Below are positions 1-64,000 of a stretch of 64,000 nt of DNA, piece by piece (within the stretch, counting starts at the first letter, position 1; the number at the start of each line of letters is the position of its first letter). A program made the position numbers and the translations under genes. The notes under the pieces were generated by a model. That model did not search any database and had not been told where the DNA came from. It saw only the letters and a program-made list of their open reading frames with translations. Source of the DNA: Candidatus Saccharimonadota bacterium (GTDB lineage: Bacteria; Patescibacteriota; Saccharimonadia; Saccharimonadales; JAXHMH01); contig JAXHMH010000002.1 of assembly GCA_034521515.1 (NCBI GenBank), forward strand, positions 344,379-408,378. The letters run 5' to 3'.

Positions 1-416
1 TTGGTGGCTTCTGGCTCACCTTGGCTCAGCATATACTTAAACCCGCCGAATATAACCATCGCGACCGCCACCAAACCGGCTATCCGCAAAATTATCTCAA
101 AAACCGCCAGTAATACACGTCCAGCAGTGGCTCCAACGTCTGTATTCCCATCTTTATCAGTCGGCAATGTTAGCGAGCAGCCTTCGATTTCGCCTTCTTG
201 CGAGCCATCCAGATATTCATACTCTAGATATTCATACCAGGTAGGGAAGCTAAAAAACCCACCACCCGACGCACACTCACCAGATGCGGCTGATGAGTCT
301 GTGCCAGATTCATTATTATCGGCATTTACAACATTAGCCGGTAAGATGACCAACGCAAAAAACATAATAAAAACAAGCACCCAGGCTAAATAATTCGCTT
401 TGAAGGAATTAACCAC
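1..416 (-). CDS. Partial (3' end runs off window) small secreted membrane protein, VirB2/TrbC-pilin-like; paralog of the adjacent gene
   Basis: Absent from the ORF track because it is incomplete. Reverse-strand translation from GTG at 416-414 (AGGAGG 5 nt upstream) gives MVNSFKANYLAWVLVFIMFFALVILPANVVNA (signal peptide), then GECASGGGFFSFPTWYEYL. A hydrophobic helix follows, LLAVFEIILRIAGLVAVAMVIFGGFKYMLSQGEPEA, matching IGGIQYSMARDNPQA of the 409..1098 product. The listed + ORF 1..393 is its antisense shadow. Confidence 0.6.
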   Translation of the reverse strand, partial: MVNSFKANYLAWVLVFIMFFALVILPANVVNADNNESGTDSSAASGECASGGGFFSFPTWYEYLEYEYLDGSQEGEIEGCSLTLPTDKDGNTDVGATAGRVLLAVFEIILRIAGLVAVAMVIFGGFKYMLSQGEPEAT

Positions 417-1098
417 CGCTACCTCCTTGGAATAATCCACCCGGCACTAACCATTGAAGTATTGCAAACATCGCAAAGAATAGTACCAGCGCCAGCACAG
501 CATTAAATATTCTCTGACGTGCCGCAGCAACTGCTTGCGGATTATCACGTGCCATAGAGTACTGTATACCGCCGATTGTAATCATAATCACGATCACGAT
601 ACCAACCAAAGCAGAAAGACCGTTGATGAACGTCAACAGATAACCCATTATTGGACAGCTGTCCGGGTCAAGACCATCCCTACAGTTTGTATTGAGACTT
701 CCGTCCTGTCTTGCTAGTTGTTGTGTGCGCTCTTCTCTGGTGGTAACACCCTGACATTCGAGGTCACTCCGTCGGTCATCAGGGCTACAGGAGTCTATAA
801 CAGATTCTATATACGCTGTTTCGCTTATTTCTTGTGGCTGCCTATTACCTAAAGCTATCTCAGTTGCCATTTCAAGGCTATCAATCCTGTAATATTTTCC
901 GTCTTCCAGTCCATCGTACCCAGCTTCAGAACATAAACTCGCCGTGTAATTATCACCTGAGCTGCTGCGCCAAGCACACTTCGCTGGATCAGCAGCACTA
1001 ACATCACCTACGTCTATAAGTGGTACCCCGACGCTAACAGCCATAAAGACAACCGCCAAAGCTACATATTTTATGTGTTTATATTTTTGCTTGAACAT
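409..1098 (-). CDS. Secreted membrane protein, VirB2/TrbC-like pilin candidate
   Basis: Signal peptide MFKQKYKHIKYVALAVVFMAVSVGVPL and a Cys-containing ectodomain. The C-terminus has two hydrophobic helices separated by a charged loop (IVIVIMITIGGIQYSMARDNPQAVAAARQRIFNAVLALVLFFAMFAILQWL), the VirB2/TrbC topology. It sits in a T4SS-like gene context. Confidence 0.5.
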   Translation of the reverse strand: MFKQKYKHIKYVALAVVFMAVSVGVPLIDVGDVSAADPAKCAWRSSSGDNYTASLCSEAGYDGLEDGKYYRIDSLEMATEIALGNRQPQEISETAYIESVIDSCSPDDRRSDLECQGVTTREERTQQLARQDGSLNTNCRDGLDPDSCPIMGYLLTFINGLSALVGIVIVIMITIGGIQYSMARDNPQAVAAARQRIFNAVLALVLFFAMFAILQWLVPGGLFQGGSGG

Positions 1099-1213
1099 TT
1101 GTCATTACTATATCCTCACATCTCTCAAAAGACAAGGCTTACTCATAAATACAATGGGGTAGACACAAGCGTTTTCATGTGGTATAATACACAAAATCCT
1201 TTGCGTAAGTTTT

Positions 1214-2293
1214 TTGTTAATGAAGGATGACAGGATCGAAAGGAAACTAACCATGAATAATCTACCAAAAGAAAACATACCAGAAGAACAAGGCGAATTG
1301 TTTAATGCTGCGCCCAATACCGAGGGCACGGGTACTGATTATCACATCCCTGAGACACGGAATGGTATTGCTACGAATGAAGCTACGCTCCTGGCCAACG
1401 ATATTAATGACTCCGACACAACTAATCGAAAAGCTGAAACGATGGAAGGCAAGGAAAGGAAAGACTATGAATCTAACCTAGGTTCAATACCAGAGTCAAA
1501 TGAACAAAAGGTAAAAAACAAAAAACCGACAAGCTGGAACCGTATGCTTGGCGCAGGGGCAGCCTTAGCGCTTGTCGCAGGGGGAGCTTTTGCAGGAAAG
1601 TCCTTGTTATCTGACGAGCGCAGCGAGACAAATGGAGATAACGCTACTGCAGACTTATCCCAAGACGTGAGTCCAGAAGACTTGCGATTCAATGGATACA
1701 CCCCTTCCGTTGCAGAATTTCCCGGCTCTGAGTATCTCACTGAAGAAAACATGGAGATATACAACAACCCAGAGATAGATGACTTGGTTGATAGGTATAA
1801 TCTACGTAAAGTATCGTTTGAATATAGCGAATACGGAAACACGGATCTAGCCGACTATGCGTGGCGTCACCAACATCCAAATCAATATGTTGACCTATCG
1901 TCACTAAGTCAAAACGGCGTTAACGAAGCCGAGGTACAAGAACTTGCCCCTATTTACCTCCACAACCATATCGTAGCCCAAAATATTGACAATGACTCCA
2001 AAGTATGGAATGTTCCCGATTTCGGATACATCACCCCCCGAACTCACCTCTTCCTAGCATCAGCCACAACATTCGAAAATCCACCCACCGTTACTACAAA
2101 TAGCGACAAGTCTATAGAGCTATCGTTCTCCGGCTTAGACATACAAGCAACTAATATTGAAAAGATCCGACCGCTGGAAACCATAGGAAACACTGGACCA
2201 AGATCCTGGACTATGGACTTAACAATAGGGATAGACCCGGAGACCGGTAAGCCAGTGTACCTACGGCATGATGCTGAAGAAGTAAAATCATAG
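1214..2293 (+). CDS. Hypothetical bitopic membrane protein of the T4SS-like locus
   Basis: Long ORF with a single hydrophobic segment (MLGAGAALALVAGGAFAG) after a charged N-terminus, then a ~230-aa C-terminal domain. This is the topology of VirB8-like subunits, but no motif was recognised. ATG 1253 (MNNLPKEN) is an alternative start. Confidence 0.45.
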   Translation: MLMKDDRIERKLTMNNLPKENIPEEQGELFNAAPNTEGTGTDYHIPETRNGIATNEATLLANDINDSDTTNRKAETMEGKERKDYESNLGSIPESNEQKVKNKKPTSWNRMLGAGAALALVAGGAFAGKSLLSDERSETNGDNATADLSQDVSPEDLRFNGYTPSVAEFPGSEYLTEENMEIYNNPEIDDLVDRYNLRKVSFEYSEYGNTDLADYAWRHQHPNQYVDLSSLSQNGVNEAEVQELAPIYLHNHIVAQNIDNDSKVWNVPDFGYITPRTHLFLASATTFENPPTVTTNSDKSIELSFSGLDIQATNIEKIRPLETIGNTGPRSWTMDLTIGIDPETGKPVYLRHDAEEVKS

Positions 2294-2357
2294 ATACTTC
2301 TGTAGTAAGAGGAAAATTTCAGATTCCATAGTGTTGTGCTTGTGGTAAGCTAATTGT

Positions 2358-5132
2358 ATGAAACGAGTCTGGCTACTCTTAGCAATGTTTTTCGTTGCTG
2401 CTATTTTTCAACCTCTTTTCGTGTATGCAATGGATGTGCGTCCACTGGATCAAGCCCAAGTCCCTTCTGGAATCGCGCCTCGCGGAGATACTGGAAATCA
2501 GCTGGCCTTTACTGGTAATGGGCTCACTTTTAATATTATTAACCGTGCGGTAATTGAAGTTGAAGTAGACAATTCCAGTGACCAAGTCTGGACTGGCGTA
2601 GAGACGAGCTCTAGCACCATCGCCAATGTGGTTGGCGGTAGACTTATACGTTCACACCATCACCGTGATCGCTCCCCTAGTAGAGACTTAACTCACTACG
2701 TACTAGATAATTCTACTGATGGCTACGGATCCAAAGGGTATACGAGATATACTGCAATCCGAGACGTTAATGCACTGACAACTAGTTCTGCTGACTTGAG
2801 CGAGAGATGGAGGAGCCTTTCAGACCAAGATATAGTAGATTCATTCGATGGCTCTTGGGCGCAAATTATATCAACGTACGAAAGAATACCGGATCCGGTA
2901 AGAGACGGGTGTCAGCTTACTGTACACGGGCGAGGAGACCTCCATCCTGGTCTAGGTTTGACAAACGCAACTGACGACACCCCAGAATTGCCAGTTGCAT
3001 GGGCGTGCAACGCTGATAGAATTTTCGAGATAACCAACGCGTTAAATAACCTAGAGAATTACAATGTAACACACGAGGCTAACGATGACGGTACGACACT
3101 TGCCATCGTTTTCCCAGAAAACGACGCATCACGCGACTCATTTGTGTATTGCGACGACAATCAGTATGCCCTTGAGAGCTGTGAGAACCCTCGCGGCAAC
3201 TGGATTATAGATGGTCACAACCCTGACGACTTCATGAAAGACTCCAATGTGCCTGTAACCGTAACAAACGGGAGCCAATCATTCCCCATGTCAGTAGCGG
3301 GGAACGAATCAGAATCCTCTACACATATAGGTGGTGGAGGTTCATCGGATCCAGACCAAGACTCCTGTGAATCAGCTGGTAATTTGTCATGGATACTTTG
3401 CGGTTTAGTCCATATGACTGGAGGTGCTCTTAACTGGGTATCTGGCCAAGTTGAGACGCTGCTTGACGTCCCTGAAGAGCGCTATCGTCATGAGGGTATA
3501 CAACAATCGTGGACACTCGTCCGTAATCTTGCTTATATATTGCTCATTCCAGCTATGCTCATCATGGTTATTAGCACTGCGCTTGGTTTTGACTTCGTCA
3601 GCTCCTACACCGTAAAAAGTGCTTTGCCAAGAATGGTAGCGGCAACAATACTGATTGCGCTGTCATGGGAGTTGACTGGGTTTATGATTGCTGTTGTACA
3701 TGCTATAGGCCAGGGTATTGCTGGACTCATATTATACCCGTTCCCAGACGCAGCAACTGAACTTTCCAATATCGTTAGCATTACAACTGGTGGAGCATTA
3801 ACTGTTGGGGTTATTGCTGCCGTTGCTGTAGCTGGCGGTCTGTCAATAATACTATCGTTCCTCGGCTCAGCACTGCTTATAATATTTATGGTATTCATGT
3901 TCCTGGTGGCTCGAGAGATGATGATTTTGGCACTTATCATTGTCGCCCCGCTGGCAATCATAGCCTGGATTTTCCCGGGGCTTAACAAGTTATGGAGTAC
4001 CTGGTGGGGATATTTCTATAAACTATTGTTTATATATCCCGTAATTATGGCAATGTTAGCAATGGGGCTCGTATTTGCCCACATGCTAGACGATGCCCAA
4101 ACTACCGGAGGAGCCGCAGGCGAAGCCCAGAACGCCCTTATCCCACTATTTCAAATTGCTGCAGTAGTTATACCGTTTGCACTTATACCGTTGGCGTTCA
4201 AACAAGCCGGGGGTGCAATGGGAAGCTTAGCTAGTGCCGTAGATCAGAGAAGGCAAGGCGTAGAAGGCAGACTCAAAAAACAACGCGGCGCCAAGGCCGC
4301 CGAAAACTTTGCCAAAACACAAAATTTCAGCCGCTTCAAGGGAGCTAACAGAATATCTAGGGGGGCAAATAGCCTGCTAGGATATACCTCTAATGCCGGT
4401 AAGGCGGGTGTAAATCCACGCAAGTGGAAAAGAAAGCTAAGCACAGTCGCTTCAGATGCATCAATTGCACAGCATGAAGCAATGCTTAAGGATGAAGGTT
4501 ATGAGCCGTGGAAAGGTAACGACGGGCTCAATAAAGCTGCGTCATCAACAAACAATGCTAGGGAGCTAAGAAAAGCACTTATTGCATCGGGTGATTACAA
4601 AGGACCTAACGCTGCTGCAAATCTAAACAGAGACGTTGAACGTGTTGAAGCTATGCGCCAGAAATATGGTAATACGGCACTCAAGCAAGCTGCATGGGTA
4701 CAAGCAATTTCCGGTGGTACTGCATTCAAAGGAACTACTGATGCCTGGGAGGCAGCTGGTAAAATTGCAAACGGTGACGATGCCGTGCTCGCTAAGCTCG
4801 TTGCTCAAGGTCGTAGTGCAGCCATGGGAGCCGGAAGAATCGACCAGGGTGGTGCAGGTTTTATGGACACTATGAAAGTCGCGCAGTCATATTATGAAGA
4901 CCCTGGGTATCGACCTGAGGATGCTGATGCAACTCACGCAGCAAATGTCATTAAATCTCAAGGCCCAGGATCTCTAGCACATGCAAGCATGAAACCTACT
5001 GCAATCAAGAATCTTGCCCCGGCTTTCCAGAAACGCATTGAGGGAGCAACAAAACAGGGCGACAGAGAGACTGCTCAAGCATTGGCATCAGCCGCTGGAT
5101 CACTGACATTGGCACGTCGCCGTGCTTACTAG
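2358..5132 (+). CDS. Large polytopic membrane protein, VirB6/TrbL-like candidate
   Basis: Signal peptide (MKRVWLLLAMFFVAAIFQPLFVYA), ~330-aa ectodomain, about 8-9 hydrophobic helices between aa ~340 and 620, and a ~300-aa soluble C-terminal region. The architecture and position next to PrgI-like/VirB4 genes fit VirB6-type channel subunits. No catalytic motif is seen. Confidence 0.45.
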   Translation: MKRVWLLLAMFFVAAIFQPLFVYAMDVRPLDQAQVPSGIAPRGDTGNQLAFTGNGLTFNIINRAVIEVEVDNSSDQVWTGVETSSSTIANVVGGRLIRSHHHRDRSPSRDLTHYVLDNSTDGYGSKGYTRYTAIRDVNALTTSSADLSERWRSLSDQDIVDSFDGSWAQIISTYERIPDPVRDGCQLTVHGRGDLHPGLGLTNATDDTPELPVAWACNADRIFEITNALNNLENYNVTHEANDDGTTLAIVFPENDASRDSFVYCDDNQYALESCENPRGNWIIDGHNPDDFMKDSNVPVTVTNGSQSFPMSVAGNESESSTHIGGGGSSDPDQDSCESAGNLSWILCGLVHMTGGALNWVSGQVETLLDVPEERYRHEGIQQSWTLVRNLAYILLIPAMLIMVISTALGFDFVSSYTVKSALPRMVAATILIALSWELTGFMIAVVHAIGQGIAGLILYPFPDAATELSNIVSITTGGALTVGVIAAVAVAGGLSIILSFLGSALLIIFMVFMFLVAREMMILALIIVAPLAIIAWIFPGLNKLWSTWWGYFYKLLFIYPVIMAMLAMGLVFAHMLDDAQTTGGAAGEAQNALIPLFQIAAVVIPFALIPLAFKQAGGAMGSLASAVDQRRQGVEGRLKKQRGAKAAENFAKTQNFSRFKGANRISRGANSLLGYTSNAGKAGVNPRKWKRKLSTVASDASIAQHEAMLKDEGYEPWKGNDGLNKAASSTNNARELRKALIASGDYKGPNAAANLNRDVERVEAMRQKYGNTALKQAAWVQAISGGTAFKGTTDAWEAAGKIANGDDAVLAKLVAQGRSAAMGAGRIDQGGAGFMDTMKVAQSYYEDPGYRPEDADATHAANVIKSQGPGSLAHASMKPTAIKNLAPAFQKRIEGATKQGDRETAQALASAAGSLTLARRRAY

Positions 5133-5358
5133 CCCTCAACTTGCTGAAGTTTTTGCAGATAATGTAATGGGCTACGAAGTTGAAGGGTATGGAACCGTTA
5201 AGGACATGATTGAGGCCTACAGAAGTGACGATAACTTTAATCAGATGAGGCGAGAATATGAAAGACAGGCAACAGCTGATGCAGTAAGAAATTCAGCAAA
5301 TCCGCCAGCCGAACCCGGAGCTGGGCCACCTACAGCACCGCAAGATAGGCTTTCTTAA
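5122..5358 (+). CDS. Small hypothetical protein (possibly a frameshifted tail of the preceding gene)
   Basis: GTG start overlaps the stop of 2358..5132 by 11 nt; alternative ATG at 5167. No recognisable domain. It ends just before the SD of the ancestral prgI-like start. Confidence 0.3.
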   Translation: MLTSPQLAEVFADNVMGYEVEGYGTVKDMIEAYRSDDNFNQMRREYERQATADAVRNSANPPAEPGAGPPTAPQDRLS

Positions 5359-5373
5359 AAGGAGAAGGAAAGA

Positions 5374-5426
5374 TGGCAACATATAAAGTAATATCAGATA
5401 TCTAAGCAGAGTATAAACTGCTCGGA
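5374..5426 (+). pseudogene. Duplicated 5' fragment of the PrgI-like gene (remnant start left upstream of an inserted TA cassette)
   Basis: These 53 nt match 6245..6297: the first 30 nt are identical, followed by 4 mismatches. One mismatch (GAA to TAA at 5404-5406) stops the reading frame after 10 codons. The fragment is preceded by a strong SD (AAGGAGAAGGAAAG) that the intact copy lacks. Confidence 0.8.
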
Positions 5427-5518
5427 CAACGGGCTTAGTACAGTAAAACTATCCGAGTAACCTTTTGCAACAACTCGTAGATTAAACACCTAAATATGTA
5501 TATGAACGGAAGTTTAAC

Positions 5519-5558
5519 TTGACTTTAAGTTTAACTCGAGTTAAACTTGAACCATATG
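5519..5558 (+). promoter_or_regulatory. Promoter/operator of the Phd-VapC operon, leaderless configuration
   Basis: TTGACT (5519-5524), 17-nt spacer, TAAACT (5542-5547), then ATG at 5556, 8 nt after the -10. There is no SD. An 18-bp perfect palindrome GTTTAACTCGAGTTAAAC (5529-5546) overlaps the spacer and the -10. Confidence 0.6.
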
Positions 5559-5822
5559 AAAACTATATCTGCTAAAGAGCTGCGTGACAACCTTGGCGAA
5601 ATAACTAAACGGGTGAGCGCCGGCGAACATATCTACGTAAGCTACAGAAATAAACTGTCTTTCAAGCTAGAACCAGCGACCCCTCCAAAGCCCGCGCGTA
5701 AAAAGCTGGCTGGCCTAGAAGCCTTTTTGGCGGCACCAAAGAAGCCTTCTCAGCACAATCCGGACAAACCCGCAAAAGAAATATATCACGAGCTTCTGGA
5801 TGAAAAATATGGCTCCAAGTAA
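5556..5822 (+). CDS. Type II antitoxin, Phd/YefM family
   Basis: The N-terminus MKTISAKELRDNLGEITKRVSAGEHIYVSYRNKLSFKLEP is typical of Phd/YefM. It is small and overlaps the downstream PIN toxin gene. The ORF-track TTG at 5547 is less likely than ATG 5556. Confidence 0.75.
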   Translation: MKTISAKELRDNLGEITKRVSAGEHIYVSYRNKLSFKLEPATPPKPARKKLAGLEAFLAAPKKPSQHNPDKPAKEIYHELLDEKYGSK

Positions 5823-6198
5823 GCTGTTTTTGGATGCCAATATCCTAATAGAGATTCTAGAATCCCGGCCAAAACATAAAAAAGCGGAAAAACTGTTGCT
5901 TTCAGGTGCGGGGAATTTGCATATCTCTACCCTGACATGCCACATTGCTGCTTATGTGTCCCGAAAAAGAATTGGTCTGGAAGTACTCGAACAATTCTTA
6001 GGCGACTATATTTGGCTAGAGCTGAAACCTGAGGACATAGCTTGGGCATTTGATAACCGCCGTGACAATGACTTTGAAGACGCCCTGCAGATTGCCATGG
6101 CTGTAAGAAGTGGTTGTAGCGTGTTTTATACCCTAGATAAGCAACTCGTCAATGCCTATGCTACCTTGCCCACCCTGGAAGTAAAGTTACTCAAATAG
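5800..6198 (+). CDS. vapC: Type II toxin, PIN-domain VapC family
   Basis: PIN acidic-residue pattern: LFLDANILIE near the N-terminus, DFEDALQIAMA, and TLDKQL near the C-terminus. 132 aa, with a 23-nt overlap with the antitoxin gene. Confidence 0.75.
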   Translation: MKNMAPSKLFLDANILIEILESRPKHKKAEKLLLSGAGNLHISTLTCHIAAYVSRKRIGLEVLEQFLGDYIWLELKPEDIAWAFDNRRDNDFEDALQIAMAVRSGCSVFYTLDKQLVNAYATLPTLEVKLLK

Positions 6199-6212
6199 CA
6201 TAAGTATTTACT

Positions 6213-6240
6213 CAGCACTCTGTACTGTGTACTCTGTACT
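6213..6240. repeat. Heptad tandem tract (cagcact ctgtact gtgtact ctgtact)
   Basis: Four consecutive 7-nt units lie directly between the TA cassette and the ATG (6245) of the PrgI-like gene. Confidence 0.75.
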
Positions 6241-6244
6241 TACA

Positions 6245-7366
6245 ATGGCAACATATAAAGTAATATCAGATATCGAAGCAGAAGATAAACTGCTGGGGCC
6301 GCTGACACTCAGACAGTTTATCTATGCATGTATTGTCGTGGTATCGGGTTATATTGCATTTCGCCTTATATTTGTTAGTTGGCTGCTAGTATTGCCGCTA
6401 CTGCCAATCATGATATTTTTTGGTTTATTGGCGTTTCCATTTACCAAAGATCAACCGGCGGAAGTCTGGTTATTGGCGCGTTTGCGGTTTTTCTTAAAAC
6501 CACACTTACGAATCTGGAGCCAAGACGGCATACAAGAGCTAGTATCTGTTACTGCCCCTAAATTACCAGAAAAGCAGCTTACCAAAGACTTTTCCCAGAC
6601 CGAAGTAAAAAGCCGTCTAAGGGCTTTGGCAGATACAATTGATAGCCGTGGATGGGCAGTCAAGAACGTCAACGTTAATCTAACTGGCCAACCATCCGCC
6701 GCAAACGGTGCATCAGATCGGCTCGTCCAGGCCACGTCAACGCCTCAACCGGTTGCCGATATCGATATTGGAGCATCCGATGACATGCTGGATGAACAGT
6801 ATAACCCCCGCGCACAGTCTCTCGATAAACTCATAAACGCCTCCGGTCAAGCGCACCGGCAGCAAATAGTGCAACAGATGAAGCAGGCTCCCCAACAGAC
6901 GCAGGAACCGGCAGCTAATTACTGGTTTATGAACCAACCATCCGGACAACCGCAACCAGGCTACAACACCGGTAAAGGTACCGTAATCACGCCAGGAAGC
7001 AACGACCAAAAACCCTCAAACCAACAACCAACCACCCAAGAGGAACAAGCCTTGCTCGAGAAAATCCATAAATCAAAACAGCAGCCACAACCTGGCTCCA
7101 GTCATATCAAGACTATCCAACCCATCGATCAGAATAACCCCAATCCTGCGCAAACAACACAACCGCAACCAGAAGCTCCTAATCAAGCCAACACCCCACA
7201 ACAAGCTACTAACGAACATCCCCAAACCAGCCCCCAAAAAACACAGCCCGATCCAGCCCTATTAGAACTTGCCCATAACGACGATCTGAATGTCGAAACC
7301 ATAGCCCGCCAGGCCAACAAGCACAACGACGATGACCCGGAGGAAGTGGTAGTATCGCTACATTAA
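6245..7366 (+). CDS. PrgI-family (VirB3-like) T4SS membrane protein with long Q/P-rich C-terminal tail
   Basis: N-terminus MATYKVISDIEAEDKLLGPLTLRQFIY followed by two hydrophobic helices, the PrgI-family pattern. It lies immediately upstream of VirB4-like genes. The C-terminal ~180 aa are Q/P/N-rich low complexity. ATG 6245 is preferred over track GTG 6227 because the duplicated fragment at 5374 begins at the same ATG. Confidence 0.55.
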   Translation: MATYKVISDIEAEDKLLGPLTLRQFIYACIVVVSGYIAFRLIFVSWLLVLPLLPIMIFFGLLAFPFTKDQPAEVWLLARLRFFLKPHLRIWSQDGIQELVSVTAPKLPEKQLTKDFSQTEVKSRLRALADTIDSRGWAVKNVNVNLTGQPSAANGASDRLVQATSTPQPVADIDIGASDDMLDEQYNPRAQSLDKLINASGQAHRQQIVQQMKQAPQQTQEPAANYWFMNQPSGQPQPGYNTGKGTVITPGSNDQKPSNQQPTTQEEQALLEKIHKSKQQPQPGSSHIKTIQPIDQNNPNPAQTTQPQPEAPNQANTPQQATNEHPQTSPQKTQPDPALLELAHNDDLNVETIARQANKHNDDDPEEVVVSLH

Positions 7367-7368
7367 GC

Positions 7369-7403
7369 TGAAGTACTTAGTACATAGTCCTCAGTACCAA
7401 GTA
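7369..7403. repeat. Heptad tandem tract (gtac-type: gaagtac ttagtac atagtcc tcagtac caagtaa)
   Basis: Five 7-nt units lie between the PrgI-like stop and the 3' end of the four-helix-bundle gene. Confidence 0.65.
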
Positions 7404-7418
7404 AAAGCCACTCAACTT

Positions 7419-7769
7419 CTACGATGGTAATTTACGTATAAACCCTGACAGAAGCTTACTGACTTCAATAACCTCAGAAAGCAGTTTCTTTTGATTTTTG
7501 TCGTTAAGATAACCTAAATCTTTAGCAACAATAAGCATCGACTCAACTTCAAACGCTGATCCTTTGGCAATATACAGATAGTTTCTGAGAGATTTGTTGC
7601 TTTGTTTTGCATAACCTTCGGCAATGTTGTTCATAATCGATACAGCTGCGCGTTGAATCTGATCCCTGAACCCGTAATCCTTGCATGTACTAAAAGAACC
7701 GTAAACATCTGTCGTTAATTCGCGAGCTTTTTGCCACGCAATTATGTCTTTAAATGATTCAATACCCAC
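7419..7769 (-). CDS. Four-helix-bundle protein (23S rRNA intervening-sequence protein family)
   Basis: Shows AWQKARELTTDVY, NNIAEGYAKQS and AKGSAFEVESML, signatures of the PF05635/TIGR02436 family. 116 aa, GTG start. It is antisense to the surrounding T4SS genes. Confidence 0.8.
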   Translation of the reverse strand: MGIESFKDIIAWQKARELTTDVYGSFSTCKDYGFRDQIQRAAVSIMNNIAEGYAKQSNKSLRNYLYIAKGSAFEVESMLIVAKDLGYLNDKNQKKLLSEVIEVSKLLSGFIRKLPS

Positions 7770-7801
7770 TAATTCATTCTACCATCATTTAGTTACTAAC
7801 A

Positions 7802-7836
7802 TGTACTAGGTACTAGGTACTGTGTACTCCGTACTT
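7802..7836. repeat. Heptad tandem tract (tgtacta ggtacta ggtactg tgtactc cgtactt)
   Basis: Five phase-locked 7-nt units lie upstream of the four-helix-bundle gene. The CTAG-containing units give stops on both strands. Confidence 0.8.
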
Positions 7837-7898
7837 GGAGGCTTTGTTCTCTCGCGATTTTCCTCTATACTTAAGCTTATAATCTCCTCTTTCTGAGG

Positions 7899-8783
7899 GT
7901 GGGAAACGTTTATTTCATGAATCCTAATTCACCAAACCAACAACCACAACAAAACCAGCCTGCTGCCAACCAACAACAGGGCTATACTCCAGCCGGACAA
8001 CCTGCCTCCGGCCAAGTTAACGCACCCCAACAGCAACCAGCTCCCGCTAAAACCAATCCAAACAGCACGCAAAACTCCATGGAAATTGCCGAAATCCGCG
8101 ATGGGCTGGTGATCATGAATGACGGCAGCTTCCGATCAGTTGTGATGGCAAAGTCAATAAACTTTGACTTGATGAGCAACGAGGAGCGCGAAGCCGTTGA
8201 GTACAGTTATCAAGGCTTTTTAAACTCTTTGTACTTTCCGGTACAGATTTTTGTAAGGTCACAAAAAGTTGATTTGCGGCCGTATATTGAACGGCTTGAT
8301 AAAATTCGCACCGAGCACGACAATATGCTATTAGCGCTCATGATGGAGGATTACATTAATTTTATCGGTGATTTAAGTATGCAGACTAATATTATGGATA
8401 AGAAGTTTTATATTATCATCCCGTATTTCCCGTCAGTTGATGTTCAAAAAGCACTTACTCAGAGCAAGAATTTATTCACCGGAATTACCAGCATGTTTAA
8501 TAAAAATGAGCAGCATGTGGTTGTCAATGAACAAGATCTCAACAAGGCCAAAGATGAACTACGCAACCGTGTTCAGGCAGTGCTCGGCGGTTTACAACAA
8601 TCTGGCGTTCAAGGTCTGCCACTAGATACTCAGGAACTTATTGAGCTGTATTACGATTCATACAATCCAGATACTGCCACCAGACAGCAGCTGAAAAACT
8701 TCAACGATCTAACTGCTCCTATTGTTACACGCGGTGAAGGTCAGGCAGTAAACCCTAGTTTAGAAAGGGAGCTTGATCAATAA
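7899..8783 (+). CDS. VirB4 N-terminal-domain-like protein (first half of an apparently split VirB4)
   Basis: After a Q/P-rich N-terminus comes EIRDGLVIMNDGSFRSVVMAKSINFDLMSNEEREAVEYSYQGFLNSLYFPVQIFVRSQKVDLRPYIERL. This resembles the N-terminal region of Gram-positive VirB4/TraE-type ATPases. The stop overlaps the next ATG (TAATG at 8781-8785). Confidence 0.5.
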   Translation: MGNVYFMNPNSPNQQPQQNQPAANQQQGYTPAGQPASGQVNAPQQQPAPAKTNPNSTQNSMEIAEIRDGLVIMNDGSFRSVVMAKSINFDLMSNEEREAVEYSYQGFLNSLYFPVQIFVRSQKVDLRPYIERLDKIRTEHDNMLLALMMEDYINFIGDLSMQTNIMDKKFYIIIPYFPSVDVQKALTQSKNLFTGITSMFNKNEQHVVVNEQDLNKAKDELRNRVQAVLGGLQQSGVQGLPLDTQELIELYYDSYNPDTATRQQLKNFNDLTAPIVTRGEGQAVNPSLERELDQ

Positions 8784-10699
8784 TGCTCGGCAAGAAGAAA
8801 TCCGATACTCAAACTGATCCGGTCGCCCTAGCGCAAGCACAACGTGCCCGTGAGCAGCAGGAGGTTACTGCCGCTTTCCAAAAGGGCATAACGGCACTGC
8901 GCGATTTTATTGCTCCTGCTTCACTGGAGTTTAAGGGTACTCACTTCCAAATCGGCACTCGTTTTGCCCGTACGTTTTACGTTTACGGATACCCACGCCA
9001 AGTATTTACCGGCTGGATATCCAGTATGGTCAACCTCGATGAGGTGATGGATTTGAGTATATTTATCTATCCGGTCGAGAGCCAGGTAATACTAGAAAAC
9101 TTGCGCAAAAAAGTTTCCCAGATGGAGGCTGGCATCCAGATCGATGCCGAGAAAGGGCGTGTCCGCGACCCCGGCAGGCAGGCCGCCATCCAAGATGCCG
9201 AAGAAATGCGCGACAAATTACAGGTAGGCGAAGAGCGTTTTTTCCGTTTCGGATTTTATTTCACAGTTTACGGTGGCAGCATGGACGAGCTTGAATTTGT
9301 CACCCATAAGGTCGAGTCAGTTCTCGGTCAACAATTAATTTACTCAAAACCTGCCAGCAGCCAACAAGAACAAGGTCTTAACAGTACATTGCCGCAGTTC
9401 AGCGATCAATTACAAATCAGGCGAAACTTCAGCACCGGCGCGTTAAGTACCAGCTTTCCATTTACCAGCGCAGACCTTACACAGGATGAGGGCATCTTGT
9501 ATGGCATAAATATGCACAATTCCGGGCTAGTTATTTTTGACCGTTTCTCTCTAGAAAACGGCAACTCGGTGGTGTTTGCAAAATCCGGTGCCGGCAAATC
9601 GTTCACTGTTAAATTAGAGGCGCTGCGTAGCATGATGTTTGGTACTGAAGTATTTATTATTGACCCGGAAAACGAGTACCAGCGCATGGCAGAAGCCGTT
9701 GGTGGAGCTTATGTCCGGCTTAGTCTTAACTCTGGCACTCGACTTAACCCATTTGATTTACCACAAGTCATAGACACCGACGAGGCGGATAACGCTTTAC
9801 GCAGCAACCTCATAACACTTCATGGGCTATTAAGATTAATGATGGGTGGAGCGCAGACGCAGATGCTTGAGGGCACCGCAACAACTATGCCCGCCCTCGC
9901 ACCATCAGAAGAAGCCGACCTAGACGCCGCGTTAATTGAAACCTATGCCAAGGCCGGTATTACCAACGACCCACTCACCCATAAATCACAGCCCCCTACC
10001 ATAAACGACCTATATGACACATTGCTACACATGGGTGGCAGCGGCCCGCAACTTGCTCAACGCCTCCGTAAATACACTACCGGTACATTCGCCGGCATAT
10101 TCAGCCAACAATCCAACGTAGATATCAACAACCAGTTTGTAGTGTTCAACATCCGTGACCTAGAGGACGAGCTGCGCCCCGTGGCTATGTATATTGTCCT
10201 AAACTACATCTGGAACAAAACCAAATCCGACCAAAAAAGGCGCATGCTAGTAGTTGATGAGGCCTGGCAGCTCATGAAATATGAAGATTCTGCTAACTTC
10301 TTGTTTAGCCTGGCAAAACGCGCTCGCAAATATAACCTTGGTATCACCACGATAACTCAGGACGTAGAGGACTTTATGGGATCGCGCATGGGTCGGGCTA
10401 TTGTGGCCAACGCCAGTATGCAGATACTACTCAAGCAGTCTCCATCGGCTGTAGATGTACTAAGTGACGTGTTCAAACTTACCAGCGAAGAAAAGAAACG
10501 CCTCAGTCAGTTCCCGGTCGGCCAAGGTCTGTTTTTTGCCGGGCAAAACCATGTCCATATCCAGATTGCCGCTAGCCCAACCGAAACCGGTTTAATCACG
10601 ACCAATCCGCAACAAGTACAAGCCGCCGAACAGGGCGGTGAGCTTAATCAGCCCCAAGGTACAATTGACCTTCAAAATCGCCTAACACCAGGCGTATAA
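8783..10699 (+). CDS. virB4: VirB4-like T4SS ATPase (middle and ATPase domains)
   Basis: Walker A is FAKSGAGKSF and Walker B is RMLVVDEAWQLM. The VirB4-type middle region is FARTFYVYGYPRQVFTGWISSMVNLDEVMDLSIFIYP. Also present is RKYNLGITTITQDVEDF. Confidence 0.85.
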   Translation: MLGKKKSDTQTDPVALAQAQRAREQQEVTAAFQKGITALRDFIAPASLEFKGTHFQIGTRFARTFYVYGYPRQVFTGWISSMVNLDEVMDLSIFIYPVESQVILENLRKKVSQMEAGIQIDAEKGRVRDPGRQAAIQDAEEMRDKLQVGEERFFRFGFYFTVYGGSMDELEFVTHKVESVLGQQLIYSKPASSQQEQGLNSTLPQFSDQLQIRRNFSTGALSTSFPFTSADLTQDEGILYGINMHNSGLVIFDRFSLENGNSVVFAKSGAGKSFTVKLEALRSMMFGTEVFIIDPENEYQRMAEAVGGAYVRLSLNSGTRLNPFDLPQVIDTDEADNALRSNLITLHGLLRLMMGGAQTQMLEGTATTMPALAPSEEADLDAALIETYAKAGITNDPLTHKSQPPTINDLYDTLLHMGGSGPQLAQRLRKYTTGTFAGIFSQQSNVDINNQFVVFNIRDLEDELRPVAMYIVLNYIWNKTKSDQKRRMLVVDEAWQLMKYEDSANFLFSLAKRARKYNLGITTITQDVEDFMGSRMGRAIVANASMQILLKQSPSAVDVLSDVFKLTSEEKKRLSQFPVGQGLFFAGQNHVHIQIAASPTETGLITTNPQQVQAAEQGGELNQPQGTIDLQNRLTPGV

Positions 10700-10703
10700 C
10701 AAG

Positions 10704-10731
10704 TTATGAGCTATGAGTGTTGAACTATGAG
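10704..10731. repeat. Heptad tandem tract (ttatgag ctatgag tgttgaa ctatgag)
   Basis: Four 7-nt units lie directly after the virB4 stop. A TGA in each unit gives stops in all three + frames. An inverted copy of the unit (ctcataa) occurs at 10945-10951 on the far side of the truncated gene. Confidence 0.65.
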
Positions 10732-10951
10732 CAAAGCAGCAGAAGGTTACGCCAAACAAATCGACCGATCTTTTAGGCGCTTTTTGCTCACTGCCAAAGG
10801 GTCAGCTTCAAAAGTGCAGTCTATGCTTATACTGGCCGATGACATACAATATACATCAGAGGAGCAACTAGGATCACGCTTCACGTTAGCGAAAGAGGCG
10901 GCAAAGATTATAGGCGGACTTAAAAATAAACTCCATTCTCAAAACTCATAA
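10727..10951 (+). pseudogene. Truncated four-helix-bundle protein gene (C-terminal ~70 aa only)
   Basis: AEGYAKQIDRSFRRFLLTAKGSASKVQSMLIL aligns with residues ~50-116 of the 7419..7769 product. About 45 N-terminal residues (helices 1-2) are missing, and only 27 nt separate it from virB4. Confidence 0.7.
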
Positions 10952-10963
10952 CACATATCTATC

Positions 10964-13789
10964 ATGGCAGTAGAAGATAAAGAAAAATCCGGATCAAAAG
11001 AGGAAATCACGCCAGATTTTTTGCGTGAGGCTACTGGCATTAACCCCGAGCAAGAACAGACTATGGATCGCGAGGCACACAGCGGCGCCGCCAAAGACAT
11101 TGCCGAACGTGAAGGTATAGCCGGCACACAGAAAACTACCGAGGCCGACAAAGCGGAGAGTGACCGGATTGGCACTCCTGACGGTCAAATTGGCGGCGGT
11201 TACAAAGCTAATGCAAAGAAAAAACGTAAGTTTTGGACCAAGAAAAAAGGTGTCGGGGCTGGAATTGCTGGTTTAGCAGTATTCGGTGGCATGGGTCTAT
11301 TCGGTATAATGAGTGGTCCTTTTGGCGTCATGCATTTTGGCCAACTACTTAATCTCAATTTTTTACCCGGAAATTCTATTTTGACTAGCCGAGCGGGCAA
11401 TTTATATAAGTGGTCACAATGGTCTGACCAACCTGAAATGAGACGGTTGGGTGCAATCGGACGCCAATCCATGCGCGGTATCGATGCAAAATTTGAAAGA
11501 GCAGGTTATAGAAAAGTTGTCGGGTCAGGCGGGCGTCTTCATGCCGTTATTGCCCCAAACAACGAAAGAATACCAGTAGATCCACCCGGTACAGGCAAGT
11601 CTGCAGCTAAACAGAACTGGCGTAGAGTTGTTAGGCGAGTTAATTTGGTAAGCACAAAGCGTATTGGCCCTGTTGGATCGCGGTTTGCAACAAGAGCTTA
11701 CGGCATGAACATGGGAAACATACTAAACCCGAGGCGCACGTTACAGGATTGGCAGGCAAAAAGAACCCGAGTTAGAGAGGCTAGGCAGGCAAATAAAACA
11801 GGTACACAACCAGCAGACGTTAGGACTACTGCAGACGACGCCGACGTCGACCGTGCGCCCGGAGATCCAGACCCAAATGAGGGTACCGGAAGACAAAATA
11901 CTACCTCAAGACGAAACACAGCAAGAGCAATAAAAACGGCCTCTGGCATTGCGCTTGGATGTATTGCGATTGAACTTGCCGATCCTGAAGGTGTAGCCCA
12001 TAAAACAAACGTGATTCTTCCGTTAATACGTGGTGCTGGCCGATACTTAACTATCATGGGTCAATTACAGTCGGGTAACGTTGACCACGAGGAGCTCGGC
12101 ATTGTATATCAAGAGCTTGTTGCTGACAACGAAGACGGGGAGCCAACCTCCGCTTTTGCCTCAGCTCCAATGCAACATCTGGCTGGACGCGCCCCTACTG
12201 GTAGAGATATACCACCTGAAGCCCACCCGGTACGTTCAAAAAACTTTTTCGAAAATATCATGGGTGGTGTTTGGAGCAGTATAGAAGGAGTCCAAGGTCC
12301 TATCAGTGCTGGATGCCAACATATCTCCAGCACTGTCGGGCAAATTATTGGCGGCGGTATAGATATAGCTTTATGCGCGGTTAGCGGTGGAGCAACCTGT
12401 GTCGCAAGAGGCGCTATCCAGACTGCGCTTATCGGAGGAGGTATGCACGTACTAGTCAATATATTAGCCGGTGAACAGACTGCTGCTTGCTTTAGTGAAA
12501 CTGTAGAAGAGCTTGACGAGGAAGACACAGAAGTCGCTGGCAACACCCCTGTTGGCGGTGATATTGTAGGTGCCTGCGCAGGGTATGGCGCCCGCATATT
12601 TGCCAATGAGAACATGCTTAACTTTGGTGGCACACAATTAAGCGACGAGGAGTTTGCTGCTGTTCAGCGTTATAGCAATGAATTGGAAACTGAGCGCTTC
12701 CAAAACCAAAGCCTATTCGCAAGATTATTTAGCCCTTATGAACACAAATCCTTGTTCTCTAATGTCGCTCGTAATACATTGGTTTTTGCTTCTGGTAATA
12801 GTGGCCATAAATTCGCACACTCGCTACTGACAGCCCCCTTTGGCATAACGCAAAACTTACTCCAACCATTTAATTCGGCAGTTTACGCGCAGGACAATCG
12901 CACGTTTGATTGGGGCGGTTATCCAGCATACGGTTTTAGTATTGATGAACTGGATGATGAACGGTTTGATAACCCGTTTGAAAACGCTTCTATCGTCGCC
13001 GATAGACTTGATGATAGCGACGTAAAAGATAAAATTGAGCGCTGTTTTGCTCTTGAGCTGCAAGACGATTACTCCTTAAAAAGGATAGATGATGAGGTTA
13101 GGTCAGTACATTCACTTGATGGCTGCGACGACCAGGACGAAGTTTGGAAGCGTATAAGGTTTTATATACTAGACACCCAAATTGCGGAGACTATGAATTG
13201 TTATGAAGGCGATCATACCAGTTGCCGAACAATCGGTTTCGATGTCGCAAACGCTGAATCCGAACAATCCACCTCGCGACCAGCTCCCGACGAAGCTATT
13301 GTGGGAGATACTTCTGACCAACCCTGCGCATCAGGCACAGATGACCTCGGAACTGCAACCGGTTACAATAACGGGGACGCTTATACTATCCGGCTGTGCT
13401 CCATACCCGGTTTTACCTCTGAATGGCCGGGTGAAGAATTCATAAGAATAAACTCAACGGTATCAGGGAATTGGCTAAACTTATTCCAAGCTGCCCGAAC
13501 AGACGGTATAGATCTCCAAGCCGTCAATTCCTTCAGAAGCATGGAACGCCAGCAAGTGCTTTACGATCGATATCTGGCAGGCCGCGGGAACTTGGCCGCT
13601 CAACCAGGACACTCTAACCATCAGCTTGGTTTTGCAGTCGATATCGTTATGGATGACCGTGGTTTAAATCTAGAACAGTGCCGAGCTAATGCTGCACAAT
13701 ATCCAATATTTAGCTGGCTGAGAGATAACTCTTCCGACTTTGGCATCGAAGCAAATGTTCCAGATGAATGCTGGCATTGGTCGTCATGA
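10964..13789 (+). CDS. Large membrane-anchored protein with C-terminal M15B (VanY-type) D,D-peptidase domain
   Basis: Charged N-terminus, hydrophobic segment GAGIAGLAVFGGMGLFGIMSGPFGV and a large uncharacterised middle. C-terminal motifs are SFRSMERQQVLY, HSNHQLGFAVDI and DECWHWS, which are zinc D-Ala-D-Ala carboxypeptidase signatures. Confidence 0.7.
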   Translation: MAVEDKEKSGSKEEITPDFLREATGINPEQEQTMDREAHSGAAKDIAEREGIAGTQKTTEADKAESDRIGTPDGQIGGGYKANAKKKRKFWTKKKGVGAGIAGLAVFGGMGLFGIMSGPFGVMHFGQLLNLNFLPGNSILTSRAGNLYKWSQWSDQPEMRRLGAIGRQSMRGIDAKFERAGYRKVVGSGGRLHAVIAPNNERIPVDPPGTGKSAAKQNWRRVVRRVNLVSTKRIGPVGSRFATRAYGMNMGNILNPRRTLQDWQAKRTRVREARQANKTGTQPADVRTTADDADVDRAPGDPDPNEGTGRQNTTSRRNTARAIKTASGIALGCIAIELADPEGVAHKTNVILPLIRGAGRYLTIMGQLQSGNVDHEELGIVYQELVADNEDGEPTSAFASAPMQHLAGRAPTGRDIPPEAHPVRSKNFFENIMGGVWSSIEGVQGPISAGCQHISSTVGQIIGGGIDIALCAVSGGATCVARGAIQTALIGGGMHVLVNILAGEQTAACFSETVEELDEEDTEVAGNTPVGGDIVGACAGYGARIFANENMLNFGGTQLSDEEFAAVQRYSNELETERFQNQSLFARLFSPYEHKSLFSNVARNTLVFASGNSGHKFAHSLLTAPFGITQNLLQPFNSAVYAQDNRTFDWGGYPAYGFSIDELDDERFDNPFENASIVADRLDDSDVKDKIERCFALELQDDYSLKRIDDEVRSVHSLDGCDDQDEVWKRIRFYILDTQIAETMNCYEGDHTSCRTIGFDVANAESEQSTSRPAPDEAIVGDTSDQPCASGTDDLGTATGYNNGDAYTIRLCSIPGFTSEWPGEEFIRINSTVSGNWLNLFQAARTDGIDLQAVNSFRSMERQQVLYDRYLAGRGNLAAQPGHSNHQLGFAVDIVMDDRGLNLEQCRANAAQYPIFSWLRDNSSDFGIEANVPDECWHWSS

Positions 13790-15006
13790 TAAAAAAACAT
13801 TTCATTATACTGGTTGCAGCCGTTGTACTTGTCTCAAGTTTCATGTCACAAAGTGTGTTGGCGATTTCTGATGAGCAAAGAAGAATACTAGAATCCAATA
13901 TACTTTTCTACAACGTTGATGCTACCGACAGTATTGCGGACTCATGCACACTCCTTGTTGCCGGAAAAGGTGACATATTTAACGAAACTCAGTTGGAACA
14001 AATTGAGCGCAACCGTCTCGTATACGAAGAGGCTGGACAAGAGGCGGATGTCCCTTGGGAGATGTTGGCGGTTATACACCTGAAGGAGTCTGGGCTAGGT
14101 CGAGAAAACCCTAGTAATGGTCAAGGTGTTTACCAATTCGTCAATAAAAACGGCGGGCCATATCCACCAGGCCCGGTTAATGAGGCTGAGTTTGTTCGTC
14201 AAACAAAACTGGCAGCTCAATTTGTCCGCTCTAAGTTACCATCAAACCTTGAACATAACCGAAATTTAACATACTCAGGGGCTTCATCTGACACTATAAA
14301 AGATACGTTCTTCAGTTATAACGGCAGGAGCAGTGGTTATGCTGACCAGGCTGAAGCTTTGGGGTTTGATCGGGAGCGACAGCCATTTGAGGGATCACCA
14401 TATGTCATGAATAAGGCAGACCCCCAGCGAGATCCAGAAATTAACACTACCACCTGGGGACAAGTCAAGGAAGACTTTGGACCAATTGAATATCCAGCAA
14501 ATAATTTTTACGGCGCCTACGTAAGCTATGCGGCACTAGCTGGCACCGGTACAGACAACTGCGACCAAAATCTCGGTATTAGGGTTGTTGAGATAGCCCA
14601 AGAAGAGCTTGCTTTGGGTGCAAACGAAGCAGATAATTCCTACTTTAAATATACAGAAGGTATAGAGGCTGCTTGGTGTGCATATTTTGTAAGCTGGGTA
14701 TTCGATAAAGCTGGAGCTCCTTTCGAAGGCGGTCCACTTCCTCAAGTTTCAACTATGCAAGCCTATGCAAGAGACCGAGGTATGTATTACGAGTCAGACG
14801 ACAGCACTTTCACACCGCAACCAGGTGATATTGTTGTCTACAAGGAAGGGGTGCTGCCTTTTGAATCGCATGTTAATATAGTCATCTCTTACAATGCGGG
14901 TACTGAAATAATTACGACAATTGGCGGTAATGAGTCCGATACAATACTAGAACTAACAAACGAACGGTCACTACCTTCAATTAGTGGCTTTATAAGGATT
15001 CAGTAA
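13786..15006 (+). CDS. Secreted peptidoglycan hydrolase with C-terminal CHAP domain
   Basis: Signal peptide MIKKHFIILVAAVVLVSSFMSQSVLA, with ATG 13786 overlapping the upstream stop as ATGA. CHAP motifs are AAWCAYFVSWVFDKAG (Cys), GDIVVY, SHVNIVISY (His) and GGNESD. The N-terminal half (PWEMLAVIHLKESGLG) may be a second, lysozyme-like module, but this is uncertain. Confidence 0.7.
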   Translation: MIKKHFIILVAAVVLVSSFMSQSVLAISDEQRRILESNILFYNVDATDSIADSCTLLVAGKGDIFNETQLEQIERNRLVYEEAGQEADVPWEMLAVIHLKESGLGRENPSNGQGVYQFVNKNGGPYPPGPVNEAEFVRQTKLAAQFVRSKLPSNLEHNRNLTYSGASSDTIKDTFFSYNGRSSGYADQAEALGFDRERQPFEGSPYVMNKADPQRDPEINTTTWGQVKEDFGPIEYPANNFYGAYVSYAALAGTGTDNCDQNLGIRVVEIAQEELALGANEADNSYFKYTEGIEAAWCAYFVSWVFDKAGAPFEGGPLPQVSTMQAYARDRGMYYESDDSTFTPQPGDIVVYKEGVLPFESHVNIVISYNAGTEIITTIGGNESDTILELTNERSLPSISGFIRIQ

Positions 15007-15008
15007 TT

Positions 15009-15722
15009 ATGTATAACGTAAATAAAAAACATATTATCCTGGCAATCTTAGTGCTGTCCGCGCTACTGTTAATATTTGGAATAAAAATATACTTGGATAA
15101 CCAACGTTTCCAAGTCTTCTCGACTACTCCATCACTTACACAAACCGTCGCAACCAGCACTTCTGTAATAAAGCTTGACTTTAATAAACCGCTTTCAGAT
15201 GATTCTTCCTATAACAGAACGCTTATTAAGGATCTTGATGAGCTAGCATATATACATGATGTTGAGCGAGCTGGTGATTCACTGCTGGTTAGGCTGGGCA
15301 CACTCAACTCCGGACAAGAATACACTGTTACATTTAATGATATTATTTCAGCTGATGGTGATGTTATATCGGACTTAAGTTATACATTTTTTGTTGACTA
15401 TATTCCGTACGATCGACTATCTGAAGCACAGAAAGCTTTGGAGCTACAAGAAACTGATCGAGGGAGTGAAGATGACCCAGTGCTTAACTATGTACCACAC
15501 TCAACATTACGGTATGAAATTAATCCTATACAGAGAACCAACAACGACGGTGTATATTCGCTTGGCTTGGACATAAAAATTATCCTTTCTAACGCCGACA
15601 GGTCTAACCAAGATGCCGCTATCGCTACATATAAAGAAATGGCTATGGATTACTTGCGTTCTGTTGACATCAACCCAGACGATTATGATATTTACTACCG
15701 TATTATTGAACCGACTCTTTAG
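15009..15722 (+). CDS. Membrane-anchored hypothetical protein, possible Ig-like ectodomain
   Basis: N-terminal TM (HIILAILVLSALLLIFGI), then TPSLTQTVATSTSVIKLDFNKPLSDDS ... GQEYTVTFNDIISADG, which resembles SbsA/Big-type Ig-like domains. It is the last gene of the + strand cluster, and its 3' end overlaps the recF 3' end convergently. Confidence 0.4.
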   Translation: MYNVNKKHIILAILVLSALLLIFGIKIYLDNQRFQVFSTTPSLTQTVATSTSVIKLDFNKPLSDDSSYNRTLIKDLDELAYIHDVERAGDSLLVRLGTLNSGQEYTVTFNDIISADGDVISDLSYTFFVDYIPYDRLSEAQKALELQETDRGSEDDPVLNYVPHSTLRYEINPIQRTNNDGVYSLGLDIKIILSNADRSNQDAAIATYKEMAMDYLRSVDINPDDYDIYYRIIEPTL

Positions 15723-16785
15723 TTTTGTTTGTCGGAATAACGTGGCACTGGTCTAGAAAATGCTGCACAACGATATCAGCATCCGTGGTAGTTATAAACG
15801 TTTGATAACCAGCCAAAAACTCGGTTAACGCCATGCGCCGGGCGCCATCCAGCTCACTAAACACATCGTCAAGTAGTAGTATCGGTTTCTCATCGCGCAC
15901 TTCCTCGACCAACCGCACTTCAACAATCTTCAACCCAAGTAGTAGCGTCCGTATCTCGCCGCGCGACCCAACCTCATCCGCCGGATGATTGTCCAACGTA
16001 ATGTGCATATCGTCACGGTGAGGGCCGTACCCGGTAAAGCCACGCTGTATATCCAAGTCCTGCGTGGCTTCCAGTTTGCTCAACATCTGTGACTCATACT
16101 GATGCCCGCTACAAGCTGTTTTATACTTAACACCCACCGTAATCTTACTGTCTGACAGTTGTCGGTAGATAGTCTGGAGTTCTTGATTAATTCGGTTCAC
16201 CAGTGCCAGTCGTTCTTTAGCGATTGCACCACCTAGTTCTGCCAGCCTGATATTCCAGGCAAAAATCTGAGTGTTAACATGGCTATCGCCAGACTTTAAT
16301 AACGCATTACGTTGCGCCAACGTCCGCTTATATTGGCGGCGAAGCTGCCCGAAACCGACCACCATCTGCTCCAACATATCGTCCATAAACTCGCGCCGGC
16401 GTTCAGGTGATCCGGTAAGCAGCCGTAAATCATCCGGCTCAAACAATACAACCGGTACGGTTTTATTCAGCGACAAACGCTTGTATGTCTTATCCGCCAA
16501 AACAAAACTTTTCTGAACCCGATCGGCACCCTCTATTGTTTCTAATTTAACCGTGCGCGTCCCGTGGCTAGTAAATGCGTCGAGGCGCGACCACGGAGCT
16601 TTGTGGCGAACCAACTCACTATCCCGAGCCCTGTATGAACTACCCAGACACGCTACCAATAGCGCCTCCAGCAAATTTGTTTTACCGCTAGCGTTTGGGC
16701 CAACCACAATGTTAACCCCAGGCTCAAACTCAAAACTATCGTTATGATATGACCTAAAGTCCTGCAAGTTAAGCGCTTCAATCAC
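15703..16785 (-). CDS. recF: DNA replication and repair protein RecF
   Basis: Walker A is GPNASGKTNLLEAL and the Walker B-like motif is ILLLDDVFSELD. GTG start. It sits in the dnaA-dnaN-recF synteny. Confidence 0.9.
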   Translation of the reverse strand: MIEALNLQDFRSYHNDSFEFEPGVNIVVGPNASGKTNLLEALLVACLGSSYRARDSELVRHKAPWSRLDAFTSHGTRTVKLETIEGADRVQKSFVLADKTYKRLSLNKTVPVVLFEPDDLRLLTGSPERRREFMDDMLEQMVVGFGQLRRQYKRTLAQRNALLKSGDSHVNTQIFAWNIRLAELGGAIAKERLALVNRINQELQTIYRQLSDSKITVGVKYKTACSGHQYESQMLSKLEATQDLDIQRGFTGYGPHRDDMHITLDNHPADEVGSRGEIRTLLLGLKIVEVRLVEEVRDEKPILLLDDVFSELDGARRMALTEFLAGYQTFITTTDADIVVQHFLDQCHVIPTNKTKESVQ

Positions 16786-17158
16786 GCTTAGTCTCCCGTC
16801 GCTTGTCGCTTGTCGCTAGCTTACCAATAAACCCTGTCAGTAATTTTGAGATCTCTATTGAGATACCTGTGAATTGTTTGTACTCATTTTGATGAATTTT
16901 ATTTGCTGCTAGCGCAATATGAAGCATGGAGCGGACTTCCGCACATGAGCCACGTGCAATTACTAAAAACTGCCTAAGCTCCTTGTCCGAACTCCTGTCA
17001 AACCCTTCGGCAATATTGTTAGTGATAGATAAGCAAGCTCTCATAATCTGATCCTTAAACGATAGATCTCTCTCATACTTCAACTCCTTACTAAGCCCTA
17101 TGTATAGCTCTTCGCCTTTTTGCCAGGCAATCACATCCTCAAAATTCCTTATACGCAT
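16778..17158 (-). CDS. Four-helix-bundle protein (23S rRNA intervening-sequence protein family) inserted between dnaN and recF
   Basis: Shows VIAWQKGEELY, NNIAEGFDRSS and ARGSCAEVRSML. The C-terminal 10 aa (ATSDKRRETKRD) are encoded by a heptad tract, and the stop overlaps the recF GTG (GTGATTGA). Confidence 0.8.
   Translation of the reverse strand: MRIRNFEDVIAWQKGEELYIGLSKELKYERDLSFKDQIMRACLSITNNIAEGFDRSSDKELRQFLVIARGSCAEVRSMLHIALAANKIHQNEYKQFTGISIEISKLLTGFIGKLATSDKRRETKRD
16797..16817. repeat. Heptad tandem tract (cgtcgct tgtcgct tgtcgct) inside the 3' end of the four-helix-bundle ORF
   Basis: Three 7-nt units, stop-free on the minus strand, are translated as a C-terminal extension. Confidence 0.7.
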
Positions 17159-17210
17159 AACTATATTGTACTGGAGACTAAAATGACTGGTAACTAGTGA
17201 CTTAAAAGCT

Positions 17211-18302
17211 TTAGCTTTTCAGTGGCATAATCACATGCAAATAATCATCAGTGGCAATATCGTAGAGCAGTGATGGCTCGAGCTTATCGTTAAACCCAAA
17301 CCGCACCGTTTCACCAGATAACACATTAAGTGCATCAAGCAAGTAGCGCGAATTTAGCGTAATAACACCATCGCCCTTAACTTCAGCCGATGCGTTAGAA
17401 GTGTTTTCACCCAACTGAGAAGCGATGGAACGAATACTGAGTTGTTGATCCTTTTCGCTTAGATTAATTGTTACACTACCGGCGCTTTCCCTGGCAAATA
17501 AGCTTGATACTTTGGTTACATTGGTCAGTTCGCTGCGTTTTAAGGTAGCACTGGTGGCAAAATCTCGCGGTATAAGTTTGCGATAATCAGGATATTTACC
17601 GTCAATCAACCTGGTCACTAACTCAACATCACCCACCTTAAACAACACCTGCTGGTCATCATGCGACACCTCGACATCATCTTCGCCGTCAGACACAATC
17701 CGTAGCAAATCTTGCATAGCGTTAGCCGGTATAAGTAGATTTATGTTTTCTTTTGTTTTGTGTAGCTTCTTTTCAGCTAAACGGTAACTATCGGTTGCAA
17801 CCATATATAAATTACCTTCGTGTGTGTGTAGATACACACCGGTTAAAACTGGGCGGGCTTCGTCGTTAGAAGCCGCTACGATGACTTGTTGTAAGGCGGT
17901 TTTTAGGGTTTTTCCGGGTATAGTCCATTTGTTAGCTTGCTTAATCGCTGGCATTACCGGAAAATCCTCGGCTGATATACCGTTGATAGTTGAATTGTAT
18001 TTATCGGTTGTGATGTGTAAGCGGTTTTCTTCAAGTTCTAAATCGATAACGCCGCTCGGTAAACTACCTACAAAATCCTGCATAAGCCTAGCTGGTACAG
18101 TAATCGACCCTTCTTCGCTAACCTTTGACCCGATGTAGTGGGTGATTGCAATATCCAGGTTTGTTGCCGCAATACTCAAACGGTTATCAACTGTTTTTAT
18201 AAGCACATTGGCAAGTACAGGGAGTGTCCCACGCGTATTAGCAACTCGAGCCACGGTTTGTAGTGCTTTTGTTAAGTTTTCCTGGGTGACTTGTAGCTTC
18301 AT
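17211..18302 (-). CDS. dnaN: DNA polymerase III beta sliding clamp
   Basis: The N-terminus MKLQVTQENLTKALQTVARVANTRGTLPVLANVLI is typical. 363 aa, downstream of dnaA. Confidence 0.92.
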   Translation of the reverse strand: MKLQVTQENLTKALQTVARVANTRGTLPVLANVLIKTVDNRLSIAATNLDIAITHYIGSKVSEEGSITVPARLMQDFVGSLPSGVIDLELEENRLHITTDKYNSTINGISAEDFPVMPAIKQANKWTIPGKTLKTALQQVIVAASNDEARPVLTGVYLHTHEGNLYMVATDSYRLAEKKLHKTKENINLLIPANAMQDLLRIVSDGEDDVEVSHDDQQVLFKVGDVELVTRLIDGKYPDYRKLIPRDFATSATLKRSELTNVTKVSSLFARESAGSVTINLSEKDQQLSIRSIASQLGENTSNASAEVKGDGVITLNSRYLLDALNVLSGETVRFGFNDKLEPSLLYDIATDDYLHVIMPLKS

Positions 18303-18580
18303 TTTAGACTCCTTATTACTGATTTATATAAATAGTTTTAGTTATAGTAAGGCCTGTGTAAACCGTGTAAAACTCATATTTTACAGTGGTGTAAATACGT
18401 AAAAACCGTAGGAAAACCCTGCGTATAGATTGGGTATAAAATGTGCGCAAGTCGGGTGTTTTGTACCAGGATAACTAACCTACAAGCGCCTGTGAACAAC
18501 TGCACCAAACTACCCACAGGTTGTACAAGTATTTGTGCACAACTTACCCCCAGGTTTTCTGTACGCGAACTATAAGACTG

Positions 18581-18664
18581 CAACCTACTAACTACCAATT
18601 CCTTCACCCCATCTACCATATACCAACTACTAACTACCAACTGCCATCTACCAACTACCAGCCT
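18581..18664. repeat. Heptad tandem tract, 12 units (ccaacta/ccatcta/ctaacta type) abutting the dnaA stop
   Basis: The tract is 84 nt in unbroken 7-nt register. On the minus (dnaA sense) strand the units read tagttgg/tagatgg, giving TAG in all frames. It is the same unit family as 54585-54605. Confidence 0.8.
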
Positions 18665-20030
18665 ACGCATAAAGGCGCTCCTTTATCTGAGTTATAGCTG
18701 TCTTAATATTAGAATCGTAGTTGGCTTCTTTTTCAATCTTCTCCACGGAATGAATGGCGGTTGTGTGGTCTTTCCGGCCAAGTTCTCGGGCAATTTTAGG
18801 GAAACTCAAATGCAACTCGCTTCTTAACATATACATAGCAACCTGTCTTGGCACGACGATATCTTTATCTCGTTTTGGCCCCAGTATGTCGTCCATAGGT
18901 AATTGGAAATGTTTAGCAGTACGCTCAATGATCTGTTTTGCACTCAAATGTTTTGGGCGAGATTTATTGCCGCCGAGAACCGCATTGGCAATATGTAAAT
19001 CTGGTTCTAAACTGCGCATTTCACAGAATGCCAGCAATTGGTTTAAGGCGCCTTCCAGCTCCCTAATGTTGGTCTGAAAATTGTTCGCTAAAAATTCTAC
19101 GACGGGAGCAGGCAATTCAACCCCATGCGTGTCCGCCTTAGTTTGAATGATCGCGCAACGAGTTTCAAAATCCGGCGTTTGCATATCAATGCTCATACCC
19201 CACGCAAATCGTGAACGGAGTCGCTCTTCCAGGGTAGGTATGTCTTTTGGCGGCTTGTCAGAGCTAATAATAATCTGTTTGTTAGCTTGATGGAGCGCGT
19301 TAAAAGTGTGAAAGAACTCTTCCTGAGTCTTTTCTTTGCCAGCTATAAACTGCACATCGTCGATGATAAGCACATCTGCGCCGCGGTAATAACCGGCAAA
19401 ATCAGTGTTCTTCTTATATCTAATGGCGTCTAGAAATTCCTGCACGAACTGTTCTGTTGAAACATACACCACGTGAGCGTTAGGGTTGTTGGCTCGCACT
19501 TCGTTGCCGACAGCTTGGATTAAATGCGTTTTGCCAATACCAACGCCACCATATAAAAACAACGGGTTATACTTTGACCCTGGTTTTTGAGCAATCGCCT
19601 GACAGGCGGCATACGCCAACTCGTTTGCCGAACCGACAATAAAATTTTCAAACGTATAGCGATCATTTAAACCTTGGCGGTAAGTGTGCGTGAGAGTTGA
19701 TTTGGTGGCTTGTTTTGATTGAGGTTTCTCGGCTCGATTCTTTAGAAGCACCGGTTCATCATAAGTGGGTTTTTTAGAAGGCGTTATGCTGGAATGGATT
19801 TTATACTCGATCTGCGACGGTGAAACACCGTTCTTTTTCAAAGTATCCGTTACCAGTTGATTATATTTCTGTTCAAGTTGTTGTTTGATAAATACATTTG
19901 GTACGCCAACTATAAATAAATCTTTCTCTTGGCGAAGGAGTCGGGTGTTCTTAAACCAGGTAACAAAACTCGCACGTGATACAGACAGCTCTATTTCGCC
20001 GAGTACAGCTTGCCATAGGCGATCTTGCAT
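18663..20030 (-). CDS. dnaA: Chromosomal replication initiator DnaA
   Basis: Walker A is GGVGIGKTHL and Walker B is LIIDDVQF. Sensor motifs are present, and the C-terminal DNA-binding helix is DHTTAIHSVEKI. Confidence 0.95.
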   Translation of the reverse strand: MQDRLWQAVLGEIELSVSRASFVTWFKNTRLLRQEKDLFIVGVPNVFIKQQLEQKYNQLVTDTLKKNGVSPSQIEYKIHSSITPSKKPTYDEPVLLKNRAEKPQSKQATKSTLTHTYRQGLNDRYTFENFIVGSANELAYAACQAIAQKPGSKYNPLFLYGGVGIGKTHLIQAVGNEVRANNPNAHVVYVSTEQFVQEFLDAIRYKKNTDFAGYYRGADVLIIDDVQFIAGKEKTQEEFFHTFNALHQANKQIIISSDKPPKDIPTLEERLRSRFAWGMSIDMQTPDFETRCAIIQTKADTHGVELPAPVVEFLANNFQTNIRELEGALNQLLAFCEMRSLEPDLHIANAVLGGNKSRPKHLSAKQIIERTAKHFQLPMDDILGPKRDKDIVVPRQVAMYMLRSELHLSFPKIARELGRKDHTTAIHSVEKIEKEANYDSNIKTAITQIKERLYA

Positions 20031-20087
20031 AATCCCTCCGTGTTTTTAGTTACCTCAACAGCACCAATGATAACAGAAATAAGGCAG

Positions 20088-20212
20088 TTTTCCACAGAGA
20101 GAATTTTTAACAATAAATTTGTATAGAAAAATCCAAAAACAGGGGCAGTTTTATACACAGGCAAAAACGACCCCTGTTAAACTGTGGATAATTACTGAGG
20201 AAAAGTGGATAA
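20088..20212. promoter_or_regulatory. oriC-type DnaA-box cluster upstream of dnaA
   Basis: Four boxes were read directly: TTTTCCACA (20088-20096), TTATACACA (20151-20159), TGTGGATAA (20183-20191, a perfect reverse-complement of TTATCCACA) and AGTGGATAA (20204-20212). An AT-rich stretch lies at 20098-20140. Confidence 0.7.
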
Positions 20213-20299
20213 ACTATAGCTTTTCGGGAAAAAACATTGTGAAAATCACTAAAAAACGACCGCAACCGGTCGTTTAATAGGCACCCTGCACAGTACCGT

Positions 20300-20437
20300 C
20301 TAAGCGGACAGTTTGGCGCGGCCTTTGTTGCGGCGGCGCTTTAGTACGGCACGACCGGTCTTGGTGTGCATACGCTTAATAAAACCGTGCACGCGAGCAC
20401 GCTTTCGTGTCTTTGGTTGGAACGTTCGTTTTGGCAT
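20300..20437 (-). CDS. rpmH: 50S ribosomal protein L34
   Basis: Below the ORF-track size cutoff. Reverse translation gives [45 protein letters not shown] (45 aa), a canonical L34 sequence. Confidence 0.92.
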
Positions 20438-20567
20438 ATAGTGCCATAGTACAATAATTAAAAACAGAGGTCAACCTCTTGGTATATCGATCAGTTGGGT
20501 TTGGCAGGTGGGGCAGAGGCATAAAACTCTGCAAGCAGCTTTACGAGAACCGGTATAATACAGGTAA

Positions 20568-20912
20568 ATGATAAGCAAAAATCATCGTTTTCACGGATAT
20601 GGCAGTCTCCGGTATGTCTATCGGAATGGTAAAACAGTTCGCGGTCCGCTCTGTTCTTTGAAGTATGTGTATAACCCAAAGCGTTCATCATATAGATTAG
20701 CAGTGGTTGTCAGCCGCAAGGTGCATAAGTCAGCCGTGGTGCGTAATCGTATACGTCGGCGAATATATGAATCAGCTCGACGGCTGGAGGATCGGTTTTT
20801 GCAGCCGCATGACATTGTGATAACCGTATTTCACGAAAATATTGCGACCATGCCGAGCGAAGAGCTTAATAAACTTATCTACGCCCAACTCAAACAAGCC
20901 AAAATTATTTAA
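20568..20912 (+). CDS. rnpA: Ribonuclease P protein component
   Basis: Shows KNHRFHGYGSLRYVYRNGKTVRG and VVVSRKVHKSAVVRNRIRRRI (RNR motif). 114 aa, upstream of yidC. TATAAT at 20554-20559 ends 8 nt before the ATG. Confidence 0.85.
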   Translation: MISKNHRFHGYGSLRYVYRNGKTVRGPLCSLKYVYNPKRSSYRLAVVVSRKVHKSAVVRNRIRRRIYESARRLEDRFLQPHDIVITVFHENIATMPSEELNKLIYAQLKQAKII

Positions 20913-20962
20913 TACAAAAATCCAAGCTGCAACAGGGACGAACACATGCTATGATATAGACA

Positions 20963-21919
20963 ATGTTTGAAAATCTTATTGTACTGCCCATATTTAACTT
21001 GCTCGTTTTTATCTATGCAATTTTGCCAGGGCATAACTTTGGGCTCGCACTGATTATATTCACGGTTGTTGTGCGCATGCTGATGTGGCCGCTCATTAGA
21101 AAACAGCTTCATCACGCTAAAGCAATGCGTAAACTTCAACCAGAGATTAAGAAAATTAAACAGGCTACCAAGGGCGATCGACAAAAAGAGTCCATGATGC
21201 TCATGCAGCTGTACAAGGAACGTGAAGTTAGTCCGTTTAGTAGTCTCGGTGTTCTGGCAGTCCAGCTGGTTATATTCATAGGGCTCTACCAGGGTTTGAT
21301 CCGAGTTATTGAGGATCCGCAGGCGCTAATTGTGCACTCCTATAGCTGGATTGCAAACCTAGGGTGGATGCAACAACTGGCTGCCGATATCGGGCAATTT
21401 GACGCCACGCTTTTTGGACTGGTTGATTTGTCGCGGAGTGCTCTAGGATCCGGCGGTCTGTATATCCCAGCTCTACTACTAGTAATCGGTAGTGCCGCCA
21501 CACAGTATTATCAGAGCAAGCAACTCATGCCCGATGATAAAAATTCACGCGGTTTGCGGCAGATTATGCGTGAAGCCAGTGCTACTGGTAAACAAGCCGA
21601 CCAATCCGAAGTACAGGCTGCTACCGGGCGTATGATGCGCTACTTTATACCCGTTATGATATTCGTTGTTACTATTGGGCTGGCTTCAGCACTGGCGCTT
21701 TATTGGTTCACTAGCGGTATAGTTGCCTATCTCCAGCAATCTCGTATCTTAGGCCAGGATAAGGATGAGCTGGAAGAGCTAGCCCATAAAGACGACAAGA
21801 AGAACGATAAACAAAACGCCAAGAAACAAGTCATAGAAGGCGAAGTTATCCAAAAACCAAAAACCAAAAACCAAAAGACCAAAAAGACCTCCAAATCTAA
21901 AAAAAGGAGGAAACGATGA
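20963..21919 (+). CDS. yidC: Membrane protein insertase YidC (short, Gram-positive type) with lysine-rich tail
   Basis: Shows GLALIIFTVVVRMLMWPLIRKQLHHAKAMRKLQPEIKKIKQ and multiple TM helices. The basic C-terminal tail is KPKTKNQKTKKTSKSKKRRKR. It follows rnpA. Confidence 0.88.
   Translation: MFENLIVLPIFNLLVFIYAILPGHNFGLALIIFTVVVRMLMWPLIRKQLHHAKAMRKLQPEIKKIKQATKGDRQKESMMLMQLYKEREVSPFSSLGVLAVQLVIFIGLYQGLIRVIEDPQALIVHSYSWIANLGWMQQLAADIGQFDATLFGLVDLSRSALGSGGLYIPALLLVIGSAATQYYQSKQLMPDDKNSRGLRQIMREASATGKQADQSEVQAATGRMMRYFIPVMIFVVTIGLASALALYWFTSGIVAYLQQSRILGQDKDELEELAHKDDKKNDKQNAKKQVIEGEVIQKPKTKNQKTKKTSKSKKRRKR
21850..21884. repeat. Heptad tandem tract inside the yidC tail-coding region ((ccaaaaa)x3, ccaaaag, accaaaa)
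   Basis: Three perfect and two imperfect 7-nt units encode QKPKTKNQKTK. Confidence 0.75.
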
Positions 21920-22437
21920 GCGAAGACAAGCAATCAATTGACGAGGCTATTTTATACGCCAAAAAATACCTAGAGGATATATTGTCATTTTTTGGGTTAA
22001 ATACAGATGTTTACGCCACCACAGAGGATAGTGAAGTAATCGAGCTTAACGTGCCGAGCACGCACCTCAACGGGTTTCTTATCGGACAACGCGGTGACAC
22101 GATGCGGGCTTTGCAATTTTTGGTATCGAGCGCTCTAAAAAACAACGGTTATCAATACACGCGGGTCAATATAGATGTAGCTGACTATAAAAAGGTTCGC
22201 GCCAATCGGCTTGCCGAAACTGCGGCAGAGTGGGTTAAAAAAGTTAAGGACAGTGGTGAGCCAATGCACCTCAAACCAATGAGCCCGGCTGATCGTCGAA
22301 CCATTCACAAGTTTGCTGATGAGGAAGGTCTAGTAACTACCTCAGAAGGAGAGGGACGCGATCGCCACGTTGTCCTAAAGCCGTCTGTAGACAAAACCGA
22401 ACCCACCGAAGACACCGAAGAAACCGAAGAAGAGTAA
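21916..22437 (+). CDS. jag: Jag/KhpB-type RNA-binding protein (KH + R3H domains)
   Basis: KH-like FLIGQRGDTMRALQFL and R3H region MSPADRRTIHKFADEEGLVTTSEGEGRDRHVVLKP. There is an ATGA overlap with yidC. Confidence 0.8.
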   Translation: MSEDKQSIDEAILYAKKYLEDILSFFGLNTDVYATTEDSEVIELNVPSTHLNGFLIGQRGDTMRALQFLVSSALKNNGYQYTRVNIDVADYKKVRANRLAETAAEWVKKVKDSGEPMHLKPMSPADRRTIHKFADEEGLVTTSEGEGRDRHVVLKPSVDKTEPTEDTEETEEE

Positions 22438-22672
22438 CCACCGTAAATACACCTTCTTTATTTGTAGCAGCGTTACTCTGCTGTATAGCCAACCAACGGC
22501 TATCCGTATAAATCCTGCAAATAAAGGACTGCGACGCGCACCAAACAAATAGTTAATTCGCCAAAAACTAGTCGTGCAGAAGTCCCATACAGACTAAGTA
22601 TCACCCAAAAACTTAAAAATGTTTCCAACTTCCAAGACACCCTAGTTTTAGCCAATGGTAGCTATCAAGGCT

Positions 22673-22698
22673 AAACGCGCCAGTCGAGTGGCGCGTTT
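22673..22698. terminator. Perfect 10-bp-stem hairpin (AAACGCGCCA-gtcgag-TGGCGCGTTT); copy 1 of a 41-bp direct repeat
   Basis: The inverted repeat was read directly. It lies downstream of jag (+) and of the minus-strand block ending at 22871. The same sequence recurs at 27014-27039. Confidence 0.6.
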
Positions 22699-22870
22699 AT
22701 GGTTCGCTCATTTTGCGCGCCACAGATTAAGTAATTAAGCCACCAAAACTTTATAAGTTCACAAAAATTCCACACTTCACAACCAAAACCTTCTGACAAT
22801 TTGACGCATATGTGCAAAATTGTCAGAAGGTTTGTACTATAAACTAGTTGGCCGGACAAATGGATTTAAG

Positions 22871-23467
22871 TTACTTTTTGGCAGTGGAAAGAAGGTGTTT
22901 AAACCGCGAACGGAGTTTTTTCTCCGCGTCAATGTGCGATACCTCCAGATATGTAATATATCTACGCACACCAAGCGTAGTCGCGACCACTTCGATTTCG
23001 TGCCGGCACGGAAAGGGGTGTATCCAGATGCTTTTTTGTAGCTGTTTAAACCCGAGCTCGCGGAGCTTTATCGTTAGGCTTCTTCGGGCGCGATTTTTGT
23101 CAACGGGTATATCAAAAAGTACGAGGCGCCAACACTTGTCCCACGTATCAGGAGTAGGGATAGAAACATTATCATAATTAGCTTTTTGCAACCGTTTTCT
23201 GCCGCGTCTTGTAATTTGGAGACCATGTTCATAATCTTCGGCAGTTAGGCGTATTAAACCTCGTTGCTTCATATAGTAAACTACTCTACGTAGTTCACGT
23301 TCGCGTTCGCGTTCATCGAGCTTTTCGAGCATCTTTCTAGTTGGTTTGTCGACAGCTGGTAAGGCTAGTGGCGACAGAAAAGCAATACTAATCATCCCGC
23401 CGGCTGCCACAAATCGTAGCAGCCCGTCTACAATCGCGCTGGTGGTATCTTTGTTGGTTTGCTTCAT
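22871..23467 (-). CDS. PaaX-like / Cas2-fold putative transcriptional regulator
   Basis: WRLVLFDIPVDKNRARRSLTIKLRELGFKQLQKSIWIHP matches the ferredoxin-like (Cas2-like) core of PaaX C-terminal domains. The preceding YYMKQRGLIRL...GLQITRRGRKRL is wHTH-like. There is an N-terminal hydrophobic segment. Confidence 0.45.
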   Translation of the reverse strand: MKQTNKDTTSAIVDGLLRFVAAGGMISIAFLSPLALPAVDKPTRKMLEKLDERERERELRRVVYYMKQRGLIRLTAEDYEHGLQITRRGRKRLQKANYDNVSIPTPDTWDKCWRLVLFDIPVDKNRARRSLTIKLRELGFKQLQKSIWIHPFPCRHEIEVVATTLGVRRYITYLEVSHIDAEKKLRSRFKHLLSTAKK

Positions 23468-23484
23468 AAAATTTTATACCTTTT

Positions 23485-23498
23485 TGCACATATGTGCA
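23485..23498. promoter_or_regulatory. 14-bp perfect palindrome TGCACATATGTGCA upstream of the PaaX-like gene (candidate operator)
   Basis: It lies 18 nt upstream of the start codon at 23467. A related copy, GCATATGTGCA, is at 22806-22816. Confidence 0.45.
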
Positions 23499-23613
23499 TT
23501 TTAGTAATATGTAATGTTAATTAGTTTGTGGGGATTAGGGGGCGTGGTTTTTGGTGTGGAGAGTGGGTGGTCGATAGGGGGAGGTGTGTAGTTGGCTTGC
23601 ATGTCAAACGGGC

Positions 23614-26289
23614 TTAAAAGCGAGGATGCCAGAAAAATTTTGGTGTTGTATGTGGCTTGTTAATAGATCGTCGACTTTGCGCTGGGTGTTGCGATTCATC
23701 TGTTGGCTTGCCTTTGCGATTGGCGCGAGCCGGATGTTCGCCAAGGTTGTCTGTTAAATTACCGAGTACCAGCTCAAACGCACGACGTAATTTGTGCTTG
23801 ATTGAGCGAATAGCTTTTATAGCGGGGTGCACTTCTGGGCTTTCCTCAGGGGGATCATCTTCAACTGGTTCCTCTGGTGGTTCGTCAATAAAGCCGTCGC
23901 AGGCATCGTCTATACCGTCTTGGTCGTAATCTACGCCGCTTGGTTCAAACACCAAGCAGGAGTCTTGATCATTGGGGACACCGTCGCCGTCAAAATCATC
24001 TTCTGAGTGGGCGATATATACTGTCTTATAACGCGAAATATCTTCGCCGCCAAGTGTCGGCCCGTTTAGATGAAAGGTATGAAACCCGGGTTCAATATCC
24101 TCCGGGAGTGTGAACTCAATGTCCAGGTTGCCTTTGCTGTCAGTTGTGAAGTCACCAAGGTGTACTGGATCGGAAAAGAGCTGCAGTCCATACGCCGTAT
24201 TTGGCATAAGAGATGTGATACGGGTCAGGTGTGTTTCTCCGAAGTAAATAATGTCGTCAAACAAGTCATCAACATAACCATTGCTGCGAATCTGCGCTCC
24301 AATAACCGGTGCATCTATTAAATATTGCAAGAACTCATCATCTGTCATGCTCGGACGCGCAGCAAATAAAAACGGTTCGGGCATTTCTTTAGTGAGGCTA
24401 TCGGTTTCTTCAAGTATCCGTTGGGCGAGCAATCTTTGGCCGATATCTGTCGGGTGATAGCTGGCATTGCTCAAAACCTGCAATTTGTCACGTCCGGCGG
24501 TTACACCGTGTACGGCCAGCTCGCTAGACGGTCCGTCACAAAGCTGTCTGCCATGGAAGGCATCCTCCACGTCGACATACAATAACCCGGTTTGGGTAGC
24601 AGCAACTCTGATGGTTTTGTTCAAATAGCTAACAATACCGCGTGCAAACTCGCGCTCTTGCTGGTTGAGCTCCACGTTCAGTGCGCACTGATCATTGTCG
24701 GTTGCCGCCGCAATCTGTGGATAGCCCACCACATAATATCTGGTATCCGGCGAGGTTTGTTTAAGACGGAAAAGCGTCATATACATTTGATTAAACTGGC
24801 GGTCAATCTCTGTAAACACCTCCACGCGGCTCTCATAGGAGCTAAAACAGGTAGTTGGCGAACCAATACACCGCGAAAGCTTGTTGCCAAAACCAATATC
24901 GTTTCCGCCAATAGTTATGGTACTAGCGGCGGGAGAGTAAGCTGCCGGGAAATTAATTTGAGGTCGATATCCAGGGAGGAAATTGGTCATAATATGGTTA
25001 TCGAAACCAGGGTCTTGCATTAAGTTAATTTGAGGTAAGAACCCATTTACATTGTCTAGTTTTGCGCCACTACAAGCCACGCTATTAAATATCCCGTCAG
25101 TTTGGGGTGTTCTTTCCGGACCCTCGTGTATCCCGAGTTGCTCAGCCAGAATATACGGATAGCTGCGCTGACTTATCCGGCAGGTGTTTTCATCATTATT
25201 GCTGTAGTCTTCATAACTGCCTGCTCCCTCGCCACTAGAGAACGAATCACCCAGAGCTATATATTCCTTATCTGGTTTAACGTAGTCTGATCGGTATATT
25301 TCGGTGTACTTCTGAAGACTATCTTCTATCCGCGAGAGAGCCATTATTTTTTGGCCGTCGTGACTGAAGTGTATAAAGGTCAGAAAATTAAAGTCTGGGA
25401 TCTTGTCACGTAGAGTCAGGCGTAAATTACGGACGCCGCAGCCGGGTGACGTATCAACATCAATTTCTAGTGCATCGCTTGGTTCACAGCTAGCAAGATC
25501 GTACACAAAAGGCGTACCGCCATCATTTCTACTAACGTATTGGCTGAATGCAAACTGCCCATCATTGCTAATAGCAAGCTTATAGTTAGTGCCGTTATTT
25601 GTTGAAGCCTTAGCTATGGTCTGCATTGACATGGTAGGTATATGCACGCGCATAATAACCCGCTTAACACGAGCAATCATCCATTCACCGTTTTTAGAAA
25701 ACGCATGGTTGGATACGCCAATAATTTCACCTTCCTCATCAGTAAGATAATCCGGCTCAAAGTTTACACGGTAGGTTGCCTCACCGTGAATGATGTGCTC
25801 GCCAATATAGGGCAGGTCATCTATGAAGTACGCTTTATACGGGCTGTTGCCGTCATATCGGTTCAGTCCACCGCCAGCATATACTGTCGACTGCCCGGGT
25901 ATCGGCTTTACTCTACTGGCACCGACTATGTCTATCTTTTGAGCGTACTCACTACCGCTGAACTTAACGTAACCACTTTTTGAGATAAGCCCAAAAGGAG
26001 TCTGTACGGCGCACACAGATTTTTCTTCTGGGCTAGAGGTTGCTTCCTGGGGTATGTCGCGCCGGTGCGAGTAGATTTTTACCTTGAATGTTGTCGGGAA
26101 ACAGTCTTGACTCCTGTCAATTAAGCTTTCAACATCTGCATAATCATCAGAAACATCAATCTCTAGATCTGATCCGTCTGTCCAGGTTAGCTCGCTGTTG
26201 GCCTCGGCCGGCCGTTGAGTTCCGCTAAGCAATATACTTGTAAAAAATAGTACCACTAATAAGGCTGTACCTACACGTTTCATAAACAC
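23614..26289 (-). CDS. Large secreted SGNH/GDSL hydrolase with thrombospondin-type-3-like Ca-binding repeats
   Basis: Signal peptide MKRVGTALLVVLFFTSILLSG. SGNH blocks are YIALGDSFSSGEG (I), VACSGAKL (II), TIGGNDIGF (III) and SYHPTDIGQ (V). C-terminal DGDGVPNDQDSC...DYDQDGIDDACD is followed by a P/E-rich and basic tail. Confidence 0.7.
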   Translation of the reverse strand: MFMKRVGTALLVVLFFTSILLSGTQRPAEANSELTWTDGSDLEIDVSDDYADVESLIDRSQDCFPTTFKVKIYSHRRDIPQEATSSPEEKSVCAVQTPFGLISKSGYVKFSGSEYAQKIDIVGASRVKPIPGQSTVYAGGGLNRYDGNSPYKAYFIDDLPYIGEHIIHGEATYRVNFEPDYLTDEEGEIIGVSNHAFSKNGEWMIARVKRVIMRVHIPTMSMQTIAKASTNNGTNYKLAISNDGQFAFSQYVSRNDGGTPFVYDLASCEPSDALEIDVDTSPGCGVRNLRLTLRDKIPDFNFLTFIHFSHDGQKIMALSRIEDSLQKYTEIYRSDYVKPDKEYIALGDSFSSGEGAGSYEDYSNNDENTCRISQRSYPYILAEQLGIHEGPERTPQTDGIFNSVACSGAKLDNVNGFLPQINLMQDPGFDNHIMTNFLPGYRPQINFPAAYSPAASTITIGGNDIGFGNKLSRCIGSPTTCFSSYESRVEVFTEIDRQFNQMYMTLFRLKQTSPDTRYYVVGYPQIAAATDNDQCALNVELNQQEREFARGIVSYLNKTIRVAATQTGLLYVDVEDAFHGRQLCDGPSSELAVHGVTAGRDKLQVLSNASYHPTDIGQRLLAQRILEETDSLTKEMPEPFLFAARPSMTDDEFLQYLIDAPVIGAQIRSNGYVDDLFDDIIYFGETHLTRITSLMPNTAYGLQLFSDPVHLGDFTTDSKGNLDIEFTLPEDIEPGFHTFHLNGPTLGGEDISRYKTVYIAHSEDDFDGDGVPNDQDSCLVFEPSGVDYDQDGIDDACDGFIDEPPEEPVEDDPPEESPEVHPAIKAIRSIKHKLRRAFELVLGNLTDNLGEHPARANRKGKPTDESQHPAQSRRSINKPHTTPKFFWHPRF

Positions 26290-26350
26290 CCCACATTTAT
26301 TTATAGTGTAAAGTGTCTCAAATACATTATTTTATTACAAGAACTAAAAA

Positions 26351-26965
26351 TTATCGTACCGGAAAATGCTCCGTAAGGGCTCTTTGGGTGTAGGTTAAAG
26401 TAGTGGTGAGTGTTTCTTCTTCATCTTGATAATTTTGTGTTGCATGGGTAAACCTCATTGCTACTCTAATTTCTGGATTATTTTTAAATGTGAAGCCAAC
26501 ACTAGCTTTGTTTTGATGGCTATTGAGAGGTTGAAACGCGTCATCAGCTGCCAAATAATATAATTCACTGGTGCGGACTATAGTATCATCCTGTTCATCA
26601 ATAAATTTATCTAGCTGATTGACCATCCTATTCGCGTCTAAATAATCGTTTACACCAGTCTTAAGCTCAAAAGAAACCGAACAATTAAGGGGTCCCCTAC
26701 CTTCTTTATGCGAATCATAATGGCAATAACTAGACGGCGTCATAATATCAATATTATAAATTGAGCTGATTGTGGAGCTCAGTTCTGCTAGTTGTTCCTT
26801 TGCGTGGTCGAATTTAGCTCGTTCTTCGGAGATCTGGATTTGGTTGAATACAAAGTTGCCAATAAGCAGCAGCAAAATAACCAGCGGGACTGCTATGAGC
26901 AGGGTGCGTTTCATGTTTGGTTTTGATTCTTGTTCCTTTTGAGTTTTGCTCGTGCTTTTTGTCAT
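26351..26965 (-). CDS. Membrane-anchored hypothetical protein
   Basis: N-terminal basic region plus TM (TLLIAVPLVILLLLIGNFVF), then a ~150-aa ectodomain with no recognised motif. Confidence 0.45.
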   Translation of the reverse strand: MTKSTSKTQKEQESKPNMKRTLLIAVPLVILLLLIGNFVFNQIQISEERAKFDHAKEQLAELSSTISSIYNIDIMTPSSYCHYDSHKEGRGPLNCSVSFELKTGVNDYLDANRMVNQLDKFIDEQDDTIVRTSELYYLAADDAFQPLNSHQNKASVGFTFKNNPEIRVAMRFTHATQNYQDEEETLTTTLTYTQRALTEHFPVR

Positions 26966-27013
26966 GAGTAGTATTGTAGCAGCTTAATAAACACAAAATA
27001 CCAACCAAAAGCT

Positions 27014-27045
27014 AAACGCGCCAGTCGAGTGGCGCGTTTATTTTT
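27014..27045. terminator. Hairpin AAACGCGCCA-gtcgag-TGGCGCGTTT followed by a T-run; copy 2 of the 41-bp direct repeat
   Basis: Identical to 22673-22698. The flanks gctaaacgcg...cgtttat..cgctca are shared (22670-22710 vs 27011-27051). Confidence 0.6.
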
Positions 27046-27123
27046 ACGCTCAAAAACTAGTAGACTCAGTTAAGCAAAGTATTTTGTCGATGGTTGTGTT
27101 TTGAGTGGGGTATAATAAGGGCT

Positions 27124-27390
27124 ATGAAAAAACTATTGTCAACAACAGGTTTATTAGTGGCATTAATTGCTCTAACGGCATCCTGGACTGCGGTTCATGC
27201 GCCGGAGGTTGTGGCTCATGATGGAGTTGATTATAGCCAAGTCGGTGGTTTGTCCGAGGAAGAAACCGAATCATTTACAGAACACCAGAGTCTCAGAGAT
27301 CGTTACATGGACGTATCTGTGGTGGTTGCCGGAGCAACCTTCTTGTTTGCCGGCTTTTGGTTTATCCGCAAATCACTCAAAGATCGTTAG
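27124..27390 (+). CDS. Small secreted/membrane-anchored hypothetical protein
   Basis: ATG 27124 gives MKKLLSTTGLLVALIALTASWTAVHA (signal peptide) and a C-terminal TM plus basic tail (VVVAGATFLFAGFWFIRKSLKDR). Confidence 0.45.
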   Translation: MKKLLSTTGLLVALIALTASWTAVHAPEVVAHDGVDYSQVGGLSEEETESFTEHQSLRDRYMDVSVVVAGATFLFAGFWFIRKSLKDR

Positions 27391-27509
27391 ACGTACGAGA
27401 CCCTAACTGCAAGAACTCGATTATTTTCGGCGACAATACCGTTTTAGCAAGTAACTAGATACTCCCATTTAATCTACGTTAGTAGGAGAGTAAACTACCG
27501 AATAATTTT

Positions 27510-28601
27510 TTAAGACATTATAAGTCGGAGTAAATCCGTATAAATATATACAGTTGCGCCTTTTCGGCCTTTAAACTCAGTATATATTTCTATAACTTTA
27601 TCTTTAAGTAAGGCTTCAATTAAAGTCTTAGTAGTGTTCCTGTTGATTGATAGGTTGGCTGTGACTTCACTTGCCGTAAACACAGGATTCTCAAAAATAT
27701 AATCTACAATTCTCCGGATATTTGGTGACTGGCTACTTCCATAGCTGTTTTGTAATTCACCATTTAAATCAAGCATTGCATCAACAAGTGAAACCGAAAT
27801 CTCACTTTGTTTAACAATTGATTCAAGAAAGAAGCAAGTCCAAGCATTTAAATCTCTTGTCTTGTCCGTTTCTCGCAGTTTGTTTTTATAAAGCTCCTTA
27901 TTTTTTTCAAAGTACTGGCTGGTATATAAAACTGGTTCCGATAATACCCCTTGATAATTTAGCAGCGCTGGAATTAACATACGTCCAATACGGCCATTGC
28001 CGTCTTCAAAAGGGTGTATTGCTTCGAACATATAGTGAAAAATCGCTGTTTTTACGAGAGGCGACTCATCTTCACCATTGATATAACTTAGTAGGTTTTC
28101 CATCCTACTGTCTATCTGTGAAAAATGTGGAGTAACATACAGAGCTTCTTCAATGGGAGTTGTTTCGTTATTGCCAATCCAGGCATCTTTTTCTCTATAC
28201 TTTCCTAATTCACCTTTGTGGTGTGTGCCTTCAAGTAATACATGATGTATCTGCCTAATCTTAGTGTTACTAAGACCTTCGGTTTTATTGAACTCAGAAG
28301 CTAGTTTTAGGGCTTTTCTATAGTTTGCTACTACTGGTGTATCTTCCTTAGGCGATTTACCAGTAGCATCAAGAACAAACACGTCTTTTGAGTCTGTTAT
28401 GGTGCCTTCAATTTTTGAGCTAAGAGACGCCTCTCTTGTCAAGAGCGGCTTAATTAAATGATCTGAGTTTGCAATTTTTTTGTGGGCAATCTGAAGTTTT
28501 CCTAGCGCATAAGATGCTTGTTCCAGTTCTCTGTAATACCGTTCGGGTTTAAGCGTTATTGGTAAGTGAGGGGGGTTCCCATAGATTATTTTGTCTGACA
28601 T
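27510..28601 (-). CDS. Fic-family protein (AMPylase-type) with N-terminal inhibitory motif and C-terminal wHTH-like region
   Basis: Fic motif HPFEDGNGRIGRMLIPALL. An inhibitory-helix-like SSKIEG, matching (S/T)xxxE(G/N), lies upstream. ATG 28601 (MSDKIIYGNPP) is preferred over the track start at 28649. Confidence 0.8.
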   Translation of the reverse strand: MSDKIIYGNPPHLPITLKPERYYRELEQASYALGKLQIAHKKIANSDHLIKPLLTREASLSSKIEGTITDSKDVFVLDATGKSPKEDTPVVANYRKALKLASEFNKTEGLSNTKIRQIHHVLLEGTHHKGELGKYREKDAWIGNNETTPIEEALYVTPHFSQIDSRMENLLSYINGEDESPLVKTAIFHYMFEAIHPFEDGNGRIGRMLIPALLNYQGVLSEPVLYTSQYFEKNKELYKNKLRETDKTRDLNAWTCFFLESIVKQSEISVSLVDAMLDLNGELQNSYGSSQSPNIRRIVDYIFENPVFTASEVTANLSINRNTTKTLIEALLKDKVIEIYTEFKGRKGATVYIYTDLLRLIMS

Positions 28602-28826
28602 GATGCCTAATTTTATCAAATAATTAAGCGTTACGCAATAATCATGCATAATTGTTAACCATCATTATTTTAATCTGTGTTTTTCTCTTTTGAGCCCAGC
28701 TCCAAAACAATTTATTTTTGCCCAATGTCGAATAACAGAATTATGAGTAAGAAGCTATTTAAGAAAGCTTCGACGTTCGTTCCGAAAAAACAGGGCAAAT
28801 AGCTACTTTTTCTAGGTTAAGTCGCC

Positions 28827-29924
28827 TTATTTTATAACCGATTTATAAACGGCTAAGGTTTGTTCGGCCATTCTCTTCCACGAATACTTTTTAACCTGAG
28901 CGTAGCCCTTGCTTATGAGAGATTTACGCAGCCCAGTATCTTCAATAACCTCAGCAATTTTTTCGGCCATGTCTGCCGGTTCGTTGGGGTCAAAGTAATG
29001 CGCAGCGTCACCATAAACTTCCGGCAAACTGGTCGCATTGCTAGAAACCACCGGGCAGCCGTGCACCATCGCCTCTAACCCTGGCAGGCCAAACCCCTCG
29101 CTTAAAGACGGGAACACATACGCTTCGGCGTTTTGATACAACCATTTGAGCTCTTCATCAGGTATAAAGCCAGTAAGCACGACGTTTGAGATGTTATTTT
29201 CGCCGATATGATCCGCCAGTTTATCGTAGTATTGCTCTTGTTTGCCGGCTAGAACCAGCATCAAATCCGGACGGCGTTCTTGCAGCATCATAAACGCATC
29301 AACCAGCTTATCAAGGTTTTTGTGAGGGAACGCCGTGCCGACATAAAAAATAAACGGACGTTTAATACCTTCAGGTATCATCGTCTCGGTATCTAGCGGT
29401 GGCTCGCTGGCGCAGTGCGTGACCGTCACTTTGCCATCAGTAAATGGGTAGTGAGTTTGAAGATCCTTTTTAACGAACTTGCTGATAGTAATAATGTGTT
29501 TGGAGCGTTTATTGCCCAGCCAAAACAAGAACCGATAGGCCGCCATTTTGAGCCAGAATATCGGCAACGGTGTTTTGCCGGGGCGAGTAAAACGCAGCAT
29601 GGTTAAATCCATGGTGGTGGTGACGGATGGGCGCCAATAAAAAATTGGCTGGGCGTTAGTCGTAAAATGCACTAAATCGGCCTTGAGCTTATAGAGCTGC
29701 CGGGCAAACCCCAGTTCATGTAACGGGTTAAGCGAGAACTGTCCGTACTTTGTCTTAGCAACGCTGAAGTTGGAAGATTTTGGCTGCCACGGATCGTCTT
29801 GCTGCAAGAGGAATGTATAACGGTTGGTTTTATCTATATTTTGCAGATGTTCAACCAATCTATCTATGTAGCGGCCGGTGCTGCTACGTCGAATTCGTCC
29901 ATCTATAACAATATGCTTACTCAT
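28827..29924 (-). CDS. Glycosyltransferase, GT4 family
   Basis: C-terminal FPSLSEGFGLPGLEAMVHGCPVVSSNATSLPEV (EX7E-type GT4 motif); 365 aa. Confidence 0.8.
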   Translation of the reverse strand: MSKHIVIDGRIRRSSTGRYIDRLVEHLQNIDKTNRYTFLLQQDDPWQPKSSNFSVAKTKYGQFSLNPLHELGFARQLYKLKADLVHFTTNAQPIFYWRPSVTTTMDLTMLRFTRPGKTPLPIFWLKMAAYRFLFWLGNKRSKHIITISKFVKKDLQTHYPFTDGKVTVTHCASEPPLDTETMIPEGIKRPFIFYVGTAFPHKNLDKLVDAFMMLQERRPDLMLVLAGKQEQYYDKLADHIGENNISNVVLTGFIPDEELKWLYQNAEAYVFPSLSEGFGLPGLEAMVHGCPVVSSNATSLPEVYGDAAHYFDPNEPADMAEKIAEVIEDTGLRKSLISKGYAQVKKYSWKRMAEQTLAVYKSVIK

Positions 29925-30258
29925 TTTTTAGCGGTCCAAATACGTCTACAATATTTTTGCAGACCTTTCGTTTAGTAGATCCACCGATACGGCCAATTTT
30001 TCTAGTAATAAGCCCAGGGTCGGCTGTAAAAATCTTATCTGGTCGCACAAAGCTGATGCGGTTTAAGCCGCTATTATCAGTTTTGCCGTCAATCTGTACA
30101 GACGCGCCAGTTATCGGTGGCTTGCTGGTAATTTGGCAGACAATGACATTATCAAAATCAGAAAGTGCAGCAACTAAGACTGGCCTAACCTTTGAGCTTT
30201 GCAAGCCCGAGAAAGGGAAACGAACAAGCAGAACGTCTCCTACTGCAAATGTGCCCAT
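29917..30258 (-). CDS. mazF: Type II toxin, MazF/PemK family
   Basis: GDVLLVRFPFSG...KVRPVLVAA and ISFVRPDKIFTAD are typical of PemK/MazF. It overlaps the MazE-like gene upstream and the GT4 start downstream. Confidence 0.75.
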   Translation of the reverse strand: MGTFAVGDVLLVRFPFSGLQSSKVRPVLVAALSDFDNVIVCQITSKPPITGASVQIDGKTDNSGLNRISFVRPDKIFTADPGLITRKIGRIGGSTKRKVCKNIVDVFGPLKNE

Positions 30259-30479
30259 GCCTCATCCTCTTCCGGGTTATTCCAGTCACTGAGAGTTGCT
30301 TCGCTCAGCAGTGCCATTTCGCGAGCCGACATACCCTCAAAGCCGATATCTGATTTTATAACAATGGTGTTATTGCTAACTTCTAGCAGAACCTTATCAC
30401 CCAAATTAGTCTGTTCTAGAATCGCTTTAGGGATTCTAATGCCTTTGGAGTTGCCGATTCTAACAATTTTTGTACGCAT
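30240..30479 (-). CDS. mazE: Type II antitoxin, AbrB/MazE/SpoVT family
   Basis: MRTKIVRIGNSKGIRIPKAILEQ is a swapped-hairpin AbrB-type DNA-binding motif. Confidence 0.75.
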   Translation of the reverse strand: MRTKIVRIGNSKGIRIPKAILEQTNLGDKVLLEVSNNTIVIKSDIGFEGMSAREMALLSEATLSDWNNPEEDEAWAHLQ

Positions 30480-30488
30480 AGTAATTAC

Positions 30489-30517
30489 ATTGTAATTACA
30501 TACGCATTACTTGTCAA
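30489..30517 (-). promoter_or_regulatory. Promoter of the mazEF-like operon
   Basis: On the minus strand: TTGACA (30517-30512), 17 nt, TACAAT (30494-30489), then ATG 9 nt downstream. There is no SD. A GTAATTAC direct repeat overlaps the -10. Confidence 0.55.
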
Positions 30518-30533
30518 CCTTTTGTTTGTGGAA

Positions 30534-30794
30534 TCATCTGTAGAGTTTGCTGTGCGTTCCTATCAGCTTAAAGAGTATCAGTTCATCATCCATTTCTATA
30601 TAGACAGCTCTAATGTCACCGCCTATATTAATGCTGTATAAACCAGTATATTTACCCTTCAAAACATGACGGCGTAGTTGCGCATGATCAGGATTTTGGA
30701 TAAATAGTTCAAGTCGCTCCCAGAAACGTTTTTGCTCGTTTTTCTTGAGTGCCTGAAACTGTTTCTTGAAACGCCTAGTGTATCTAATCGTCAT
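30534..30794 (-). CDS. Type II toxin, RelE/YafQ family
   Basis: MTIRYTRRFKKQFQALKK...LRRHVLKGKYTGLYSINIGGDIRAVYIEMDDELILFKLIGTHSKLY follows the RelE/YafQ pattern. It is a paralog of 55098..55364. Confidence 0.75.
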   Translation of the reverse strand: MTIRYTRRFKKQFQALKKNEQKRFWERLELFIQNPDHAQLRRHVLKGKYTGLYSINIGGDIRAVYIEMDDELILFKLIGTHSKLYR

Positions 30795-31071
30795 TGGCTG
30801 CTTCCAGCCATCGCTTCATGTTTTTAGTGTCATGCACTTCAAACGCAGGGGATAGTTTGCCTTTTGCGATATCCTCAAACGATTCATCGAGCAGTTTTTC
30901 AAGTTGTGGCGTAATAGGTTCAGCAGGCAGGGTAACAGCGTTGCCTTGGGCAAAGCTGTACAGTTGGGTGTGGAGGACGCTACTCAGGGGCACGCCAAGT
31001 TTTTTGGCGCGTTTTTGAGCCAGAGCTTTAAGCTTGGGGTCTACTTTGAAGTTAATTACAGCTGTTTTCAT
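30784..31071 (-). CDS. Type II antitoxin, RelB/DinJ family
   Basis: The real start is ATG at 31071 (MKTAVINFKVDPKLKALAQKRAKKLGVPLSSVL, RHH-type). The track ORF extends to 31404 through non-coding-looking sequence. Confidence 0.7.
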   Translation of the reverse strand: MKTAVINFKVDPKLKALAQKRAKKLGVPLSSVLHTQLYSFAQGNAVTLPAEPITPQLEKLLDESFEDIAKGKLSPAFEVHDTKNMKRWLEAANDD

Positions 31072-31078
31072 ATCTAAA

Positions 31079-31106
31079 AGTATACACATTATATACACTT
31101 TGTAAA
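31079..31106 (-). promoter_or_regulatory. Promoter of the relBE-like operon
   Basis: On the minus strand: TTTACA (31106-31101), 16 nt, TATACT (31084-31079), then ATG 7 nt downstream. There is no SD. Confidence 0.55.
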
Positions 31107-31205
31107 CACCCAAACGTTTTAAGGTACAATTATAGTGTGAAATTAAAAATAACCAGAACTTTGTCGTTTTGGAGCAGTACAAGGCGTTGGCGAGGAGCAG
31201 ACTAA

Positions 31206-32705
31206 ATGGTACGAAAAAGTACAGTTCGGGAGCACCGCAGCCAACAACGCAGTAATGACCAAAAAGGGCTACGGCATGTCGAGCTTGGCTCGGCAACAGG
31301 TAGCCAGGCGCAAAGTGTCTGGAAACACATACCACTCTGGGGGAGCTACGCGCTGCTGGTGTACATGCCGTTTCATATCTTTTTGAGCCAGTGGTTGAGC
31401 ACATTTACCGGCGGTCTGGAAGCCTGGAAAATTGCCAAAGATGTAATAACGCTTGCCCTGGTAGTGGTTAGTCTGGGCTTAGTTTTATGGACCGGCGCGT
31501 ACAAACAACGAGTATTTATATGGGCTGCCGGGTTGTCGGTGGCGTACGTTGCACTGCATATTATTACCTACGCCATAAACCAGGACACCACACCGGAAGT
31601 TGCGGCGTTGGCCACGGTTTATAACAATCGCCTCCTGTGGTATTTGATAATCGGCCTGAGTGCTTGGTTGCTGACGCCAAAAAGTTTCACTATCAATAAA
31701 ATCACCAAGCTGGTGCTGATCGTCAGCACCATAACCGCCGGGTTAGGAGTGTTGCAGTATTTTGCGCCCGCTAACATCATGACGTATTTTGGCTACAGCT
31801 TGGATCGCGGCGTTTGGCCGGCATTCTTTATTGATAGCAAACCGGACTTGCCGCGGATTATGAGCACCGTGCGCGACCCCAACTCCTACGGGGCGTACTT
31901 AATCCTACCTCTTACTCTCCTCTGGACGCTGCTTTTGCAGAGTTTAAAAGTAAAAAGTAAAAAGTACAAAGCTCAAGTCTCAAAGCTCAAGTCTCCAGTC
32001 TCATCTATTAACTATCATCTATCAACTATGAGCAGCGCCACGCTGCTCCTCAGTGGCCTCTTCATGCTGCACGGTCTCGCGTTGTTTTTGACTTTTTCAC
32101 GGTCGGCTTGGATCGGGGCATTTGTCAGCTTGGTCATCGTCAGTTTAGTGGCAGAACGCCGGTTTATGAAACAGTGGTTTAAGCGGTTGTGGCCGTTTGT
32201 GACAGCGGCGATATTCGTGCTGGCGTTTGGAATACTCATGCTAAGGGATACCTACGTGGTGCAAAACATTATCTTTCATGCCGATGACAGCACAACTGCC
32301 GAAATGGACTCCAACGCACTGCATATTCATGCGCCACTAGAGGGGTTACGGCAGGCCGGCCAAAAACCACAAGGCTACGGTCCGGGCACTGCGGGTATTG
32401 TCTCGATCCAGAATGAGTCCGGCAGCTTTTTGACAGAAAACTACTACATACAGATATTGCACGAGGTCGGCATTGCCGGACTGGCGGTCTTTGGGGCGGC
32501 GCTGTTGTTTGTAGTGCGGCAACTACGGGTTGAGAGCAAACTTGGCGCAGCTTTGTTTGCATCGTTTTGGGGCTACTTCTTGATGAGCATGATTATGCAT
32601 TTATGGACCAATGAAGCAGTTGCTGCGCAGTGGTGGCTGGCGGCTGGCTTGCTGATCGGGGCGCAGATGGCAGCCAATGAGCACAAGCCAAAGCGACAGA
32701 ACTGA
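31206..32705 (+). CDS. O-antigen ligase/polymerase-like (Wzy_C-type) polytopic membrane protein
   Basis: At least 10 hydrophobic helices. LALFLTFSRSAWIGAFVSLVIV is typical of the O-antigen ligase family loop region. GAGGAG SD 7 nt before the ATG. Confidence 0.6.
   Translation: MVRKSTVREHRSQQRSNDQKGLRHVELGSATGSQAQSVWKHIPLWGSYALLVYMPFHIFLSQWLSTFTGGLEAWKIAKDVITLALVVVSLGLVLWTGAYKQRVFIWAAGLSVAYVALHIITYAINQDTTPEVAALATVYNNRLLWYLIIGLSAWLLTPKSFTINKITKLVLIVSTITAGLGVLQYFAPANIMTYFGYSLDRGVWPAFFIDSKPDLPRIMSTVRDPNSYGAYLILPLTLLWTLLLQSLKVKSKKYKAQVSKLKSPVSSINYHLSTMSSATLLLSGLFMLHGLALFLTFSRSAWIGAFVSLVIVSLVAERRFMKQWFKRLWPFVTAAIFVLAFGILMLRDTYVVQNIIFHADDSTTAEMDSNALHIHAPLEGLRQAGQKPQGYGPGTAGIVSIQNESGSFLTENYYIQILHEVGIAGLAVFGAALLFVVRQLRVESKLGAALFASFWGYFLMSMIMHLWTNEAVAAQWWLAAGLLIGAQMAANEHKPKRQN
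31950..32033. repeat. Heptad tract (12 units = 84 nt = 28 codons) embedded in-frame in the ligase-like CDS, inverted relative to the intergenic tracts
   Basis: The units read gtaaaaa gtaaaaa gtacaaa gctcaag tctcaaa gctcaag tctccag tctcatc tattaac tatcatc tatcaac tatgagc. The reverse complement contains gatgata, gttaata, ctggaga and cttgaga, units also found at 55383-55501 and 56054-56186. It encodes VKSKKYKAQVSKLKSPVSSINYHLSTMS. Confidence 0.8.
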
Positions 32706-32774
32706 TATACTAAAAGCTACAAAGACGATTATTTTTGGTTTTATACAAACGGTTAAGGAGGGACAAACAGCAAC

Positions 32775-33779
32775 ATGAAAAAACGAGCACTTATTACCGG
32801 TATTACTGGTCAGGACGGCGCACATTTAGCCCAACTGCTGCACGATAAAAACTATGAAGTGTTCGGTGTTATCCGCGGGCAACGCAACCCGCGCCGCGAG
32901 GCTACAGAGCAGCTTTTGCCTTACGTCACCCTAATAGAAGCTGATCTAACCGATTTATCCTCACTAGTCCGCGCCATGGAAACTTCCAAGCCTGATGAGG
33001 TGTATAACTTGGCTGCCATCAGTCATGTCGGTTATTCGTTCAAGGATCCTATTTTAACTGCAGAGGTTACTGGTAAGGGCGTGCTCAACATGCTGGAGGC
33101 AATACGTCTTAGCGGCGGCGAAAAAACCGTTAAGTTTTATCAGGCATCAACCTCAGAAATGTTTGGCGGCCTAGAATACAACCGTCCAGACAAAGGCTAT
33201 AACGAGGATGCTATCTTCCATCCGCGCAGCCCTTACGGCGTGGCTAAGCTATACGGTCACTGGATAGCTCGCAATTACCGCGAAAGTTACGGTATGTTCG
33301 TATCGTGCGGAATCTTATTCAATCATGAGGGCGAACACCGCGGGCTAGAGTTTGTGACCCGCAAAATTACCAACGCCGTGGCACGTATCAAGCTCGGCAA
33401 ACAAGACCATATAGAGCTTGGTGATCTATGGCCTAAGCGTGACTGGGGTTACGCCGGCGACTACACAGAAGGCATGTGGCGTATGTTGCAGCAAGACAAA
33501 CCTGATGATTATGTGCTGGCAACCGGTGAAACGCATTCTATTGAGGAGTTTTTGACCCTAGCGTTTAAAGAAATTGGCATTGATGACTGGAAACCATACG
33601 TCAAACAAAACCCGGCGTTTATGCGCCCGGCAGAGGTTGACGTATTGCTTGGTGATCCGTCCAAGGCAGAAAAGCAGCTTGGCTGGAAGCGCAAAGTCGA
33701 CTTTCCAGGTCTCGTCAAACTGATGGTCAAACACGATCTAGAGTTAGAGAAGCTTGATCAATCTGACAACAAAATCTGA
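32775..33779 (+). CDS. gmd: GDP-mannose 4,6-dehydratase
   Basis: MKKRALITGITGQDGAHLAQLL, SEMFG, YGVAKLY (YxxxK) and LFNHEGEHRG are all Gmd hallmarks. AAGGAGGG SD. Confidence 0.92.
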   Translation: MKKRALITGITGQDGAHLAQLLHDKNYEVFGVIRGQRNPRREATEQLLPYVTLIEADLTDLSSLVRAMETSKPDEVYNLAAISHVGYSFKDPILTAEVTGKGVLNMLEAIRLSGGEKTVKFYQASTSEMFGGLEYNRPDKGYNEDAIFHPRSPYGVAKLYGHWIARNYRESYGMFVSCGILFNHEGEHRGLEFVTRKITNAVARIKLGKQDHIELGDLWPKRDWGYAGDYTEGMWRMLQQDKPDDYVLATGETHSIEEFLTLAFKEIGIDDWKPYVKQNPAFMRPAEVDVLLGDPSKAEKQLGWKRKVDFPGLVKLMVKHDLELEKLDQSDNKI

Positions 33780-34706
33780 TTACTGGTTAACTATGTCTTT
33801 GATGGTTTGTTCAAATGGGATTTCCGGCTCCCAGCCGGTTTCGTCACTTAGGCGTTCAAAACTGCCGTATAAATCGGCCGGATCGTTTGGCCGGATTAGT
33901 GACTGATCAACATCAATTGTAACCTTATCTTTTAGCCCCATCTCGCTCACCAACGCATCTAGCACACTTTGGCCGGTGCGGCTGGTGCCGCTGCAGACGT
34001 TAAATAAGTTGTCTTGCAGGGTTTCGGCTGTGGCCAGGTCGCTGTAGGCGCGCACTACATCGCGCACATCGGTATAGTCACGCTTGGTGGTCAAATTGCC
34101 AACAGTTACTGGCTTACCAGTCTCTTTTGCATCAAGCAGTTTTTGGTATAAGTCTGGCAGCAAGAAACCAGGTGCTTGGCCAGGGCCAACGTGATTAAAC
34201 GGCCGTACGATAATACAGTCCAGCCCCTGTTTTTGGAGTTCTTGGGCGGCCTCTTCCATCATGATCTTGCTGAGTGCGTACGGCGAGCCTTCGGTTATAA
34301 GTTTGGATTCTTCAGTTAGCGGGGTCTGCTGTTTTGGGTCATAAACTGCACCGGTACTAACTGCTATCAGCCGGGCTTTTTCTTTGCTATCGAGCAGCCG
34401 TTCGCCTAAGGTAGTTAGCACCTCTACGTTTACTTTTTTATATAACTCTTCTGCACCAAAAGAGGCGCCAACATTGGCTAGGCCGGCCAAGTTTATAATC
34501 GTATCAACATTTTCTAGAGGCAGGGCGTCCACCTGGATTTTATCGGTCAGATCGCAGCTAAAATAGTCGTCCAGTTGATCGGCAATTTCAGGTGAGGGCA
34601 CGTCTTCTGTACCAAGCCCGAGCACCTCAAGTTCACGCGCTTTTAGCTCGCGCACTAGGTGTTTGCCGACAAAACCATTTACTCCGGTGACAAGTATTTT
34701 AAGCAT
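33780..34706 (-). CDS. NAD-dependent SDR, probable GDP-4-keto-6-deoxy-D-mannose reductase (Rmd-like)
   Basis: MLKILVTGVNGFVGKHL (Rossmann fold, Rmd-like GFVGKHL) and YALSKIMME (YxxxK). It is convergent with and abuts gmd. ATG 34706 is preferred over 34745. Confidence 0.55.
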   Translation of the reverse strand: MLKILVTGVNGFVGKHLVRELKARELEVLGLGTEDVPSPEIADQLDDYFSCDLTDKIQVDALPLENVDTIINLAGLANVGASFGAEELYKKVNVEVLTTLGERLLDSKEKARLIAVSTGAVYDPKQQTPLTEESKLITEGSPYALSKIMMEEAAQELQKQGLDCIIVRPFNHVGPGQAPGFLLPDLYQKLLDAKETGKPVTVGNLTTKRDYTDVRDVVRAYSDLATAETLQDNLFNVCSGTSRTGQSVLDALVSEMGLKDKVTIDVDQSLIRPNDPADLYGSFERLSDETGWEPEIPFEQTIKDIVNQ

Positions 34707-34798
34707 ACATAAGTAGCCTAACACGACAACTGCTCCCTGCCGCAATAAAATCTATCGTCCTTGTGGTACAGAGGTAAAACCTATAAAATAGACGCAAC

Positions 34799-35602
34799 GT
34801 GAAAAGACTTCAACAACGCTATCGATATTCCTTGATTTTGCTCAAGCAGCTGGTAAAAACGGATTTTAAATTGCGTTATCAAGGCTCCTTTTTGGGGTAT
34901 CTTTGGTCACTTCTGCGGCCGCTGGCGTTATTTGTCATTTTGTACATTGTGTTCGCGCGGTTTTTGCGGTTTGGCGAAGCTGTTCCAAACTTCCCGGTTT
35001 ACCTGTTGTTTGGCATTGTGCTGTGGAACTATTTTGTGGAGGTCACCAGCAACAGTGTCAGTGCTATCGTCGGCAAGGGCGACTTGATCCGCAAACTCAA
35101 CTTTCCTAAATACGTAATTATTATGTCCGGCTCGTTATCGGCGCTGATCAACCTAGGCATTAACATGATAGTCTTAGCGGCCTTTATGTGGTTTACCGGA
35201 GTAGATTTAAGGATCGAGGCTTTGCTGTTGCCAATTGTGTTGGCCGAGTTGTTCGTGTTTGCGCTGGCGCTAGCCTTTTTACTCAGCGCGCTGTTCGTGA
35301 AGTTCCGTGACATTACCTACATCTGGGAGGTCGTGTTGCAAGCTGGGTTTTACGCCACCCCGATCATTTATCCGCTAAGCTTAATCCCGGATATTGCCGC
35401 CAAACTGTTGTTGCTTAGCCCGGTGGCACAGATAATCCAAGATGCTCGATACCTGTTAATTACGCCAGAAACAACCACCCTAAGTCAGTTGTACGGTACG
35501 CATCTGGTGCGCCTGATACCATTGTCGGTTATTTTGGTCATATGTATTTTTTCTGTGACGTATTTCCGCAAGCGATCTAAATACTTTGCGGAGGAGGTGT
35601 AG
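34799..35602 (+). CDS. wzm: ABC-2 type polysaccharide export permease (Wzm/TagG-like)
   Basis: 267 aa with six hydrophobic helices. The N-terminal LVKTDFKLRYQGSFLGYLWSLLRP is the ABC-2 polysaccharide-exporter signature. It lies directly upstream of the ATPase. Confidence 0.8.
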   Translation: MKRLQQRYRYSLILLKQLVKTDFKLRYQGSFLGYLWSLLRPLALFVILYIVFARFLRFGEAVPNFPVYLLFGIVLWNYFVEVTSNSVSAIVGKGDLIRKLNFPKYVIIMSGSLSALINLGINMIVLAAFMWFTGVDLRIEALLLPIVLAELFVFALALAFLLSALFVKFRDITYIWEVVLQAGFYATPIIYPLSLIPDIAAKLLLLSPVAQIIQDARYLLITPETTTLSQLYGTHLVRLIPLSVILVICIFSVTYFRKRSKYFAEEV

Positions 35603-35604
35603 GT

Positions 35605-36810
35605 ATGGCCACCAAGAAAGACGCCGTTATCAAGGTGCAAAATGTCTCTAAGGACTTTCGGTTTGCTAGCAATCGTTCTGGCACACTCAAGAGTCTGTTT
35701 ACCGGATTATTACAGCGCAAAGAGGACGAAGAGGCTAAAATCCAGCACGCCCTAAAAGATATTAGTTTCGAGATCAAAAAAGGCGAGTTTTTTGGCATTG
35801 TCGGGCGTAATGGCAGTGGCAAGAGTACGTTGCTTAAGATGTTGGCGGGTATTTATCAGCCATCAGAGGGCAATATTCAGGTAGAGGGTAAGTTGGTGCC
35901 GTTTATTGAGCTCGGTGTAGGGTTTAATCCAGAACTAACCGGCAAAGAAAACGTCTATCTTAATGGTGCGCTATTGGGCTTTAGCGAAGATGAGGTAGAC
36001 AAATTTTATGATGAAGTAGTGGAGTTTGCCGAGCTAGAACAGTTCATGGACAAAAAGCTCAAAAACTACTCATCCGGCATGCAAGTGCGCCTGGCGTTTT
36101 CTATGGCCATCCGCGCCCAAGCCGACATTCTGCTAATTGACGAAGTATTAGCAGTCGGCGACGCCGATTTCCAGCGTAAGTGCTTTGAGTATTTTAATCA
36201 CCTGAAAAAAGTGAAAAGTACCGTTATATTTGTGAGTCACGATATGGAAGCCATTCGTCAATATTGTGATAGAGCGGTACTAGTAGAAGACAGTGTCTTA
36301 ATAGAAGAAGGTAGCGCGGAAACTGTAGCACAAGCCTACACAAGACAATTCACTGAGACGCAAACTAGCGTACGCGAGGATAATTCTGGTGAAGACAATC
36401 CAAAAAGATGGGGTGAGGGCGGCATTATTACAAAATCCGTCGCAGTGGATATCACTGAACAAAAAATTACCATGACGCAAACTTTACAAGCCAATGAAGA
36501 CATGAAGAGCTACATAGCCGGGATTAGACTGAAAAATACGGCTAACCAGTACATTACTGGCACAAACACAAAGATTGAACATAAAAAAGTTAACCCCCTT
36601 AAGGCTGGCGAAACGGTGGATATAATCTGGGAAATGTCGAACATACTAAGCGACGGTGACTACCTTATTGATCCAGCGGTACTTTATTCAAACGAGATTA
36701 CAGTCGGGGATTGGTGGGACGATGCAGTACAGTTCACAGTTAAGAGAAACAGAAAGATACCCTATATAATAGACCCGGGTTTTAAAGTACATGTAAAGGA
36801 TGTGCAGTAA
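35605..36810 (+). CDS. wzt: Polysaccharide ABC exporter ATP-binding protein (Wzt/TagH-like) with C-terminal extra domain
   Basis: Walker A is GRNGSGKSTLLKML, the signature motif is YSSGMQVRLAF and Walker B is ILLIDEVLAVGD. A ~150-aa C-terminal domain sits in the position of Wzt glycan-terminus-binding domains. Confidence 0.8.
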   Translation: MATKKDAVIKVQNVSKDFRFASNRSGTLKSLFTGLLQRKEDEEAKIQHALKDISFEIKKGEFFGIVGRNGSGKSTLLKMLAGIYQPSEGNIQVEGKLVPFIELGVGFNPELTGKENVYLNGALLGFSEDEVDKFYDEVVEFAELEQFMDKKLKNYSSGMQVRLAFSMAIRAQADILLIDEVLAVGDADFQRKCFEYFNHLKKVKSTVIFVSHDMEAIRQYCDRAVLVEDSVLIEEGSAETVAQAYTRQFTETQTSVREDNSGEDNPKRWGEGGIITKSVAVDITEQKITMTQTLQANEDMKSYIAGIRLKNTANQYITGTNTKIEHKKVNPLKAGETVDIIWEMSNILSDGDYLIDPAVLYSNEITVGDWWDDAVQFTVKRNRKIPYIIDPGFKVHVKDVQ

Positions 36811-36812
36811 AC

Positions 36813-37706
36813 ATGAAACCAATAATCTACTATGGTCAAAACCGTGAAGACCTTATTTTGTCAGCATTTTTTCCTGATGAGAAAGATGGGTTTTATGTTG
36901 ATGTCGGAGCTCATCATCCAGTAAAAGATTCGGTTACTAAATTGTTTTACGACAAGGGTTGGACGGGTATTAATATTGAACCCCAGCCTAAACAACATAA
37001 ACTTTTGAAACAAAAAAGACCTAGAGACATCAATTTACAGATTGGTATATCTGATAAGCCAGGCAAATTACAGCTGCGAAGCTATGCCATGGATGGGTTC
37101 TCTACCTTTTCGGATAGTATTAAAAAAGAGCACAAGCAAGGCAAAATAGAGGGCACAAAAAAATATCGTGACTATGAAGTAGAAGTTGATACGCTAGGCA
37201 ATGTATTTAAAAAGCACGGTGTCAAAAAGATTTCATTTTTAAAGGTGGACGTAGAAGGTCTTGAGTATGAGGTACTTGCTGGTAATAACTGGAATAAATT
37301 TAGGCCAGAAGTACTCTGCATTGAAGCCAATCATATAGTGAAAGACTGGCGGAGTTTACTAAAGCAAAACAGGTACTCTTATGTATTATTTGATGGATTA
37401 AATGAATATTTTGTATCACACGAAGCAGAATTCCGTATAGAACTATTCAGAAAAACCTATCCAGATATTCTTGTATCATCTTCAGTTCTGTCATATGGGT
37501 GGTCGCAACAAATCGATAAACTTTCGGCGCAATTACAGAAAGTGCAGGCAACTCTAGATAATCAAATGCACGCAAACAAACAACTACAAGAAACAATCAA
37601 TCAACAAGAAAAAGAGTTGCGCAGCGTAATCGCCTTGTCGAAACGGCTGGCGAAAAGAACAGTAAAAAAATTACTGCCAATAAAAAATAATTTTAACAAA
37701 GACTAG
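36813..37706 (+). CDS. FkbM-family methyltransferase with C-terminal coiled-coil
   Basis: GFYVDVGAHHPVKDS and ISFLKVDVEGLEYEVL are FkbM-type motifs. The C-terminal QLQKVQATLDNQMHANKQLQETINQQEKEL looks like a coiled coil. Confidence 0.65.
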   Translation: MKPIIYYGQNREDLILSAFFPDEKDGFYVDVGAHHPVKDSVTKLFYDKGWTGINIEPQPKQHKLLKQKRPRDINLQIGISDKPGKLQLRSYAMDGFSTFSDSIKKEHKQGKIEGTKKYRDYEVEVDTLGNVFKKHGVKKISFLKVDVEGLEYEVLAGNNWNKFRPEVLCIEANHIVKDWRSLLKQNRYSYVLFDGLNEYFVSHEAEFRIELFRKTYPDILVSSSVLSYGWSQQIDKLSAQLQKVQATLDNQMHANKQLQETINQQEKELRSVIALSKRLAKRTVKKLLPIKNNFNKD

Positions 37707-39031
37707 TTTTTTATAGCACGGATAATACTATCAGCCGTCTTATTCCAGCCAAATTTCTTTGCTTGTTTCTTTCCAGTCAAAGAGAACTTACTTGAGTCTG
37801 TGCTGTTAGATACCAAGTCTCTAACTGTGCGAGTAATACCCATAAAATCGTCTGCATAGATTGCCGCATCTTCAGCTACCTCTAAAATAGAAGTGTTGCG
37901 ATAAGTAATGACTGGCGTACCGTGGCGCATGGCTTCAAGTACCGGCAAACCAAACCCCTCATACACGCTAGGATATACAAATGCGACTGCATGTTTATAA
38001 AGCCATTCACGTTGGTAATCTTCTACGAACCCAAGGAAGTAAACATCGTCTAAATATGAGGTGTTTCTGAAGTAATCCTGCAAAGCTGGAACCGGTATGT
38101 CAAAAGGGCCTTTGGAAGTGTCGCCGGCAAGTACAAGTTTTATATCATGGCCTTGTGCACGCAAATTATTAAAAGCAGCTACAAGGTCAACAAGTTTTCT
38201 TCTGGGGTCAGCTCCGCCCAAAAACAACAAGAACTTCTTATCATTCAGGTCTAATTTACGGGGTATGGTTCCCCAGCTTGTATAGGTGTATCTGTGTAAC
38301 TGTGGGTCTTTATCTGTCTTCTTGGTTTTGCTGCCGTCTACCCCTAGCAAACAAACTTGTATTTTTTTGGCCGGCACCGATAGGCGGGTCACAAAATCTT
38401 TTTTAGTATGCTTTGAAATAGCTAATAAATAGTCAGCTCGTTTGCAATTAAACTTTAGGCGGCTTTTGTATTGCCGGCGGTGCAGGGCATGATTAAGCGC
38501 GCTTCTTCTGGTGCATCCTTTATTACGTGCAGTAGAGTAAGACAGTAAGTAATCTGCCTCCATGACGTAGGGGATCATGTCATATAAAACCAGCGCGACT
38601 TTACCTTTGGCGTGGCGTGGCAAATGTTGCTCTTGGTTAAACTGGATAAATTTATCAATATCACGCAATGAACCTAGACGCGTGTCTCCGAGGTAATAAT
38701 CTTTGTAAATTCTAAACTGATGTAGGGCAACTTTAAAGGGTGCTTTGATTATAGCCGGTACAAACCTACCCAATTGTTTGGCGATGTGTTTTAGCTTGTT
38801 TCTTCTTGGATTAGCTAGTGGGTTAGGTATCGAAACAATGCTATGGTTTACGCCTTTTAATTCTAGTAAATTGAGCGCTTGATCTTTGTCTTGTTCATAT
38901 AAGTACAGTACAAAATGGTGCTTAGTTTTTGCTTCTTTTGGCAGGTGGTTTATAAAGTTGATAAGCGTATAGCCAATGCCGCGCATCCGGTGCGGGCCTT
39001 GCAGCACAGTGGCGTCGATACCTATCTTCAT
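37703..39031 (-). CDS. Glycosyltransferase, GT4 family
   Basis: YPSVYEGFGLPVLEAMRHGTPVITYRNTSILEV. Confidence 0.8.
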   Translation of the reverse strand: MKIGIDATVLQGPHRMRGIGYTLINFINHLPKEAKTKHHFVLYLYEQDKDQALNLLELKGVNHSIVSIPNPLANPRRNKLKHIAKQLGRFVPAIIKAPFKVALHQFRIYKDYYLGDTRLGSLRDIDKFIQFNQEQHLPRHAKGKVALVLYDMIPYVMEADYLLSYSTARNKGCTRRSALNHALHRRQYKSRLKFNCKRADYLLAISKHTKKDFVTRLSVPAKKIQVCLLGVDGSKTKKTDKDPQLHRYTYTSWGTIPRKLDLNDKKFLLFLGGADPRRKLVDLVAAFNNLRAQGHDIKLVLAGDTSKGPFDIPVPALQDYFRNTSYLDDVYFLGFVEDYQREWLYKHAVAFVYPSVYEGFGLPVLEAMRHGTPVITYRNTSILEVAEDAAIYADDFMGITRTVRDLVSNSTDSSKFSLTGKKQAKKFGWNKTADSIIRAIKN

Positions 39032-40209
39032 TTGGTTTTCTCCATAATCAAATCCCAGTATTGTTGGGCACTCTTTTCCCAGGCGAAGTTGCTGGCTTGT
39101 TCCGGGCCGGCGGTTATTGTTTTAGCTGAGACTGCTTCAATGTTGTCCAGGTGGTGTTTTATGTGTTTTACAAAGCCGTCTAAATCAGTGCAATTTAACA
39201 AAACACCAGCATCACCTACAACCTCAGGCAAGGATGAATTATCCGCAGAGATAACCGGTACTCCGCATGCCAGTGCTTCAAGCGGTGGCATACCAAAGCC
39301 CTCGTAGTGGCTCGGATATACCAGCATTTTAGCTCCAGAAATAATCGCCGGCTTGTCTTTGTCCGATACATATTCAGATGGTCGTACAATATCGTAGCCA
39401 TCTTTAACTAGCTCAACAATTTTGGCAAACAATGCGTCGGTCTTCCAGCCACTCACACCAACAAGCAACAAACTGATATCTTTACGGTATTTTTCTGGAA
39501 GTTTGCAGTAGGCATCAACCAAAAGATCTAAATTTTTGCGCGGCTCTAGGTTTGATAGGGCTAGAATATAGTTTTTCTTTATACCGTATTTTTGCTTTAC
39601 CTTGTTTATCTCTTGCTCCGAGCGGCGGTAAAAGTAGCGTTGGTCGGCCGCAGGAGTAGCCACGATAACATCATTTTTAGGTAGGTTATAAAAACTAGCA
39701 ATTTCTTGTTTGCCGTTTTCTGATATGGCAAAAACTTTCTCTACCTGCTTTATAGACTTCTTAACACCTTTGGAGAGGAAGTTAGCATTGCGCTCATCGG
39801 AGTATTGGCGGTAATGCTCATAAGACAGGTCATATATAACTACCGAAGATTTACTAAAAACTAATGGCATCGTCACAAAACGCGTGAATATGTAGTAGCC
39901 ACGGCCGCACCAAAGGTCTAAAGGCGGCATAAGGTTGTGATGCCATAGCCGAGCCATGGTTCTGAATGTTATAGGCAACCGTTTGGCACGTATGTGTTTA
40001 AACTTATATGACTGGAATTTGTCTAGGGTATTGTAAGGGATAATAACCCGAACGTCTGGCACAGGGTTACCAGCAAGCTTCTCTCGCTCTAGTATGGCGT
40101 CTATACCGCGCAACGTGCCGAGAATATATTGACCAATACCGCTAAAATGCCCCTCAACGAGGCCAAGCCCTTCAAAATATATTCTTTTTTTGATCATGTA
40201 CCATAACAT
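39028..40209 (-). CDS. Glycosyltransferase, GT4 family
   Basis: YPSHYEGFGMPPLEALACGVPVISADNSSLPEV; 4-nt overlap with the downstream GT4 gene. Confidence 0.8.
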   Translation of the reverse strand: MLWYMIKKRIYFEGLGLVEGHFSGIGQYILGTLRGIDAILEREKLAGNPVPDVRVIIPYNTLDKFQSYKFKHIRAKRLPITFRTMARLWHHNLMPPLDLWCGRGYYIFTRFVTMPLVFSKSSVVIYDLSYEHYRQYSDERNANFLSKGVKKSIKQVEKVFAISENGKQEIASFYNLPKNDVIVATPAADQRYFYRRSEQEINKVKQKYGIKKNYILALSNLEPRKNLDLLVDAYCKLPEKYRKDISLLLVGVSGWKTDALFAKIVELVKDGYDIVRPSEYVSDKDKPAIISGAKMLVYPSHYEGFGMPPLEALACGVPVISADNSSLPEVVGDAGVLLNCTDLDGFVKHIKHHLDNIEAVSAKTITAGPEQASNFAWEKSAQQYWDLIMEKTK

Positions 40210-40375
40210 TCTATCAAATTATTAGAGGTACACGCATCAACTACTATTTATTCATAGTCCACGTAGCCCGGACTGATTACTTTACCGCCAGTATTTTATA
40301 GCTAATTCTCATAATTCGGCACAGACTAGCATTGCCCCTGAGTATCTAAAGACAACCAGATTGTGTAAGCCATTG

Positions 40376-42466
40376 TTAATATGTACCGGTGTGCCAGGTT
40401 GGTCGTCCGGTACTTTTCCGGTACAAAACTAAATTGTTATCTTCCTGTAAGACCAACCTCGAAGACCCCATGCCGTTTGTATTTGTGTACCAAACAGGGT
40501 CTCCATCAGTGTTGTAGAGCACCAAATTACCGTCGCTCTGCATGGCGAGATATTTAATGTTTTCTCCAACAGTGTACGTTGCCCATAGCGCCTTGCCTTG
40601 GTCATATAACACCAAGTTCCCGTCACTTTGTATTACTAGTTTTCGTTTACGGTCAGCGGTTTCTAATTTTTGGCCGGGGAAAAGTTTATAAGCAGGCAGG
40701 GTAGGGGTAACATGTTTAAGCATGTGCGGCCTTTGTACAGTATTACTTGCCCATAAGGGCACATTATCTTCGCTATACACAACCATATTCCCATCATGCT
40801 GTACGGCGAACCAAGCTCCTGCATTGCCATATGTTCCAGTGTGCCAAACAGGGTTTCCGCTGGTGTTGTACAACACTAAATTGCCATCCCCCTGCATAAC
40901 CAACCTTTTTAGTTGGTTATGGGGGCTCTTTTGCCAGATTTCTTCAAAACTACTCATTAGTCTTAAGCTCTTCTTCTCAAGACGTAGTACGTTATATCTA
41001 TCAGAAGAAAGTAGATGTTCGCCAAAGTTAATTTGTTCGCCAGGCTCCAGAATGTTTTTTGTATTAGCCGGATTAAGCTCACTAGTAACATGGACTGTAA
41101 AAGTAAGTCCATTTGCTTTCATCCACTTCTTGCCCTCAACAACCATGTTGAACGATTCTTTGTATGTCCCGAGTTCTTGGGGTGCAGTTATAGAAAATTC
41201 GTAAGTACCAAAAGTGCCTGGTACGACTTCGGTTTCGGCAAGCTTAGATGCGCGCGTAGAGCTAAGCCAGCTTTCATCTGCGAAAATGCTGCTTCTATCT
41301 TGTTTGTTCCAGGTTCCTAGATGAGTCTTTGATTGTGTCCAGCTCTTATTGCCTATGTTGTGAACTTTGACTCGTATATAGGCGGTTTCACCAGGAAGGA
41401 GAGAGATATCTTTTTTTGTAAATTTTGTTGTTCGCTGAGAATTTATGTATACCTCACTTGTCTCGAGTGACCATCCATAATCAATGTTGGAGTGCGTAGA
41501 CCCGAACCAGTCATTATACATGCGCCAGAAGTTCCGGTTACCGTAAGCGCTACAACCATTTCCGGTACCATAAAGATTATCCAGTGCGGCTTTGTTGGGT
41601 TGATAAGGCGTGTAGTTATAAAGCCCGGCGGTTGCTTGTGAGCGCAGAAGTAAATCGGTGCCACCACAACCAGTATTGGGATTGTATTGGACGTAGTTAA
41701 CAAATCCGACGCGATAATTCGGCCCGTCAACCTTATCATAGTGTTTGTAAACTCGGCCTGCATAGTATACCTGGTTGAAAAATCCTTCATACTGGTCATA
41801 GCAACCGTTTTGATTGCTATCAACCTTGCTGGACAGTTTGGTATCTGGGCAACCATAGCCGGTTGCCTTTGTATACTGGATGCCCCATGGCCATGTGTCT
41901 TTAATCAAGCTTTGCTCCTTTTGTAGCAGTACAAGCAACACTCTGGTGCTAACTCCGCAAGCTTTGGAGACATCATGGATTATTTGAGCAGCAGGCTGAT
42001 CGCTTTTGGAGCTGATCGCTTTACACAATCCTGACTCGGCAGGCTTTGACGGTGTGTTTATCCTGTAATCTTTGAGGCAAGTGTACGGTGCACGAGACCC
42101 GTAGGTCGGGCCAAGGTCATCATAAACCCGCTGTCCGTAGATAGCACGAGATGTCGTAACCCACTGGTCTCCATTCCATTCACCATCACGGTTGTTTACT
42201 TCTCCTGTGTCTGGGTTGTAATAATAAGATCGAGACTTCTCACCATCTGTATCACAAACTGGTACTTTACTATTTAAAAACGTCTGAATTTGTGAAACAG
42301 TCAAGTCGCCGGCTCTGAAAAACACCGTGTCGTCCATGATTCTTTCAGGATTGAATTGGCTGCCGGATAAGGCGCTTGTTGGTGTAGTTTGCAGGGTGGT
42401 AAATATGCCAGACAAGACGAGGACTGTCAAAAGTGTTATCGATAAGTATTTGTGTAAGGTTTTCAT
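40376..42466 (-). CDS. Secreted multidomain protein with two C-terminal bulb-type (GNA-like) mannose-binding lectin domains
   Basis: Signal peptide present. Five QxDxNxVxY motifs occur: QGDGNLVLY, QHDGNMVVY, QSDGNLVLY, QSDGNLVLY and QEDNNLVLY. A central Ig-like/NBR1-FW-like segment is GETAYIRVKVHNIGNKSW...GTYEFSITAP. The N-terminal ~330 aa contain RVLLVLLQKEQSLI; their function was not assigned. Confidence 0.7.
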   Translation of the reverse strand: MKTLHKYLSITLLTVLVLSGIFTTLQTTPTSALSGSQFNPERIMDDTVFFRAGDLTVSQIQTFLNSKVPVCDTDGEKSRSYYYNPDTGEVNNRDGEWNGDQWVTTSRAIYGQRVYDDLGPTYGSRAPYTCLKDYRINTPSKPAESGLCKAISSKSDQPAAQIIHDVSKACGVSTRVLLVLLQKEQSLIKDTWPWGIQYTKATGYGCPDTKLSSKVDSNQNGCYDQYEGFFNQVYYAGRVYKHYDKVDGPNYRVGFVNYVQYNPNTGCGGTDLLLRSQATAGLYNYTPYQPNKAALDNLYGTGNGCSAYGNRNFWRMYNDWFGSTHSNIDYGWSLETSEVYINSQRTTKFTKKDISLLPGETAYIRVKVHNIGNKSWTQSKTHLGTWNKQDRSSIFADESWLSSTRASKLAETEVVPGTFGTYEFSITAPQELGTYKESFNMVVEGKKWMKANGLTFTVHVTSELNPANTKNILEPGEQINFGEHLLSSDRYNVLRLEKKSLRLMSSFEEIWQKSPHNQLKRLVMQGDGNLVLYNTSGNPVWHTGTYGNAGAWFAVQHDGNMVVYSEDNVPLWASNTVQRPHMLKHVTPTLPAYKLFPGQKLETADRKRKLVIQSDGNLVLYDQGKALWATYTVGENIKYLAMQSDGNLVLYNTDGDPVWYTNTNGMGSSRLVLQEDNNLVLYRKSTGRPTWHTGTY

Positions 42467-42471
42467 AATTT

Positions 42472-42987
42472 TTATTTTACCGTAACCTCTTTAGTGTCTG
42501 ACAAACCTGAAGCTACTTCTGACGAGTATTCTACAATTGCTGTCCATTTACCGGGTGTTAGTTTTGACAGAGGTACTTTTATAAAACCACAGGAGACATC
42601 GGAAACGTTGCGTGTTGCTGTACTCGTTGCTTTAACTTCTTTGGATCCGCTTTTCAGAGTGAGTTCGCAGGTGCCACCGTCTTCAAATATGCTCGGAACA
42701 CGTGCCGCAAGCTCGAAGTACTCACCAGATTGACCCCAAGAAGTAATTTGTGGGGTTACCTGGCTACTACTATTTGAAGTAGTGTTGTTTTCTTCACTGG
42801 GCTGATTTGCTAGTTCTTCCTTGTGCTTTTCAGCTTCCTGTAAATCAGTTTCGTCAATGCCTGGTTGTTCGACGCTATTATTGGATGAAGTAGCGTATAT
42901 ATAAGCGGCAGAAAGAATAACAAGCAACAGGGCTAGTAAAATTAAGCCGATGCGTTTATTAGTGCGCGATTTTGTAGAATATTTCAT
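42472..42987 (-). CDS. Membrane-anchored hypothetical protein
   Basis: N-terminal TM (IGLILLALLLVILSAAYIY), a low-complexity linker and a ~90-aa beta-rich C-terminal domain. It is co-oriented with the lectin gene and 5 nt from it. Confidence 0.45.
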   Translation of the reverse strand: MKYSTKSRTNKRIGLILLALLLVILSAAYIYATSSNNSVEQPGIDETDLQEAEKHKEELANQPSEENNTTSNSSSQVTPQITSWGQSGEYFELAARVPSIFEDGGTCELTLKSGSKEVKATSTATRNVSDVSCGFIKVPLSKLTPGKWTAIVEYSSEVASGLSDTKEVTVK

Positions 42988-43413
42988 TTTTTGTTTTACT
43001 TTACGTATCTGTATGATATCATATTATTCTCCAAAAAGCAATAGCTAAAATTAAGAATTAGCGGATTGTAATTATAGCACATAATAATCAAGAAATCCTG
43101 ACAACGGCATCTATCTGCATGTTATGATAAGTGGCAAATGAGAGATAGAAAACTTTTAAGAACTAGATTTCAGGATAATTTTTGGTCTTGGGTTGAGGCG
43201 TTACCTATCATATTGCCAGTATTCTTGGCTTCTTTCGGCTTGGTTATTATGCTTTTACTTTTGCTGGGAGTTTTTTATGCGAGCTACGTATATATTTCGG
43301 GCTACCAATTGCAGCGCTTTCATGTTTGATGGTCTACCGCTTAGATAAAACACCACATATCGTATGTGTTTTTGAATCTGCTTAGACATCTTTCATGATA
43401 TTATCGTTATCGT

Positions 43414-44898
43414 ATGAGGAAAACGAAAAAAACACTTGATGTTATCACAAACAAAGCAATAGACATCCTTGGCAAAAAAGAGTTATTTTATTTTATTTTA
43501 TTTATTGCGGTATTCCAGGGCGTATGGTACGCACTTTCAATCATTCCTGGGATGTTTGACGAAGTAAGACATATCGACGCTATAATGTTCCAAAAAGAGC
43601 TAATAAATCCCTTTATAGATAGTCAGCCAGAGCATTGGGATATTATTGGTAATGGTATTAGAGATCCAAGTTATTTATTCTACTACCTTATGAGTTGGCC
43701 GGTCCGGTTAATTGCAGCAATTACGAACAACCAAGCTGCCCAGGTAATTGCATTGCGCTTGATTATGGTCGGGTTTTTTACATGGGCGTTATTTTTGTGG
43801 AGGAAAGCGCTTCTCAGGCTATCTATAAGTCCTATATCTATAAATGTCGGGCTACTATTTGTCGTTTTAACACCTGCAACAGCACCATTAGCGGGGACCA
43901 TTAATTACGACAACCTTATATTTTTCGCTACAGCCCTGTGCCTACTTTTCTCAATAAAGGTTATTAACACAAAGAGGATAGAGATTAACTCGCTTATTGG
44001 CCTACTCGCTACCGGTATGTTTTTTAGTGTTATAAAATATACATTTTTAGCAATATTTATCCCTATTTTGGCATATACTCTGTGGCGTCTATTTTCGAGC
44101 TACGGTAAAAAATTACCCTCATTGTTGAGAAGTTCGTTTAAGCAACTATCAAGCGCCGGGAAGATAGTTGGTGTATTATTGCTCGTAATCTCTTTTGGTC
44201 TTTTTTTGGAGAGGCCGATATACAATACCGTTAGATATGGCAATCCAAAGCCCGCCTGCAAACAGATAATTGATGAACGTAGATGTTCGGCTAATGATTT
44301 GATCAAGAGCAGAATCACACTACAAAAAAATCGTCCGGCCGATTTCAAACCCAAAAGTCCATTTGAATATGGGTTGAAAAACTGGGCTCCAATAATGATT
44401 ACTGGGAGCAGCCGAGTGATAAATGCCCAAACTCCAACGATCGTCATGCATTTTTTGTATTATTCTTTTGCCTTTACCGGAATAGGTATGGTTATTTATT
44501 ATCTAAGAGACCACCTGCAGTTTAAAGCGAATATACTATTACTAATTGTTGTACTTACTTATTTAGCAGTACTCTTTCTTACCAATTATTCATCTTACAA
44601 TAAAAATGCAGGAGTTGTGGCGGTCAATGCGAGATATTTTTTGCCAGTATTGCCAATTCTACTCGTGTTTGTGGCTGAGTCGTTTTTAAGGGCACTCAGA
44701 AAATACAGAGCAGTATCAACAGTCCTATTGACTGTTATTATTTTGAGCTTTTCGCAAGGTGGAGGGTTGATAAGTACGTTAATTGTATTTAACCAGCAGC
44801 ATTATTGGAACAATAGCCTAGTAATACAGGTGAATAATAAAACAAAAAAAGCTTTGCACAATATTGTATTTGAAAGAACTCCATTTCGTAGACTGTAG
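43414..44898 (+). CDS. Polytopic membrane protein, GT-C-fold glycosyltransferase candidate
   Basis: More than 10 hydrophobic helices. An acidic motif in the first extracytoplasmic loop (GMFDEVRHID) recalls the DE/DxD loop of PMT/ArnT/DUF2142-type enzymes. It sits in the glycan locus. Confidence 0.4.
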   Translation: MRKTKKTLDVITNKAIDILGKKELFYFILFIAVFQGVWYALSIIPGMFDEVRHIDAIMFQKELINPFIDSQPEHWDIIGNGIRDPSYLFYYLMSWPVRLIAAITNNQAAQVIALRLIMVGFFTWALFLWRKALLRLSISPISINVGLLFVVLTPATAPLAGTINYDNLIFFATALCLLFSIKVINTKRIEINSLIGLLATGMFFSVIKYTFLAIFIPILAYTLWRLFSSYGKKLPSLLRSSFKQLSSAGKIVGVLLLVISFGLFLERPIYNTVRYGNPKPACKQIIDERRCSANDLIKSRITLQKNRPADFKPKSPFEYGLKNWAPIMITGSSRVINAQTPTIVMHFLYYSFAFTGIGMVIYYLRDHLQFKANILLLIVVLTYLAVLFLTNYSSYNKNAGVVAVNARYFLPVLPILLVFVAESFLRALRKYRAVSTVLLTVIILSFSQGGGLISTLIVFNQQHYWNNSLVIQVNNKTKKALHNIVFERTPFRRL

Positions 44899-45019
44899 CC
44901 ATTAATAAATGGATGCAGTTGCGATGGTTGTCGCAGCTACGATGAGGTCATGTTGGGGAATTGTCTGTCCTGATTTTATGATGCGCAATGAAAACAGTAA
45001 ACACTGATATACTAGTTGA

Positions 45020-46159
45020 ATGAAGATAACGGTTTTAAGTAGTCTTCCGCCTACAAAAGGGGTGAGTAAATATACCGCGGGATTGCTCGGAGGTTTACAC
45101 AAACACACAGAAGTTGAGGCCGTTGGATTTAAACGGATGTATCCTGAATTTTTGTATCCTGGTGGCACAAAAGACGACAGCCTAAAACCTATTTATCTAG
45201 AGGGCGTCAAAGTTAGGAACACATTGACATGGTATAACCCGTTCGGTTGGGTTTGGGCAGGGCTCACAATAAAAGGTGACGTCGTTCACGCCCAGTGGTG
45301 GAGCTACGTATTAGCACCGGTGTATGCCACCATTTTGTTTATAGCTAAGTTTATAAGACGAAAAAAAATCATCATCACCATACATAACGTAAAACCTCAC
45401 GAACAAGGATTTATAAAAAACCTGGCCAATAAGATTATTTTTGCACTCGGTGATAAGTTTATAGTTCATACCAAACAGAATAAAAAAGAGCTAACCAAAA
45501 GTTTCAAAATACCAGCTAGTAAAGTAACAGTTATCTCCCATGGTGTACTGATGCCGGACGTTCCAATAAGGGACACAACCAAAAAACAGGCAAGGAAACA
45601 ACTTGGTATTGCAGATAACAAAAAAGTTCTGTTATTTTTTGGTATAATCCGCGACTACAAAGGATTGGACGTACTGTTGAGTGCGCTTGCTGAAGTGAAA
45701 AAGCAAGTCCCTGAAGTCCTTTTGCTTATAGCAGGGAAACCGTGGGAAGGATGGAGTAAATATCAGAGAATAATCGATAAAAATAATTTACAAGATACCG
45801 TAAAAACCGATCTACGTTTTATCCCTGAGGAAGATATCGAGATGTACTTTGCTGCCACTGATCTAGTTGTCTTGCCCTATAAACATTTTGACGCGCAAAG
45901 CGGAGCAGGCTCATTGGCTTTACCATTCGGCAAGGCAATGCTTGTAACTGATAACGGCGGTTTAAGTGAACTGGTTAAAGATGAAGCAGCAGTCGTTGAA
46001 CCAAATAGCAAAAAAGATCTTTCAAAAAAGATTGTCAGTGTACTCAATGACTCAGAATTAAGAAAAAAGCTGGATAAAGACTCTCTTGATTTGGCTAAAC
46101 AACTCTCTTGGGATGAAATTGCCAAAGAAACACGAAAATTATACAAAAAACTAATGTAG
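45020..46159 (+). CDS. Glycosyltransferase, GT4/GT1-like
   Basis: MKITVLSSLPPTKGVSKY, and a C-terminal Glycos_transf_1-like region (LIAGKPWEG...DLVVLPYKHFDAQSGAGSLALPFGKAMLVTDNGGLSELV). Confidence 0.65.
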   Translation: MKITVLSSLPPTKGVSKYTAGLLGGLHKHTEVEAVGFKRMYPEFLYPGGTKDDSLKPIYLEGVKVRNTLTWYNPFGWVWAGLTIKGDVVHAQWWSYVLAPVYATILFIAKFIRRKKIIITIHNVKPHEQGFIKNLANKIIFALGDKFIVHTKQNKKELTKSFKIPASKVTVISHGVLMPDVPIRDTTKKQARKQLGIADNKKVLLFFGIIRDYKGLDVLLSALAEVKKQVPEVLLLIAGKPWEGWSKYQRIIDKNNLQDTVKTDLRFIPEEDIEMYFAATDLVVLPYKHFDAQSGAGSLALPFGKAMLVTDNGGLSELVKDEAAVVEPNSKKDLSKKIVSVLNDSELRKKLDKDSLDLAKQLSWDEIAKETRKLYKKLM

Positions 46160-46305
46160 GAAGATGGCTTACCCACGAACTTGTAAAACTTTGCATCTAA
46201 CGGCAAATAATATTGTGCTTTTAACCGAGAGTGAAAAGCAGACTTATTGCTCCAATTGTATTACAATAACTTACTGTGTTGTTTAAGTAGTATTAACACT
46301 TATCT

Positions 46306-47391
46306 ATGAAAAAAATTATAAAGCTAATAGCCTCAATACCTCTAGTGCGACCAGCACATAAAATGTTTAAACGGACACTCTTTTCTGTTGCTTCAATAAA
46401 TAGAGTGGCAAGTACGCTATATCACCAGATATCATTTTTTACTTATAACAGGGAGCAGTATGCTGTCCTTAAGGGTGCTAAAGCGTATTTTAATAATATA
46501 AAGAAGTCTAGGCCGAGCAGGGTTGAGTTGCGCAGGAACATTCATCGTATCGAAAAAGGCTTACTCATGAGGCCCCGAAGAAAAGTTTTTGCTAAAGACT
46601 ATATTTATGAAACGGTTGTATCATATAAAGCTGTTGCACAAGATATAGCAAAGGGTATTGTAGTTGATGAAAGCGAAGCTCAGTGGGCTCACGATGTTTT
46701 AGACGAATATTTTAACGTTATACAGGTAGATGGTGATAAGCAAGTTCGCAAGGCACATGACGTGTTCGAGGGGATGCAAAGGAAAAGCAAAGTAAAAACA
46801 CAAAACAACAAACCGTACAATTATAAAGAAATTAAAAAGTCAGAAATAGGCTACGAAGAGTTTCTTAAGCTTTCTTTGCAACGTAGGTCAGTACGTTGGT
46901 TTAAAAAGAAAAAGGTACCCAGAGAACTAGTTGACAAGGCGGTTATCGTTGGAAGACAAGCTCCTACAGCATGCAACCGCATACCTTATGAGTTTAGGAT
47001 TTATGACGATCCTGAGTTAGTACGTAAGATTGCAGGAATCCCTTTCGGTACAGCTGGTTACGCCCACAACATACCGATGATTATAGTATTGGTCGGAAGA
47101 CTGGACAGCTATTTTGAGGCCAGTGATAGACATGCAATTTATATTGACGCCTCACTTGCAGCGATGTCATTCATGTTTGCCCTAGAAACACTGGGTCTCA
47201 ATTCATTGGCTATACACTGGCCGGCATACGAGTTTATGGAACGTAAAATGCAAAAACTTTTAGGGCTTAAGGTTTACGAAAGACCGATATTTCTAATGGG
47301 GGTAGGGTATGCAGAGCCAGAAGGCATGATAGCTTTCTCCCAAAAGAAACCTCTAGATATTCTTAGGTCATACAATAAGATAGATAATTGA
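46306..47391 (+). CDS. Nitroreductase-family protein
   Basis: LQRRSVRWFKKKKVPRELVDKAVIVGRQAPTACNRIPYEFRIY is an FMN nitroreductase signature. It has an extended N-terminal domain. Confidence 0.6.
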   Translation: MKKIIKLIASIPLVRPAHKMFKRTLFSVASINRVASTLYHQISFFTYNREQYAVLKGAKAYFNNIKKSRPSRVELRRNIHRIEKGLLMRPRRKVFAKDYIYETVVSYKAVAQDIAKGIVVDESEAQWAHDVLDEYFNVIQVDGDKQVRKAHDVFEGMQRKSKVKTQNNKPYNYKEIKKSEIGYEEFLKLSLQRRSVRWFKKKKVPRELVDKAVIVGRQAPTACNRIPYEFRIYDDPELVRKIAGIPFGTAGYAHNIPMIIVLVGRLDSYFEASDRHAIYIDASLAAMSFMFALETLGLNSLAIHWPAYEFMERKMQKLLGLKVYERPIFLMGVGYAEPEGMIAFSQKKPLDILRSYNKIDN

Positions 47392-47423
47392 AGCCGAAGA
47401 AACTGCGATAAACAGGCTTTCCG

Positions 47424-48662
47424 CTAGTTGTTTTTTAGAATATTGTTTATTTTGTTTACATTTTCCAAAGAGCTTTTCTTTATCTTTTCATTTTTCGATT
47501 TTAGTGTTTTTGTCATCGAGTCGTGGTTTTCTAAGATGTCATTCAACTTTTCATTAACTGTGAATCTATCAATATATTTTGCATCGATTATATATTCCTG
47601 CATACCCAAAGTACTCATTATACCCAAAGTCTTGTGGCTATAGCTCAACGCGATGGTTGGAACGTTGGTTGATAATGCTGCTATGTTTGAATGCATACGA
47701 GAACCTAAAAAAACCTTACAGAAGGATATTATGCCCTTTACTTCCTGTGGCCCATAGTCGTCATTGAGTGCAAACGCATTTTTTCTATTTTTCATGTTAG
47801 CAAGAATGCTATTCGCCACGATTCGGTCATCCTTTTCGTCTGTAGGCCCCGTCACGTGACTAACAAATAAAACGTTAACTCCAAAATTATCTATTACATC
47901 GTCAAGAATATTTGCAAAACTAATATCAAAGTATTCTTTATTTACTTTATTAAATCTTTTTTGAATTATACCGCTAACAGTAATCCCTAACAGAGGTTTA
48001 GATAAATCGACTTTTTCTTTCTGAAGTACTTTATTTATTTTTATTTTTGGTATTGGCTCTAGTAGAAAGGCCATGTCTGACTCTAGATACAATTTGTTTT
48101 TCGGTAGTCCCAAGCTTTCTAGATATTCATAAGTAACTCTTTCACGTGCCGTAATACCAGCACATCCTCGCAAAGTTAACTTTACCAACCATCTAGTTAA
48201 CTTAAACGGCCCCATAGATTGGGCGCAGATATAGACCGGTGTTCCGAGTAGATGAGCAGACATAATTGGTAAAAGGTGAGAGTAGGTTACATGAGGCCCG
48301 TAATCTTCCGTAATGGTATCTCCGCTAAGATCAATCAGTATATCGGCTTCTTTTATAGCTTTTAATTCTTTGGTCAGAAGTAAGAAATTCAGATTTATTC
48401 CGACTTTTGAGAGCGCCCAATAAATCGACAATGGCAACAATAAAAAACTAGAGCTTATTATTTTTCGACGACGAGATCTGACTATATTGTAGTTTCTATA
48501 TAAATTCTTGTCATATTCTGGGAAAGGAGCGCTTATAGTAATCTCACAATTTGGCCATCGCTTTTTTAATGCTCCAGCCGTGGCGAGTTGCATCGCAGCA
48601 TCACCTTTATTGTATGAGGAATAGGTGCCTGTCAATAAAAAACTAAACTTCTTATTTTCCAT
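47424..48662 (-). CDS. Polysaccharide pyruvyl transferase family protein
   Basis: LLTGTYSSYNKGDAAMQLATAGALKKRWP and LGSRMHSNIAALSTNVPTIALSY are WcaK/CsaB-type PS_pyruv_trans motifs. Confidence 0.7.
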   Translation of the reverse strand: MENKKFSFLLTGTYSSYNKGDAAMQLATAGALKKRWPNCEITISAPFPEYDKNLYRNYNIVRSRRRKIISSSFLLLPLSIYWALSKVGINLNFLLLTKELKAIKEADILIDLSGDTITEDYGPHVTYSHLLPIMSAHLLGTPVYICAQSMGPFKLTRWLVKLTLRGCAGITARERVTYEYLESLGLPKNKLYLESDMAFLLEPIPKIKINKVLQKEKVDLSKPLLGITVSGIIQKRFNKVNKEYFDISFANILDDVIDNFGVNVLFVSHVTGPTDEKDDRIVANSILANMKNRKNAFALNDDYGPQEVKGIISFCKVFLGSRMHSNIAALSTNVPTIALSYSHKTLGIMSTLGMQEYIIDAKYIDRFTVNEKLNDILENHDSMTKTLKSKNEKIKKSSLENVNKINNILKNN

Positions 48663-48883
48663 TCCGGTAAACCCTTAATTAAAATACTCAGTCAGACTAT
48701 AGTCTACACTAATGACTTGCCTAATAGTAACCTGTAACGGGCTTTATAATCATTAAGGTGCCACTGTAATTCAAGTAGCGCATTTCTTTTGTAGCAAGTC
48801 TGTTCTAGTATAATAGAGATGAGCGATTTGTCTGTATAATGTCTATCGTAGTCTGATATTGCAAATAAGAGGAGCTTTTTTTA

Positions 48884-49921
48884 GTGAAAAATGCCAAACC
48901 TAAATTCAATGGTCCCCTATTTGTTATCGGGATGTCACGGAGCGGGACAAAGCTTCTCATGAATATTCTTAATAACAGTCCAGAGATATGCATACCTAGC
49001 TCTGAGTCCCATTTTATTCCTTATTTGGTAGAGAATTTCTCCAAAAACCGTTTTCCGCTTAATAAACGTGATAAAAATAAGCTTAAGTATATTCTTACAG
49101 AGGGCATTTTTTACCATGAAGTTAAGAGAGAAACTAAAGAATTTGATGAGCTGCATATCGACAGTATATTAAAAGCAAAAAATGTACAAGAAGTCATTGA
49201 AAATACCATACGCCAGACAAGCAAGGATCAATCTAAAAAAGATGCGACTATTTGGGGCGATAAAACCCCAAACAATTTATTGCACATCTGCCTCTTAAAA
49301 AAAGCTTTTCCAGAGGCAAAGTTTGTCCATATTATTCGTGACCCCCGGGAGCGTGCCTTATCGGCGCATAAAGCATGGGGAGCAAATATGTATTTATCGG
49401 CTGATCGGTGGCGTAGAAGCGTAGAGTCAGCGAGACGACAAGGTCAGGCTATAGGAGCGGACTATATAGAGGTGCAGTACGAAAAATTAGTAAATCATCC
49501 GGAAAAAGAAGTAGAAAAGGTATGCACTTTCTTGAATATTAGGTTTTCTAATAGTCTTTTATATTTCGAAGACCCCCTAGAGAACCATAATACTGCGGGG
49601 AGCAAGACCAATGCTGCACAAACAATTGTAAAAAATAATACTGAAAAATTCAGAACAGAAGTAAGTTCAGATATAGTTAAACGTATGGAAATGATTGCTA
49701 GTCCGACAATAATACAACTAGGGTATTCAAGAAAAACCAGTAACAATAAAGAGCCTTCGTTAAGTAAAAATCATAGGAAGTTTTTAATGGCACAAGATTA
49801 TGTTCGCTCTGTCATGTACCACATGCGAAGGTGGGGTGTCTGGAACGGTTTACGTTTCGTCAAGTGGAGAAGTATTATAAATAAAGTAGGCAGAGCGAAC
49901 AAAAATGATAATCAGCGATAA
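48884..49921 (+). CDS. Sulfotransferase (PAPS-dependent)
   Basis: The 5'-PSB-like loop is FVIGMSRSGTKLLMNIL and the 3'-PB-like motif is HIIRDPRERALS. Confidence 0.7.
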   Translation: MKNAKPKFNGPLFVIGMSRSGTKLLMNILNNSPEICIPSSESHFIPYLVENFSKNRFPLNKRDKNKLKYILTEGIFYHEVKRETKEFDELHIDSILKAKNVQEVIENTIRQTSKDQSKKDATIWGDKTPNNLLHICLLKKAFPEAKFVHIIRDPRERALSAHKAWGANMYLSADRWRRSVESARRQGQAIGADYIEVQYEKLVNHPEKEVEKVCTFLNIRFSNSLLYFEDPLENHNTAGSKTNAAQTIVKNNTEKFRTEVSSDIVKRMEMIASPTIIQLGYSRKTSNNKEPSLSKNHRKFLMAQDYVRSVMYHMRRWGVWNGLRFVKWRSIINKVGRANKNDNQR

Positions 49922-50660
49922 ACATAAGTATGTCTTTCTTGAAACCCCGCATACAGGGTCAACAGCTATAAGCAAAGAATTGCGAGAAAATTATTCTGGG
50001 GAAGAAGTGCTGCACAAACATGCAAATTACCACGAGTTTCTTAAGGTTGCTTCACCTGAGCAGAAAAAATACTTTGTTTTTGCTGGGCTAAGGAATCCGC
50101 TCGATGAAGCAACGAGCGTGTATAGTAAATTTTTATTCAATCATAAAGGCAACTATACAAATAATAAAAAAGAACTTGACCGAGGTGGCTGGGTGACCAA
50201 AAGAAAAGTAGAAATATTTAAGCTGGTTGCTTCAGGAGGAAGTTTTTGCCAATTTTTGGAGAAATACTACCCGCGCACCTACACCAGTAATATTAATATC
50301 AATAAAAGACATGTAGATCACGTTATTAGGTTTGAAGATATCAACAAAGATTTCATGGAAGTGCTTGAAAAACTTAACATTAAACCACTAAGAGATTTGC
50401 CGGTGGTCAATAAGACAAAGAAAGAAGGTAATTTTAAAGAATATTATGACTATGAATGTAGGGGCTATGCGATAAAGATTTTTAGTCCGTTCATGAAGGA
50501 GTGGGGTTACGAGTTGCCAAAAGGGTGGCCAAATAAAAAAGTACGTGCATGGAGTCTAGGCGTCTATAGTTTTAACAAGATTGGCAGGGTTGCTTACTCT
50601 AGTCACATAAAAACTGGTCCGCTTAAAAAACTTACAGCACTTCGCAACATATTGGAATAA
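49905..50660 (+). CDS. Sulfotransferase family 2-like protein
   Basis: KYVFLETPHTGSTAISKEL (PKTGGT-like PAPS loop) and GLRNPLDEATSVYSK (RNPxDR-like). It overlaps the upstream sulfotransferase gene by 17 nt. Confidence 0.6.
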   Translation: MIISDKHKYVFLETPHTGSTAISKELRENYSGEEVLHKHANYHEFLKVASPEQKKYFVFAGLRNPLDEATSVYSKFLFNHKGNYTNNKKELDRGGWVTKRKVEIFKLVASGGSFCQFLEKYYPRTYTSNININKRHVDHVIRFEDINKDFMEVLEKLNIKPLRDLPVVNKTKKEGNFKEYYDYECRGYAIKIFSPFMKEWGYELPKGWPNKKVRAWSLGVYSFNKIGRVAYSSHIKTGPLKKLTALRNILE

Positions 50661-50663
50661 CGG

Positions 50664-51632
50664 CTATTTAAAACGACTAATTTTTGTAAGTGATGTGTTG
50701 AGGAGTGCAGGAGCGAAATATCCAGATAAAGCACTTACTAGCAAGAAAGTTAAAAGACGGTTAAGAATTGCAACAGTTAGAGTTATTGGTACGGGCACTT
50801 GCATTAATGTGGCGCCTAGTGCCATAAGACTTTCTTTCACGCCTATGCCAGCGGGCGTAATTGAAAATATCATAGTCCAGCTTGATAAGGCGGCGATAAA
50901 CAGCGACTGAGCTATACCTATTTCAAATCCCAGGACTCTATAAAGGAGGAATAGGTTAACACCAGTGGTAACTAGAGTGATTAAAGCCCAGAAAGCTGAG
51001 CGATAAATAAATTTGGGGTGTTTCCTTACTTTGTCGTACTCTTCTGCTGCCGCATGAAGTCTCTCCAGCACCTTATAGGAGTGTTTATTGTGTAGTCGTA
51101 TAAGGCCACCAATAAGCTTTGATAACGGCGCGTAGAGTGTTGTTAAGAACAAAGATACAGCAATAATTATCAACAACATCGGCAAAGAGTAAGCGCCCGG
51201 CTGGCTATGTAGCGATGTGAATATTAAAATTGCCAGCAGACCTGACATGACGAACTGTAAAATGTTACTTAATACTAGACTGGACGAGAACTTAGCATAA
51301 GAGACCCCGTAACTCTTTTTTAAATAGAAGGCGCGTACAGTTAGCCCGATATAGCCAGGCGTTACCTGCTTGCTGAATCTTGTTAATGCTGATAAGCCAA
51401 AAATTTCTTTTTTGCTTAGCTTAACTCCGTGTGGCTCAATCGCCAGCTCGATTAGGTAGCCCATAGTGTAGATATTTAGTGCAATAAATAGTATTACAGG
51501 CAGCAATAGCCATGGATTTGTTAGAGAAATTTGCTGGAAATTATCCCAGTTAGTGTTTATGTACCAAAAGAAAACCGCTAACAATACGGATACAGTGGTG
51601 ATGCTTAATATGCGTTTATATTTTTTACTCAT
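50664..51632 (-). CDS. UPF0104/LPG-synthase-TM-type (flippase-like) membrane protein
   Basis: 322 aa with ~8 hydrophobic helices. It is paired with an upstream GT2 polyprenyl-phosphate glycosyltransferase gene, a recurrent arrangement for this family. Confidence 0.4.
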   Translation of the reverse strand: MSKKYKRILSITTVSVLLAVFFWYINTNWDNFQQISLTNPWLLLPVILFIALNIYTMGYLIELAIEPHGVKLSKKEIFGLSALTRFSKQVTPGYIGLTVRAFYLKKSYGVSYAKFSSSLVLSNILQFVMSGLLAILIFTSLHSQPGAYSLPMLLIIIAVSLFLTTLYAPLSKLIGGLIRLHNKHSYKVLERLHAAAEEYDKVRKHPKFIYRSAFWALITLVTTGVNLFLLYRVLGFEIGIAQSLFIAALSSWTMIFSITPAGIGVKESLMALGATLMQVPVPITLTVAILNRLLTFLLVSALSGYFAPALLNTSLTKISRFK

Positions 51633-51649
51633 TGCGTGAATGGATTTGT

Positions 51650-52591
51650 CTAATCATCTATCTGGATAGTTTTTAATCGTTCCAAAGTATCTTCGAGCAG
51701 CGTTCGGTTGGTTTTAATAAGGTCTGCAATTACGGCGAGTGCGTAGGCTAGTACCGAAACAAATATCAGTACAGCGCCAAGCAGCAACGACTGAATGTGC
51801 TCGCCCCTATCACCACCGGCGTAGAGCACCAAATAGCGCGCAAAAGGAATAATACCAAGCACTAGGAAGAAAGTGCCAAGCGAAATAAACAGCAAATGAG
51901 GGCGGTACATAATATAGCTGCGCACAATGGCACTGCCGGACTTAAACATATGCTGCCAGATGTTTTTGAATAACCTAGATTCACGAGTCTTGGGGTTGGT
52001 CTTAATCTTAATGCTGGTTATTGGTATGCGCTTGTTGCCAGCCTGGATAATGGTCTCCATGCAGTAACTAAACTCAGTCACGATGTTTAGACGCATTAAA
52101 GATTCTTTTGAGTAAGCACGGAAGCCGCTAGCTGCATCTGGCAAGTTGGTGCGCGCAGCTTTGTTAACTACGGCGCTACCAATGCGCTGCATCAGCTTTT
52201 TAAACCCGGAAAAGTGCTCTATTTTACTAGTTTGGCGGTCGCCAATAACAATCTCTGACTCGCCATTAATTATCGGCTGCACTAGATCACCAATAACCTC
52301 TTGCGGGTACTGGTTGTCGCCATCGGTGTTAACAACTATATCTGCGCCGTGGGCGAGGGCGTAGTTTACGCCATCGTGAAACGAGCGAGCCAAACCCATG
52401 TTTTTGCTGTGCAGTACAAAGTGCTTTACGCCGTGACGTTTGGCAACCTCGACAGTTTTATCAGTACTGCCATCATCAATAATTAACACTTCTACGCTAT
52501 CAACGCCCTTGATTTTTTTGGGGATGGTTTTGAGGACCAATGGCAAGGTCTGTTCCTCATTAAGGCAAGGTATCTGAATGTAAACTTTCAC
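51650..52591 (-). CDS. GT2 glycosyltransferase, polyprenyl-phosphate sugar synthase (GtrB/DPM1-like)
   Basis: VKVYIQIPCLNEEQTLP, LIIDDGSTDKT and NTDGDNQY (DxD), with two C-terminal TM helices. GTG 52591 with GGAG 7 nt upstream is preferred over the track start at 52663. Confidence 0.75.
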   Translation of the reverse strand: MKVYIQIPCLNEEQTLPLVLKTIPKKIKGVDSVEVLIIDDGSTDKTVEVAKRHGVKHFVLHSKNMGLARSFHDGVNYALAHGADIVVNTDGDNQYPQEVIGDLVQPIINGESEIVIGDRQTSKIEHFSGFKKLMQRIGSAVVNKAARTNLPDAASGFRAYSKESLMRLNIVTEFSYCMETIIQAGNKRIPITSIKIKTNPKTRESRLFKNIWQHMFKSGSAIVRSYIMYRPHLLFISLGTFFLVLGIIPFARYLVLYAGGDRGEHIQSLLLGAVLIFVSVLAYALAVIADLIKTNRTLLEDTLERLKTIQIDD

Positions 52592-52678
52592 CGTTTTTCT
52601 CCGTTTTGCTTCCAGTGTATTGTACCAGAGAAGTATTACCCGTAATATAGGTATGTTGATCAAAAAGAAAGGGAGTTG

Positions 52679-54406
52679 ATGTCCGGACAGCTAAACACGC
52701 CGCATGGCGGCAAACTTATAGACCTTATTGCAGGTGATAAAAAGGCAGCAGAATTAAAGAACAAAGCCCAAGATTATAAAAGCTGGGATCTAACACCGCG
52801 TCAGATTTGCGACACAGAGATGATTATTAACGGCGCATTCTCTCCGTTAACCGGTTTTATGAACCAGGCAGATTACGAGAGTGTTTGTAGTGACATGCGT
52901 CTCAGTGACAGTACGCTGTGGCCGATACCGATAACACTGGATGTTAGCGAAGAGTTTGGCAAAAGCCTCAAAAAGGGTGAAAAGGTCGCGCTGCGCGATC
53001 AAGAAGGCGTTATCTTGGCGATACTAGAGGTTGGTGACGTGTGGCAGCCTGATAAAGCCAAAGAGGCCGAGCAAGTGTATGGGGCTAATGATACAGCGCA
53101 TCCAGCCGTACATCACATGCACAATGAAGCACACGATATGTATGTAGGCGGTACGCTGACAGGTCTAGAGCTACCGAGTTATTATGATTTTAAAGAGCTA
53201 CGCAACTCGCCAAAAGAGCTACGGACATATTTTGAAAAAATGGGCTGGACCAAAGTGGTGGCTTTTCAGACGCGTAACCCGATGCACCGTGCTCATGTTG
53301 AGTTAACGCTGCGGGCTGCCAAACAGACCGAGGCCAACCTATTGATTCATCCAGTTGTCGGTATGACAAAGCCGGGTGATATAGATCATTACACCCGAGT
53401 GCGTATTTATAAGAAGCTCCAAGAACGCTATCCGGCGTCAACCGCCATGATTTCTCTACTGCCGCTGGCAATGCGCATGGGTGGCCCGCGCGAGGCAGTT
53501 TGGCACGCTATAATCCGCAAAAATTACGGTGTAACCCACTTTATCGTTGGCCGTGACCACGCCGGACCGGGCAAGAACTCTAAAGGCGAGGACTTTTACG
53601 GTCCGTACGACGCGCAAAAACTTGTCGAGGAATATAAGGACGAACTCGGCATAGAGATTGTGCCGTTCCAGATGATGGTGTATGTACCGAGCAAAGATAT
53701 GTACATGGCTATTGATGAAGTGCCGGAAGGTACGGAGTTTGCCAGTATCTCTGGCACAGAACAGCGTGAGCGGCTGGCTACTGGCCGGGAGTTGCCTGAA
53801 TGGTTCACCTATCCGGAGGTTGAGCAAGAATTACGGCGAACCACCAAGCCGCTGCATCAGCGAGGTTTTACAGTGTTTTTCACAGGGCTTTCTGGTTCTG
53901 GCAAGTCAACCGTAGCAAACGCCTTGCGTATTAAACTGCTAGAACAGGGTGATAAAACCGTGTCGTTACTAGACGGGGATGTGGTGCGCAAGCACTTGTC
54001 ATCTGAACTTGGATTTAGCAAAGAGCATCGGGATCTAAATGTGCTAAGAATTGGATATGTGGCTTCTGAGATTGCCAAACACGGCGGCGTAGCTATATGT
54101 GCCCCGATTGCACCATATGACAAAACCAGAAAACAGGTGCGCCAGATGGTAGAAGAAACCAATGCCAAGTTCATTTTGGTGCATGTTGCGACCTCGCTGG
54201 AAGTGTGCGAGGAGCGTGACCGCAAAGGACTCTACGCTGCGGCGCGTGCCGGGAAAATCAAGGAGTTCACCGGGATATCAGACCCGTACGAAGAACCGAC
54301 CGACGCGGATTTGGTGCTAGATACGGTAGATACAACACCGGAAGCTTTGGCGCAAGAAGTGCTATTGCATCTGGAAAAAGAAGGTCTGTTGCACGACGAA
54401 GCATAA
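52679..54406 (+). CDS. sat: Bifunctional sulfate adenylyltransferase (ATP sulfurylase) / adenylylsulfate (APS) kinase
   Basis: The ATP-sulfurylase part has QTRNPMHRAHVEL and VGRDHAGPG. The C-terminal APS kinase has FFTGLSGSGKSTVANAL (P-loop) and LDGDVVRKHL. Confidence 0.9.
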   Translation: MSGQLNTPHGGKLIDLIAGDKKAAELKNKAQDYKSWDLTPRQICDTEMIINGAFSPLTGFMNQADYESVCSDMRLSDSTLWPIPITLDVSEEFGKSLKKGEKVALRDQEGVILAILEVGDVWQPDKAKEAEQVYGANDTAHPAVHHMHNEAHDMYVGGTLTGLELPSYYDFKELRNSPKELRTYFEKMGWTKVVAFQTRNPMHRAHVELTLRAAKQTEANLLIHPVVGMTKPGDIDHYTRVRIYKKLQERYPASTAMISLLPLAMRMGGPREAVWHAIIRKNYGVTHFIVGRDHAGPGKNSKGEDFYGPYDAQKLVEEYKDELGIEIVPFQMMVYVPSKDMYMAIDEVPEGTEFASISGTEQRERLATGRELPEWFTYPEVEQELRRTTKPLHQRGFTVFFTGLSGSGKSTVANALRIKLLEQGDKTVSLLDGDVVRKHLSSELGFSKEHRDLNVLRIGYVASEIAKHGGVAICAPIAPYDKTRKQVRQMVEETNAKFILVHVATSLEVCEERDRKGLYAAARAGKIKEFTGISDPYEEPTDADLVLDTVDTTPEALAQEVLLHLEKEGLLHDEA

Positions 54407-54410
54407 TGAT

Positions 54411-54724
54411 TAATAGGAAATAGGAAATAGGAAATAGGAAATAGGAAATAGGAAATAGGAAATAGGAGTTGGGAGGGGTGAGACTAGAGACTAGAGACTA
54501 GAGAATTGATAGTTAATAGATGATAATTAATAGGTGATAGATAATAGGTGAGAATTGATAGTTGATAGGTGATGGAAGGTGGAAGATGGTAGTTGGTAGG
54601 TGGTAGGCGGGGTGGTGAGACTTGAGACTAGAGACGTGAGGGGTGATAGATAATAGGTGAGAATTAATAGATGATAGGGGGTGGAAGTTGTCAGTGGGCT
54701 GTGGTCTGTTGTCAGTTGTCTGTC
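54411..54724. repeat. Heptad tract of ~45 phase-locked 7-nt units in several sequence blocks
   Basis: The blocks are: (aaatagg)x8 perfect at 54411-54466; gagacta x3 plus one degenerate unit at 54480-54507; gatagtt/aataggt-type units; gatggta/ggtggta-type units; acttgag/actagag/acgtgag; and gtcagtg/gtctgtt/gtcagtt/gtctgtc. The tract was parsed by hand with no register loss. Confidence 0.9.
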
Positions 54725-54774
54725 CACAACCTGTTCACTGACGACTGATTACGGGCTACTAGCGAATGCTACAA

Positions 54775-54813
54775 TTGACATAAATCCTTCCGTTATATAT
54801 ACTTTGGTATATG
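54775..54813 (+). promoter_or_regulatory. Promoter of the DinJ/YafQ-like operon, leaderless configuration
   Basis: TTGACA (54775-54780), 17 nt, TATACT (54798-54803), then ATG at 54811, 7 nt after the -10. There is no SD. Confidence 0.6.
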
Positions 54814-55101
54814 AAAACCGATGATAGTAAGAACACCATCTTAAACATTAAGTTAAGCAAATCGCTAAAGCTAGAGGCTCAAAGTATTGCCAAAGAAATG
54901 GGCATACCGCTAACTACTGTCGTTAAGGCCGGCCTTAACGACTTTGTTAGAAGTAGATCGGTCACTTTATCTACATCTCCTAAACTTAAGCCAGAAGTTG
55001 AGCGTAAACTAGTTGAAGCGGCGCAAGAAGCCAGACAAGGAAAGAATATATCTGACAAGTTCACTACACTAGAAGAAGGATTCGACTGGCTGGATGCATG
55101 A
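54811..55101 (+). CDS. Type II antitoxin, RelB/DinJ-like
   Basis: 96 aa. ILNIKLSKSLKLEAQSIAKEMGIPLTTVVKAGLNDFV is RHH/DinJ-like. There is a 4-nt overlap with the toxin gene. Confidence 0.65.
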   Translation: MKTDDSKNTILNIKLSKSLKLEAQSIAKEMGIPLTTVVKAGLNDFVRSRSVTLSTSPKLKPEVERKLVEAAQEARQGKNISDKFTTLEEGFDWLDA

Positions 55102-55364
55102 TCGAAGATATTCGTTATTCCAAAAAGTTCAAGAAACAGTACAAAAAGTTACCATTTAAAATCCAACAACGGACAAAAGAGCGCATTAGGTTGCTTTATG
55201 AAGATCCGTTTAATCCTATTTTGAAGCACCACATACTATCAGGTAATCTCAGGGGCGTACATAGTATAAATATAACCGCCGATTACAGAGCGCTTTACAT
55301 AGAAATAAACAATAAGAAAATAATGTTCGATATGATAGGGGCTCACTCACAATTGTATAAATAG
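55098..55364 (+). CDS. Type II toxin, RelE/YafQ family
   Basis: IRYSKKFKKQYKKL...LKHHILSGNLRGVHSINITADYRALYIEINNKKIMFDMIGAHSQLY. It is a paralog of 30534..30794. Confidence 0.75.
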   Translation: MIEDIRYSKKFKKQYKKLPFKIQQRTKERIRLLYEDPFNPILKHHILSGNLRGVHSINITADYRALYIEINNKKIMFDMIGAHSQLYK

Positions 55365-55382
55365 AATATAGTATTTCGTATC

Positions 55383-55501
55383 TAGGAGGTAGTAGATGGG
55401 GGCGGTGAGACTAGAGACGTGAGACTAGAGACTAGAGACTTGAGACTTGAGACTAGAGAGGTGAGGGGTGATAGATGATAGTTAATAGATGATAGTTAAT
55501 A
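55383..55501. repeat. Heptad tract of ~17 units (ggtgaga ctagaga cgtgaga ... gatgata gttaata)
   Basis: A gagac-type block is followed by a gata/taata-type block, forming the spacer between two TA cassettes. Confidence 0.85.
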
Positions 55502-55518
55502 TTCTACTTCCGTATATT

Positions 55519-55556
55519 TTGACAGCATGCCGTCATGACGGTAAAATGGCATCATG
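55519..55556 (+). promoter_or_regulatory. Promoter/operator of the RHH/RelE operon, leaderless configuration
   Basis: TTGACA (55519-55524), 17 nt, TAAAAT (55542-55547), then ATG at 55554, 6 nt after the -10. A 12-bp palindrome CCGTCATGACGG (55530-55541) lies in the spacer. Confidence 0.6.
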
Positions 55557-55784
55557 ACTAAAAAAACTACTCTTTATCTGGATCCGAGCCTGTATAAAGG
55601 CATAAAGTTACGCGCCGTGGAAACTGGCCAATCGGTTTCTGCCCTAATGAACGAAGCTCTGCGTGATCAGCTGAGTGAAGATTTGTCGGATATCACCAGC
55701 ATCAGAAACCGCCTTGCCAAAAAAGACAAGCCTTTGACCTATGACCAAGCGCTGAGTGAGCTTAAGAGAGATGGCCTCATATAA
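55554..55784 (+). CDS. Type II antitoxin, ribbon-helix-helix (CopG-like)
   Basis: MTKKTTLYLDPSLYKGIKLRAVETGQSVSALMNEALRDQL shows the RHH pattern. Confidence 0.7.
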   Translation: MTKKTTLYLDPSLYKGIKLRAVETGQSVSALMNEALRDQLSEDLSDITSIRNRLAKKDKPLTYDQALSELKRDGLI

Positions 55785-56031
55785 CGTTCTGATCCTGCCA
55801 GTTGTTATCAAAAAGGATTTGCCTAAAATTCCTAAGAACGACGTTCGCAAAATCATGAGCCGTATTGAATCACTTGGCGAAAACCCCCGACCAGATTGGT
55901 CTAAAAAGCTGTCTGGCAGAGAGGAATACCGAGCTAGGTCAGGCAACTACCGGATACTGTATGTCATTGATGACGGCATAAAGATTGTGCAAGTAACTAA
56001 AGTCAGAGATCGCAAGAAAGTATATAAATGA
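55771..56031 (+). CDS. Type II toxin, RelE/ParE family
   Basis: YRARSGNYRILYVIDDGIKIVQVTKVRDRKKVY. ATG 55771 overlaps the antitoxin 3' end; the track start at 55756 is less likely. Confidence 0.7.
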   Translation: MASYNVLILPVVIKKDLPKIPKNDVRKIMSRIESLGENPRPDWSKKLSGREEYRARSGNYRILYVIDDGIKIVQVTKVRDRKKVYK

Positions 56032-56053
56032 ATAGCACCTATTAACTAAAATT

Positions 56054-56186
56054 GTAGACGCATGAGACATGAGACTGGAGACTAGAGACATGAGACGTGA
56101 GACTAGAGACTAGAGGGGTAATAGATGATAGGTAATAGGTAATAGGTAATAGATAATAGATGATAGGTAATAGGTAATAGATGATG
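56054..56186. repeat. Heptad tract of ~19 units (catgaga ctggaga ctagaga ... ggtaata gatgata)
   Basis: A gagac-type block is followed by ggtaata/gataata/gatgata units. The cysQ ATG codons (56181-56189) lie in the last units. Confidence 0.85.
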
Positions 56187-56951
56187 ATGGATAAATTACT
56201 AGAGCAAGTTATAGGGATCGCGCAGCAAGCCGGGGACGCCATTATGGAGGTTTATCACTCTGATGAGCACGGTGTAGAAACAAAAGAAGATGATTCACCG
56301 CTCACCATTGCCGATAAAGCGGCCAACGACATCATTGTGCGGGAGCTAGAAAAAATATCTAAACTCCCGATTATTTCTGAAGAAAACGAGCAACGCGAAG
56401 GTGCAGACACCTTCTGGTTAGTAGATCCGTTGGATGGTACCAAGGAATTCATTAAGAAAAACGGCGAATTTACCGTTAATATCGGGCTTATTCATAATAA
56501 AAAGCCGATACTTGGCGTGGTATACGCACCGGACAAAGGTGTGACTTACGTTGGCTCCGAGGCTGGTGCTTTCAAATATGAGGCCGGTCAAGAAACCAAA
56601 ATTACCGCGCACCATGATGAGGCGATGCCAACAATCGTCGCTAGCCGTTCGCACCGTGACGAACGAGTCGATGCGCTACTTGAGAATATTGGCGAGCACA
56701 AGATTGTGAGTATGGGATCATCCTTCAAACTATGCCTCGTAGCGGACGGTACAGCCATGCTATATCCGCGCTTAGCTCCGACCTACCTATGGGATACGGC
56801 TGCAGCCGATGCAGTTGTACGGGCGGCAGGCGGGAGAGTGCAAAACCTGGCTGGCGAGGATTTGACGTATGACCCAGCAAAAGATATGAAAAACCCATTT
56901 TTTGTGGTTAGTACTAAAAACTGTATTGATTGGCAAAGATACTTAGGCTAA
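56181..56951 (+). CDS. cysQ: 3'(2'),5'-bisphosphate nucleotidase CysQ (PAP phosphatase)
   Basis: Inositol-monophosphatase-family motifs ISEE and WLVDPLDGTKEF, with C-terminal WDTAAADAVV. 256 aa. Confidence 0.8.
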   Translation: MMMDKLLEQVIGIAQQAGDAIMEVYHSDEHGVETKEDDSPLTIADKAANDIIVRELEKISKLPIISEENEQREGADTFWLVDPLDGTKEFIKKNGEFTVNIGLIHNKKPILGVVYAPDKGVTYVGSEAGAFKYEAGQETKITAHHDEAMPTIVASRSHRDERVDALLENIGEHKIVSMGSSFKLCLVADGTAMLYPRLAPTYLWDTAAADAVVRAAGGRVQNLAGEDLTYDPAKDMKNPFFVVSTKNCIDWQRYLG

Positions 56952-58708
56952 AAGCTTAGCCCAAAACCAAAGCTCAACAACACGGTCAAACTAATGGTAG
57001 TGATGATATTGAGCCAGATACCCAGACGCATAAAATCGCTGAATTTATAGGCTCCGGCACTGTAGACCATGGTGTTGGTTTGATAACCGAGCGGACTTAT
57101 GAATGAAAGTGAGGCAGCAATAGCAATGGCAATGGCGAACATACGCGGGTCAGCCGAACTCTGCACAGCCGTAGCTATGGCGATAGGGAACACTAACAAC
57201 GCAGCAGCCGCATTAGTAATAAGCTCGGTCAAAATTGAGGTGGCAATAATAACACCGAGCAATAGACCAATTGTGCCAAACACACCCATGTAATCAATAA
57301 TTGTTTGGCTGAGTGCAGTAGCCAGCCCCGAGGCATCAACACCTTTGGCTACACCGATGGCGGCGGCAATCATAACCAGCAGATCAAAATCTATGGCGTT
57401 GCGCGCCTGGGTGGTGCTATTGAGTCGCAGTAGGATAGTAGATAAAGCACCACTGAGCACGGCGATGGATAGCGGCACGCCAAGAGCAATCAGGCCGATA
57501 ATTAGCCCGACGGTGACGGTTATTAGGAAGCTACCTTTGTCGTTGCTGGTTTTTGTTTTGCTGACATAGCGCATGTATAAGAAATCGCTGCGATCTTGCC
57601 AACGAGGAATAAACGCTTCGTCACTGACGATAAGCAAGCTATCGCCAGGGCGAAGGGCTACGTTGCCCAGCGATCCGCTGATCTTTTCACCGGCACGGAA
57701 AATAGCCAACACAGCTGCTTGGTACTTGGAGCGGAAGCCAATTTCTGCCAGCGTACTGCCAACCAGTGATTTGTTGTGGCCAACCACTACTTCTATGTAG
57801 CTAGTTTTATGCGCCAGTCGACTGGCGTGTTTATCTTCAACTGCTTTTAAGCTTGTATGATGAGCCAGTTCAATTAGTGAGTCTGCGTTGCCGGAAAATC
57901 GAAGTACATCACCGGGCTGAATAGTCGTGGCGGGGTTTACCGGAGCGAGCACATCGCCGTTTTGCCGAATAAGCTCCACCAAAAACACGTCTTTTAGGTT
58001 GCGCAGACCAGCCTGGTTGATGCTCTTGCCGATCACGGTTTTTTTAGGCAGCATGTCTATGGTAAAGCGTTTTTCTATGTCTGCTGCATCAATATCTGCC
58101 AGTGTCCGCTCCGGAATGAGTCGGGGCGCAAACAGCACGATAAAACCAATGCCAATGATTGCGAGTGGCAGGCTGTAGGCGGTGAGTTCAAAAAATGAAA
58201 AACCCTCGAACCCGTAATCTGTCAGTAAACCAGATACGACCAGGTTGGTGGAGGTGCCAATTAGTGTCAATGCTCCGCCAAATATGGCTGCGTACGATAG
58301 CGGGATTAAAAACTTAGATGATGGCAGGTGGTTCTTTTTAGACCAGGTGATAATGGGGTTAATCAGCATAGCCACCACAGGCGTATTATTAACAAACGCC
58401 GAGCTGATGCTTACTGGAGCCATGATTCTAATTAACCCGCGCCGGATGCTTTTTGAGGCACCAAATAATTTAGCAGTTATTTTATCTACCTGGACGGTGT
58501 TTTCTATGGCACGGGCAATCACAAACAGCGAAGCAATGGTGATAAGGCTCTGGTTGCTAAAGCCAACAAAAGCCTCGTTAATAGATACAATGTCGGTTAT
58601 AACCAAAGCAGCCAAGCCGATCAAGAATGCGACTGATGGCGCGACCAAACCCCTTAAAAGGCTAATAAATATCCCCGCAAGTACAAGCAAGGTTATGAGT
58701 TCTTGCAT
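56948..58708 (-). CDS. SLC13/DASS-family anion permease with two central TrkA-C (RCK_C) domains; probable sulfate transporter by context
   Basis: 586 aa with N- and C-terminal polytopic halves. The central soluble region has two repeats of the GxxLxExxFR-type pattern (GSTLAEIGFRSKYQAAVLAIFR, GKSINQAGLRNLKDVFLVELIR). It has a 4-nt overlap with cysQ, convergent. Confidence 0.6.
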   Translation of the reverse strand: MQELITLLVLAGIFISLLRGLVAPSVAFLIGLAALVITDIVSINEAFVGFSNQSLITIASLFVIARAIENTVQVDKITAKLFGASKSIRRGLIRIMAPVSISSAFVNNTPVVAMLINPIITWSKKNHLPSSKFLIPLSYAAIFGGALTLIGTSTNLVVSGLLTDYGFEGFSFFELTAYSLPLAIIGIGFIVLFAPRLIPERTLADIDAADIEKRFTIDMLPKKTVIGKSINQAGLRNLKDVFLVELIRQNGDVLAPVNPATTIQPGDVLRFSGNADSLIELAHHTSLKAVEDKHASRLAHKTSYIEVVVGHNKSLVGSTLAEIGFRSKYQAAVLAIFRAGEKISGSLGNVALRPGDSLLIVSDEAFIPRWQDRSDFLYMRYVSKTKTSNDKGSFLITVTVGLIIGLIALGVPLSIAVLSGALSTILLRLNSTTQARNAIDFDLLVMIAAAIGVAKGVDASGLATALSQTIIDYMGVFGTIGLLLGVIIATSILTELITNAAAALLVFPIAIATAVQSSADPRMFAIAIAIAASLSFISPLGYQTNTMVYSAGAYKFSDFMRLGIWLNIITTISLTVLLSFGFGLSF

Positions 58709-58713
58709 ATTAT

Positions 58714-60069
58714 TTACCTGCCGACACCGATATATTTAAGAGACGCGCCACTAATCGCCCTGGTATCAAATGAGTTTACGGCGTCTACAAATAACTTGCC
58801 CTTCATGTTTTTGGCTAGTTTCGTCAGGTCATATTCTATAAATTCTGGCCAGCCAGTAGCGATAAACACGGCATCTACTTGCTTAACGCACTCTTCTGCT
58901 GAGCTACAAATCGTAATTCCTTTGCGCAGGTCGTCTTTGGCTTCTTGGTTTGCCTGAGGATCGTAGGCTCTTACATCTGCGCCATTTTTGCTGAGGATAT
59001 TGGCCAATTTAACGCCAGGGGATTTACGAGCGTCACTGGTACCGGGCTTGAAAGCCAGGCCAAGTACCGCAACTTTTTTAGCTTTAAGCGAGCCGCCAAG
59101 GGCTTCTTGCGCCTTGTTGGCGATATAGCCGGGCATGGTTTCATTAAGGTCGGCAGCTGCAGTCATGATGCCTAGATCTACGCCATAATCAGTGGCGCTG
59201 CTAATAAGCCCGGACACGTCTTTAGGGAAACATCCGCCGCCATAGCCACGCCCAGCACTCAAAAACGCTCGACCAATCCGTTTGTCGGCACCAACTGCAT
59301 CCATTACTTCGTTAACATCCGCTCCGGTTTCATCGGCCAGTTTGGCGATAGAGTTAGCAAAAGATATTTTAAGTGCCAAAAATGCGTTGGAGGTAACCTT
59401 AATGAGCTCCGCACTGTTTCGGTTGGTGCCGATGTAGTGACCATCGTGGTCAACTGGGCCGGTTAGCCCGGCGCGGTTAGCTATGGTGTCGCGGTGCTTT
59501 TCTATTGTGCGGTATAGATCCATGGCGGATTCAACCGCTTTGGCGTCCTCGCCGCCAACCACAATCCGGTCAAACCACAGAGTGTCTGAGATTGCCGTGC
59601 CTTCGCGCAAAAACTCCGGGTTTGACAGGTAGGTTATGCGTTTGCCAAGCTCTTTAAATAACTTTTCTACCTGTTGGCCGGTGCCGACGGGCACGGTGCT
59701 TTTCTGGATGTAAATCGTACCGGGCTGCATGTGTTTGGCGGCTTCTTCGGCGGCACTAAATACGTAGCTGAGATTAGAGCTGCCATCCGGATTGTCTGGC
59801 GTGCCAACACAAGAGAAAACGTAGCCGCTAGAAGGAATCGCCTTTGCATAAGAATCGGTCGGTATTAGCTTGCCGCTATCTACTGCGTGCTTGACGAGCG
59901 GATCTATACCAGCCTCATAAAAGAATGAGCGGCCTTTGCGGATAGCATCAAGCCGCTCTTGATTAATGTCCAGGGCGTACACCGTATAGCCAGCTTCTGC
60001 TAGTAGAGTTGCAGTAGTTAGTCCAACGTAGCCTGTCCCAATAACTGTAATAGTTTCAGCTTTTGCCAT
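58714..60069 (-). CDS. ugd: UDP-glucose/GDP-mannose 6-dehydrogenase family protein
   Basis: ITVIGTGYVGLTTATLLAEAG (Rossmann fold) and the catalytic GGGCFPKD. Substrate (UDP-Glc vs GDP-Man) was not resolved. Confidence 0.8.
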   Translation of the reverse strand: MAKAETITVIGTGYVGLTTATLLAEAGYTVYALDINQERLDAIRKGRSFFYEAGIDPLVKHAVDSGKLIPTDSYAKAIPSSGYVFSCVGTPDNPDGSSNLSYVFSAAEEAAKHMQPGTIYIQKSTVPVGTGQQVEKLFKELGKRITYLSNPEFLREGTAISDTLWFDRIVVGGEDAKAVESAMDLYRTIEKHRDTIANRAGLTGPVDHDGHYIGTNRNSAELIKVTSNAFLALKISFANSIAKLADETGADVNEVMDAVGADKRIGRAFLSAGRGYGGGCFPKDVSGLISSATDYGVDLGIMTAAADLNETMPGYIANKAQEALGGSLKAKKVAVLGLAFKPGTSDARKSPGVKLANILSKNGADVRAYDPQANQEAKDDLRKGITICSSAEECVKQVDAVFIATGWPEFIEYDLTKLAKNMKGKLFVDAVNSFDTRAISGASLKYIGVGR

Positions 60070-60140
60070 ATCTATACATACATCTTAATGCAGCGGGGCA
60101 CGAATATACAGTGTACTTTTTACAGTCGATGGCGAGGTAG

Positions 60141-60386
60141 CTATAAGCCTTTGTAAGTTTTATCGTTTCTGCGGTCTATGCGAATAATATGCATTTTTGA
60201 GGCCGATTTGCGGTAAACAATACGTAGACGCCCTTTACGGACACGGAATAAATCAGAGTGCCCTCTGAGCTGTTTTATATCTAGACCTTCTGTATCGTCT
60301 AGCTTTAAGCGCAAGATAAGTAATTTGATAAGCTCGCGTTCTTTAGGGGACAGTTTGGCGAGGAGTTTTGTTATTTTGTCGACCAT
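60141..60386 (-). CDS. Type II toxin, RelE/ParE-like
   Basis: LRGHSDLFRVRKGRLRIVYRKSASKMHIIRIDRRNDKTY. It lies downstream of a Phd-type antitoxin gene. Confidence 0.6.
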   Translation of the reverse strand: MVDKITKLLAKLSPKERELIKLLILRLKLDDTEGLDIKQLRGHSDLFRVRKGRLRIVYRKSASKMHIIRIDRRNDKTYKGL

Positions 60387-60398
60387 GAAGATTAAGCC

Positions 60399-60629
60399 CT
60401 AAAGTTTGGCTAGTATTTCGTCTGCTGGAACGCCGTCAGGGTTGAGTTGTGTAAAATCGGCAATAGTTTGCCAATCTCCCTCGTCGCCCACCGGGTTAAT
60501 CTGAAATATCGGCTTAGATCGTTTAACTACCGTGAAGCTCTGGCCTTGGGCAATAGCCTCGATATATTTTGGGAACTGTTCCCGCAATTCTTTGAGGCTA
60601 ACTGTGTTGTTGGGTGTCATCTTACTCAT
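60399..60629 (-). CDS. Type II antitoxin, Phd/YefM family
   Basis: VSLKELREQFPKYIEAIAQGQSFTVVKRSKPIFQINP. Confidence 0.7.
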   Translation of the reverse strand: MSKMTPNNTVSLKELREQFPKYIEAIAQGQSFTVVKRSKPIFQINPVGDEGDWQTIADFTQLNPDGVPADEILAKL

Positions 60630-60636
60630 GCCACGA

Positions 60637-60665
60637 AGTTTAACTTAACGTTAACCTGTAGTCAA
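60637..60665 (-). promoter_or_regulatory. Promoter/operator of the Phd/RelE operon, leaderless configuration
   Basis: On the minus strand: TTGACT (60665-60660), 17 nt, TAAACT (60642-60637), then ATG 7 nt downstream. A palindrome TTAACGTTAA (60645-60654) lies in the spacer. The hexamers are the same as in the Phd promoter at 5519. Confidence 0.6.
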
Positions 60666-60752
60666 TGCCACGGATATTAACAGACATACGCGCGGGGTTT
60701 GGCTTAGGCTGGAGTATAGGTATTACTCGCTAGCTTTGCTATGATATAAATC

Positions 60753-61802
60753 ATGATTACTGTCATCATCGCGGGAGGGAGTGGAACGAGGCTGTGGCCG
60801 CTATCTACGCCGGATTATCCAAAACACCTGCTGAATGTTAATAGCGATGATAAATCTCTTTTGCAGCATACCTACGAGCGTGCCAAAACAATTAGTAACA
60901 AAGTATATGTGATTACAGAGGCTGGGCACGCCCACCATATCAAAGACCAGCTACCGGAGCTTGATGATGACGCCTTTGTGATTGAACCTGCACGGCGCGG
61001 CACAGCCAACTGCTACTTAGCGGCTATTAACCATGTAAAAAAACGCCATGATGAAAACGAGGCAATTGCTATGCTTTCTGCCGATCACTTTATACGTGAC
61101 ACGGTTGGGTTTGCGCATAGTTTTAAGGTTGCTTCAGATGTTTCTGAAAAAGAAGGCCGGATTGTACTGGTCGGAGTGGAGCCTGATCACCCGGCAACTG
61201 GGTTTGGCTATATCCAGAAGGACGGCATATTTGACGAAGACAGTCTGGTTTATAGTGTGCACTCATTTAAGGAAAAGCCAGACTATAACACGGCTCTTAA
61301 ATTCATGAAGAGTGGTAAGTACCTATGGAACTGTGGGTATTTTGTCGGCTCCGTTAAAACGTTCAGCAATAAAATAAAGGCAGCCTCTCCAGTTTTGCAG
61401 AGTAATTTAACCAAACTCAAGTCAGCCAAAGATCGCGCCGAATTTGAAAAGATATATCTAGATTTTGATAATGATGCCATAGAGTTCGCATTAATGGAAA
61501 AACTAGACGATTTACTTGTGGTGCCGGCTACTTTTGACTGGATGGATGTAGGTTCGTTTACTGATTTACATAAAGCAGTCGGAGCCGACAAACAAGGCAA
61601 TTATGTGGGCAGCGGCTCGGTAGAGTTAGAAGGCGTAGAAAACTCATATATCGAGAACCATGAAGAAAAGCCAGTGGCAGTTATTGGTTTGGACAATATA
61701 GTGGTGGTTAACACCAAGAGCGGTGTGTTGGTTGCTCGCAAAGACCTCGGCCAAAAAGTCGGCGAAGTAGCCAAAAGAATCGCCAAGAAAGATTCCGATT
61801 GA
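60753..61802 (+). CDS. manC: Mannose-1-phosphate guanylyltransferase
   Basis: MITVIIAGGSGTRLWPLS is the NTP-transferase signature. 349 aa, without the C-terminal cupin, which is encoded separately at 62679. Confidence 0.8.
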   Translation: MITVIIAGGSGTRLWPLSTPDYPKHLLNVNSDDKSLLQHTYERAKTISNKVYVITEAGHAHHIKDQLPELDDDAFVIEPARRGTANCYLAAINHVKKRHDENEAIAMLSADHFIRDTVGFAHSFKVASDVSEKEGRIVLVGVEPDHPATGFGYIQKDGIFDEDSLVYSVHSFKEKPDYNTALKFMKSGKYLWNCGYFVGSVKTFSNKIKAASPVLQSNLTKLKSAKDRAEFEKIYLDFDNDAIEFALMEKLDDLLVVPATFDWMDVGSFTDLHKAVGADKQGNYVGSGSVELEGVENSYIENHEEKPVAVIGLDNIVVVNTKSGVLVARKDLGQKVGEVAKRIAKKDSD

Positions 61803-61926
61803 AGTATAAAAAAAGCCAGCATCGGCGGTCGGTCGAAACCTTAGGCCTATCTGGCAATGGTGATAAAAGGATTATAACGAAAAAGAGTAAAAAAAGCAGC
61901 ACTAAGCGAAAGGGAGAATCAAGCAA

Positions 61927-62682
61927 ATGAAGAAAGTTATCGCGTTTGATCTGGACGATACGTTAGCAGTCACAAAATCACCAATTACTGACCGAATGGC
62001 GGAGCTGCTGGGCGAATTATTAGAAACGCATCAGGTTTGTGTGATTTCTGGGGGCAACTTCGAACAATTTAAAAAACAAGTGGTAGACAACTTGCCAATT
62101 GAGCACCACTTGTTACTTAACATGCACCTTATGCCGACATGTGGCACACGGTATTATCGGTTTAACGACATCAAGCAAGAATGGGTCTGTGTCTATGCTG
62201 AGGATATACCGGAAACCGACAAGAAGCGGATAATTGACGCGTTATTTTATGCAGCAGAAGAAACCGGCTATCTAGAGAAGGAACCGTACGGGGAGATTAT
62301 AGAAGATCGCCAAAGCCAAATAACCTTTTCTGCCTGTGGCCAGCAAGCTCCACCAAAAGTGAAATATGCCTGGGATCCTGACATGAAAAAACGGATGAAG
62401 ATACGTGAAAAAATTGCACCGGTGCTGACGGACTACGAGGTCCGGATTGGCGGCACGACTTCAATTGACGTCACCAAACCTGGCATTGATAAAGCTTATG
62501 GCATGGAAAAACTTATGAATGTACTAGAAGTGGGCAAAGAAGAAATATTATTTGTGGGCGACAAATTAGAAGAGGGTGGAAACGATTATCCAGTTAAAAC
62601 TATCGGCATAGAGACTATTGCGGTTGAAGACTGGGAAGATACAGCGTTGGTAGTTGAAACAATAATCAAAAGTACGCGATGA
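61927..62682 (+). CDS. HAD-IIB family hydrolase, probable eukaryotic-type phosphomannomutase
   Basis: VIAFDLDDTLA (DxDxT) and VISGGNFEQFKKQV, with C-terminal FVGDKLEEGGNDYP. It sits between manC and the PMI cupin. Confidence 0.55.
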   Translation: MKKVIAFDLDDTLAVTKSPITDRMAELLGELLETHQVCVISGGNFEQFKKQVVDNLPIEHHLLLNMHLMPTCGTRYYRFNDIKQEWVCVYAEDIPETDKKRIIDALFYAAEETGYLEKEPYGEIIEDRQSQITFSACGQQAPPKVKYAWDPDMKKRMKIREKIAPVLTDYEVRIGGTTSIDVTKPGIDKAYGMEKLMNVLEVGKEEILFVGDKLEEGGNDYPVKTIGIETIAVEDWEDTALVVETIIKSTR

Positions 62683-63182
62683 TGTCCAAAGAAGAACTAA
62701 AGCAAGTAAAAACTGAGCTTATTGAAGCGAAGGGCTACCGCATTGCCGATGTAGATGAGGAAAAGCCGTGGGGGGCGTATTTTCGGCTGGCTGATGATTG
62801 TGCAGAGCAGTTTGTGGAAGAATATTTTCCAGGCAGAACCGTAGAGGAGCTAGGGCAAGGCGGCAGTTTAAGCCCCAAGTTTTTGGTGTTTGAACCGGGT
62901 AAAAAACTGAGCCTGCAGTATCACCATAGACGGGCTGAAATATGGCGGGTTATCTCTGGTACATTAACCGCAGCTATCTCTGATACCGACCAAGAGGGTG
63001 AGTGGAAAGAATATACTGCCGGCGAAGAATTATCCTACGGAGCTGGTGTGCGTCACCGCGCCGGAGCACCAGAAGGGGGTGAATGGGTGGTTGTAGCCGA
63101 AATCTGGCAACACACTGACCCAGACAACCCAACCGACGAATCAGATATAGTCCGCCTAGCCGATGACTTCGGCCGCGCATAA
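62679..63182 (+). CDS. Cupin, type II phosphomannose isomerase C-terminal-domain-like
   Basis: EKPWGAYFRL, and PGKKLSLQYHHRRAEIWRVISG (cupin motif 1). Confidence 0.6.
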   Translation: MMSKEELKQVKTELIEAKGYRIADVDEEKPWGAYFRLADDCAEQFVEEYFPGRTVEELGQGGSLSPKFLVFEPGKKLSLQYHHRRAEIWRVISGTLTAAISDTDQEGEWKEYTAGEELSYGAGVRHRAGAPEGGEWVVVAEIWQHTDPDNPTDESDIVRLADDFGRA

Positions 63183-63201
63183 GTTTAGCCAGACATTCAT
63201 T

Positions 63202-63250
63202 GAATAGTTGATAGATAATAATTGCTATTTGAGACAGGAAGTTGTTACAA
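63202..63250. repeat. Short heptad tract (gaatagt tgataga taataat tgctatt tgagaca ggaagtt gttacaa)
   Basis: About seven degenerate 7-nt units of the same families (gata, gagac, ggaagtt) lie immediately upstream of the VapBC promoter. Confidence 0.5.
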
Positions 63251-63278
63251 AGAACGTCCTTGTACAGTGGGGTTTAGA

Positions 63279-63317
63279 TTGACAAAATGCAGGCATGCAT
63301 GCTATCATGCCTGCATG
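63279..63317 (+). promoter_or_regulatory. Promoter/operator of the VapBC operon, leaderless configuration
   Basis: TTGACA (63279-63284), 18 nt, TATCAT (63303-63308), then ATG at 63315, 6 nt after the -10. A 10-bp inverted repeat, TGCAGGCATG (63288-63297) and CATGCCTGCA (63306-63315), spans the spacer, the -10 and the start. Confidence 0.6.
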
Positions 63318-63587
63318 AATACAAAGCAATACACTGTCCGAAATATCCCAAGTAAAGTTGACAGATATCTACGCAAGCGTGCACAGCTAAGTGGCAAGAG
63401 CTTAAACCAGGTTGTGATTGATGAACTGTCCGAACGCGCTGGCATGCCTTCAGAAAGTTTGGCGGATTCACTGGACTGGTTTATTGGCAGTGGCACAATC
63501 GAAGATGCCTCCATACAGGCCATTGAAGATAAGGACGCTCACCAAAAGCAAACTCTACGCAAACAGTGGGATAGCGAGGGTAAGTAA
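63315..63587 (+). CDS. vapB: Type II antitoxin, RHH (VapB/FitA-like)
   Basis: MNTKQYTVRNIPSKVDRYLRKRAQLSGKSLNQVVIDEL is RHH. The track start at 63222 is upstream of the promoter. Confidence 0.7.
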   Translation: MNTKQYTVRNIPSKVDRYLRKRAQLSGKSLNQVVIDELSERAGMPSESLADSLDWFIGSGTIEDASIQAIEDKDAHQKQTLRKQWDSEGK

Positions 63588-63588
63588 C

Positions 63589-63981
63589 ATGCTGATTGAC
63601 ACAAACGTATATAGCGCGCTGAACAAAGGTCACCAGGCGGCTGCCAGGCTTATAGGTGCACAGCAGTCAATATATGTGCCAGTGGTGGTTGTCGGGGAGC
63701 TACGGTACGGCTTTGCGTACGGGACTAAGCAGGTTGAAAACGAGGAGCAGCTGAACCGGTTTATTGCGAGTACAGCGGTTGAGTTATTGTATATTTCGCA
63801 CAAAACCACCGAGTTATATGCCGAGCTGGCTGCTTATTGCCGAAGGTCTGGCAGGGTATTGTCAGACAATGACCTATGGATTGCAGCGTTAGCTCAAGAG
63901 CACGGCCTAAGCCTTGCGACTTATGACAAAGATTTTGAAGTGCTAAGAAGCGAGTTTGGCTCTCGTCTTAAGATACTCTAG
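63589..63981 (+). CDS. vapC: Type II toxin, PIN-domain VapC
   Basis: MLIDTNVYSAL (first Asp), VVVGELRYG (Glu), LSDNDLWIAALA (Asp) and ATYDKDF (Asp). ATG 63589 lies 1 nt after the antitoxin stop. Confidence 0.8.
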   Translation: MLIDTNVYSALNKGHQAAARLIGAQQSIYVPVVVVGELRYGFAYGTKQVENEEQLNRFIASTAVELLYISHKTTELYAELAAYCRRSGRVLSDNDLWIAALAQEHGLSLATYDKDFEVLRSEFGSRLKIL

Positions 63982-64000
63982 CTAAGAACTGGTAAGTTCC

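Follow-up and report, generated by a model that had tools for sequence, protein, structure and literature searches.

Gene content of the cluster beside recF, dnaN and dnaA

The first 15,722 positions of the window (the whole stretch analysed, 64,000 nucleotides, contig JAXHMH010000002.1, forward strand positions 344,379 to 408,378) encode VirB2-like pilins, a VirB6/TrbL-like polytopic membrane protein, a PrgI/VirB3-like protein, a TrsD-like protein, a VirB4 ATPase, and M15 and CHAP wall hydrolases. Every gene type proposed here by a first-pass annotation was found in its place. The source is a Saccharimonadales MAG (Saccharibacteria, candidate phyla radiation): NCBI labels the VirB6-like protein (U5K77_01760) and its bitopic neighbour (U5K77_01755) as Candidatus Saccharibacteria, and VirB4 is 83-90% identical to those of 80 Saccharimonadales species representatives, which were drawn from 542 VirB4 matches and form our sample of relatives.

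The pilin genes lie on the minus strand. The first of the array (409..1098) encodes a 229-aa VirB2-like pilin matching PF18895 (T4SS_pilin, E 2.4e-7) and NF045849 (E 7e-10), a model of a pilin-like conjugal transfer protein. The next (1..416) runs off the left edge, leaving in the window the 5' part (138 codons) of a 171-aa gene; its translation has a signal peptide and a C-terminal hydrophobic helix. The complete gene is found in Logan contig L001, which carries our view of the cluster's left end in the source genome 0.9 kb past the window; it matches PF18895, and pilin genes of 97 and 137 aa come after it. In all, no fewer than three pilin genes beyond the two in the window lie past the edge. 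The array thus comprises at least five sequence-divergent VirB2-like pilin genes. They had been described as co-directional with the rest of the cluster, which has to be corrected, since they are transcribed divergently from it. Between the array and the plus-strand operon is an intergenic region (1099..1252) with a promoter-like site at 1160-1188(+), TAGACA-17-TATAAT with a TG extension, a consensus match at 11 of 12 positions and the best in 17 kb.

The plus-strand operon runs in the order bitopic protein, VirB6/TrbL, PrgI/VirB3, TrsD, VirB4, M15 peptidase, CHAP hydrolase, Ig-like protein. The lineage-restricted bitopic membrane protein at its head (1253..2293, 346 aa; mechanical ORF start 1214) has neither a Pfam nor an NCBIfam match and only two clear relatives among 1.84 billion representatives (P0011, 43% identity; P0012, 35%). 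The genes of both occupy the same place, with a pilin array on one side and a large plus-strand gene on the other, and in contig L085 that large gene is a confirmed VirB6-like orthologue.

The VirB6-like protein (2358..5132(+), 924 aa) has at its N-terminus a variable ectodomain (about residues 25-335), followed by a transmembrane core that is conserved (about 337-640) and, at the C-terminus, a helical domain; conservation is limited to residues 337 onward. Its putative assignment to VirB6 rests on a precomputed match to PF19590 (TrbL_3), carried by the identical database protein (P0001) and by 8 of 8 homologues. Our own Pfam scan did not reproduce PF19590 for this protein and also left P0003 blank, so the local library appears to be without that model; PF04610 (TrbL) came out below threshold (E 0.11), and 11 of 42 orthologues match it (best E 2e-4). 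The VirB6-like stop codon is overlapped by a putative gene of 78 aa (5122..5358(+)) with no family match and a homologue in one relative (L033). The PrgI/VirB3-like membrane protein (6245..7366(+)) matches PF12666 (PrgI, E 8e-10) over residues 12-96 and bears a long Q/P-rich tail; ATG 6245 is its likely start, the mechanical ORF beginning at GTG 6227, and orthologues occur in 77 of the 80 relatives at 37-54% identity. With PF19590 (precomputed) and PF12666 the membrane proteins do fit VirB6 and PrgI profiles.

The next two genes had been read as a VirB4 in two ORFs. Two ORFs there are, but they are TrsD and VirB4 and not a split VirB4. The first (7899..8783(+), likely start ATG 7917) is a TrsD-like homologue of the VirB4 N-terminal domain (NF041427 TrsD, E 1e-5; median identity among the 80 relatives 74%), whose counterparts in relatives have a precomputed match to PF26593 (TraC-like). 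The second (8783..10699(+), 638 aa) is a VirB4 ATPase of the monoderm MPF-FATA type (NF045971, 367.7 bits, cutoff 325; PF19044, E 7e-28) with intact Walker A (GAGKS) and Walker B (VVDEAW) motifs; its best solved relative is 4AG5 (Thermoanaerobacter VirB4, E 3e-48), with TrwK at E 4e-7. On the CD1110 VirB4 model the TrsD-like protein aligns to positions 3-144 and the VirB4 ORF to 181-733. The two are distinct ORFs in 80/80 relatives, with stop and start codons overlapping by 1 nt in 51; the split is an ancestral arrangement, not a frameshift.

Directly 3' of virB4 lies a membrane-anchored protein of 941 aa (10964..13789(+)) with a C-terminal VanY/M15 peptidase domain (PF02557 VanY, E 7e-18, residues 828-933), orthologous over its full length to a 977-aa protein that L084 encodes downstream of virB4. 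It is followed by a secreted wall hydrolase with a C-terminal CHAP domain (13768..15006(+); PF05257, E 7e-10); in L082-L084 this slot holds a Phage_lysozyme2 protein, with only the N-terminal signal and motif in common. The final gene (15009..15722(+)) encodes a bitopic protein with an Ig-like (Big_5/CopC) domain (PF13205, PF04234 E 5e-6) common to only 2 of the 80 relatives. Its 3' end runs 20 nt into the convergent recF (15703..16785(-)), beyond which come dnaN (17211..18302(-)), a (CTACCAA)n heptad tract (18585..18660), dnaA (18663..20030(-)) and a cluster of four DnaA-box-like sites (20088..20212); the cumulative GC skew is lowest at about 18-20 kb of the window. The cluster does, as the annotation held, abut an origin-proximal recF.

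Small cassettes between the core genes

An 872-bp toxin-antitoxin cassette (5373..6244(+)) sits in the 5' end of prgI, bracketed by a 53-nt direct repeat (5373-5425 and 6245-6297, 92% identity). The cassette duplicates the first 53 nt of prgI: its head carries a copy of the prgI start with an AGGAG ribosome-binding site, which runs into a stop after 10 codons. It encodes a Phd-type antitoxin (5547..5822(+); PF02604, E 4e-5) and a PIN toxin (5800..6198(+); PF01850, E 9e-12) and ends with a (GTACTNN) heptad array (6209..6240). The insertion parted prgI from its Shine-Dalgarno sequence, so that prgI expression in the source genome is not assured.

The second cassette (7367..7845(-)) consists of a PF05635 four-helix-bundle gene (7419..7769(-), E 6e-35) between inverted heptad arms, (AGTACNN) at 7372-7403 and (GTACTNN)x5 at 7800-7836; a search with GTACTNNGTACT gave 7 matches against 0.08 expected. 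In the predicted RNA fold the two arms close the cassette (MFE -109.5 kcal/mol, z -3.0), the flank duplex having a z of -4.9. A decayed cassette (10705..10951(+)) is made of a (TATGAGC)x4 array, a TRF tract at 10705-10732, and a 5'-truncated PF05635 gene (10727-10951(+), 74 aa, E 8e-11) that covers profile positions 44-105 only; at the same junction L071 has an intact gene. A further four-helix-bundle gene lies between recF and dnaN (16778..17158(-); PF05635, E 3.5e-26), so the annotation was right about the presence of these genes and low in its count, which is three instead of two.

It had also called the toxin-antitoxin and four-helix-bundle genes accessory insertions, and this holds: only 1 of 80 relatives encodes a homologue of the PIN toxin, and there at another place, and four-helix-bundle genes occur in 9 of 80 at varying junctions. 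They are small later cassettes in short inter-gene spacers, and the conserved genes are undisrupted. As an observation in its own right, these cassettes are bounded by tandem arrays of 7-nt repeats, often inverted so as to give long stems, and this heptad-bounded organisation may be a new observation.

Such insertions raise the question of whether the cluster is decaying, its VirB4 frameshifted and its function lost to selfish elements. Two ORFs stand where many T4SSs have a single VirB4, three insertions lie between core genes, one of which, the toxin-antitoxin cassette, has cost prgI its Shine-Dalgarno sequence, and a four-helix-bundle gene is itself truncated. Yet the TrsD/VirB4 split, with coupled stop and start codons, is common to all 80 relatives, every core ORF is intact at full length, VirB4 keeps its Walker motifs, the insertions sit in spacers or duplicate what they interrupt and so leave an intact prgI, and relatives have similar cassettes at the same junctions. 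Decay is largely refuted by the ancestral split, the intact core and the spacer insertions, and we regard it as very improbable.

A fixed chromosomal position and no DNA-processing genes

Pilins on the minus strand, VirB6-PrgI-TrsD-VirB4 on the plus strand and recF-dnaN-dnaA on the minus strand follow one another in essentially every relative with enough flanking sequence. Among the 80 species representatives the same order and orientation were found for TrsD and VirB4 in 80, PrgI in 77, recF in 69, dnaN in 64, the VirB6-like gene in 59, dnaA in 52 and pilin in 43, the lower counts reflecting contig ends and divergence. Median identities are 85.6% for VirB4, 75.3% for DnaA, 70.5% for DnaN, 35% for pilin and 30% for the VirB6-like protein; VirB4 thus outranks DnaA and DnaN in the same genomes, which we read from the identities as probable purifying selection on VirB4.

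The annotation had reported no coupling ATPase, relaxase or integrase, and this is confirmed for the window proteins scanned and for the left flanks of relatives. T4CP, relaxase and integrase families had no match in the ten main proteins of 1-15722 or in the 37 largest ORFs of 20-64 kb. In three relatives with Pfam-annotated left flanks there was no relaxase, T4CP or integrase, HSP20, phosphoribosyltransferase, TrmB and others being found instead, and a census of 135 ORFs to the left of the VirB6-like gene in 38 relatives brought up pilin, HSP20, Pribosyltran and housekeeping singletons alone; families of the MOB, T4CP, integrase and transposase kinds were all missing from it.

These results bear on whether the cluster is an integrative conjugative element (ICE) or what remains of one, with a relaxase, coupling protein and integrase just out of sight to the left of the window. 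Its components do have homologues in the conjugative T4SSs of Firmicutes and Mollicutes ICEs (NF045971, NF045975, NF045849, NF041427), and the cluster's left edge is outside the window. Against an ICE, gene order and the recF-dnaN-dnaA neighbourhood recur across the 80 species, a pattern of vertical descent rather than of a mobile island; VirB4 is better conserved than DnaA; the left flanks of the relatives examined hold HSP20 and phosphoribosyltransferase genes and no relaxase, T4CP, integrase or transposase; the window has no tRNA gene; the GC content of 1-16 kb (0.44-0.48) is inside the range of the remaining window; and in a published census a relaxase was near only 15 of 2,474 virB4 genes (PMC12102498). 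The recurrent site, the VirB4 conservation and the left flanks largely refute this reading, which we hold to be extremely unlikely.

With neither relaxase nor coupling protein at the locus, viewed in the source genome to 0.9 kb left of the window, it is not a DNA-conjugation machine. The annotation's view of a chromosomal, non-conjugative T4SS of Gram-positive style is upheld by the conserved site, the missing DNA-processing genes and the literature (PMC10633639, PMC12102498). We are highly confident that the locus is the conserved, vertically inherited, origin-adjacent chromosomal T4SS of the Saccharimonadales (Saccharibacteria/Patescibacteria), the counterpart of SEML1_0006-0019 of Southlakia epibionticum. 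It is not a new system, being the Patescibacteria T4SS already known from Wang 2023 and Quinonero-Coronel 2025.

Proposed working and comparison with known systems

How such a T4SS would be assembled, and what it would carry in which direction, we infer from the genes. The divergent promoter region separates the minus-strand pilin array from the plus-strand operon; VirB4, with TrsD and PrgI, would energise a VirB6-based translocon in a single membrane; the hydrolases would open the cell wall, the cell's own and possibly the host's; and the pilins would polymerise into a surface tube or fibre touching the host bacterium, so that material may pass between epibiont and host. A structure prediction reached a pLDDT of 45 only and yielded no usable model. 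Pilus biogenesis is the T4SS activity that requires VirB4 without a coupling protein, which is why the essential output we favour is a pilus or conduit in contact with the host. On the direction of transport we lean, at somewhat short of an even chance, to a pilus conduit or adhesion device that acquires host material; secretion of effectors or hydrolases into the host has a lesser though substantial share, and something else takes the remainder.

The function of Patescibacteria T4SSs has been called "completely unknown" (PMC11665869). An uptake machine like Helicobacter ComB or archaeal Ced would import host DNA or RNA as a source of nucleotides for a nucleotide auxotroph. Like ComB, the locus is without relaxase and coupling protein, and its VirB4 weakly matches the archaeal DNA-import ATPases CedB (E 9e-14) and CedD (E 1e-6); a review proposes the T4SS as a candidate for nucleotide acquisition, comEC being dispensable and the T4SS essential (PMC11665869; PMC12857230), and for another Patescibacterium a 2026 preprint describes tubular structures, RNA taken up from the host and pili, possibly of the T4SS, that penetrate the host. 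However, the Ced matches are far below the conjugative VirB4 match (367 bits), and none of the components in the locus was recognised as a nuclease or as nucleic-acid-binding. Uptake is a possibility to which we give limited weight, and it overlaps the conduit we favour, the machine being identical and only cargo and direction differing.

We judge equally tentative a translocator that exports proteins, for instance its two hydrolases (M15, CHAP) or effectors from unlinked genes, to the inside or the surface of the host so as to co-opt it. The operon encodes two secreted or membrane-anchored wall hydrolases, one slot of which is swapped among genomes (CHAP here, lysozyme-like in relatives) as expected of host-facing enzymes; the parts exposed at the surface change quickly, the ATPase hardly at all; and effector delivery has been speculated on (PMC11665869, PMC10633639). 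On the other hand, the coupling protein is the substrate receptor in most effector-translocating T4SSs and none is linked here, its distant homologue in S. epibionticum is non-essential, and the hydrolases, with ordinary signal or anchor sequences, may be mere VirB1-like assembly factors.

The locus is best set beside the T4SS of S. epibionticum ML1 (SEML1_0006-0019), which Tn-seq showed to be essential and which includes pilins but no coupling or relaxase protein that can be recognised (Wang 2023, Cell, PMC10633639); it is reported essential for growth on host bacteria (PMC10633639). The two share the class of organism, a pilin array within the cluster, a Gram-positive conjugative-like subunit set, peptidase and lysozyme-type hydrolases downstream of virB4, and the want of a recognisable relaxase or coupling protein; the ML1 gene numbers, 0006-0019, suggest a position near the chromosome start, as beside recF-dnaN-dnaA here. 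Set against the published account of ML1, the source genome differs in the lineage-restricted bitopic gene heading the operon, the toxin-antitoxin cassette in the prgI 5' end and two four-helix-bundle cassettes between core genes, and in a second hydrolase that is CHAP here and lysozyme-like in ML1. Essentiality is known for ML1 only.

The locus likewise agrees with the Patescibacteria clade of VirB4 nested in MPF-FATA (Quinonero-Coronel et al. 2025, Microb Genom, PMC12102498), which has neighbouring TrsD, PrgI-type VirB3 and a VirB6 homologue, VirB2-like arrays of 2-11 divergent genes, few relaxases and a position close to dnaA, dnaN and rnpA; the T4CP is not nearby, lying elsewhere in most Patescibacteria genomes, distant from the T4SS and not essential. 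There is no substantive difference, the cassette insertions and heptad arrays being absent from that paper.

With the monoderm MPF-FATA conjugative systems, Clostridioides CTn2 (CD1110-family VirB4), pCF10 (PrgI, PrgH, PrgJ, PrgK) and pGO1 (TrsD), the locus shares a VirB4 that scores over the CD1110 cutoff of NCBIfam, homologues of PrgI and TrsD, and membrane-anchored CHAP wall hydrolases, as PrgK and TraG. It differs from them in having no relaxase, coupling protein or oriT context and in being chromosomal and fixed in position in the sampled relatives. Neither a PrgB-type adhesin nor a VirB8-like protein was recognised in it, and it has VirB2-like pilins, absent from the Gram-positive conjugative systems. 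Helicobacter ComB (DNA uptake), Bordetella Ptl and Brucella VirB are also non-conjugative and without T4CP or relaxase (PMC12857230), but these are diderm systems with a VirB7/9/10 outer-membrane core, whereas the VirB4 described here is nearest to the Firmicute type (4AG5).

Components of the locus

Genes in window positions 1-15722 were called from an ORF listing together with Pfam and NCBIfam profile scans. The first-pass annotation had described this region as a Gram-positive-style type IV secretion system (T4SS) locus, and the families it named are present. At the left edge lie two genes of a pilin array, a complete VirB2-like pilin of 229 aa (409-1098; PF18895, E 2.4e-7; NF045849, E 7e-10) and the first 138 codons of a second one (1-416), recognized from its translation. 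Both are on the minus strand and diverge from the other genes, with which the annotation had called them co-directional. The plus-strand series opens with a bitopic protein of 346 aa without family match (1253-2293), a polytopic, VirB6/TrbL-like protein of 924 aa (2358-5132) and a 78-aa ORF, also without family match (5122-5358). It continues with PrgI/VirB3 (6245-7366), a TrsD-like protein (7899-8783; NF041427, E 1e-5), VirB4 of 638 aa (8783-10699), a 941-aa protein with a C-terminal VanY/M15 domain (10964-13789; PF02557, E 7e-18), a CHAP protein (13768-15006; PF05257, E 7e-10) and an Ig-like (Big_5/CopC) protein (15009-15722; E 5e-6), which overlaps the 3' end of recF by 20 nt. For PrgI, on whose profile match the annotation had staked its reading, PF12666 scores above threshold (E 8e-10, 39.5 bits against a cutoff of 27).

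The VirB4 protein matches NF045971, the CD1110-family model, above cutoff (367.7 bits against 325), and is of the MPF-FATA (monoderm) type. Its closest solved relative is the Thermoanaerobacter (Firmicute) structure 4AG5 (E 3e-48), with TrwK of R388 at E 4e-7. An identity of 83-90% to 80 Saccharimonadales species very likely places it in the monophyletic Patescibacteria clade. The TrsD-like gene lies directly upstream of virB4 and overlaps it by 1 nt. On the NCBIfam CD1110 VirB4 model the TrsD-like ORF covers positions 3-144 and the 638-aa ORF positions 181-733, so that the two tile a full-length Firmicute VirB4. The annotation had read them as VirB4 in two ORFs; they are TrsD plus VirB4. A frameshifted VirB4 was considered and rejected, because the two ORFs are separate in 80/80 relatives, 51 of which have stop and start codons overlapping by 1 nt. 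Judged from these sequences, the TrsD/VirB4 split is ancestral.

Several resources bear on the assignment of the 924-aa protein. Our own Pfam and NCBIfam scans gave no match at E 0.01 or better, and at a permissive threshold the best match was PF04610 (TrbL/VirB6; E 0.11, residues 427-605), a family that is matched by 11 of 42 orthologues (best E 2e-4). Precomputed annotation places PF19590 (TrbL_3) on the identical database protein and on all 8 homologues. A local Pfam-A scan returned PF19590 neither for the window protein nor for another protein that carries the precomputed assignment, nor did it return, for the window's TrsD-like protein, the PF26593 (TraC-like) match precomputed for the counterparts in relatives. 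Since the second PF19590 carrier also gave nothing, the local copy appears to lack the PF19590 model, the two resources apparently being different releases. Searching PDB sequences with a profile yielded nothing but spurious matches to haemagglutinin HA2 (E ~0.1), and an AlphaFold2 model built from a 9-sequence alignment (mean pLDDT 45, pTM 0.28) was too poor for use. We accept the protein as a putative VirB6/TrbL because the precomputed PF19590 and the weak PF04610 signal are consistent. The VirB6-like identity given in the annotation therefore stands on the precomputed hit, which our own scan did not reproduce, together with PF04610, which is below threshold for the window protein.

For the bitopic protein, a word-indexed search of 5.8 billion proteins found no homologue, and a HMMER pass through 1.84 billion representatives yielded two clear relatives (43% and 35% identity) and a marginal one (E 3.5e-4). 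Both clear relatives, at 764-1732 of locus L085 and 2264-3406 of locus L086, lie between a pilin array and a large plus-strand gene, which in L085 is a VirB6-like orthologue 47% identical to the window protein. That the bitopic gene is an unrelated ORFan insertion was rejected, since its two relatives occupy the same place; by this criterion of position it is a locus member, a rare and fast-evolving one, and not a foreign insertion. A single-sequence AlphaFold2 model reached a pLDDT of 32. The gene is a candidate for a lineage-restricted factor in host specificity, host interaction or assembly. Proteins identical to the VirB6-like and bitopic proteins are on record for Candidatus Saccharibacteria as U5K77_01760 and U5K77_01755.

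The second hydrolase slot, occupied here by the CHAP gene, encodes a Phage_lysozyme2 protein in loci L082-L084 (L082 15524-16834, L084 20706-21890). All that the two kinds of protein share is a signal peptide and, near the N-terminus, the short motif LSxxQxxxxxSNxLF, which suggests that catalytic domains have been swapped on a common targeting module. The 941-aa M15 protein is a full-length orthologue of its L084 counterpart.

Position at the origin, conservation and gene neighbourhood

To the right of the locus, all on the minus strand, follow recF (15703-16785), dnaN (17211-18302) and dnaA (18663-20030). Four DnaA-box-like sites cluster at 20088-20212, and cumulative GC skew is lowest near 18-20 kb of the window. 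Since these features adjoin it, the locus is origin-proximal, abutting recF as first described.

A VirB4 search with one genome per species gave 542 relatives, the best 80 of which, with VirB4 83-90% identical, were analysed. All are Saccharibacteria/Saccharimonadales MAGs, except for a few records titled generically as "bacterium" or "Patescibacteria group" and a single one with a Dormiibacterota label. The contig with this last label (DATLRC010000014.1, Candidatus Dormiibacterota) has the same T4SS-recF-dnaN-dnaA arrangement and a VirB4 of 86% identity, and is probably a mis-binned Saccharibacteria contig. A scan of genome contigs with the VirB6-like protein as query found no relatives.

Conservation of the position, which the annotation had put forward as a check, was followed by tblastn in the 80 loci, and a single gene order was found throughout: pilin (-), VirB6-like (+), PrgI, TrsD, VirB4, a variable stretch of 6-10 kb, recF (-), dnaN (-) and dnaA (-). 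TrsD and VirB4 were detected in 80/80 loci, PrgI in 77, recF in 69, dnaN in 64, the VirB6-like gene in 59, dnaA in 52 and pilin in 43; contig ends and diverged surface proteins account for the counts below 80. Compared with the relatives, median identity is 85.6% for VirB4, 75.3% for DnaA, 74.3% for TrsD, 70.5% for DnaN, 54.5% for RecF, 43.9% for PrgI, 35% for pilin, 30% for the VirB6-like protein and 27% for the M15 protein. VirB4 is thus more conserved than DnaA and DnaN, with some bias from the ranking of the 80 loci by VirB4 similarity, and the exposed parts diverge fast.

Profile scans detected no coupling protein (T4CP), relaxase or integrase family among the ten main proteins of 1-15722, and none of these nor a recombinase in 37 further, larger ORFs of 20-64 kb. 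The only TraG-P-loop/AAA_10 protein among the scanned window ORFs is VirB4. No locus protein matched VirB8, VirB9 or VirB10 families. Rfam and tRNA scans of the 64-kb window found nothing, tRNA genes included, and within the window the locus is not flanked by long direct repeats.

Leftward, a Logan contig of 2.6 kb (L001) extends the genome by 0.9 kb and adds the rest of the second pilin, two more pilins and the start of a fifth gene, which brings the array to at least five genes, one complete and one partial inside the window. A metagenome search with the pilin found no further leftward sequence. The extension asked for by the annotation was therefore achieved over 0.9 kb, where only pilin-array genes were seen, and what lies farther left is indicated by relatives, whose arrays have 5-6 pilin genes. 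In three relatives with Pfam context, 5-6 pilins are followed by HSP20, phosphoribosyltransferase, TrmB, MazG, GIY-YIG and similar genes. A census of the left flank covered 135 ORFs of at least 140 aa located left of the VirB6-like gene in 38 relatives, and returned 21 families: T4SS_pilin (69 ORFs), TrbC (26), HSP20 (24), Pribosyltran (9) and, in small counts or as singletons, other, mostly housekeeping families. None of the 135 ORFs belonged to MOB, T4CP, integrase or transposase families. We therefore reject an integrative conjugative element (ICE) or conjugative T4SS: relaxase, coupling protein and integrase are missing from the proteins and larger ORFs scanned and from the relatives' left flanks, as the annotation had reported for the 15.7 kb of the locus, and the locus occupies the same site in relatives.

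Heptad-repeat cassettes in the spacers

The locus carries accessory genes between its components: a Phd/PIN toxin-antitoxin (TA) pair (5547-6198, plus strand; PF02604, E 4e-5; PF01850, E 9e-12) and two four-helix-bundle genes of family PF05635, one complete (7419-7769, minus strand) and one 5'-truncated, matching profile positions 44-105 only (10727-10951, plus strand). To the two four-helix-bundle genes of the first-pass annotation must be added a third, between recF and dnaN (16778-17158, minus strand; PF05635).

On either side of the TA cassette stands a copy of a 53-nt direct repeat (5373-5425 and 6245-6297, 872 nt apart) with 92% identity. The repeat corresponds to the opening 53 nt of prgI; its upstream copy keeps an AGGAG ribosome-binding site and stops after 10 codons, and the intact downstream prgI is preceded by (GTACTNN)3, without a Shine-Dalgarno sequence. 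The pattern GTACTNNGTACT occurs 7 times in the 64 kb (0.08 expected), and all seven occurrences are confined to three places: the TA cassette's right end and the two sides of the four-helix-bundle gene at 7419-7769, where the arrays are inverted relative to each other. In an RNA fold of 7364-7845, a stem of the two arrays closes the cassette (MFE -109.5 kcal/mol, z -3.0).

Heptad arrays lie beside the accessory genes at 6209-6240, 7372-7403, 7800-7836, 10705-10732 and 16798-16817, and comparable arrays or hairpins are found in seven relatives' loci (L054, L070, L079, L009, L071, L060 and L076). Among relatives, a period-7 tract is found within 62 nt of 11 of 15 four-helix-bundle genes, each element having a heptad of its own, and flank pairing with z of -3 or lower in 8 of 18 such genes against 0 of 60 random controls. 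Between trsD and virB4 of some relatives stand "empty" heptad hairpins (in L076, -52 kcal/mol, z -8.8). Further cargo at the same junctions in L060 and L071 comprises a second four-helix-bundle subfamily and, judged by eye from translations, what appears to be an antitoxin-toxin pair and perhaps a transposase. Junction spacers have medians of 2 nt (trsD-virB4) and 22 nt (recF-dnaN), and are larger only where cassettes sit.

Heptads are also found elsewhere in the window. Two pairs of small ORFs (54811-55364 and 55554-56031), TA-like by eye, have a composite array between them, (GAGACTN)n then (RATAGNT)n, of which three direct copies lie within 54412-56185. The same module, reversed, lies in frame over 84 nt (31946-32029) inside a Wzy/O-antigen-ligase-like ORF (31206-32705). 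Most heptads of the module contain TAG or TGA on the plus strand, which gives stop codons in all three frames. A (CTACCAA)n tract of about 7 copies (18585-18660), which is (TTGGTAG)n when read with transcription, fills the end of the dnaA-dnaN spacer, and the 98-aa ORF called mechanically across it (18374-18670) is almost certainly not a gene. Altogether the window contains 10 heptad tracts of at least 21 nt (802 nt), against 0.33 in dinucleotide-preserving shuffles.

Beyond the origin region, ORFs of 20-64 kb include YidC and Jag, read from their translations, and a large cluster for surface polysaccharide, sulfation and ABC transport, together with Fic, GDSL lipase-like and lectin-domain proteins. 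Positions 23614-63182 are mostly this cell-surface glycan cluster, with several GT4 and GT2 glycosyltransferases, a Wzm/Wzt ABC exporter, GDP-mannose dehydratase and epimerase, pyruvyl transferase, and, for sulfation, sulfotransferases, ATP sulfurylase/APS kinase, a CysQ-like phosphatase and a sulfate-type transporter. The predicted sulfated polysaccharide is unusual in so small a genome. The Fic protein is encoded at 27510-28649, and the GDSL-lipase-domain protein has 891 aa.

A cassette, then, consists of one small gene or pair, either PF05635 or a type II toxin-antitoxin, between arrays of a 7-nt tandem repeat. Cassettes occupy spacers that normally measure 0-30 nt, in conserved operons whose genes are closely packed (prgI-trsD-virB4, virB4-M15 and recF-dnaN), at a junction that varies by species. 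Around four-helix-bundle genes the arrays often stand in inverted orientation, and the gene then lies within a long stem made by its flanks. The PF05635 family was first found in intervening sequences of 23S rRNA, which the four-helix-bundle cassettes with inverted arrays resemble. The searchable literature yielded no description of heptad or heptanucleotide repeats in Patescibacteria/Saccharibacteria. One possible reading, which we advance tentatively, is that the accessory insertions are an undescribed type of small cassette element of Saccharimonadales. Should the elements prove mobile, or undergo RNase III processing like rRNA intervening sequences, they would represent a novel kind of selfish or insulating element, one that cuts into essential operons and leaves the genes undisrupted. 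The free colonization by heptad-bounded cassettes of the spacers of an operon essential in S. epibionticum, without breaking it, could be of separate interest.

Proposed working and comparison with known systems

The component set of the locus, its integrity and its conservation are direct observations. As for how it might work, VirB4 with TrsD and PrgI would power a channel built on VirB6 in the cell's single membrane, the peptidoglycan would be breached by the M15 and CHAP enzymes, and the pilins would form a host-directed surface filament. In canonical VirB/VirD4 systems, pilus biogenesis requires VirB4 and not the coupling protein. Since a pilus can thus be made with VirB4 in the absence of a coupling protein, and since the pilin array is essential in strain ML1, our preferred view is that the main product is the pilus or conduit itself, which would be used at the epibiont-host interface.

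ComB-type DNA-uptake T4SSs resemble the window locus only in the absence of T4CP and relaxase; they are diderm systems with a VirB7/9/10 outer-membrane core alongside VirB2-4, 6 and 8, and of these VirB8, VirB9 and VirB10 are unmatched here. The nearest comparison is with the system already described in Patescibacteria. In S. epibionticum, Wang et al. 2023 (PMC10633639) reported an "apparent T4SS (SEML1_0006-0019)" that is essential in Tn-seq, is closest to Gram-positive conjugative systems, encodes essential pilin subunits and has no recognisable coupling or relaxase proteins; they suggested that it might export proteins or act in some other capacity. That Tn-seq experiment is the sole source for the need of the T4SS in epibiotic growth (PMC10633639). 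Quinonero-Coronel et al. 2025 (PMC12102498) found VirB4 in 2,417 of 3,035 Patescibacteria genomes, as a monophyletic clade nested in MPF-FATA, with TrsD as the commonest associated component, along with PrgI-type VirB3, VirB6 and arrays of 2-11 divergent VirB2 genes. In their survey only 103 genomes have relaxases, T4CP homologues are mostly distant from virB4 and non-essential in ML1, and dnaA, dnaN and rnpA are often close by, which the authors link to gene dosage. As to function, a 2024 perspective (PMC11665869) calls the role "completely unknown" and considers delivery of effectors or uptake of nucleotides, a 2025 review (PMC12857230) regards the system as unique among monoderm T4SSs because it is needed for growth and perhaps elaborates conjugative pili, and a 2026 preprint describes uptake of host RNA and tubular structures, maybe T4SS pili, in another Patescibacterium.

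The analysis confirms what the first-pass annotation observed of the locus and supports its interpretation as a non-conjugative chromosomal T4SS, an interpretation that is the published consensus on a system already known. The Patescibacteria T4SS, which encodes a pilus in a monoderm, is among the most intriguing of its superfamily, and no T4SS before it had been reported as essential to its own carrier; the window raises no fresh question about it and is one more instance, which independently backs the published picture.

Follow-up and report, generated by a model that had tools for sequence, protein, structure and literature searches.

A toxin–antitoxin cassette flanked by a duplicated prgI start in a type IV secretion locus of Saccharibacteria, and its possible origin by homology-guided insertion-duplication

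In Campbell-type insertion-duplication, circular DNA carrying one homology segment is integrated by a single crossover, and excision between the resulting repeats would restore the circle with one copy of the segment; insertion-duplication mutagenesis of naturally transformable bacteria relies on this process. Homology-facilitated illegitimate recombination has been described in the natural transformation of Acinetobacter and Streptococcus pneumoniae. The islands and prophages targeting tRNA or tmRNA genes carry an integrase gene and a fixed att core, and they are mostly found at the 3' end of the target. The Saccharimonadia, the hosts considered here, are thought to be naturally competent. 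[quoted passage not shown] 2026, PMC13617665), although the entry of naked TA operons into chromosomes without mobile-element genes is still described as unclear (PMC13617665).

In the 64-kb stretch of DNA analyzed here (the window), which belongs to a Candidatus Saccharibacteria MAG, a TA operon lies between two copies of the 5' end of the prgI gene. As in the Campbell-type process, direct repeats corresponding to the homology segment of the target stand on either side of the insert, these repeats can be donor/resident hybrids, and an element-encoded recombinase is unnecessary. The differences are that the homology with prgI amounts to only about 45-73 nt, that no circular form was observed, and that, unlike mutagenesis, it is a natural event at an essential gene, recurrent in several lineages and with varied cargo. 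As in homology-facilitated illegitimate recombination, the prgI 5' end acts as a single conserved anchor, foreign DNA adjoins it on the opposite side and the junctions vary, but the classical cases consist of an insertion with a deletion, and here there is a duplication. The target-derived direct repeats of tens of nt and the element-borne copy keeping the gene intact are like those of the tRNA/tmRNA-targeting elements, from which the prgI case differs in that no integrase is present, the 5' end is replaced, the insert is about 0.8 kb long and the junctions vary. Arrays of small, co-oriented TA cassettes at one chromosomal site are also typical of chromosomal integrons, whereas no IntI, attI or attC was found here and the repeat is a piece of host coding sequence. 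As in the TA islets, there are no neighboring mobile-element genes and independent acquisitions recur at the same location; no duplicated gene start is reported as an integration scar in that study (PMC13617665), however, and the flank used here lies within an essential T4SS gene, in an epibiont whose genome is reduced.

The duplicated prgI start and the cassette

The prgI gene is part of a type IV secretion system (T4SS) cluster located about 10 kb away from dnaA, in which a T4SS pilin, a VirB6-like gene, a TrsD/TraC-like gene and VirB4 were identified (Pfam and tblastn). The gene order VirB6-like > prgI > orf294 > VirB4 is kept in most of the 80 loci compared (tblastn synteny). In the window, where all the features described are on the + strand, the block upstream of the insertion includes the gene of a VirB6/TrbL-like T4SS membrane protein of 924 aa (2358..5132), which has no Pfam match of its own, PF19590 (TrbL_3) being carried by its homologues in loci L083, L088 and L099. 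It is followed by orf78 (5122..5358, stop codon 5356-5358), the final ORF ahead of the original prgI start, which matches L005, L021 and L079/80 (tblastn) and corresponds to the C-terminal part of a single 958-aa VirB6-like ORF of L005, both parts lying within L005 ORF 1112-3988. The intact gene (6245..7366, 373 aa) encodes a protein matching PF12666 (8.1e-10, 39.6 bits, above the cut-off of 27), and this profile match and the VirB4-adjacent T4SS position make it an inner-membrane T4SS component of the PrgI/VirB3 family. An identical protein is annotated "PrgI family protein" in a Candidatus Saccharibacteria MAG, and there are more than 3500 homologues. PrgI has been reported to be essential in Ca. 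Southlakia epibionticum (PMC12102498).

The repeat search detected a 53-nt direct repeat (49/53 identical, spacing 872) at 5373-5425 (copy A) and 6245-6297 (copy B, the start of the intact gene). The preliminary description had recognized this repeat, but gave the upstream copy as 5374-5426, one base too high, and placed the insertion at the very start of prgI, while it actually lies inside the coding sequence, after about nt 53-55. Copy A, a relic of nt 1-53 of prgI, matches an nhmmer profile built from 73 prgI starts with E=3.2e-8. The pattern of 30 identical nt followed by four mismatches was confirmed, these being located at nt 31, 39, 40 and 51; since the first of them makes a TAA at 5403-5405, copy A is a 10-codon ORF. 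Relative to copy B, the window relic shows three synonymous and two non-synonymous differences. The shared 30-mer is unique to the two copies within the 64 kb, even at 3 mismatches, and gave 0 matches in 100 shuffles. An extension of the duplicate beyond nt 53-55, toward nt 73 or 83, was considered and dropped, the similarity there being only marginal (shuffle p = 0.15 for nt 54-73 and 0.03 for nt 54-83). The Shine-Dalgarno (SD)-like AAGGAGAAGGAAAG of the former prgI start, located by reading the sequence (5359..5372), stands directly after the orf78 stop and immediately before copy A, with a parallel in L005, so that the upstream copy does keep its SD as previously proposed. No other duplicated gene starts were found within the window, nor any duplicates flanking the IVP genes of the T4SS cluster, and the search for RNA elements or tRNA as integration targets in the window gave 0 Rfam hits and 0 ARAGORN genes.

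The same relic-TA-prgI structure is present, with SNPs of its own, in an independent assembly (L002, Logan SRR26473340), and is therefore not an assembly artefact of one MAG. The Logan contigs L002 and L088 end in or beside the repeat, which means that it disturbs assembly graphs, and on these grounds the structure might be ascribed to two strain variants having been joined into a chimera at a k-mer that they share. This explanation is extremely improbable, however, given that the relic-cassette junction occurs in both samples, that analogous structures exist on four other contigs from different projects and assemblers, and that repeat collapse or expansion cannot create non-identical copies. 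Between strains, the copy A region proves hypervariable, 81 nt showing 9 differences and the next 2519 nt likewise 9, and the window and L002 relics are mosaics, each of which matches copy B in a different segment.

Between the copies, the module of promoter/operator, Phd-type antitoxin and PIN toxin that had been described is indeed present, with the proviso that the Pfam match of the antitoxin is below the cut-off. The 88-aa putative antitoxin of the Phd/YefM type (5556..5822) matches PF02604 (PhdYeFM_antitox) weakly and over residues 1-37 only (3.9e-5, 23.8 bits, vs a gathering cut-off of 29.8), and its homologue in L045, which is 74% identical, reaches 31 bits, above the cut-off. The toxin gene (5809..6198, stop codon 6196-6198) overlaps the antitoxin gene by 14 nt. 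Its 129-aa product, a form named "PIN domain-containing protein" by NCBI, is of the VapC type and matches PIN (PF01850; 9.2e-12, 46.1 bits, cut-off 23.6, as scored from the 5800 start), and the acidic PIN residues D9, E15 and D88-F-E-D-A-L (the FEDAL motif) are invariant in an 8-member alignment of the subfamily. The two genes may thus form a putative type II TA system of the VapC type. Ahead of them, an inverted repeat with 19-nt arms (5510..5548), detected by the repeat search along with a direct repeat, overlaps the TA promoter found by the promoter scan, TTGACT-17-TAAACT at 5519-5547 (-35 at 5519-5524, -10 at 5542-5547), and is predicted to be an autoregulatory operator; this element recurs ahead of the homologous cassettes of L088, L089 and L083 (conservation in four homologous cassettes in all). 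The -10 box is located 8 nt ahead of the ATG at 5556, which is a leaderless-type arrangement. The overlapping genes, the palindromic operator over the promoter and the conserved acidic PIN residues are like those of VapBC-type type II systems with a Phd/YefM-fold antitoxin, whereas the low antitoxin score and the rarity of the PIN subfamily (29 proteins (clusters) in 5.8e9) are atypical. Elsewhere in the window, two other TA cassettes lie between homologous repeat blocks.

The repeat search detected no terminal inverted repeats at either end of the cassette. Genes for an integrase, a transposase or an IntI-like protein were encountered neither in the cassette nor in the 39 window ORFs scanned nor beside the cassettes of the related loci, and the cassette borders showed no shared structured (attC-like) repeat. 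With duplicates ranging from 45 to 73 nt and neither terminal inverted repeats nor transposase, the structure is not that of a transposon or IS insertion with target-site duplication: the duplication is not only too long for this, as initially argued, but also too variable across lineages. Nor is it that of an integron gene cassette, there being no integrase match in the scanned ORFs and no shared border repeat.

TA cassettes upstream of prgI in Saccharimonadales

The survey set consisted of 65 non-redundant Saccharimonadales prgI loci, 12 with and 53 without a TA cassette. The former carry one to three cassettes directly upstream of prgI, and all 17 cassettes are co-oriented with this gene. 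The TA types in this position are Phd-PIN, RHH-PIN_3, MNT-HEPN, RHH-MazF and FitA-PIN, in arrays of up to three. A search for other cassettes flanked by duplicated gene starts, which the preliminary description had suggested, yielded four lineages in addition to window/L002: L014 (RHH-PIN_3 cassette, duplicate 71/71 identical), L022 (MNT-HEPN), L088 (Phd-PIN, with a toxin 67% identical to that of the window and an older third relic) and L101 (RHH-PIN_3). The duplicated start is missing from all 53 loci that lack a TA cassette (Fisher p = 9.6e-5; in the unbiased subset, 2/6 vs 0/53, p = 0.009), so the fragment was not found in relatives lacking the cassette. The relic ORFs share only their prgI-derived part, and hence do not represent a conserved small ORF. 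In the other TA-bearing loci, L003, L010, L042, L045/L083, L089, L099 and L102, no decayed relics were detected with the nhmmer profile (E<=10).

The closest homologues of the window PIN toxin (70, 67 and 56% identity) are all located directly upstream of prgI, and so are the three closest homologues of the L014 toxin. The gap between the VirB6-like block and prgI is best read as a hot spot where a few TA families accumulate and are exchanged. The Saccharimonadia T4SS locus, which is needed for epibiotic life, may thus be a preferred parking place for addiction modules; no paper linking Saccharibacteria, T4SS and toxin-antitoxin was found in the literature.

In L005, which has no insert, the orf78-homologue, TAA, AAGGATTAATAA and ATG-prgI follow each other with nothing between them, a layout which mirrors the context of copy A in the window. 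The L005 prgI shows 68.5% identity with that of the window over the N-domain, second to L003. This uninterrupted order bears out the view that the cassette is an insertion into the T4SS operon. Neither a near-isogenic genome with an empty site nor a donor was found, the closest other PrgI being 58% identical: the scan of genome contigs gave one relative with 45% identity and a different upstream gene, and the exact-protein look-up gave only the same structure. The mechanism considered below is therefore one that we infer.

Origin of the duplicate

Within the homology, the differences between the relic and the intact copy are all synonymous in L002 (4/4), L088 (7/7) and L101 (7/7), the latter two showing one extra non-synonymous difference each at the junction (nt 46 and nt 71, respectively); in L088, the chance of all seven differences falling on third codon positions is 1.4e-4. 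The fact that only synonymous differences occur in three lineages indicates that two functional alleles were juxtaposed, rather than that an in-situ duplication subsequently decayed. The repeats in L002, L088 and L101 derive from two different alleles, which diverged as functional starts in different lineages; the window copy itself, with its two non-synonymous differences, does not display this pattern. The relic has decayed in other ways elsewhere: six non-synonymous differences are present in L022, several of them at the (nearly) invariant PrgI residues T3, K5 and D14, and the ATG has been lost in L014.

Purifying selection on a peptide would also account for the synonymous-only differences in the three lineages, in which case the upstream copy might be a translated leader or micro-ORF regulating the TA operon or prgI, or might yield a free PrgI N-terminal peptide. 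The strong SD of copy A in the window and the native-type -10 boxes ahead of the relics in L022, L088 and L101 fit this idea, but the length and tail of the ORF are not conserved (10, 21, 23, 27 and 53 aa, or fused to MNT), the window copy stops at codon 11, the L022 and L014 relics are altered as described above, and seven TA-bearing lineages have no relic. We regard a function of this kind as very unlikely.

The best explanation, to which we assign a probability of about 0.55, is a homology-guided insertion-duplication at the conserved 5' end of prgI, within the TA hot spot. At the nucleotide level, no other stretch of the locus is as well conserved as the first ~70 nt of prgI. Originally, prgI would have been translated from the SD directly after the VirB6-like/orf78 gene, as in L005. 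Incoming DNA carrying a Phd-PIN operon and a prgI start would then have recombined with the resident prgI via its first ~50-70 nt; such donor DNA is plausible because other Saccharimonadales have TA cassettes of this kind just ahead of prgI. As to the route, a circular molecule might have been integrated by a single crossover (Campbell type), or a homologous join on one side might have been combined with an illegitimate join. The old start with its SD would have been left upstream as a decaying 10-codon relic, followed by the TA operon with its own autoregulated, leaderless-type promoter and by another prgI start, now continuous with the body of the resident gene. The idea of a homology-guided cassette capture, which had been put forward previously, is favored by the five independent duplicates around four TA operon types and by the synonymous-only differences in L002, L088 and L101; for the replicative junction suggested alongside it, the data gave neither support nor contradiction.

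Some of the data fit this explanation less well. The homology ends at nt 45-47, 55, 70-72, 72 and 73, depending on the lineage (nt 28 in the older L088 relic), and the clustering of three of the five junctions at nt 70-73 is not predicted by a homology-based or illegitimate join; the shorter duplicates could be eroded. The identity of the first 30 nt in the window and of all 71 nt in L014 resembles an in-genome duplication, or would require later gene conversion. Lastly, a linear fragment with one-sided homology alone gives no duplication, so that the explanation depends on assuming either a circular intermediate or a break-repair geometry.

The clustered junctions would be expected if the first ~72 nt of prgI were an att site into which a trans-acting recombinase, encoded elsewhere, inserts circular TA cassettes directionally and in an integron-like manner, the duplicate then being attL/attR. 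The duplicate invariably starts at the initiation codon, at least five TA operon types occur at one site in arrays of up to three and with the same orientation in 17/17 cases, the same cassette families are found at the prgI site in distant genomes, and the two other TA cassettes of the window likewise lie between repeat blocks. On the other hand, no integrase, transposase or IntI-like gene was identified among the 39 scanned ORFs of the window or near the related cassettes, the remaining junctions are at nt 45-47 and 55 and the older relic ends at nt 28, seven TA-bearing lineages are devoid of any duplicate, the cassette borders share no attC-like motif, and the co-orientation could equally arise if antisense transcription into an essential gene is selected against. 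Site-specific insertion of this kind is therefore unlikely. We are just as doubtful about the broader proposal that this segment is the dedicated docking site of a Saccharimonadia cassette-capture system, integron-like but integrase-less or with an unrecognised recombinase, which would load and shuffle TA cassettes (Phd-PIN, RHH-PIN_3, MNT-HEPN and others) directionally before an essential T4SS gene next to the replication origin; such a system may have some kinship with the repeat-bracketed TA cassettes and heptad arrays present elsewhere in the genome.

The identical stretches in L014 (71/71) and the window (first 30 nt) are what a target-duplicating entry would produce, either by wide staggered cuts that are filled in or by MMBIR-type template switching, both copies being resident in this case. 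The native-looking upstream contexts of the relics (the SD as in L005, the extended -10 boxes in L022, L088 and L101) also agree with an in-situ duplication. With a neutral relic and a constrained gene, however, only ~40% of the differences would be expected to be synonymous according to our own estimate, vs the 18/18 found in L002, L088 and L101; the length of the duplicate ranges from 45 to 73 nt, transposase and terminal inverted repeats are absent, and the recurrence of the same cassette families at one gene is left unexplained. We consider this origin improbable.

One or a few ancient insertions inherited vertically, with the duplicate kept alike by gene conversion and the differences corresponding to conversion patches, would account for the homologous cassettes (toxins 56-73% identical) at the same position in diverged genomes, for their near-equal spacing (872 and 866 nt for Phd-PIN, 852 and 854 nt for RHH-PIN_3) and for the mosaic relics of the window and L002. 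Yet the prgI N-domains of the cassette-sharing genomes are not mutual closest relatives: that of L045/L083 ranks ~42nd of 82 relative to the window, although its toxin is the closest, at 70%. The cassette is absent from most intervening lineages, the same TA subfamily is found in unrelated contexts too, and the junctions of the two Phd-PIN cassettes differ (nt 55 in the window vs nt 45-47 in L088). Vertical inheritance thus has a low probability.

If the cassettes did enter by homology-guided insertion-duplication, the prgI scar is a readable entry event, consisting of a duplicated gene start with copies from different alleles; at least five lineages of ultra-small epibiotic bacteria have it, without exception at this one essential T4SS gene. 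The result is a testable model in which a short conserved coding segment would serve as a recombination handle for the exchange of selfish cassettes between species.

Start signals of prgI

The preliminary description had also asked how prgI could be translated after its SD was stranded upstream. This puzzle is much reduced by the fact that an SD-like motif is present in only 11 of the 75 homologous prgI starts, while 62 of the 75 have a -10-like hexamer, which in 43 cases is located 7-9 nt from the ATG. These proportions imply that SD-less, leaderless-type initiation would be the norm in the prgI family, prgI being typically preceded by what looks like a leaderless-type start; no paper describing a leaderless prgI was found in the literature.

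In the window, copy B is preceded, as had been noted, by a heptad tract, (nnGTACT)n, located between the toxin stop and prgI (6206..6241; TRF period 7 at 6209-6240), and has no SD-like motif. The tract holds TANNNT hexamers. TACTCT at 6230-6235, 9 nt before the ATG, is minimal and below the promoter-scan threshold, and TTTACT is located 17 nt upstream of the ATG. The promoter and terminator scan called neither a canonical promoter before copy B nor a terminator between the toxin and prgI, so that the tract may at most be proposed to have a promoter role. Because copy B lacks a canonical -10 box, the route by which prgI is expressed is a matter of conjecture: like most of its homologues, the gene would be expressed without an SD, and its transcription might depend on read-through from the TA operon, on the weak TANNNT -10 at 9 nt, or on both. 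The interruption of an operon may be tolerated where the inserted DNA provides the downstream gene with a start or keeps its start intact.

The possibility that the heptad tract might constitute cassette-specific terminal repeats was rejected, as period-7 tracts are frequent in the intergenic DNA of this genome and the units differ in other genomes. GTACT tracts flank prgI and the IVP gene, and the tract upstream of copy B is 81% identical to that at 7801-7836 in the same genome, a likeness which fits a native origin of this segment better than the donor origin assumed under homology-guided insertion-duplication.

Duplicated prgI start and the enclosed cassette

The PrgI/VirB3-like T4SS gene prgI (6245-7366, identified by its Pfam PrgI match) has a second, partial copy of its 5' end in the window. 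In a repeat search of the window, nt 1-53 (6245-6297, copy B) were found again at 5373-5425 (copy A, or the relic), with 49 of 53 nucleotides identical and nt 1-30 matching perfectly. The shared 30-mer is confined to these two sites even when three mismatches are allowed, and did not occur in any of 100 shuffles. The mismatch at nt 31 of copy A creates a TAA codon (5403-5405). Both the repeat and this stop, noted in the preliminary description, are confirmed, but the upstream coordinate was given one base too high (5373, not 5374). Copy A directly follows AAGGAGAAGGAAAG (5359-5372), which itself directly follows the stop codon of orf78, the last ORF before the relic. Upstream of copy B lies a period-7 tract (6209-6240), with no SD-like motif.

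The cassette between the two copies is a toxin-antitoxin (TA) operon consisting of a Phd/YefM-type antitoxin ORF (5556-5822; weak, sub-threshold Pfam match) and a PIN toxin (5800/5809-6198; Pfam PIN, 9.2e-12). Its predicted promoter, TTGACT-17-TAAACT (5519-5547), is located within a palindrome, with the -10 box 8 nt from the antitoxin ATG, and three other genomes have kept this element ahead of their homologous cassettes. No terminator was detected between the toxin and prgI in a scan of the window. Other T4SS genes identified with Pfam encode VirB4-type ATPase domains (8783-10699) and a pilin (409-1098, minus strand).

Since no close relative lacking the cassette was present in the collections searched, the comparison was made at the family level, on 80 metagenome loci carrying prgI homologues (out of 423 metagenome matches, themselves part of a total of ~3500 prgI loci) together with loci reached via their toxins; L-numbers denote these Saccharimonadales loci. 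The gene order VirB6-like, prgI, TrsD/TraC-like, VirB4 is conserved in most of the 80 metagenome loci, and family-wide nucleotide conservation is seen over the first ~75 nt of prgI. In L005, the prgI N-domain of which is the second closest to that of the window among the loci compared (68.5%), the stretch from the orf78 homologue to prgI reads TAA-AAGGATTAATAA-ATG. Copy A has the same context, which marks it as the former prgI start and shows that the cassette was inserted.

The relic, the TA operon, prgI and the IVP gene are all present in a Logan contig from another sequencing run (L002, SRR26473340), which shows 9 differences from the window in 2519 nt, versus 9 in the first 81 nt (relic and flank). 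The L002 relic has no stop codon and departs from the intact start at four synonymous third positions only. The two relics are mosaics, each agreeing with the intact copy over a different segment, which suggests conversion or the import of variant sequence at the relic site; a chimeric contig tip is a less likely source of the variation in L002.

Recurrence upstream of prgI

TA operons occur directly upstream of prgI in 12 of 65 non-redundant loci. The cassettes are of the Phd-PIN (window, L045/L083, L088, L089, L003), RHH-PIN_3 (L014, L045, L099, L101, L102, L010), MNT-HEPN (L022, L102), RHH-MazF (L003) and FitA-PIN (L010) types, and L042 carries a PIN toxin with an antitoxin of no assigned family. 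Up to three cassettes form an array, and all 17 share the orientation of prgI. The PIN subfamily of the window is rare (29 clusters among 5.8 billion proteins): its three closest members on long enough contigs (70, 67 and 56% identical) are all at the prgI site, whereas more distant members are located elsewhere. For the L014 toxin, too, the three closest homologues are at the prgI site.

With a profile built from 73 prgI starts, second copies were found only in TA-bearing loci (5/12 versus 0/53; Fisher p = 9.6e-5), and the same holds in the sample not picked via toxins (2/6 versus 0/53; p = 0.009). Cassette-less relatives carrying the fragment would have refuted the preliminary description; none of the 53 carries it. 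Alongside the duplicate of the window and L002 (53 nt, 49/53 identical), the search for other cassettes flanked by duplicated gene starts yielded those of L014 (71/71 identical), L022 (90% over 72 nt, the relic forming an in-frame fusion with the MNT gene), L088 (a relic preceded by a -10 box of its own, and a third, older one covering nt 10-28) and L101 (about 70 nt, an extended -10 box preceding the relic). The relic ORFs comprise 10, 21, 23, 27 or 53 codons, or are fused, and have nothing in common outside the prgI-derived part, so the fragment does not belong to a conserved small ORF.

Differences between relic and intact copy were counted inside the homologous stretch. A neutral relic next to a constrained gene should show mostly non-synonymous differences. 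In L002 (4/4), L088 (7/7, all in nt 1-27, with nt 28-45 identical) and L101 (7/7), all 18 are synonymous; at the junction, L088 has a further non-synonymous one (nt 46) and L101 one more. Either the copies diverged while both were working gene starts, two alleles of different lineages having been juxtaposed, or selection acts on the relic peptide. The latter reading accounts for the synonymous-only differences, but the relics of the window (3 synonymous and 2 non-synonymous, the stop among the latter) and L022 (2 synonymous, 6 non-synonymous) speak against it. In L014 the start codon alone differs.

Two side observations concern the same intergenic site. In L010 (1500-4000), an antitoxin and PIN_3 cassette occurs twice in tandem (about 75% identity, 874-nt period), followed by the FitA-PIN cassette and, past the third toxin's stop, a remnant of PIN_3 C-terminal coding sequence; this arrangement suggests that cassettes have been duplicated and replaced inside the array. 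In a single lineage (L006-L008; L006 3252-3881), an IS200-like Y1 transposase gene (PF01797, 3.3e-6) lies directly upstream of prgI, so that an IS element also enters the TA intergenic site.

Proposed insertion route and expression of prgI

Homology with the intact start ends at nt 45-47, 55, 70-72, 72 and 73, and at nt 28 in the older relic. These end points vary too much for a target-site duplication of fixed length, and no integrase or transposase turned up when 39 window ORFs were scanned, nor next to the cassettes of related loci, in keeping with the earlier remark that the duplication is too long for a transposase target-site duplication. We favor a homology-guided insertion-duplication, with a probability only slightly better than even (about 0.55). 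Since many genomes have TA cassettes immediately upstream of prgI, incoming cassette DNA would often bring a prgI start with it, and recombination through the short conserved 5' segment would give exactly the structure observed: the resident start, the cassette, and a second start joined to the body of the resident gene. This might involve a single crossover with a circle, possibly made by inter-repeat recombination in a previous host, or a break at which one side would be joined homologously and the other illegitimately. This route is inferred; no circle and no donor was observed. The empty or excised site, 5372 joined to 6245-type sequence, would read AAGGAGAAGGAAAG-ATGGCAACATAT...GAAGCAGAAGAT. 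Recent events or gene conversion must be assumed for the 30 identical nucleotides of the window and the 71 of L014. Three of the junctions cluster (nt 70-73), which neither kind of join would predict.

The structure behaves like known cases of insertion-duplication or homology-facilitated recombination. It also resembles integrative islands carrying a replacement gene end, but no integrase such as theirs was found and its crossover point does not appear to be fixed; the arrays at the prgI site consist of co-oriented cassettes, as do integron TA arrays, but neither IntI nor attC was found. TA "islets" have been described as repeatedly gained at the same spot and spread via recombination at flanking core genes (PMC13617665). 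The prgI site fits this picture, the new part being the visible junction scar. We found no paper describing TA cassettes at prgI in Saccharibacteria.

The preliminary interpretation is largely right, save for the significance of the heptad tract and of the loss of the SD. A -10-like hexamer occurs within 20 nt of the ATG in 62 of 75 distinct prgI upstream regions (43 at 7-9 nt from the ATG, 22 with a TG extension), and an SD-like motif in only 11 of the 75, so prgI typically appears to be expressed from a leaderless-type start. The question of how prgI is translated after the stranding of its SD thus largely dissolves. The TA operon itself is predicted to be likewise leaderless-type. The pre-ATG tract of the window holds a minimal TANNNT only (TACTCT, 6230-6235, 9 nt upstream) and TTTACT 17 nt upstream, both below the scan criteria; transcription from the TANNNT in the tract, which would begin near 6243-6245, and read-through from the TA promoter, which would begin at about 5554, are equally possible.

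Heptad tracts and genomic setting

Tandem heptanucleotide tracts with differing units are common in the intergenic DNA of this genome (6209-6240, 7372-7404 on the minus strand, 7803-7835, 16798-16817, 18585-18660, 21850-21885, 31946-32029, 54412-54723, 55406-55501, 56061-56193). Some units give a TANNNT hexamer every 7 nt. The tracts are reminiscent of the STRR heptamers of cyanobacteria. Similar period-7 tracts adjoin TA cassettes or precede prgI in L010, L014, L045, L088 and L101. Two more TA cassettes lie within 54404-56199 (between 52676-54406 and 56181-56951), one comprising 54811-55101 and a YafQ/ParE-type toxin (55098-55364), the other an RHH antitoxin (55554-55784) and a ParE/RelE-type toxin (55756-56031). 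Both are flanked by homologous composite arrays, [GAGACTn]n then [TGATAGn/TAATAGn]n (54480-54573, 54616-54677, 55406-55501, 56061-56193), in the order repeat, empty slot, repeat, TA, repeat, TA, repeat.

An identical PrgI protein is annotated on a 706-kb contig of a Candidatus Saccharibacteria MAG. Since dnaA, dnaN, rnpA, yidC and recF are also in the window (dnaN, dnaA and rnpA at 17211-20912, with yidC, a jag-like gene and recF nearby), the T4SS cluster, together with the TA operon inserted in it, lies ~10 kb from the replication-origin region. The dnaA-dnaN spacer contains a heptad tract (CCAACTA x7). The position of the T4SS cluster agrees with the T4SS reported near the origin in Patescibacteria, where PrgI/VirB3 was reported to be essential to epibiotic growth (PMC12102498).

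The VirB6-like gene looks split around 5100-5135, where the ORF at 2358-5132 ends and orf78 (5122-5358) goes on in another frame; in L005 both parts are encoded by a single 958-aa ORF. The break may reflect a frameshift or a sequencing error, or the gene may be genuinely split. The 23S_rRNA_IVP family (four-helix-bundle) is represented by three genes, at 7419-7769 (minus strand), 10727-10951 (plus strand, truncated) and 16778-17158 (minus strand). Two of them break up the T4SS operon, whereas the L005 operon is compact; the one at 7419-7769 lies between inverted GTACT heptad tracts, and equivalent intergenic slots hold IVP genes in L012 and L083. A search around the IVP genes of the T4SS cluster found no duplicated gene ends. 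A 34-nt hairpin-containing repeat (22667-22700 and 27008-27041, 97% identical) brackets a 4.3-kb block coding for a PaaX-like protein, an 891-aa GDSL lipase-domain protein and a 204-aa ORF; these repeats could be terminators or island borders. A MazF/PemK-type toxin gene (29917-30258) and a Fic/DOC-family gene (27510-28649), both on the minus strand, add to the genes of addiction or defence type that this small genome carries.

Follow-up and report, generated by a model that had tools for sequence, protein, structure and literature searches.

The 64,000-nt stretch of DNA analysed here (the window) holds seven type II toxin–antitoxin (TA) operons, each with promoter-like hexamers placed almost directly before the antitoxin ATG, raising the question of whether this arrangement reflects chance, the habits of the host, or a design carried by the cassettes themselves. 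The reading that we consider probable is that the seven operons have their own sigma-70-type promoters, a leaderless or near-leaderless start and candidate operators, in a unit of ~40 bp that appears to be inherited or conserved in modules 2, 4, 5 and 7. Searches against Pfam and NCBIfam place the pairs in the Phd/PIN, MazE/MazF, RelB-DinJ/YafQ (twice), RHH/ParE-RelE and FitA-RHH/PIN families, and the modules are as follows.

Module 1 promoter, 5519..5558, + strand: -35 TTGACT 5519-5524; 17-nt spacer; -10 TAAACT 5542-5547; gap 8 nt; ATG 5556.
Module 1 genes, 5556..6198, + strand: Phd-type antitoxin 5556-5822 (Pfam PF02604, sub-threshold, aligned from residue 1; NCBIfam phd_fam); PIN (VapC) toxin 5800-6198 (Pfam PF01850, E=9e-12); 23-nt overlap.
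Module 2 promoter, 30477..30517, - strand: -35 TTGACA 30517-30512; 17-nt spacer; -10 TACAAT 30494-30489; gap 9 nt; ATG 30479.
Module 2 genes, 29917..30479, - strand: MazE/AbrB antitoxin 30240-30479 (PF04014); MazF/PemK toxin 29917-30258 (PF02452).
Module 3 promoter, 31069..31106, - strand: -35 TTTACA 31106-31101; 16-nt spacer; -10 TATACT 31084-31079; gap 7 nt; ATG 31071.
Module 3 genes, 30534..31071, - strand: RelB/DinJ-like antitoxin 30784-31071 (NCBIfam TIGR02384, E=9.5e-6, sub-threshold); YafQ/ParE-family toxin 30534-30794 (Pfam PF15738, E=8e-11).
Module 4 promoter, 54775..54813, + strand: -35 TTGACA 54775-54780; 17-nt spacer; -10 TATACT 54798-54803; gap 7 nt; ATG 54811.
Module 4 genes, 54811..55364, + strand: RelB/DinJ-like antitoxin 54811-55101 (TIGR02384, E=8e-8); YafQ-family toxin 55098-55364 (PF15738).
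Module 5 promoter, 55519..55556, + strand: -35 TTGACA 55519-55524; 17-nt spacer; -10 TAAAAT 55542-55547; gap 6 nt; ATG 55554.
Module 5 genes, 55554..56031, + strand: RHH antitoxin 55554-55784 (PF01402); ParE/RelE toxin 55771-56031 (PF05016), starting at ATG 55771 with a 14-nt overlap with the antitoxin gene.
Module 6 promoter, 60627..60665, - strand: -35 TTGACT 60665-60660; 17-nt spacer; -10 TAAACT 60642-60637; gap 7 nt; ATG 60629.
Module 6 genes, 60141..60629, - strand: Phd-type antitoxin 60399-60629 (weak Phd match); 81-aa putative toxin 60141-60386 (no Pfam or NCBIfam family match; RelE-like motif only).
Module 7 promoter, 63279..63317, + strand: -35 TTGACA 63279-63284; 18-nt spacer; TGc-extended -10 TATCAT 63303-63308; gap 6 nt; ATG 63315.
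Module 7 genes, 63315..63981, + strand: FitA-like RHH antitoxin 63315-63587 (PF22513); PIN (VapC) toxin 63589-63981 (PF01850, E=4e-19); family supported also by the NCBI name of an identical protein.

The seven -35/spacer/-10/ATG strings of a preliminary description of this DNA all proved exact when re-read in the window, as did its statement that these starts lack a Shine–Dalgarno (SD) sequence (SD-like motif upstream of 0/7 antitoxin starts). The two Phd promoters (modules 1 and 6), described there as sharing identical hexamers, have both boxes and additionally the stretch AGTTAAACTT in common; their TAAACT -10 boxes match the consensus at only 4/6 positions. The predicted antitoxin start codons are fixed by N-terminal Pfam alignments and by homologues whose alignment runs from residue 1 (as in module 3); an independent gene call, made on a public contig of this genome, agrees for modules 5, 6 and 7. 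With the -10 box ending 6–9 nt before the antitoxin AUG, transcription would begin at its A or 1–3 nt upstream, and the hexamers have the character of genuine promoters positioned to give leaderless or near-leaderless mRNAs with a predicted 5'UTR of 0–3 nt; for modules 1 (8-nt gap) and 2 (9-nt gap) a leader of 2–3 nt is expected, making them near-leaderless rather than strictly leaderless.

By itself the pattern is weak evidence. The window contains 19 copies of the promoter motif followed by an ATG (11.8 ± 4 expected from Markov simulations), and a consensus scan returns 48 promoter-like sites per 20 kb compared with 35 in shuffles, as would suit the view that the promoter boxes are fortuitous matches read into AT-rich intergenic sequence. 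At a stringency of at least 10/12 matches, however, the window contains six sites against 1.7 expected, five of which are TA starts, and the occurrence of the pattern at 7/7 antitoxin starts is not chance because its background is only ~0.6–1% per ATG. Deep conservation in homologues, described below, already contradicts an origin by chance, which we regard as highly improbable.

A different question is whether the placement of the -10 box distinguishes TA operons from ordinary genes of the same genome. The leaderless TA operons had been contrasted with SD-bearing housekeeping genes, and AAGGAGG is indeed found before gmd and jag, SD sequences preceding both a subset of first genes (dnaA, dnaN, gmd) and genes inside operons, jag for example; many housekeeping genes in the window nevertheless lack one, and the contrast fails, since TANNNT lies 6–9 nt before 24/68 gene starts (5.5 expected), including those of rpmH, rnpA, yidC, manC, glycosyltransferases and an ABC permease. 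About 14 of the 32 non-TA first genes, rpmH, rnpA, yidC and manC among them, share this placement, and the -10 position therefore fails to tell accessory and core genes apart in this genome. The frequency of TANNNT at gene starts, together with the restriction of SD sequences to some genes, suggests that the leaderless layout is the normal mode of the host and apparently of CPR bacteria generally: in the flanks of relatives of the TA modules, the same placement was found for 11/53 long ORFs of Saccharimonadales and 23/156 of CPR-like metagenomes, where ~1 was expected by chance in each. The layout is unexceptional in this host because Saccharibacteria appear to express a sizeable fraction of operons without leaders. 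These observations favour a purely host-driven layout, in which the cassettes have adapted to a general Saccharibacteria/CPR mode of expression and have no intrinsic or portable design, as does the fact that all relatives of modules 2, 4 and 5 were on CPR-like contigs. Within the window, the TA operons are still enriched over other first genes (7/7 versus 14/32, Fisher p = 0.0096), and their promoters are set apart by two features: -35 boxes close to consensus, and inverted repeats. The -35 scores are 5–6 for TA and 1–4 for non-TA promoters (p = 1.4e-4), the host's own promoters having a TGn-extended -10 in place of a strong -35. An explanation by the host alone is accordingly possible but rather unlikely, also in view of the module 7 family considered further below.

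Two bodies of work bear on this comparison. In group C genomes of GeneMarkS-2, a Pribnow box 6–8 nt from the start of first genes marks leaderless transcription, leaderless operons being estimated at 25–50% of the total and the other genes having SD sites (Lomsadze et al. 2018, PMC6028130); the window is similar in its TANNNT peak at 6–9 nt and its SD sequences on other genes, although group C was described mainly for Actinobacteria and Deinococcus-Thermus (PMC6028130). Neither Saccharibacteria nor candidate phyla came up in a term search of that paper, and literature searches returned no report of leaderless expression in CPR. TA operons without leaders have a precedent in Mycobacterium tuberculosis, where around a quarter of genes are leaderless, TA pairs are over-represented among them, and 32 of the 37 TA pairs whose start site was mapped lack a leader (Cortes et al. 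2013, PMC3898074). The likeness extends to type II pairs (mostly VapBC, MazEF and RelBE), a TANNNT -10 and an mRNA that begins at the start codon (PMC3898074), but the mycobacterial case is founded on mapped start sites and the present one on sequence and conservation; mycobacterial promoters generally have no recognisable -35, unlike the near-consensus TTGACA of these TA promoters in a Saccharibacterium (CPR).

The second distinguishing feature, the inverted repeats, varies in strength between modules. Best arm lengths for modules 1–7 are 11, 9, 5, 6, 6, 5 and 11 nt, compared with 3–5 nt in non-TA promoters (n=14; Mann–Whitney p = 1e-4), while arms of 5 nt occur in 31–44%, and of 6 nt in 8–15%, of random or shuffled 51-mers. 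Module 1 has a 22-nt perfect palindrome, AAGTTTAACTCGAGTTAAACTT (5527-5548), spanning the spacer and -10; module 2 an inverted repeat GTAATTACA/TGTAATTAC with 9-nt arms (30499-30481), overlapping the -10 and stopping 2 nt short of the ATG; and module 7 the 11-nt arms ATGCAGGCATG (63287-63297) and CATGCCTGCAT (63306-63316), the right one overlapping both the -10 and the AT of the start codon. The repeats of module 4 (ATATAC/GTATAT, 6-nt arms, from the -10 to the ATG) and module 5 (palindrome CCGTCATGACGG in the spacer, 55530-55541) are marginal when taken individually, and those of module 3 (5 nt only) and module 6 (TTAACGTTAA, 60654-60645, taken by itself) are at chance level. All four palindromes quoted in the preliminary description are present, that of module 1 being longer and module 7 having 11-nt arms; as operators, three repeats are individually significant (modules 1, 2 and 7) and one, in module 5, is conserved in one relative, but two do not exceed chance. 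The module 2 repeat was absent from the earlier list.

Comparative data provide the strongest support for the TA layout, which is kept in relatives of at least four pairs. In relatives of modules 2, 4, 5 and 7, whose proteins are only 35–50% identical, conservation covers the hexamers, their 17-nt spacing and how far they lie from the ATG, but not the DNA 5' of the -35. For module 2, TTGACA-17-TACAAT-GTAATTAC-ATG persists in 55 unique MazE relatives with proteins only ~45% identical: TTGACA is present in 50, the 17-nt spacer in 55 and TACAAT in 52, GTAATTAC is invariant, and the gap is 9 or 10 nt. The -10 of module 4 lies 6–9 nt from the ATG in 6/7 relatives, a module 5 relative (L100/L103) retains TTGACG-17-TAAAAT-6-ATG and CGTCATGACG, and two further CPR toxin–antitoxin modules have the same design. 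Searches gave no relatives of modules 1 and 6 and a single distant one of module 3.

These alignments bear on the proposal that transcripts instead start further upstream and carry an SD-less, unstructured A/U-rich leader, the boxes being parts of operators or fortuitous. CPR ribosomes are unusual, the anti-SD being missing in around half of Parcubacteria and bS1 shortened (PMC9297842), which makes SD-independent initiation on leadered mRNAs plausible in CPR, and the -10 boxes of modules 1, 2 and 7 are embedded in repeats. Information content upstream of the -35 in the 55 MazE relatives is, however, 0.11 bit (0.55 bit at third codon positions), which leaves this region without a conserved alternative promoter; operator symmetry offers no explanation for a TTGACA held at exactly 17 nt from the -10; and the upstream neighbours of modules 3, 4 and 6 are divergent genes or repeat arrays. 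A start further upstream is thus improbable, though less so than chance.

From the geometry, statistics and conservation read from the sequence, we infer that each operon would be transcribed from its own sigma-70-type promoter into an mRNA without SD, to be translated by the leaderless route through direct recognition of the 5'-terminal AUG, with the toxin gene, which overlaps or abuts that of the antitoxin, probably translated by coupling. The likely operators are the repeats, which overlap the spacer, the -10 and, for modules 2, 4 and 7, also the start region; binding by the antitoxin or TA complex would switch the promoter off, as in standard type II autoregulation, and promoter, operator and translation start would thus be packed into ~40 bp. 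For MazEF, YafQ and RHH/RelE (modules 2, 4 and 5) this unit is conserved across CPR bacteria. In phd/doc, mazEF, relBE and fitAB the antitoxin gene likewise precedes an overlapping toxin gene, and classical type II operators are palindromic or repeated sequences over the -35/-10 bound by the N-terminal Phd, AbrB or RHH domain (PMC4803016). Gene order and overlap are the same here, and the candidate operators are similarly placed, with binding predicted. Diagrams of the E. coli model TA systems usually show a 5'UTR and an SD; in the present operons, by contrast, the candidate operator extends to or into the start codon, with no predicted leader.

The FitA/VapC family of module 7 extends beyond CPR. 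TTGnnn-17/18-TAnnnT-6 nt-ATG is kept in 30/46 relatives from seven or more phyla, with a gap of exactly 6 nt in 29 of these 30 loci and an SD in none; a further 11 loci carry an SD but lack this promoter. The layout follows antitoxin clade and not host phylum, occurring in 29/34 members of a clade with a conserved Gln-Tyr-Thr near the N-terminus (QYT motif) and 1/12 outside it. Its hosts include Myxococcota, Acidobacteriota, Planctomycetota, Verrucomicrobiota, Gammaproteobacteria and Bdellovibrionota, which tells against a purely host-driven layout; in non-Saccharibacteria hosts a strong -10 is so placed in 8/701 flanking long ORFs (~1%) versus 26/42 cassettes. Presence in cassettes across at least seven phyla and rarity in host genes supports a portable design for this family, the ~40-bp unit probably having been inherited with the cassette across phyla. 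Of the portable, self-contained design originally envisaged, portability is thus supported for the module 7 family, and self-containment only in part: no recognisable intrinsic terminator was found 3' of the seven TA operons, and the mazF stop of module 2 overlaps the downstream glycosyltransferase gene (28827-29924, PF00534) by 8 nt. A limited literature search found no precedent for cross-phylum conservation of a promoter–operator–ATG unit.

The 6 nt between -10 and ATG in the module 7 family are themselves a candidate operator half-site, and constraints on the operator, not leaderless initiation, could account in part for the fixed distance. Leaderless repressor genes are familiar from mobile elements, including lambda cI transcribed from PRM, tetR of Tn1721 and the C (controller) genes of restriction–modification systems, whose products are small autoregulatory DNA-binding proteins, with the AUG at the 5' end of the mRNA and operators over the promoter. 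The TA operons would resemble these by analogy, as two-gene addiction modules in place of single regulators.

All seven toxin–antitoxin (TA) operons of the window, numbered here by position as modules 1 to 7, place a -10 hexamer 6 to 9 nt before the antitoxin ATG, the gaps over the set being 6, 6, 7, 7, 7, 8 and 9 nt. The genes concerned are as follows.

Genes of the seven toxin–antitoxin operons
Module 1, plus strand: Phd antitoxin, 5556-5822; PIN toxin, 5800-6198
Module 2, minus strand: MazE antitoxin, 30240-30479; MazF toxin, 29917-30258
Module 3, minus strand: RelB/DinJ-like antitoxin, 30784-31071; YafQ/ParE toxin, 30534-30794
Module 4, plus strand: RelB/DinJ-like antitoxin, 54811-55101; YafQ toxin, 55098-55364
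Module 5, plus strand: RHH antitoxin, 55554-55784; ParE/RelE toxin, 55771-56031 (toxin start, ATG at 55771)
Module 6, minus strand: Phd-like antitoxin, 60399-60629; 81-aa putative toxin without family match, 60141-60386
Module 7, plus strand: FitA-like RHH antitoxin, 63315-63587; PIN toxin, 63589-63981

Type II TA identity is given by Pfam and NCBIfam matches in six pairs. The exception is module 6, whose putative toxin (60141-60386, minus strand) found no match among the models of either collection and displays only a short RelE-like motif (G..RI.Y) that the module 5 toxin also has. The Phd antitoxins of modules 1 and 6 are paralogues, with 29% identity in the DNA-binding half. The module 7 VapC has an identical counterpart at NCBI, encoded on a 706-kb contig of a ‘Candidatus Saccharibacteria bacterium’ MAG. 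The antitoxin starts, on which the promoter geometry depends, are anchored by Pfam profiles aligning from the first residues and by homologues aligning from residue 1, and the same starts were chosen for modules 5–7 by an independent gene call on the public contig of the same genome (L001). A longer reading of the module 3 antitoxin as a 206-aa ORF (30784-31404) was rejected, because alignments with homologues begin at the ATG at 31071 and the added stretch runs into the divergent Wzy-like gene.

The seven promoter strings of the preliminary description, exemplified by TTGACA-17-TACAAT-9-ATG in module 2 and TTGACA-18-TATCAT-6-ATG in module 7, were recovered on re-reading with the same coordinates, spacers and ATG distances, and the claimed lack of a Shine-Dalgarno (SD) sequence holds likewise, with no SD-like motif at any of the seven antitoxin starts. 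Agreement with the sigma-70-type -35/-10 consensus is 9–11 of 12 positions at every promoter, with spacers of 16–18 nt, and all seven show the leaderless signature of a -10 some 6–9 nt before the start, no SD and an AUG start. Both strands were scanned for this arrangement (-35 at least 4/6; spacer 16–18 nt; TAnnnT at least 4/6; total at least 9/12; gap 5–10 nt; ATG), returning 19 matches in the window against 11.8 ± 4 in first-order Markov simulations, and six against 1.7 at a total of at least 10/12, five of those six being TA starts. The bare promoter–ATG pattern is not rare; its placement on seven of seven antitoxin starts is non-random. One promoter-like site in antisense orientation (5555-5590, minus strand; TTGTCA-17-TATAGT-6-ATG, 10/12) falls within the opening 35 nt of the antitoxin gene of module 1 and points back into the module 1 palindrome, the ORF after its ATG having four codons only; it may be a chance occurrence or an antisense start.

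Leaderless transcripts are commonly defined by a 5′UTR of 0–5 nt. With the -10 hexamer at -12 to -7, a 6-nt gap (modules 5 and 7) would put +1 on the A of the AUG, and gaps of 7–9 nt would leave a 5′UTR of 0–3 nt; judged from this geometry, translation of the antitoxin would take the leaderless route. Antitoxin-to-toxin distances of -23, -19, -11, -4, -14, +12 and +1 nt in modules 1–7 suggest that the toxin is translated by coupling to the antitoxin, because the two genes overlap or abut. Repression of transcription is predicted to follow when the antitoxin, alone or in the TA complex, binds repeats that cover the spacer, the -10 and +1.

Leaderless TA cassettes had been set against SD-bearing housekeeping genes, and a census of 68 gene starts of the window, with the expectation drawn from 1852 other ATGs, bears this out only in part. 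AAGGAG-type SD sequences are present at dnaA, dnaN, gmd, a Wzy-like gene and a sulfotransferase gene, and at operon-internal genes such as jag, but rpmH, rnpA, yidC and manC are of the leaderless type. A TANNNT hexamer ends 6–9 nt before the start in 24 of the 68 genes against 5.5 expected, and the TA operons account for only seven of these; in this genome the contrast of accessory with core genes is refuted. The origin region (dnaA, dnaN, rpmH, rnpA, yidC and jag) is itself inside the window, and three of its genes have the following starts.

Leaderless-type starts in the origin region
20300-20437, minus strand: rpmH (L34), with its own TTGACC-17-TACTAT-8-ATG, on the strand opposite rnpA
20568-20912, plus strand: rnpA, TATAAT-8-ATG
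20963-21919, plus strand: yidC, TGcTATGAT-7-ATG

The same TGcTATGAT-7-ATG precedes manC, and further non-TA genes with a -10 at 6–9 nt include glycosyltransferases, an ABC-2 permease and two 23S_rRNA_IVP genes, so that even ribosomal and core genes of the window look leaderless. Among first-in-operon genes the placement is found in 7/7 TA operons versus about 14/32 others (Fisher p = 0.0096), an enrichment that is real but modest. Genomes of GeneMarkS-2 ‘group C’ have many first genes with a Pribnow box 6–8 nt upstream (PMC6028130), and by its census the window looks like such a genome, with -10 hexamers near first-gene starts and SD sequences on other genes.

The TA promoters are set apart by their -35 boxes and inverted repeats. 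The -35 hexamer scores 5–6 of 6 at TA promoters versus 1–4 of 6 at non-TA leaderless-type promoters (Mann–Whitney p = 1.4e-4); a TGn-extended -10 occurs in about half of the non-TA promoters versus module 7 alone among the TA set, a difference not significant at this sample size. Between -45 and +6, the longest perfect inverted-repeat arms of modules 1–7 measure 11, 9, 5, 6, 6, 5 and 11 nt, compared with the shorter arms of 3–5 nt in non-TA promoters (p = 1e-4). With a background probability of 0.006 for arms of at least 9 nt, the repeats of modules 1, 2 and 7 are individually highly significant, those of modules 4 and 5 are marginal taken singly, and the 5-nt arms of modules 3 and 6 are no better than chance. 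The module 2 repeat, absent from the preliminary description, is the most conserved of all, and the likeness drawn there between the two Phd promoters is confirmed, both hexamers and the stretch AGTTAAACTT being common to them.

Candidate operator repeats
5527-5548: module 1
30481-30499: module 2
55530-55541: module 5
63287-63316: module 7

Homologous loci allow the whole unit to be followed beyond the window. For module 2, a MazF alignment searched against metagenomes yielded 80 loci (GC 0.32–0.47, mostly from groundwater samples), of which 70 were usable for promoter comparison and 55 unique. In these 55, TTGACA is kept in 50, the 17-nt spacer in all and TACAAT in 52, followed by an invariant GTAATTAC, then 1–2 nt and the ATG (a gap of 9 or 10 nt), while the proteins are only 42–52% identical. 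Information content approaches its maximum within -35, -10 and operator but is only 0.11 bit in the DNA before the -35, third codon positions having 0.55 bit; on comparative grounds, this pattern is the signature expected of selection on a promoter–operator–start unit. In module 4, the -10 at 6–9 nt from the ATG is kept in six of seven relatives, one of them from Doudnabacteria; a further observation among module 4 relatives is an insertion of about 47 nt that separates the ATG from the conserved -10 region (TATATACT) in L164 (2150-2230), with no obvious SD. A module 5 relative (L100; 64–69% identical) keeps both TTGACG-17-TAAAAT-6-ATG and the CGTCATGACG palindrome, which gives the repeat of module 5 the backing of conservation. 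The same design recurs in two pairs found by chance on the same contigs, one like module 3 and the other an unrelated Phd/RelE pair. No relatives of modules 1 and 6 were retrieved, and scans of viral contigs with the YafQ alignment and with the single toxins of modules 1, 3, 5 and 6 gave none. The conserved relatives of modules 2, 4 and 5 come only from hosts resembling the Candidate Phyla Radiation (CPR); MazF and YafQ HMMs run against host-flank ORFs of the 80 genome loci, in a search for non-CPR TA pairs, gave two weak matches only.

The module 7 family, a FitA/VapC-type system, reaches much further. An alignment of VapC relatives searched against one genome per species gave 80 loci from many phyla, in 46 of which a FitA-like antitoxin is detectable directly upstream of VapC. 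TTGnnn-17/18-TAnnnT precedes the antitoxin ATG in 30 of the 46, with a gap of exactly 6 nt in 29 and no SD in any of the 30; 11 other loci have a GGAGG-type SD and lack such a promoter, the two layouts being mutually exclusive. The 6-nt gap is itself a half-site of the predicted operator (GCCTGC, GCAGGC or GTAGGC) with its partner in the spacer, so that the ATG belongs to the repeat. Taxa labelled among the 30 loci are Saccharimonadales, Myxococcota, Acidobacteriota, Planctomycetota, Bdellovibrionota, Verrucomicrobiota/Kiritimatiellia/Victivallales, and Gammaproteobacteria including an Enterobacterales MAG. A search of E. coli genomes with the cassette of that MAG (L023) gave no match, and a plasmid tblastn with the module 7 VapC returned two distant cyanobacterial matches only.

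Layout in this family tracks antitoxin clade, not host, occurring in 29/34 members of a clade with a conserved Gln-Tyr-Thr near the N-terminus (QYT motif) versus 1/12 outside it. Flanking host genes were assessed by a strong -10 at 6–8 nt before a candidate ATG and a strict SD test, against an internal-codon null; a looser SD test (any GGAG/GAGG, any candidate start) was set aside as too noisy in GC-rich genomes. In non-Saccharibacteria hosts the geometry is found in 26/42 cassette loci versus a strong -10 in 8/701 flanking long ORFs, and the leaderless-type unit is thus a property of the cassette in the module 7 family, the one family for which the portability originally claimed is supported. 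Every locus of a divergent FitA/VapC antitoxin clade bears a leader and a GGAGG SD, and a few members of the leaderless clade (L025, L039 and L002) keep the promoter and have gained an SD-containing leader of 15–30 nt, which, on comparison of their upstream regions, look like conversions between leaderless and SD expression modes.

FitA/VapC loci with an SD-type layout
L002, L008, L018, L025, L032, L039, L041, L043, L055, L068, L080

Across these surveys, hexamers and spacer are kept in relatives of modules 2, 4, 5 and 7 and flanks are not, and the predicted leaderless placement with its candidate operators is well supported by conservation in four of the seven modules. Among host genes, a strong -10 at 6–8 nt before a candidate ATG occurs in 7/51 long ORFs of the window and 11/53 of Saccharimonadales flanks. 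In CPR-like metagenome flanks (L082–L171) it occurs in 23 of 156 unique long ORFs versus 1.1 by chance, and strong SD sequences show no enrichment in the same 156 (10 versus 9.0), which suggests a leaderless-rich, SD-poor state more widely among CPR bacteria. This result is consistent with the reported anti-SD loss in Parcubacteria, about half of which are without the motif, in a study that also describes a shortened bS1 in CPR and leaves leaderless mRNAs unmentioned (PMC9297842). No description of leaderless expression in Saccharibacteria, CPR or Patescibacteria was found in the literature searched.

A tentative reading, to which we give a little under an even chance, is that some TA families (FitA/VapC-like, CPR MazEF) fuse -35, operator, -10 and start within about 40 bp, the AUG being both operator half-site and position +1, so that a single element would hold the signals for transcription, for autorepression and for SD-independent translation and would pass with the cassette between phyla whatever the initiation signals of the host, and that the CPR would be a previously unrecognised leaderless-rich, SD-poor lineage. 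Mycobacterium tuberculosis, whose genome is about 25% leaderless, has mapped start sites for 37 TA pairs, and 32 of these pairs are leaderless (PMC3898074); the phenomenon would be the same in the window, in a different and poorly studied phylum, with sequence and conservation as evidence here and mapped starts there. Two features go beyond that precedent: the TA promoters have consensus -35 boxes, and the unit is conserved in its entirety, between phyla for one family and among CPR bacteria for others. If start sites are confirmed, the association of leaderless expression with TA systems would extend from M. tuberculosis to the CPR, and for one VapBC-like family the leaderless layout would be a property of the cassette rather than the host; a 5′-terminal AUG is independent of a host anti-SD match and could explain expression and self-repression of addiction modules after transfer. 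Conserved 40-bp units such as TTGACA-N17-TACAAT-GTAATTAC-N1-2-ATG offer ready-made promoters, probably repressible, on which genetic tools for Saccharibacteria and other CPR bacteria could be built, and the genome-wide -10 signal at 6–9 nt should inform start-codon prediction in CPR.

The self-containment claimed alongside portability fares less well. In none of the seven operons is the toxin stop followed within 70 nt by a GC-rich hairpin with T-run. A family-1 glycosyltransferase gene (28827-29924, minus strand) shares 8 nt with the end of mazF and hence may be transcribed from the TA promoter, and only 16 nt separate the end of the module 3 operon from the module 2 -35 (30512-30534); the cassettes look not fully self-contained.

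Several further features of the window were recorded. Rfam and tRNA scans of the window gave no matches. Module 1 is set among type IV secretion-like genes (T4SS pilin-like, PrgI family), and other products encoded in the window are a Fic/DOC protein and one carrying a PaaX central (Cas2-like) domain. Small genes for PF05635 ‘23S rRNA intervening sequence protein’ are present in several copies, one truncated; two have leaderless-type promoters, one of these two with an apparent GTG start. Composite period-7 tandem arrays, (AATAGGA)8, (GAGACTA)n and (TGATAGn)n, bracket modules 4 and 5, and those on either side of module 5 have 82% identity over 96 nt; with similar arrays on both sides, each of these cassettes lies between like repeat blocks. 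Other heptamer arrays include one directly after module 1.

Further features
409-1098 (minus), 6227-7366 (plus), 27510-28649 (minus), 22871-23467 (minus): T4SS pilin-like, PrgI-family, Fic/DOC and PaaX-domain genes, taken together
7419-7769 (minus), 10727-10951 (plus), 16778-17158 (minus), and 13068-13436 of L001: PF05635 copies
54412-54727, 55405-55501, 56061-56193: period-7 arrays around modules 4 and 5
6209-6240, 18609-18660, 21850-21885, 31946-32029: other heptamer arrays
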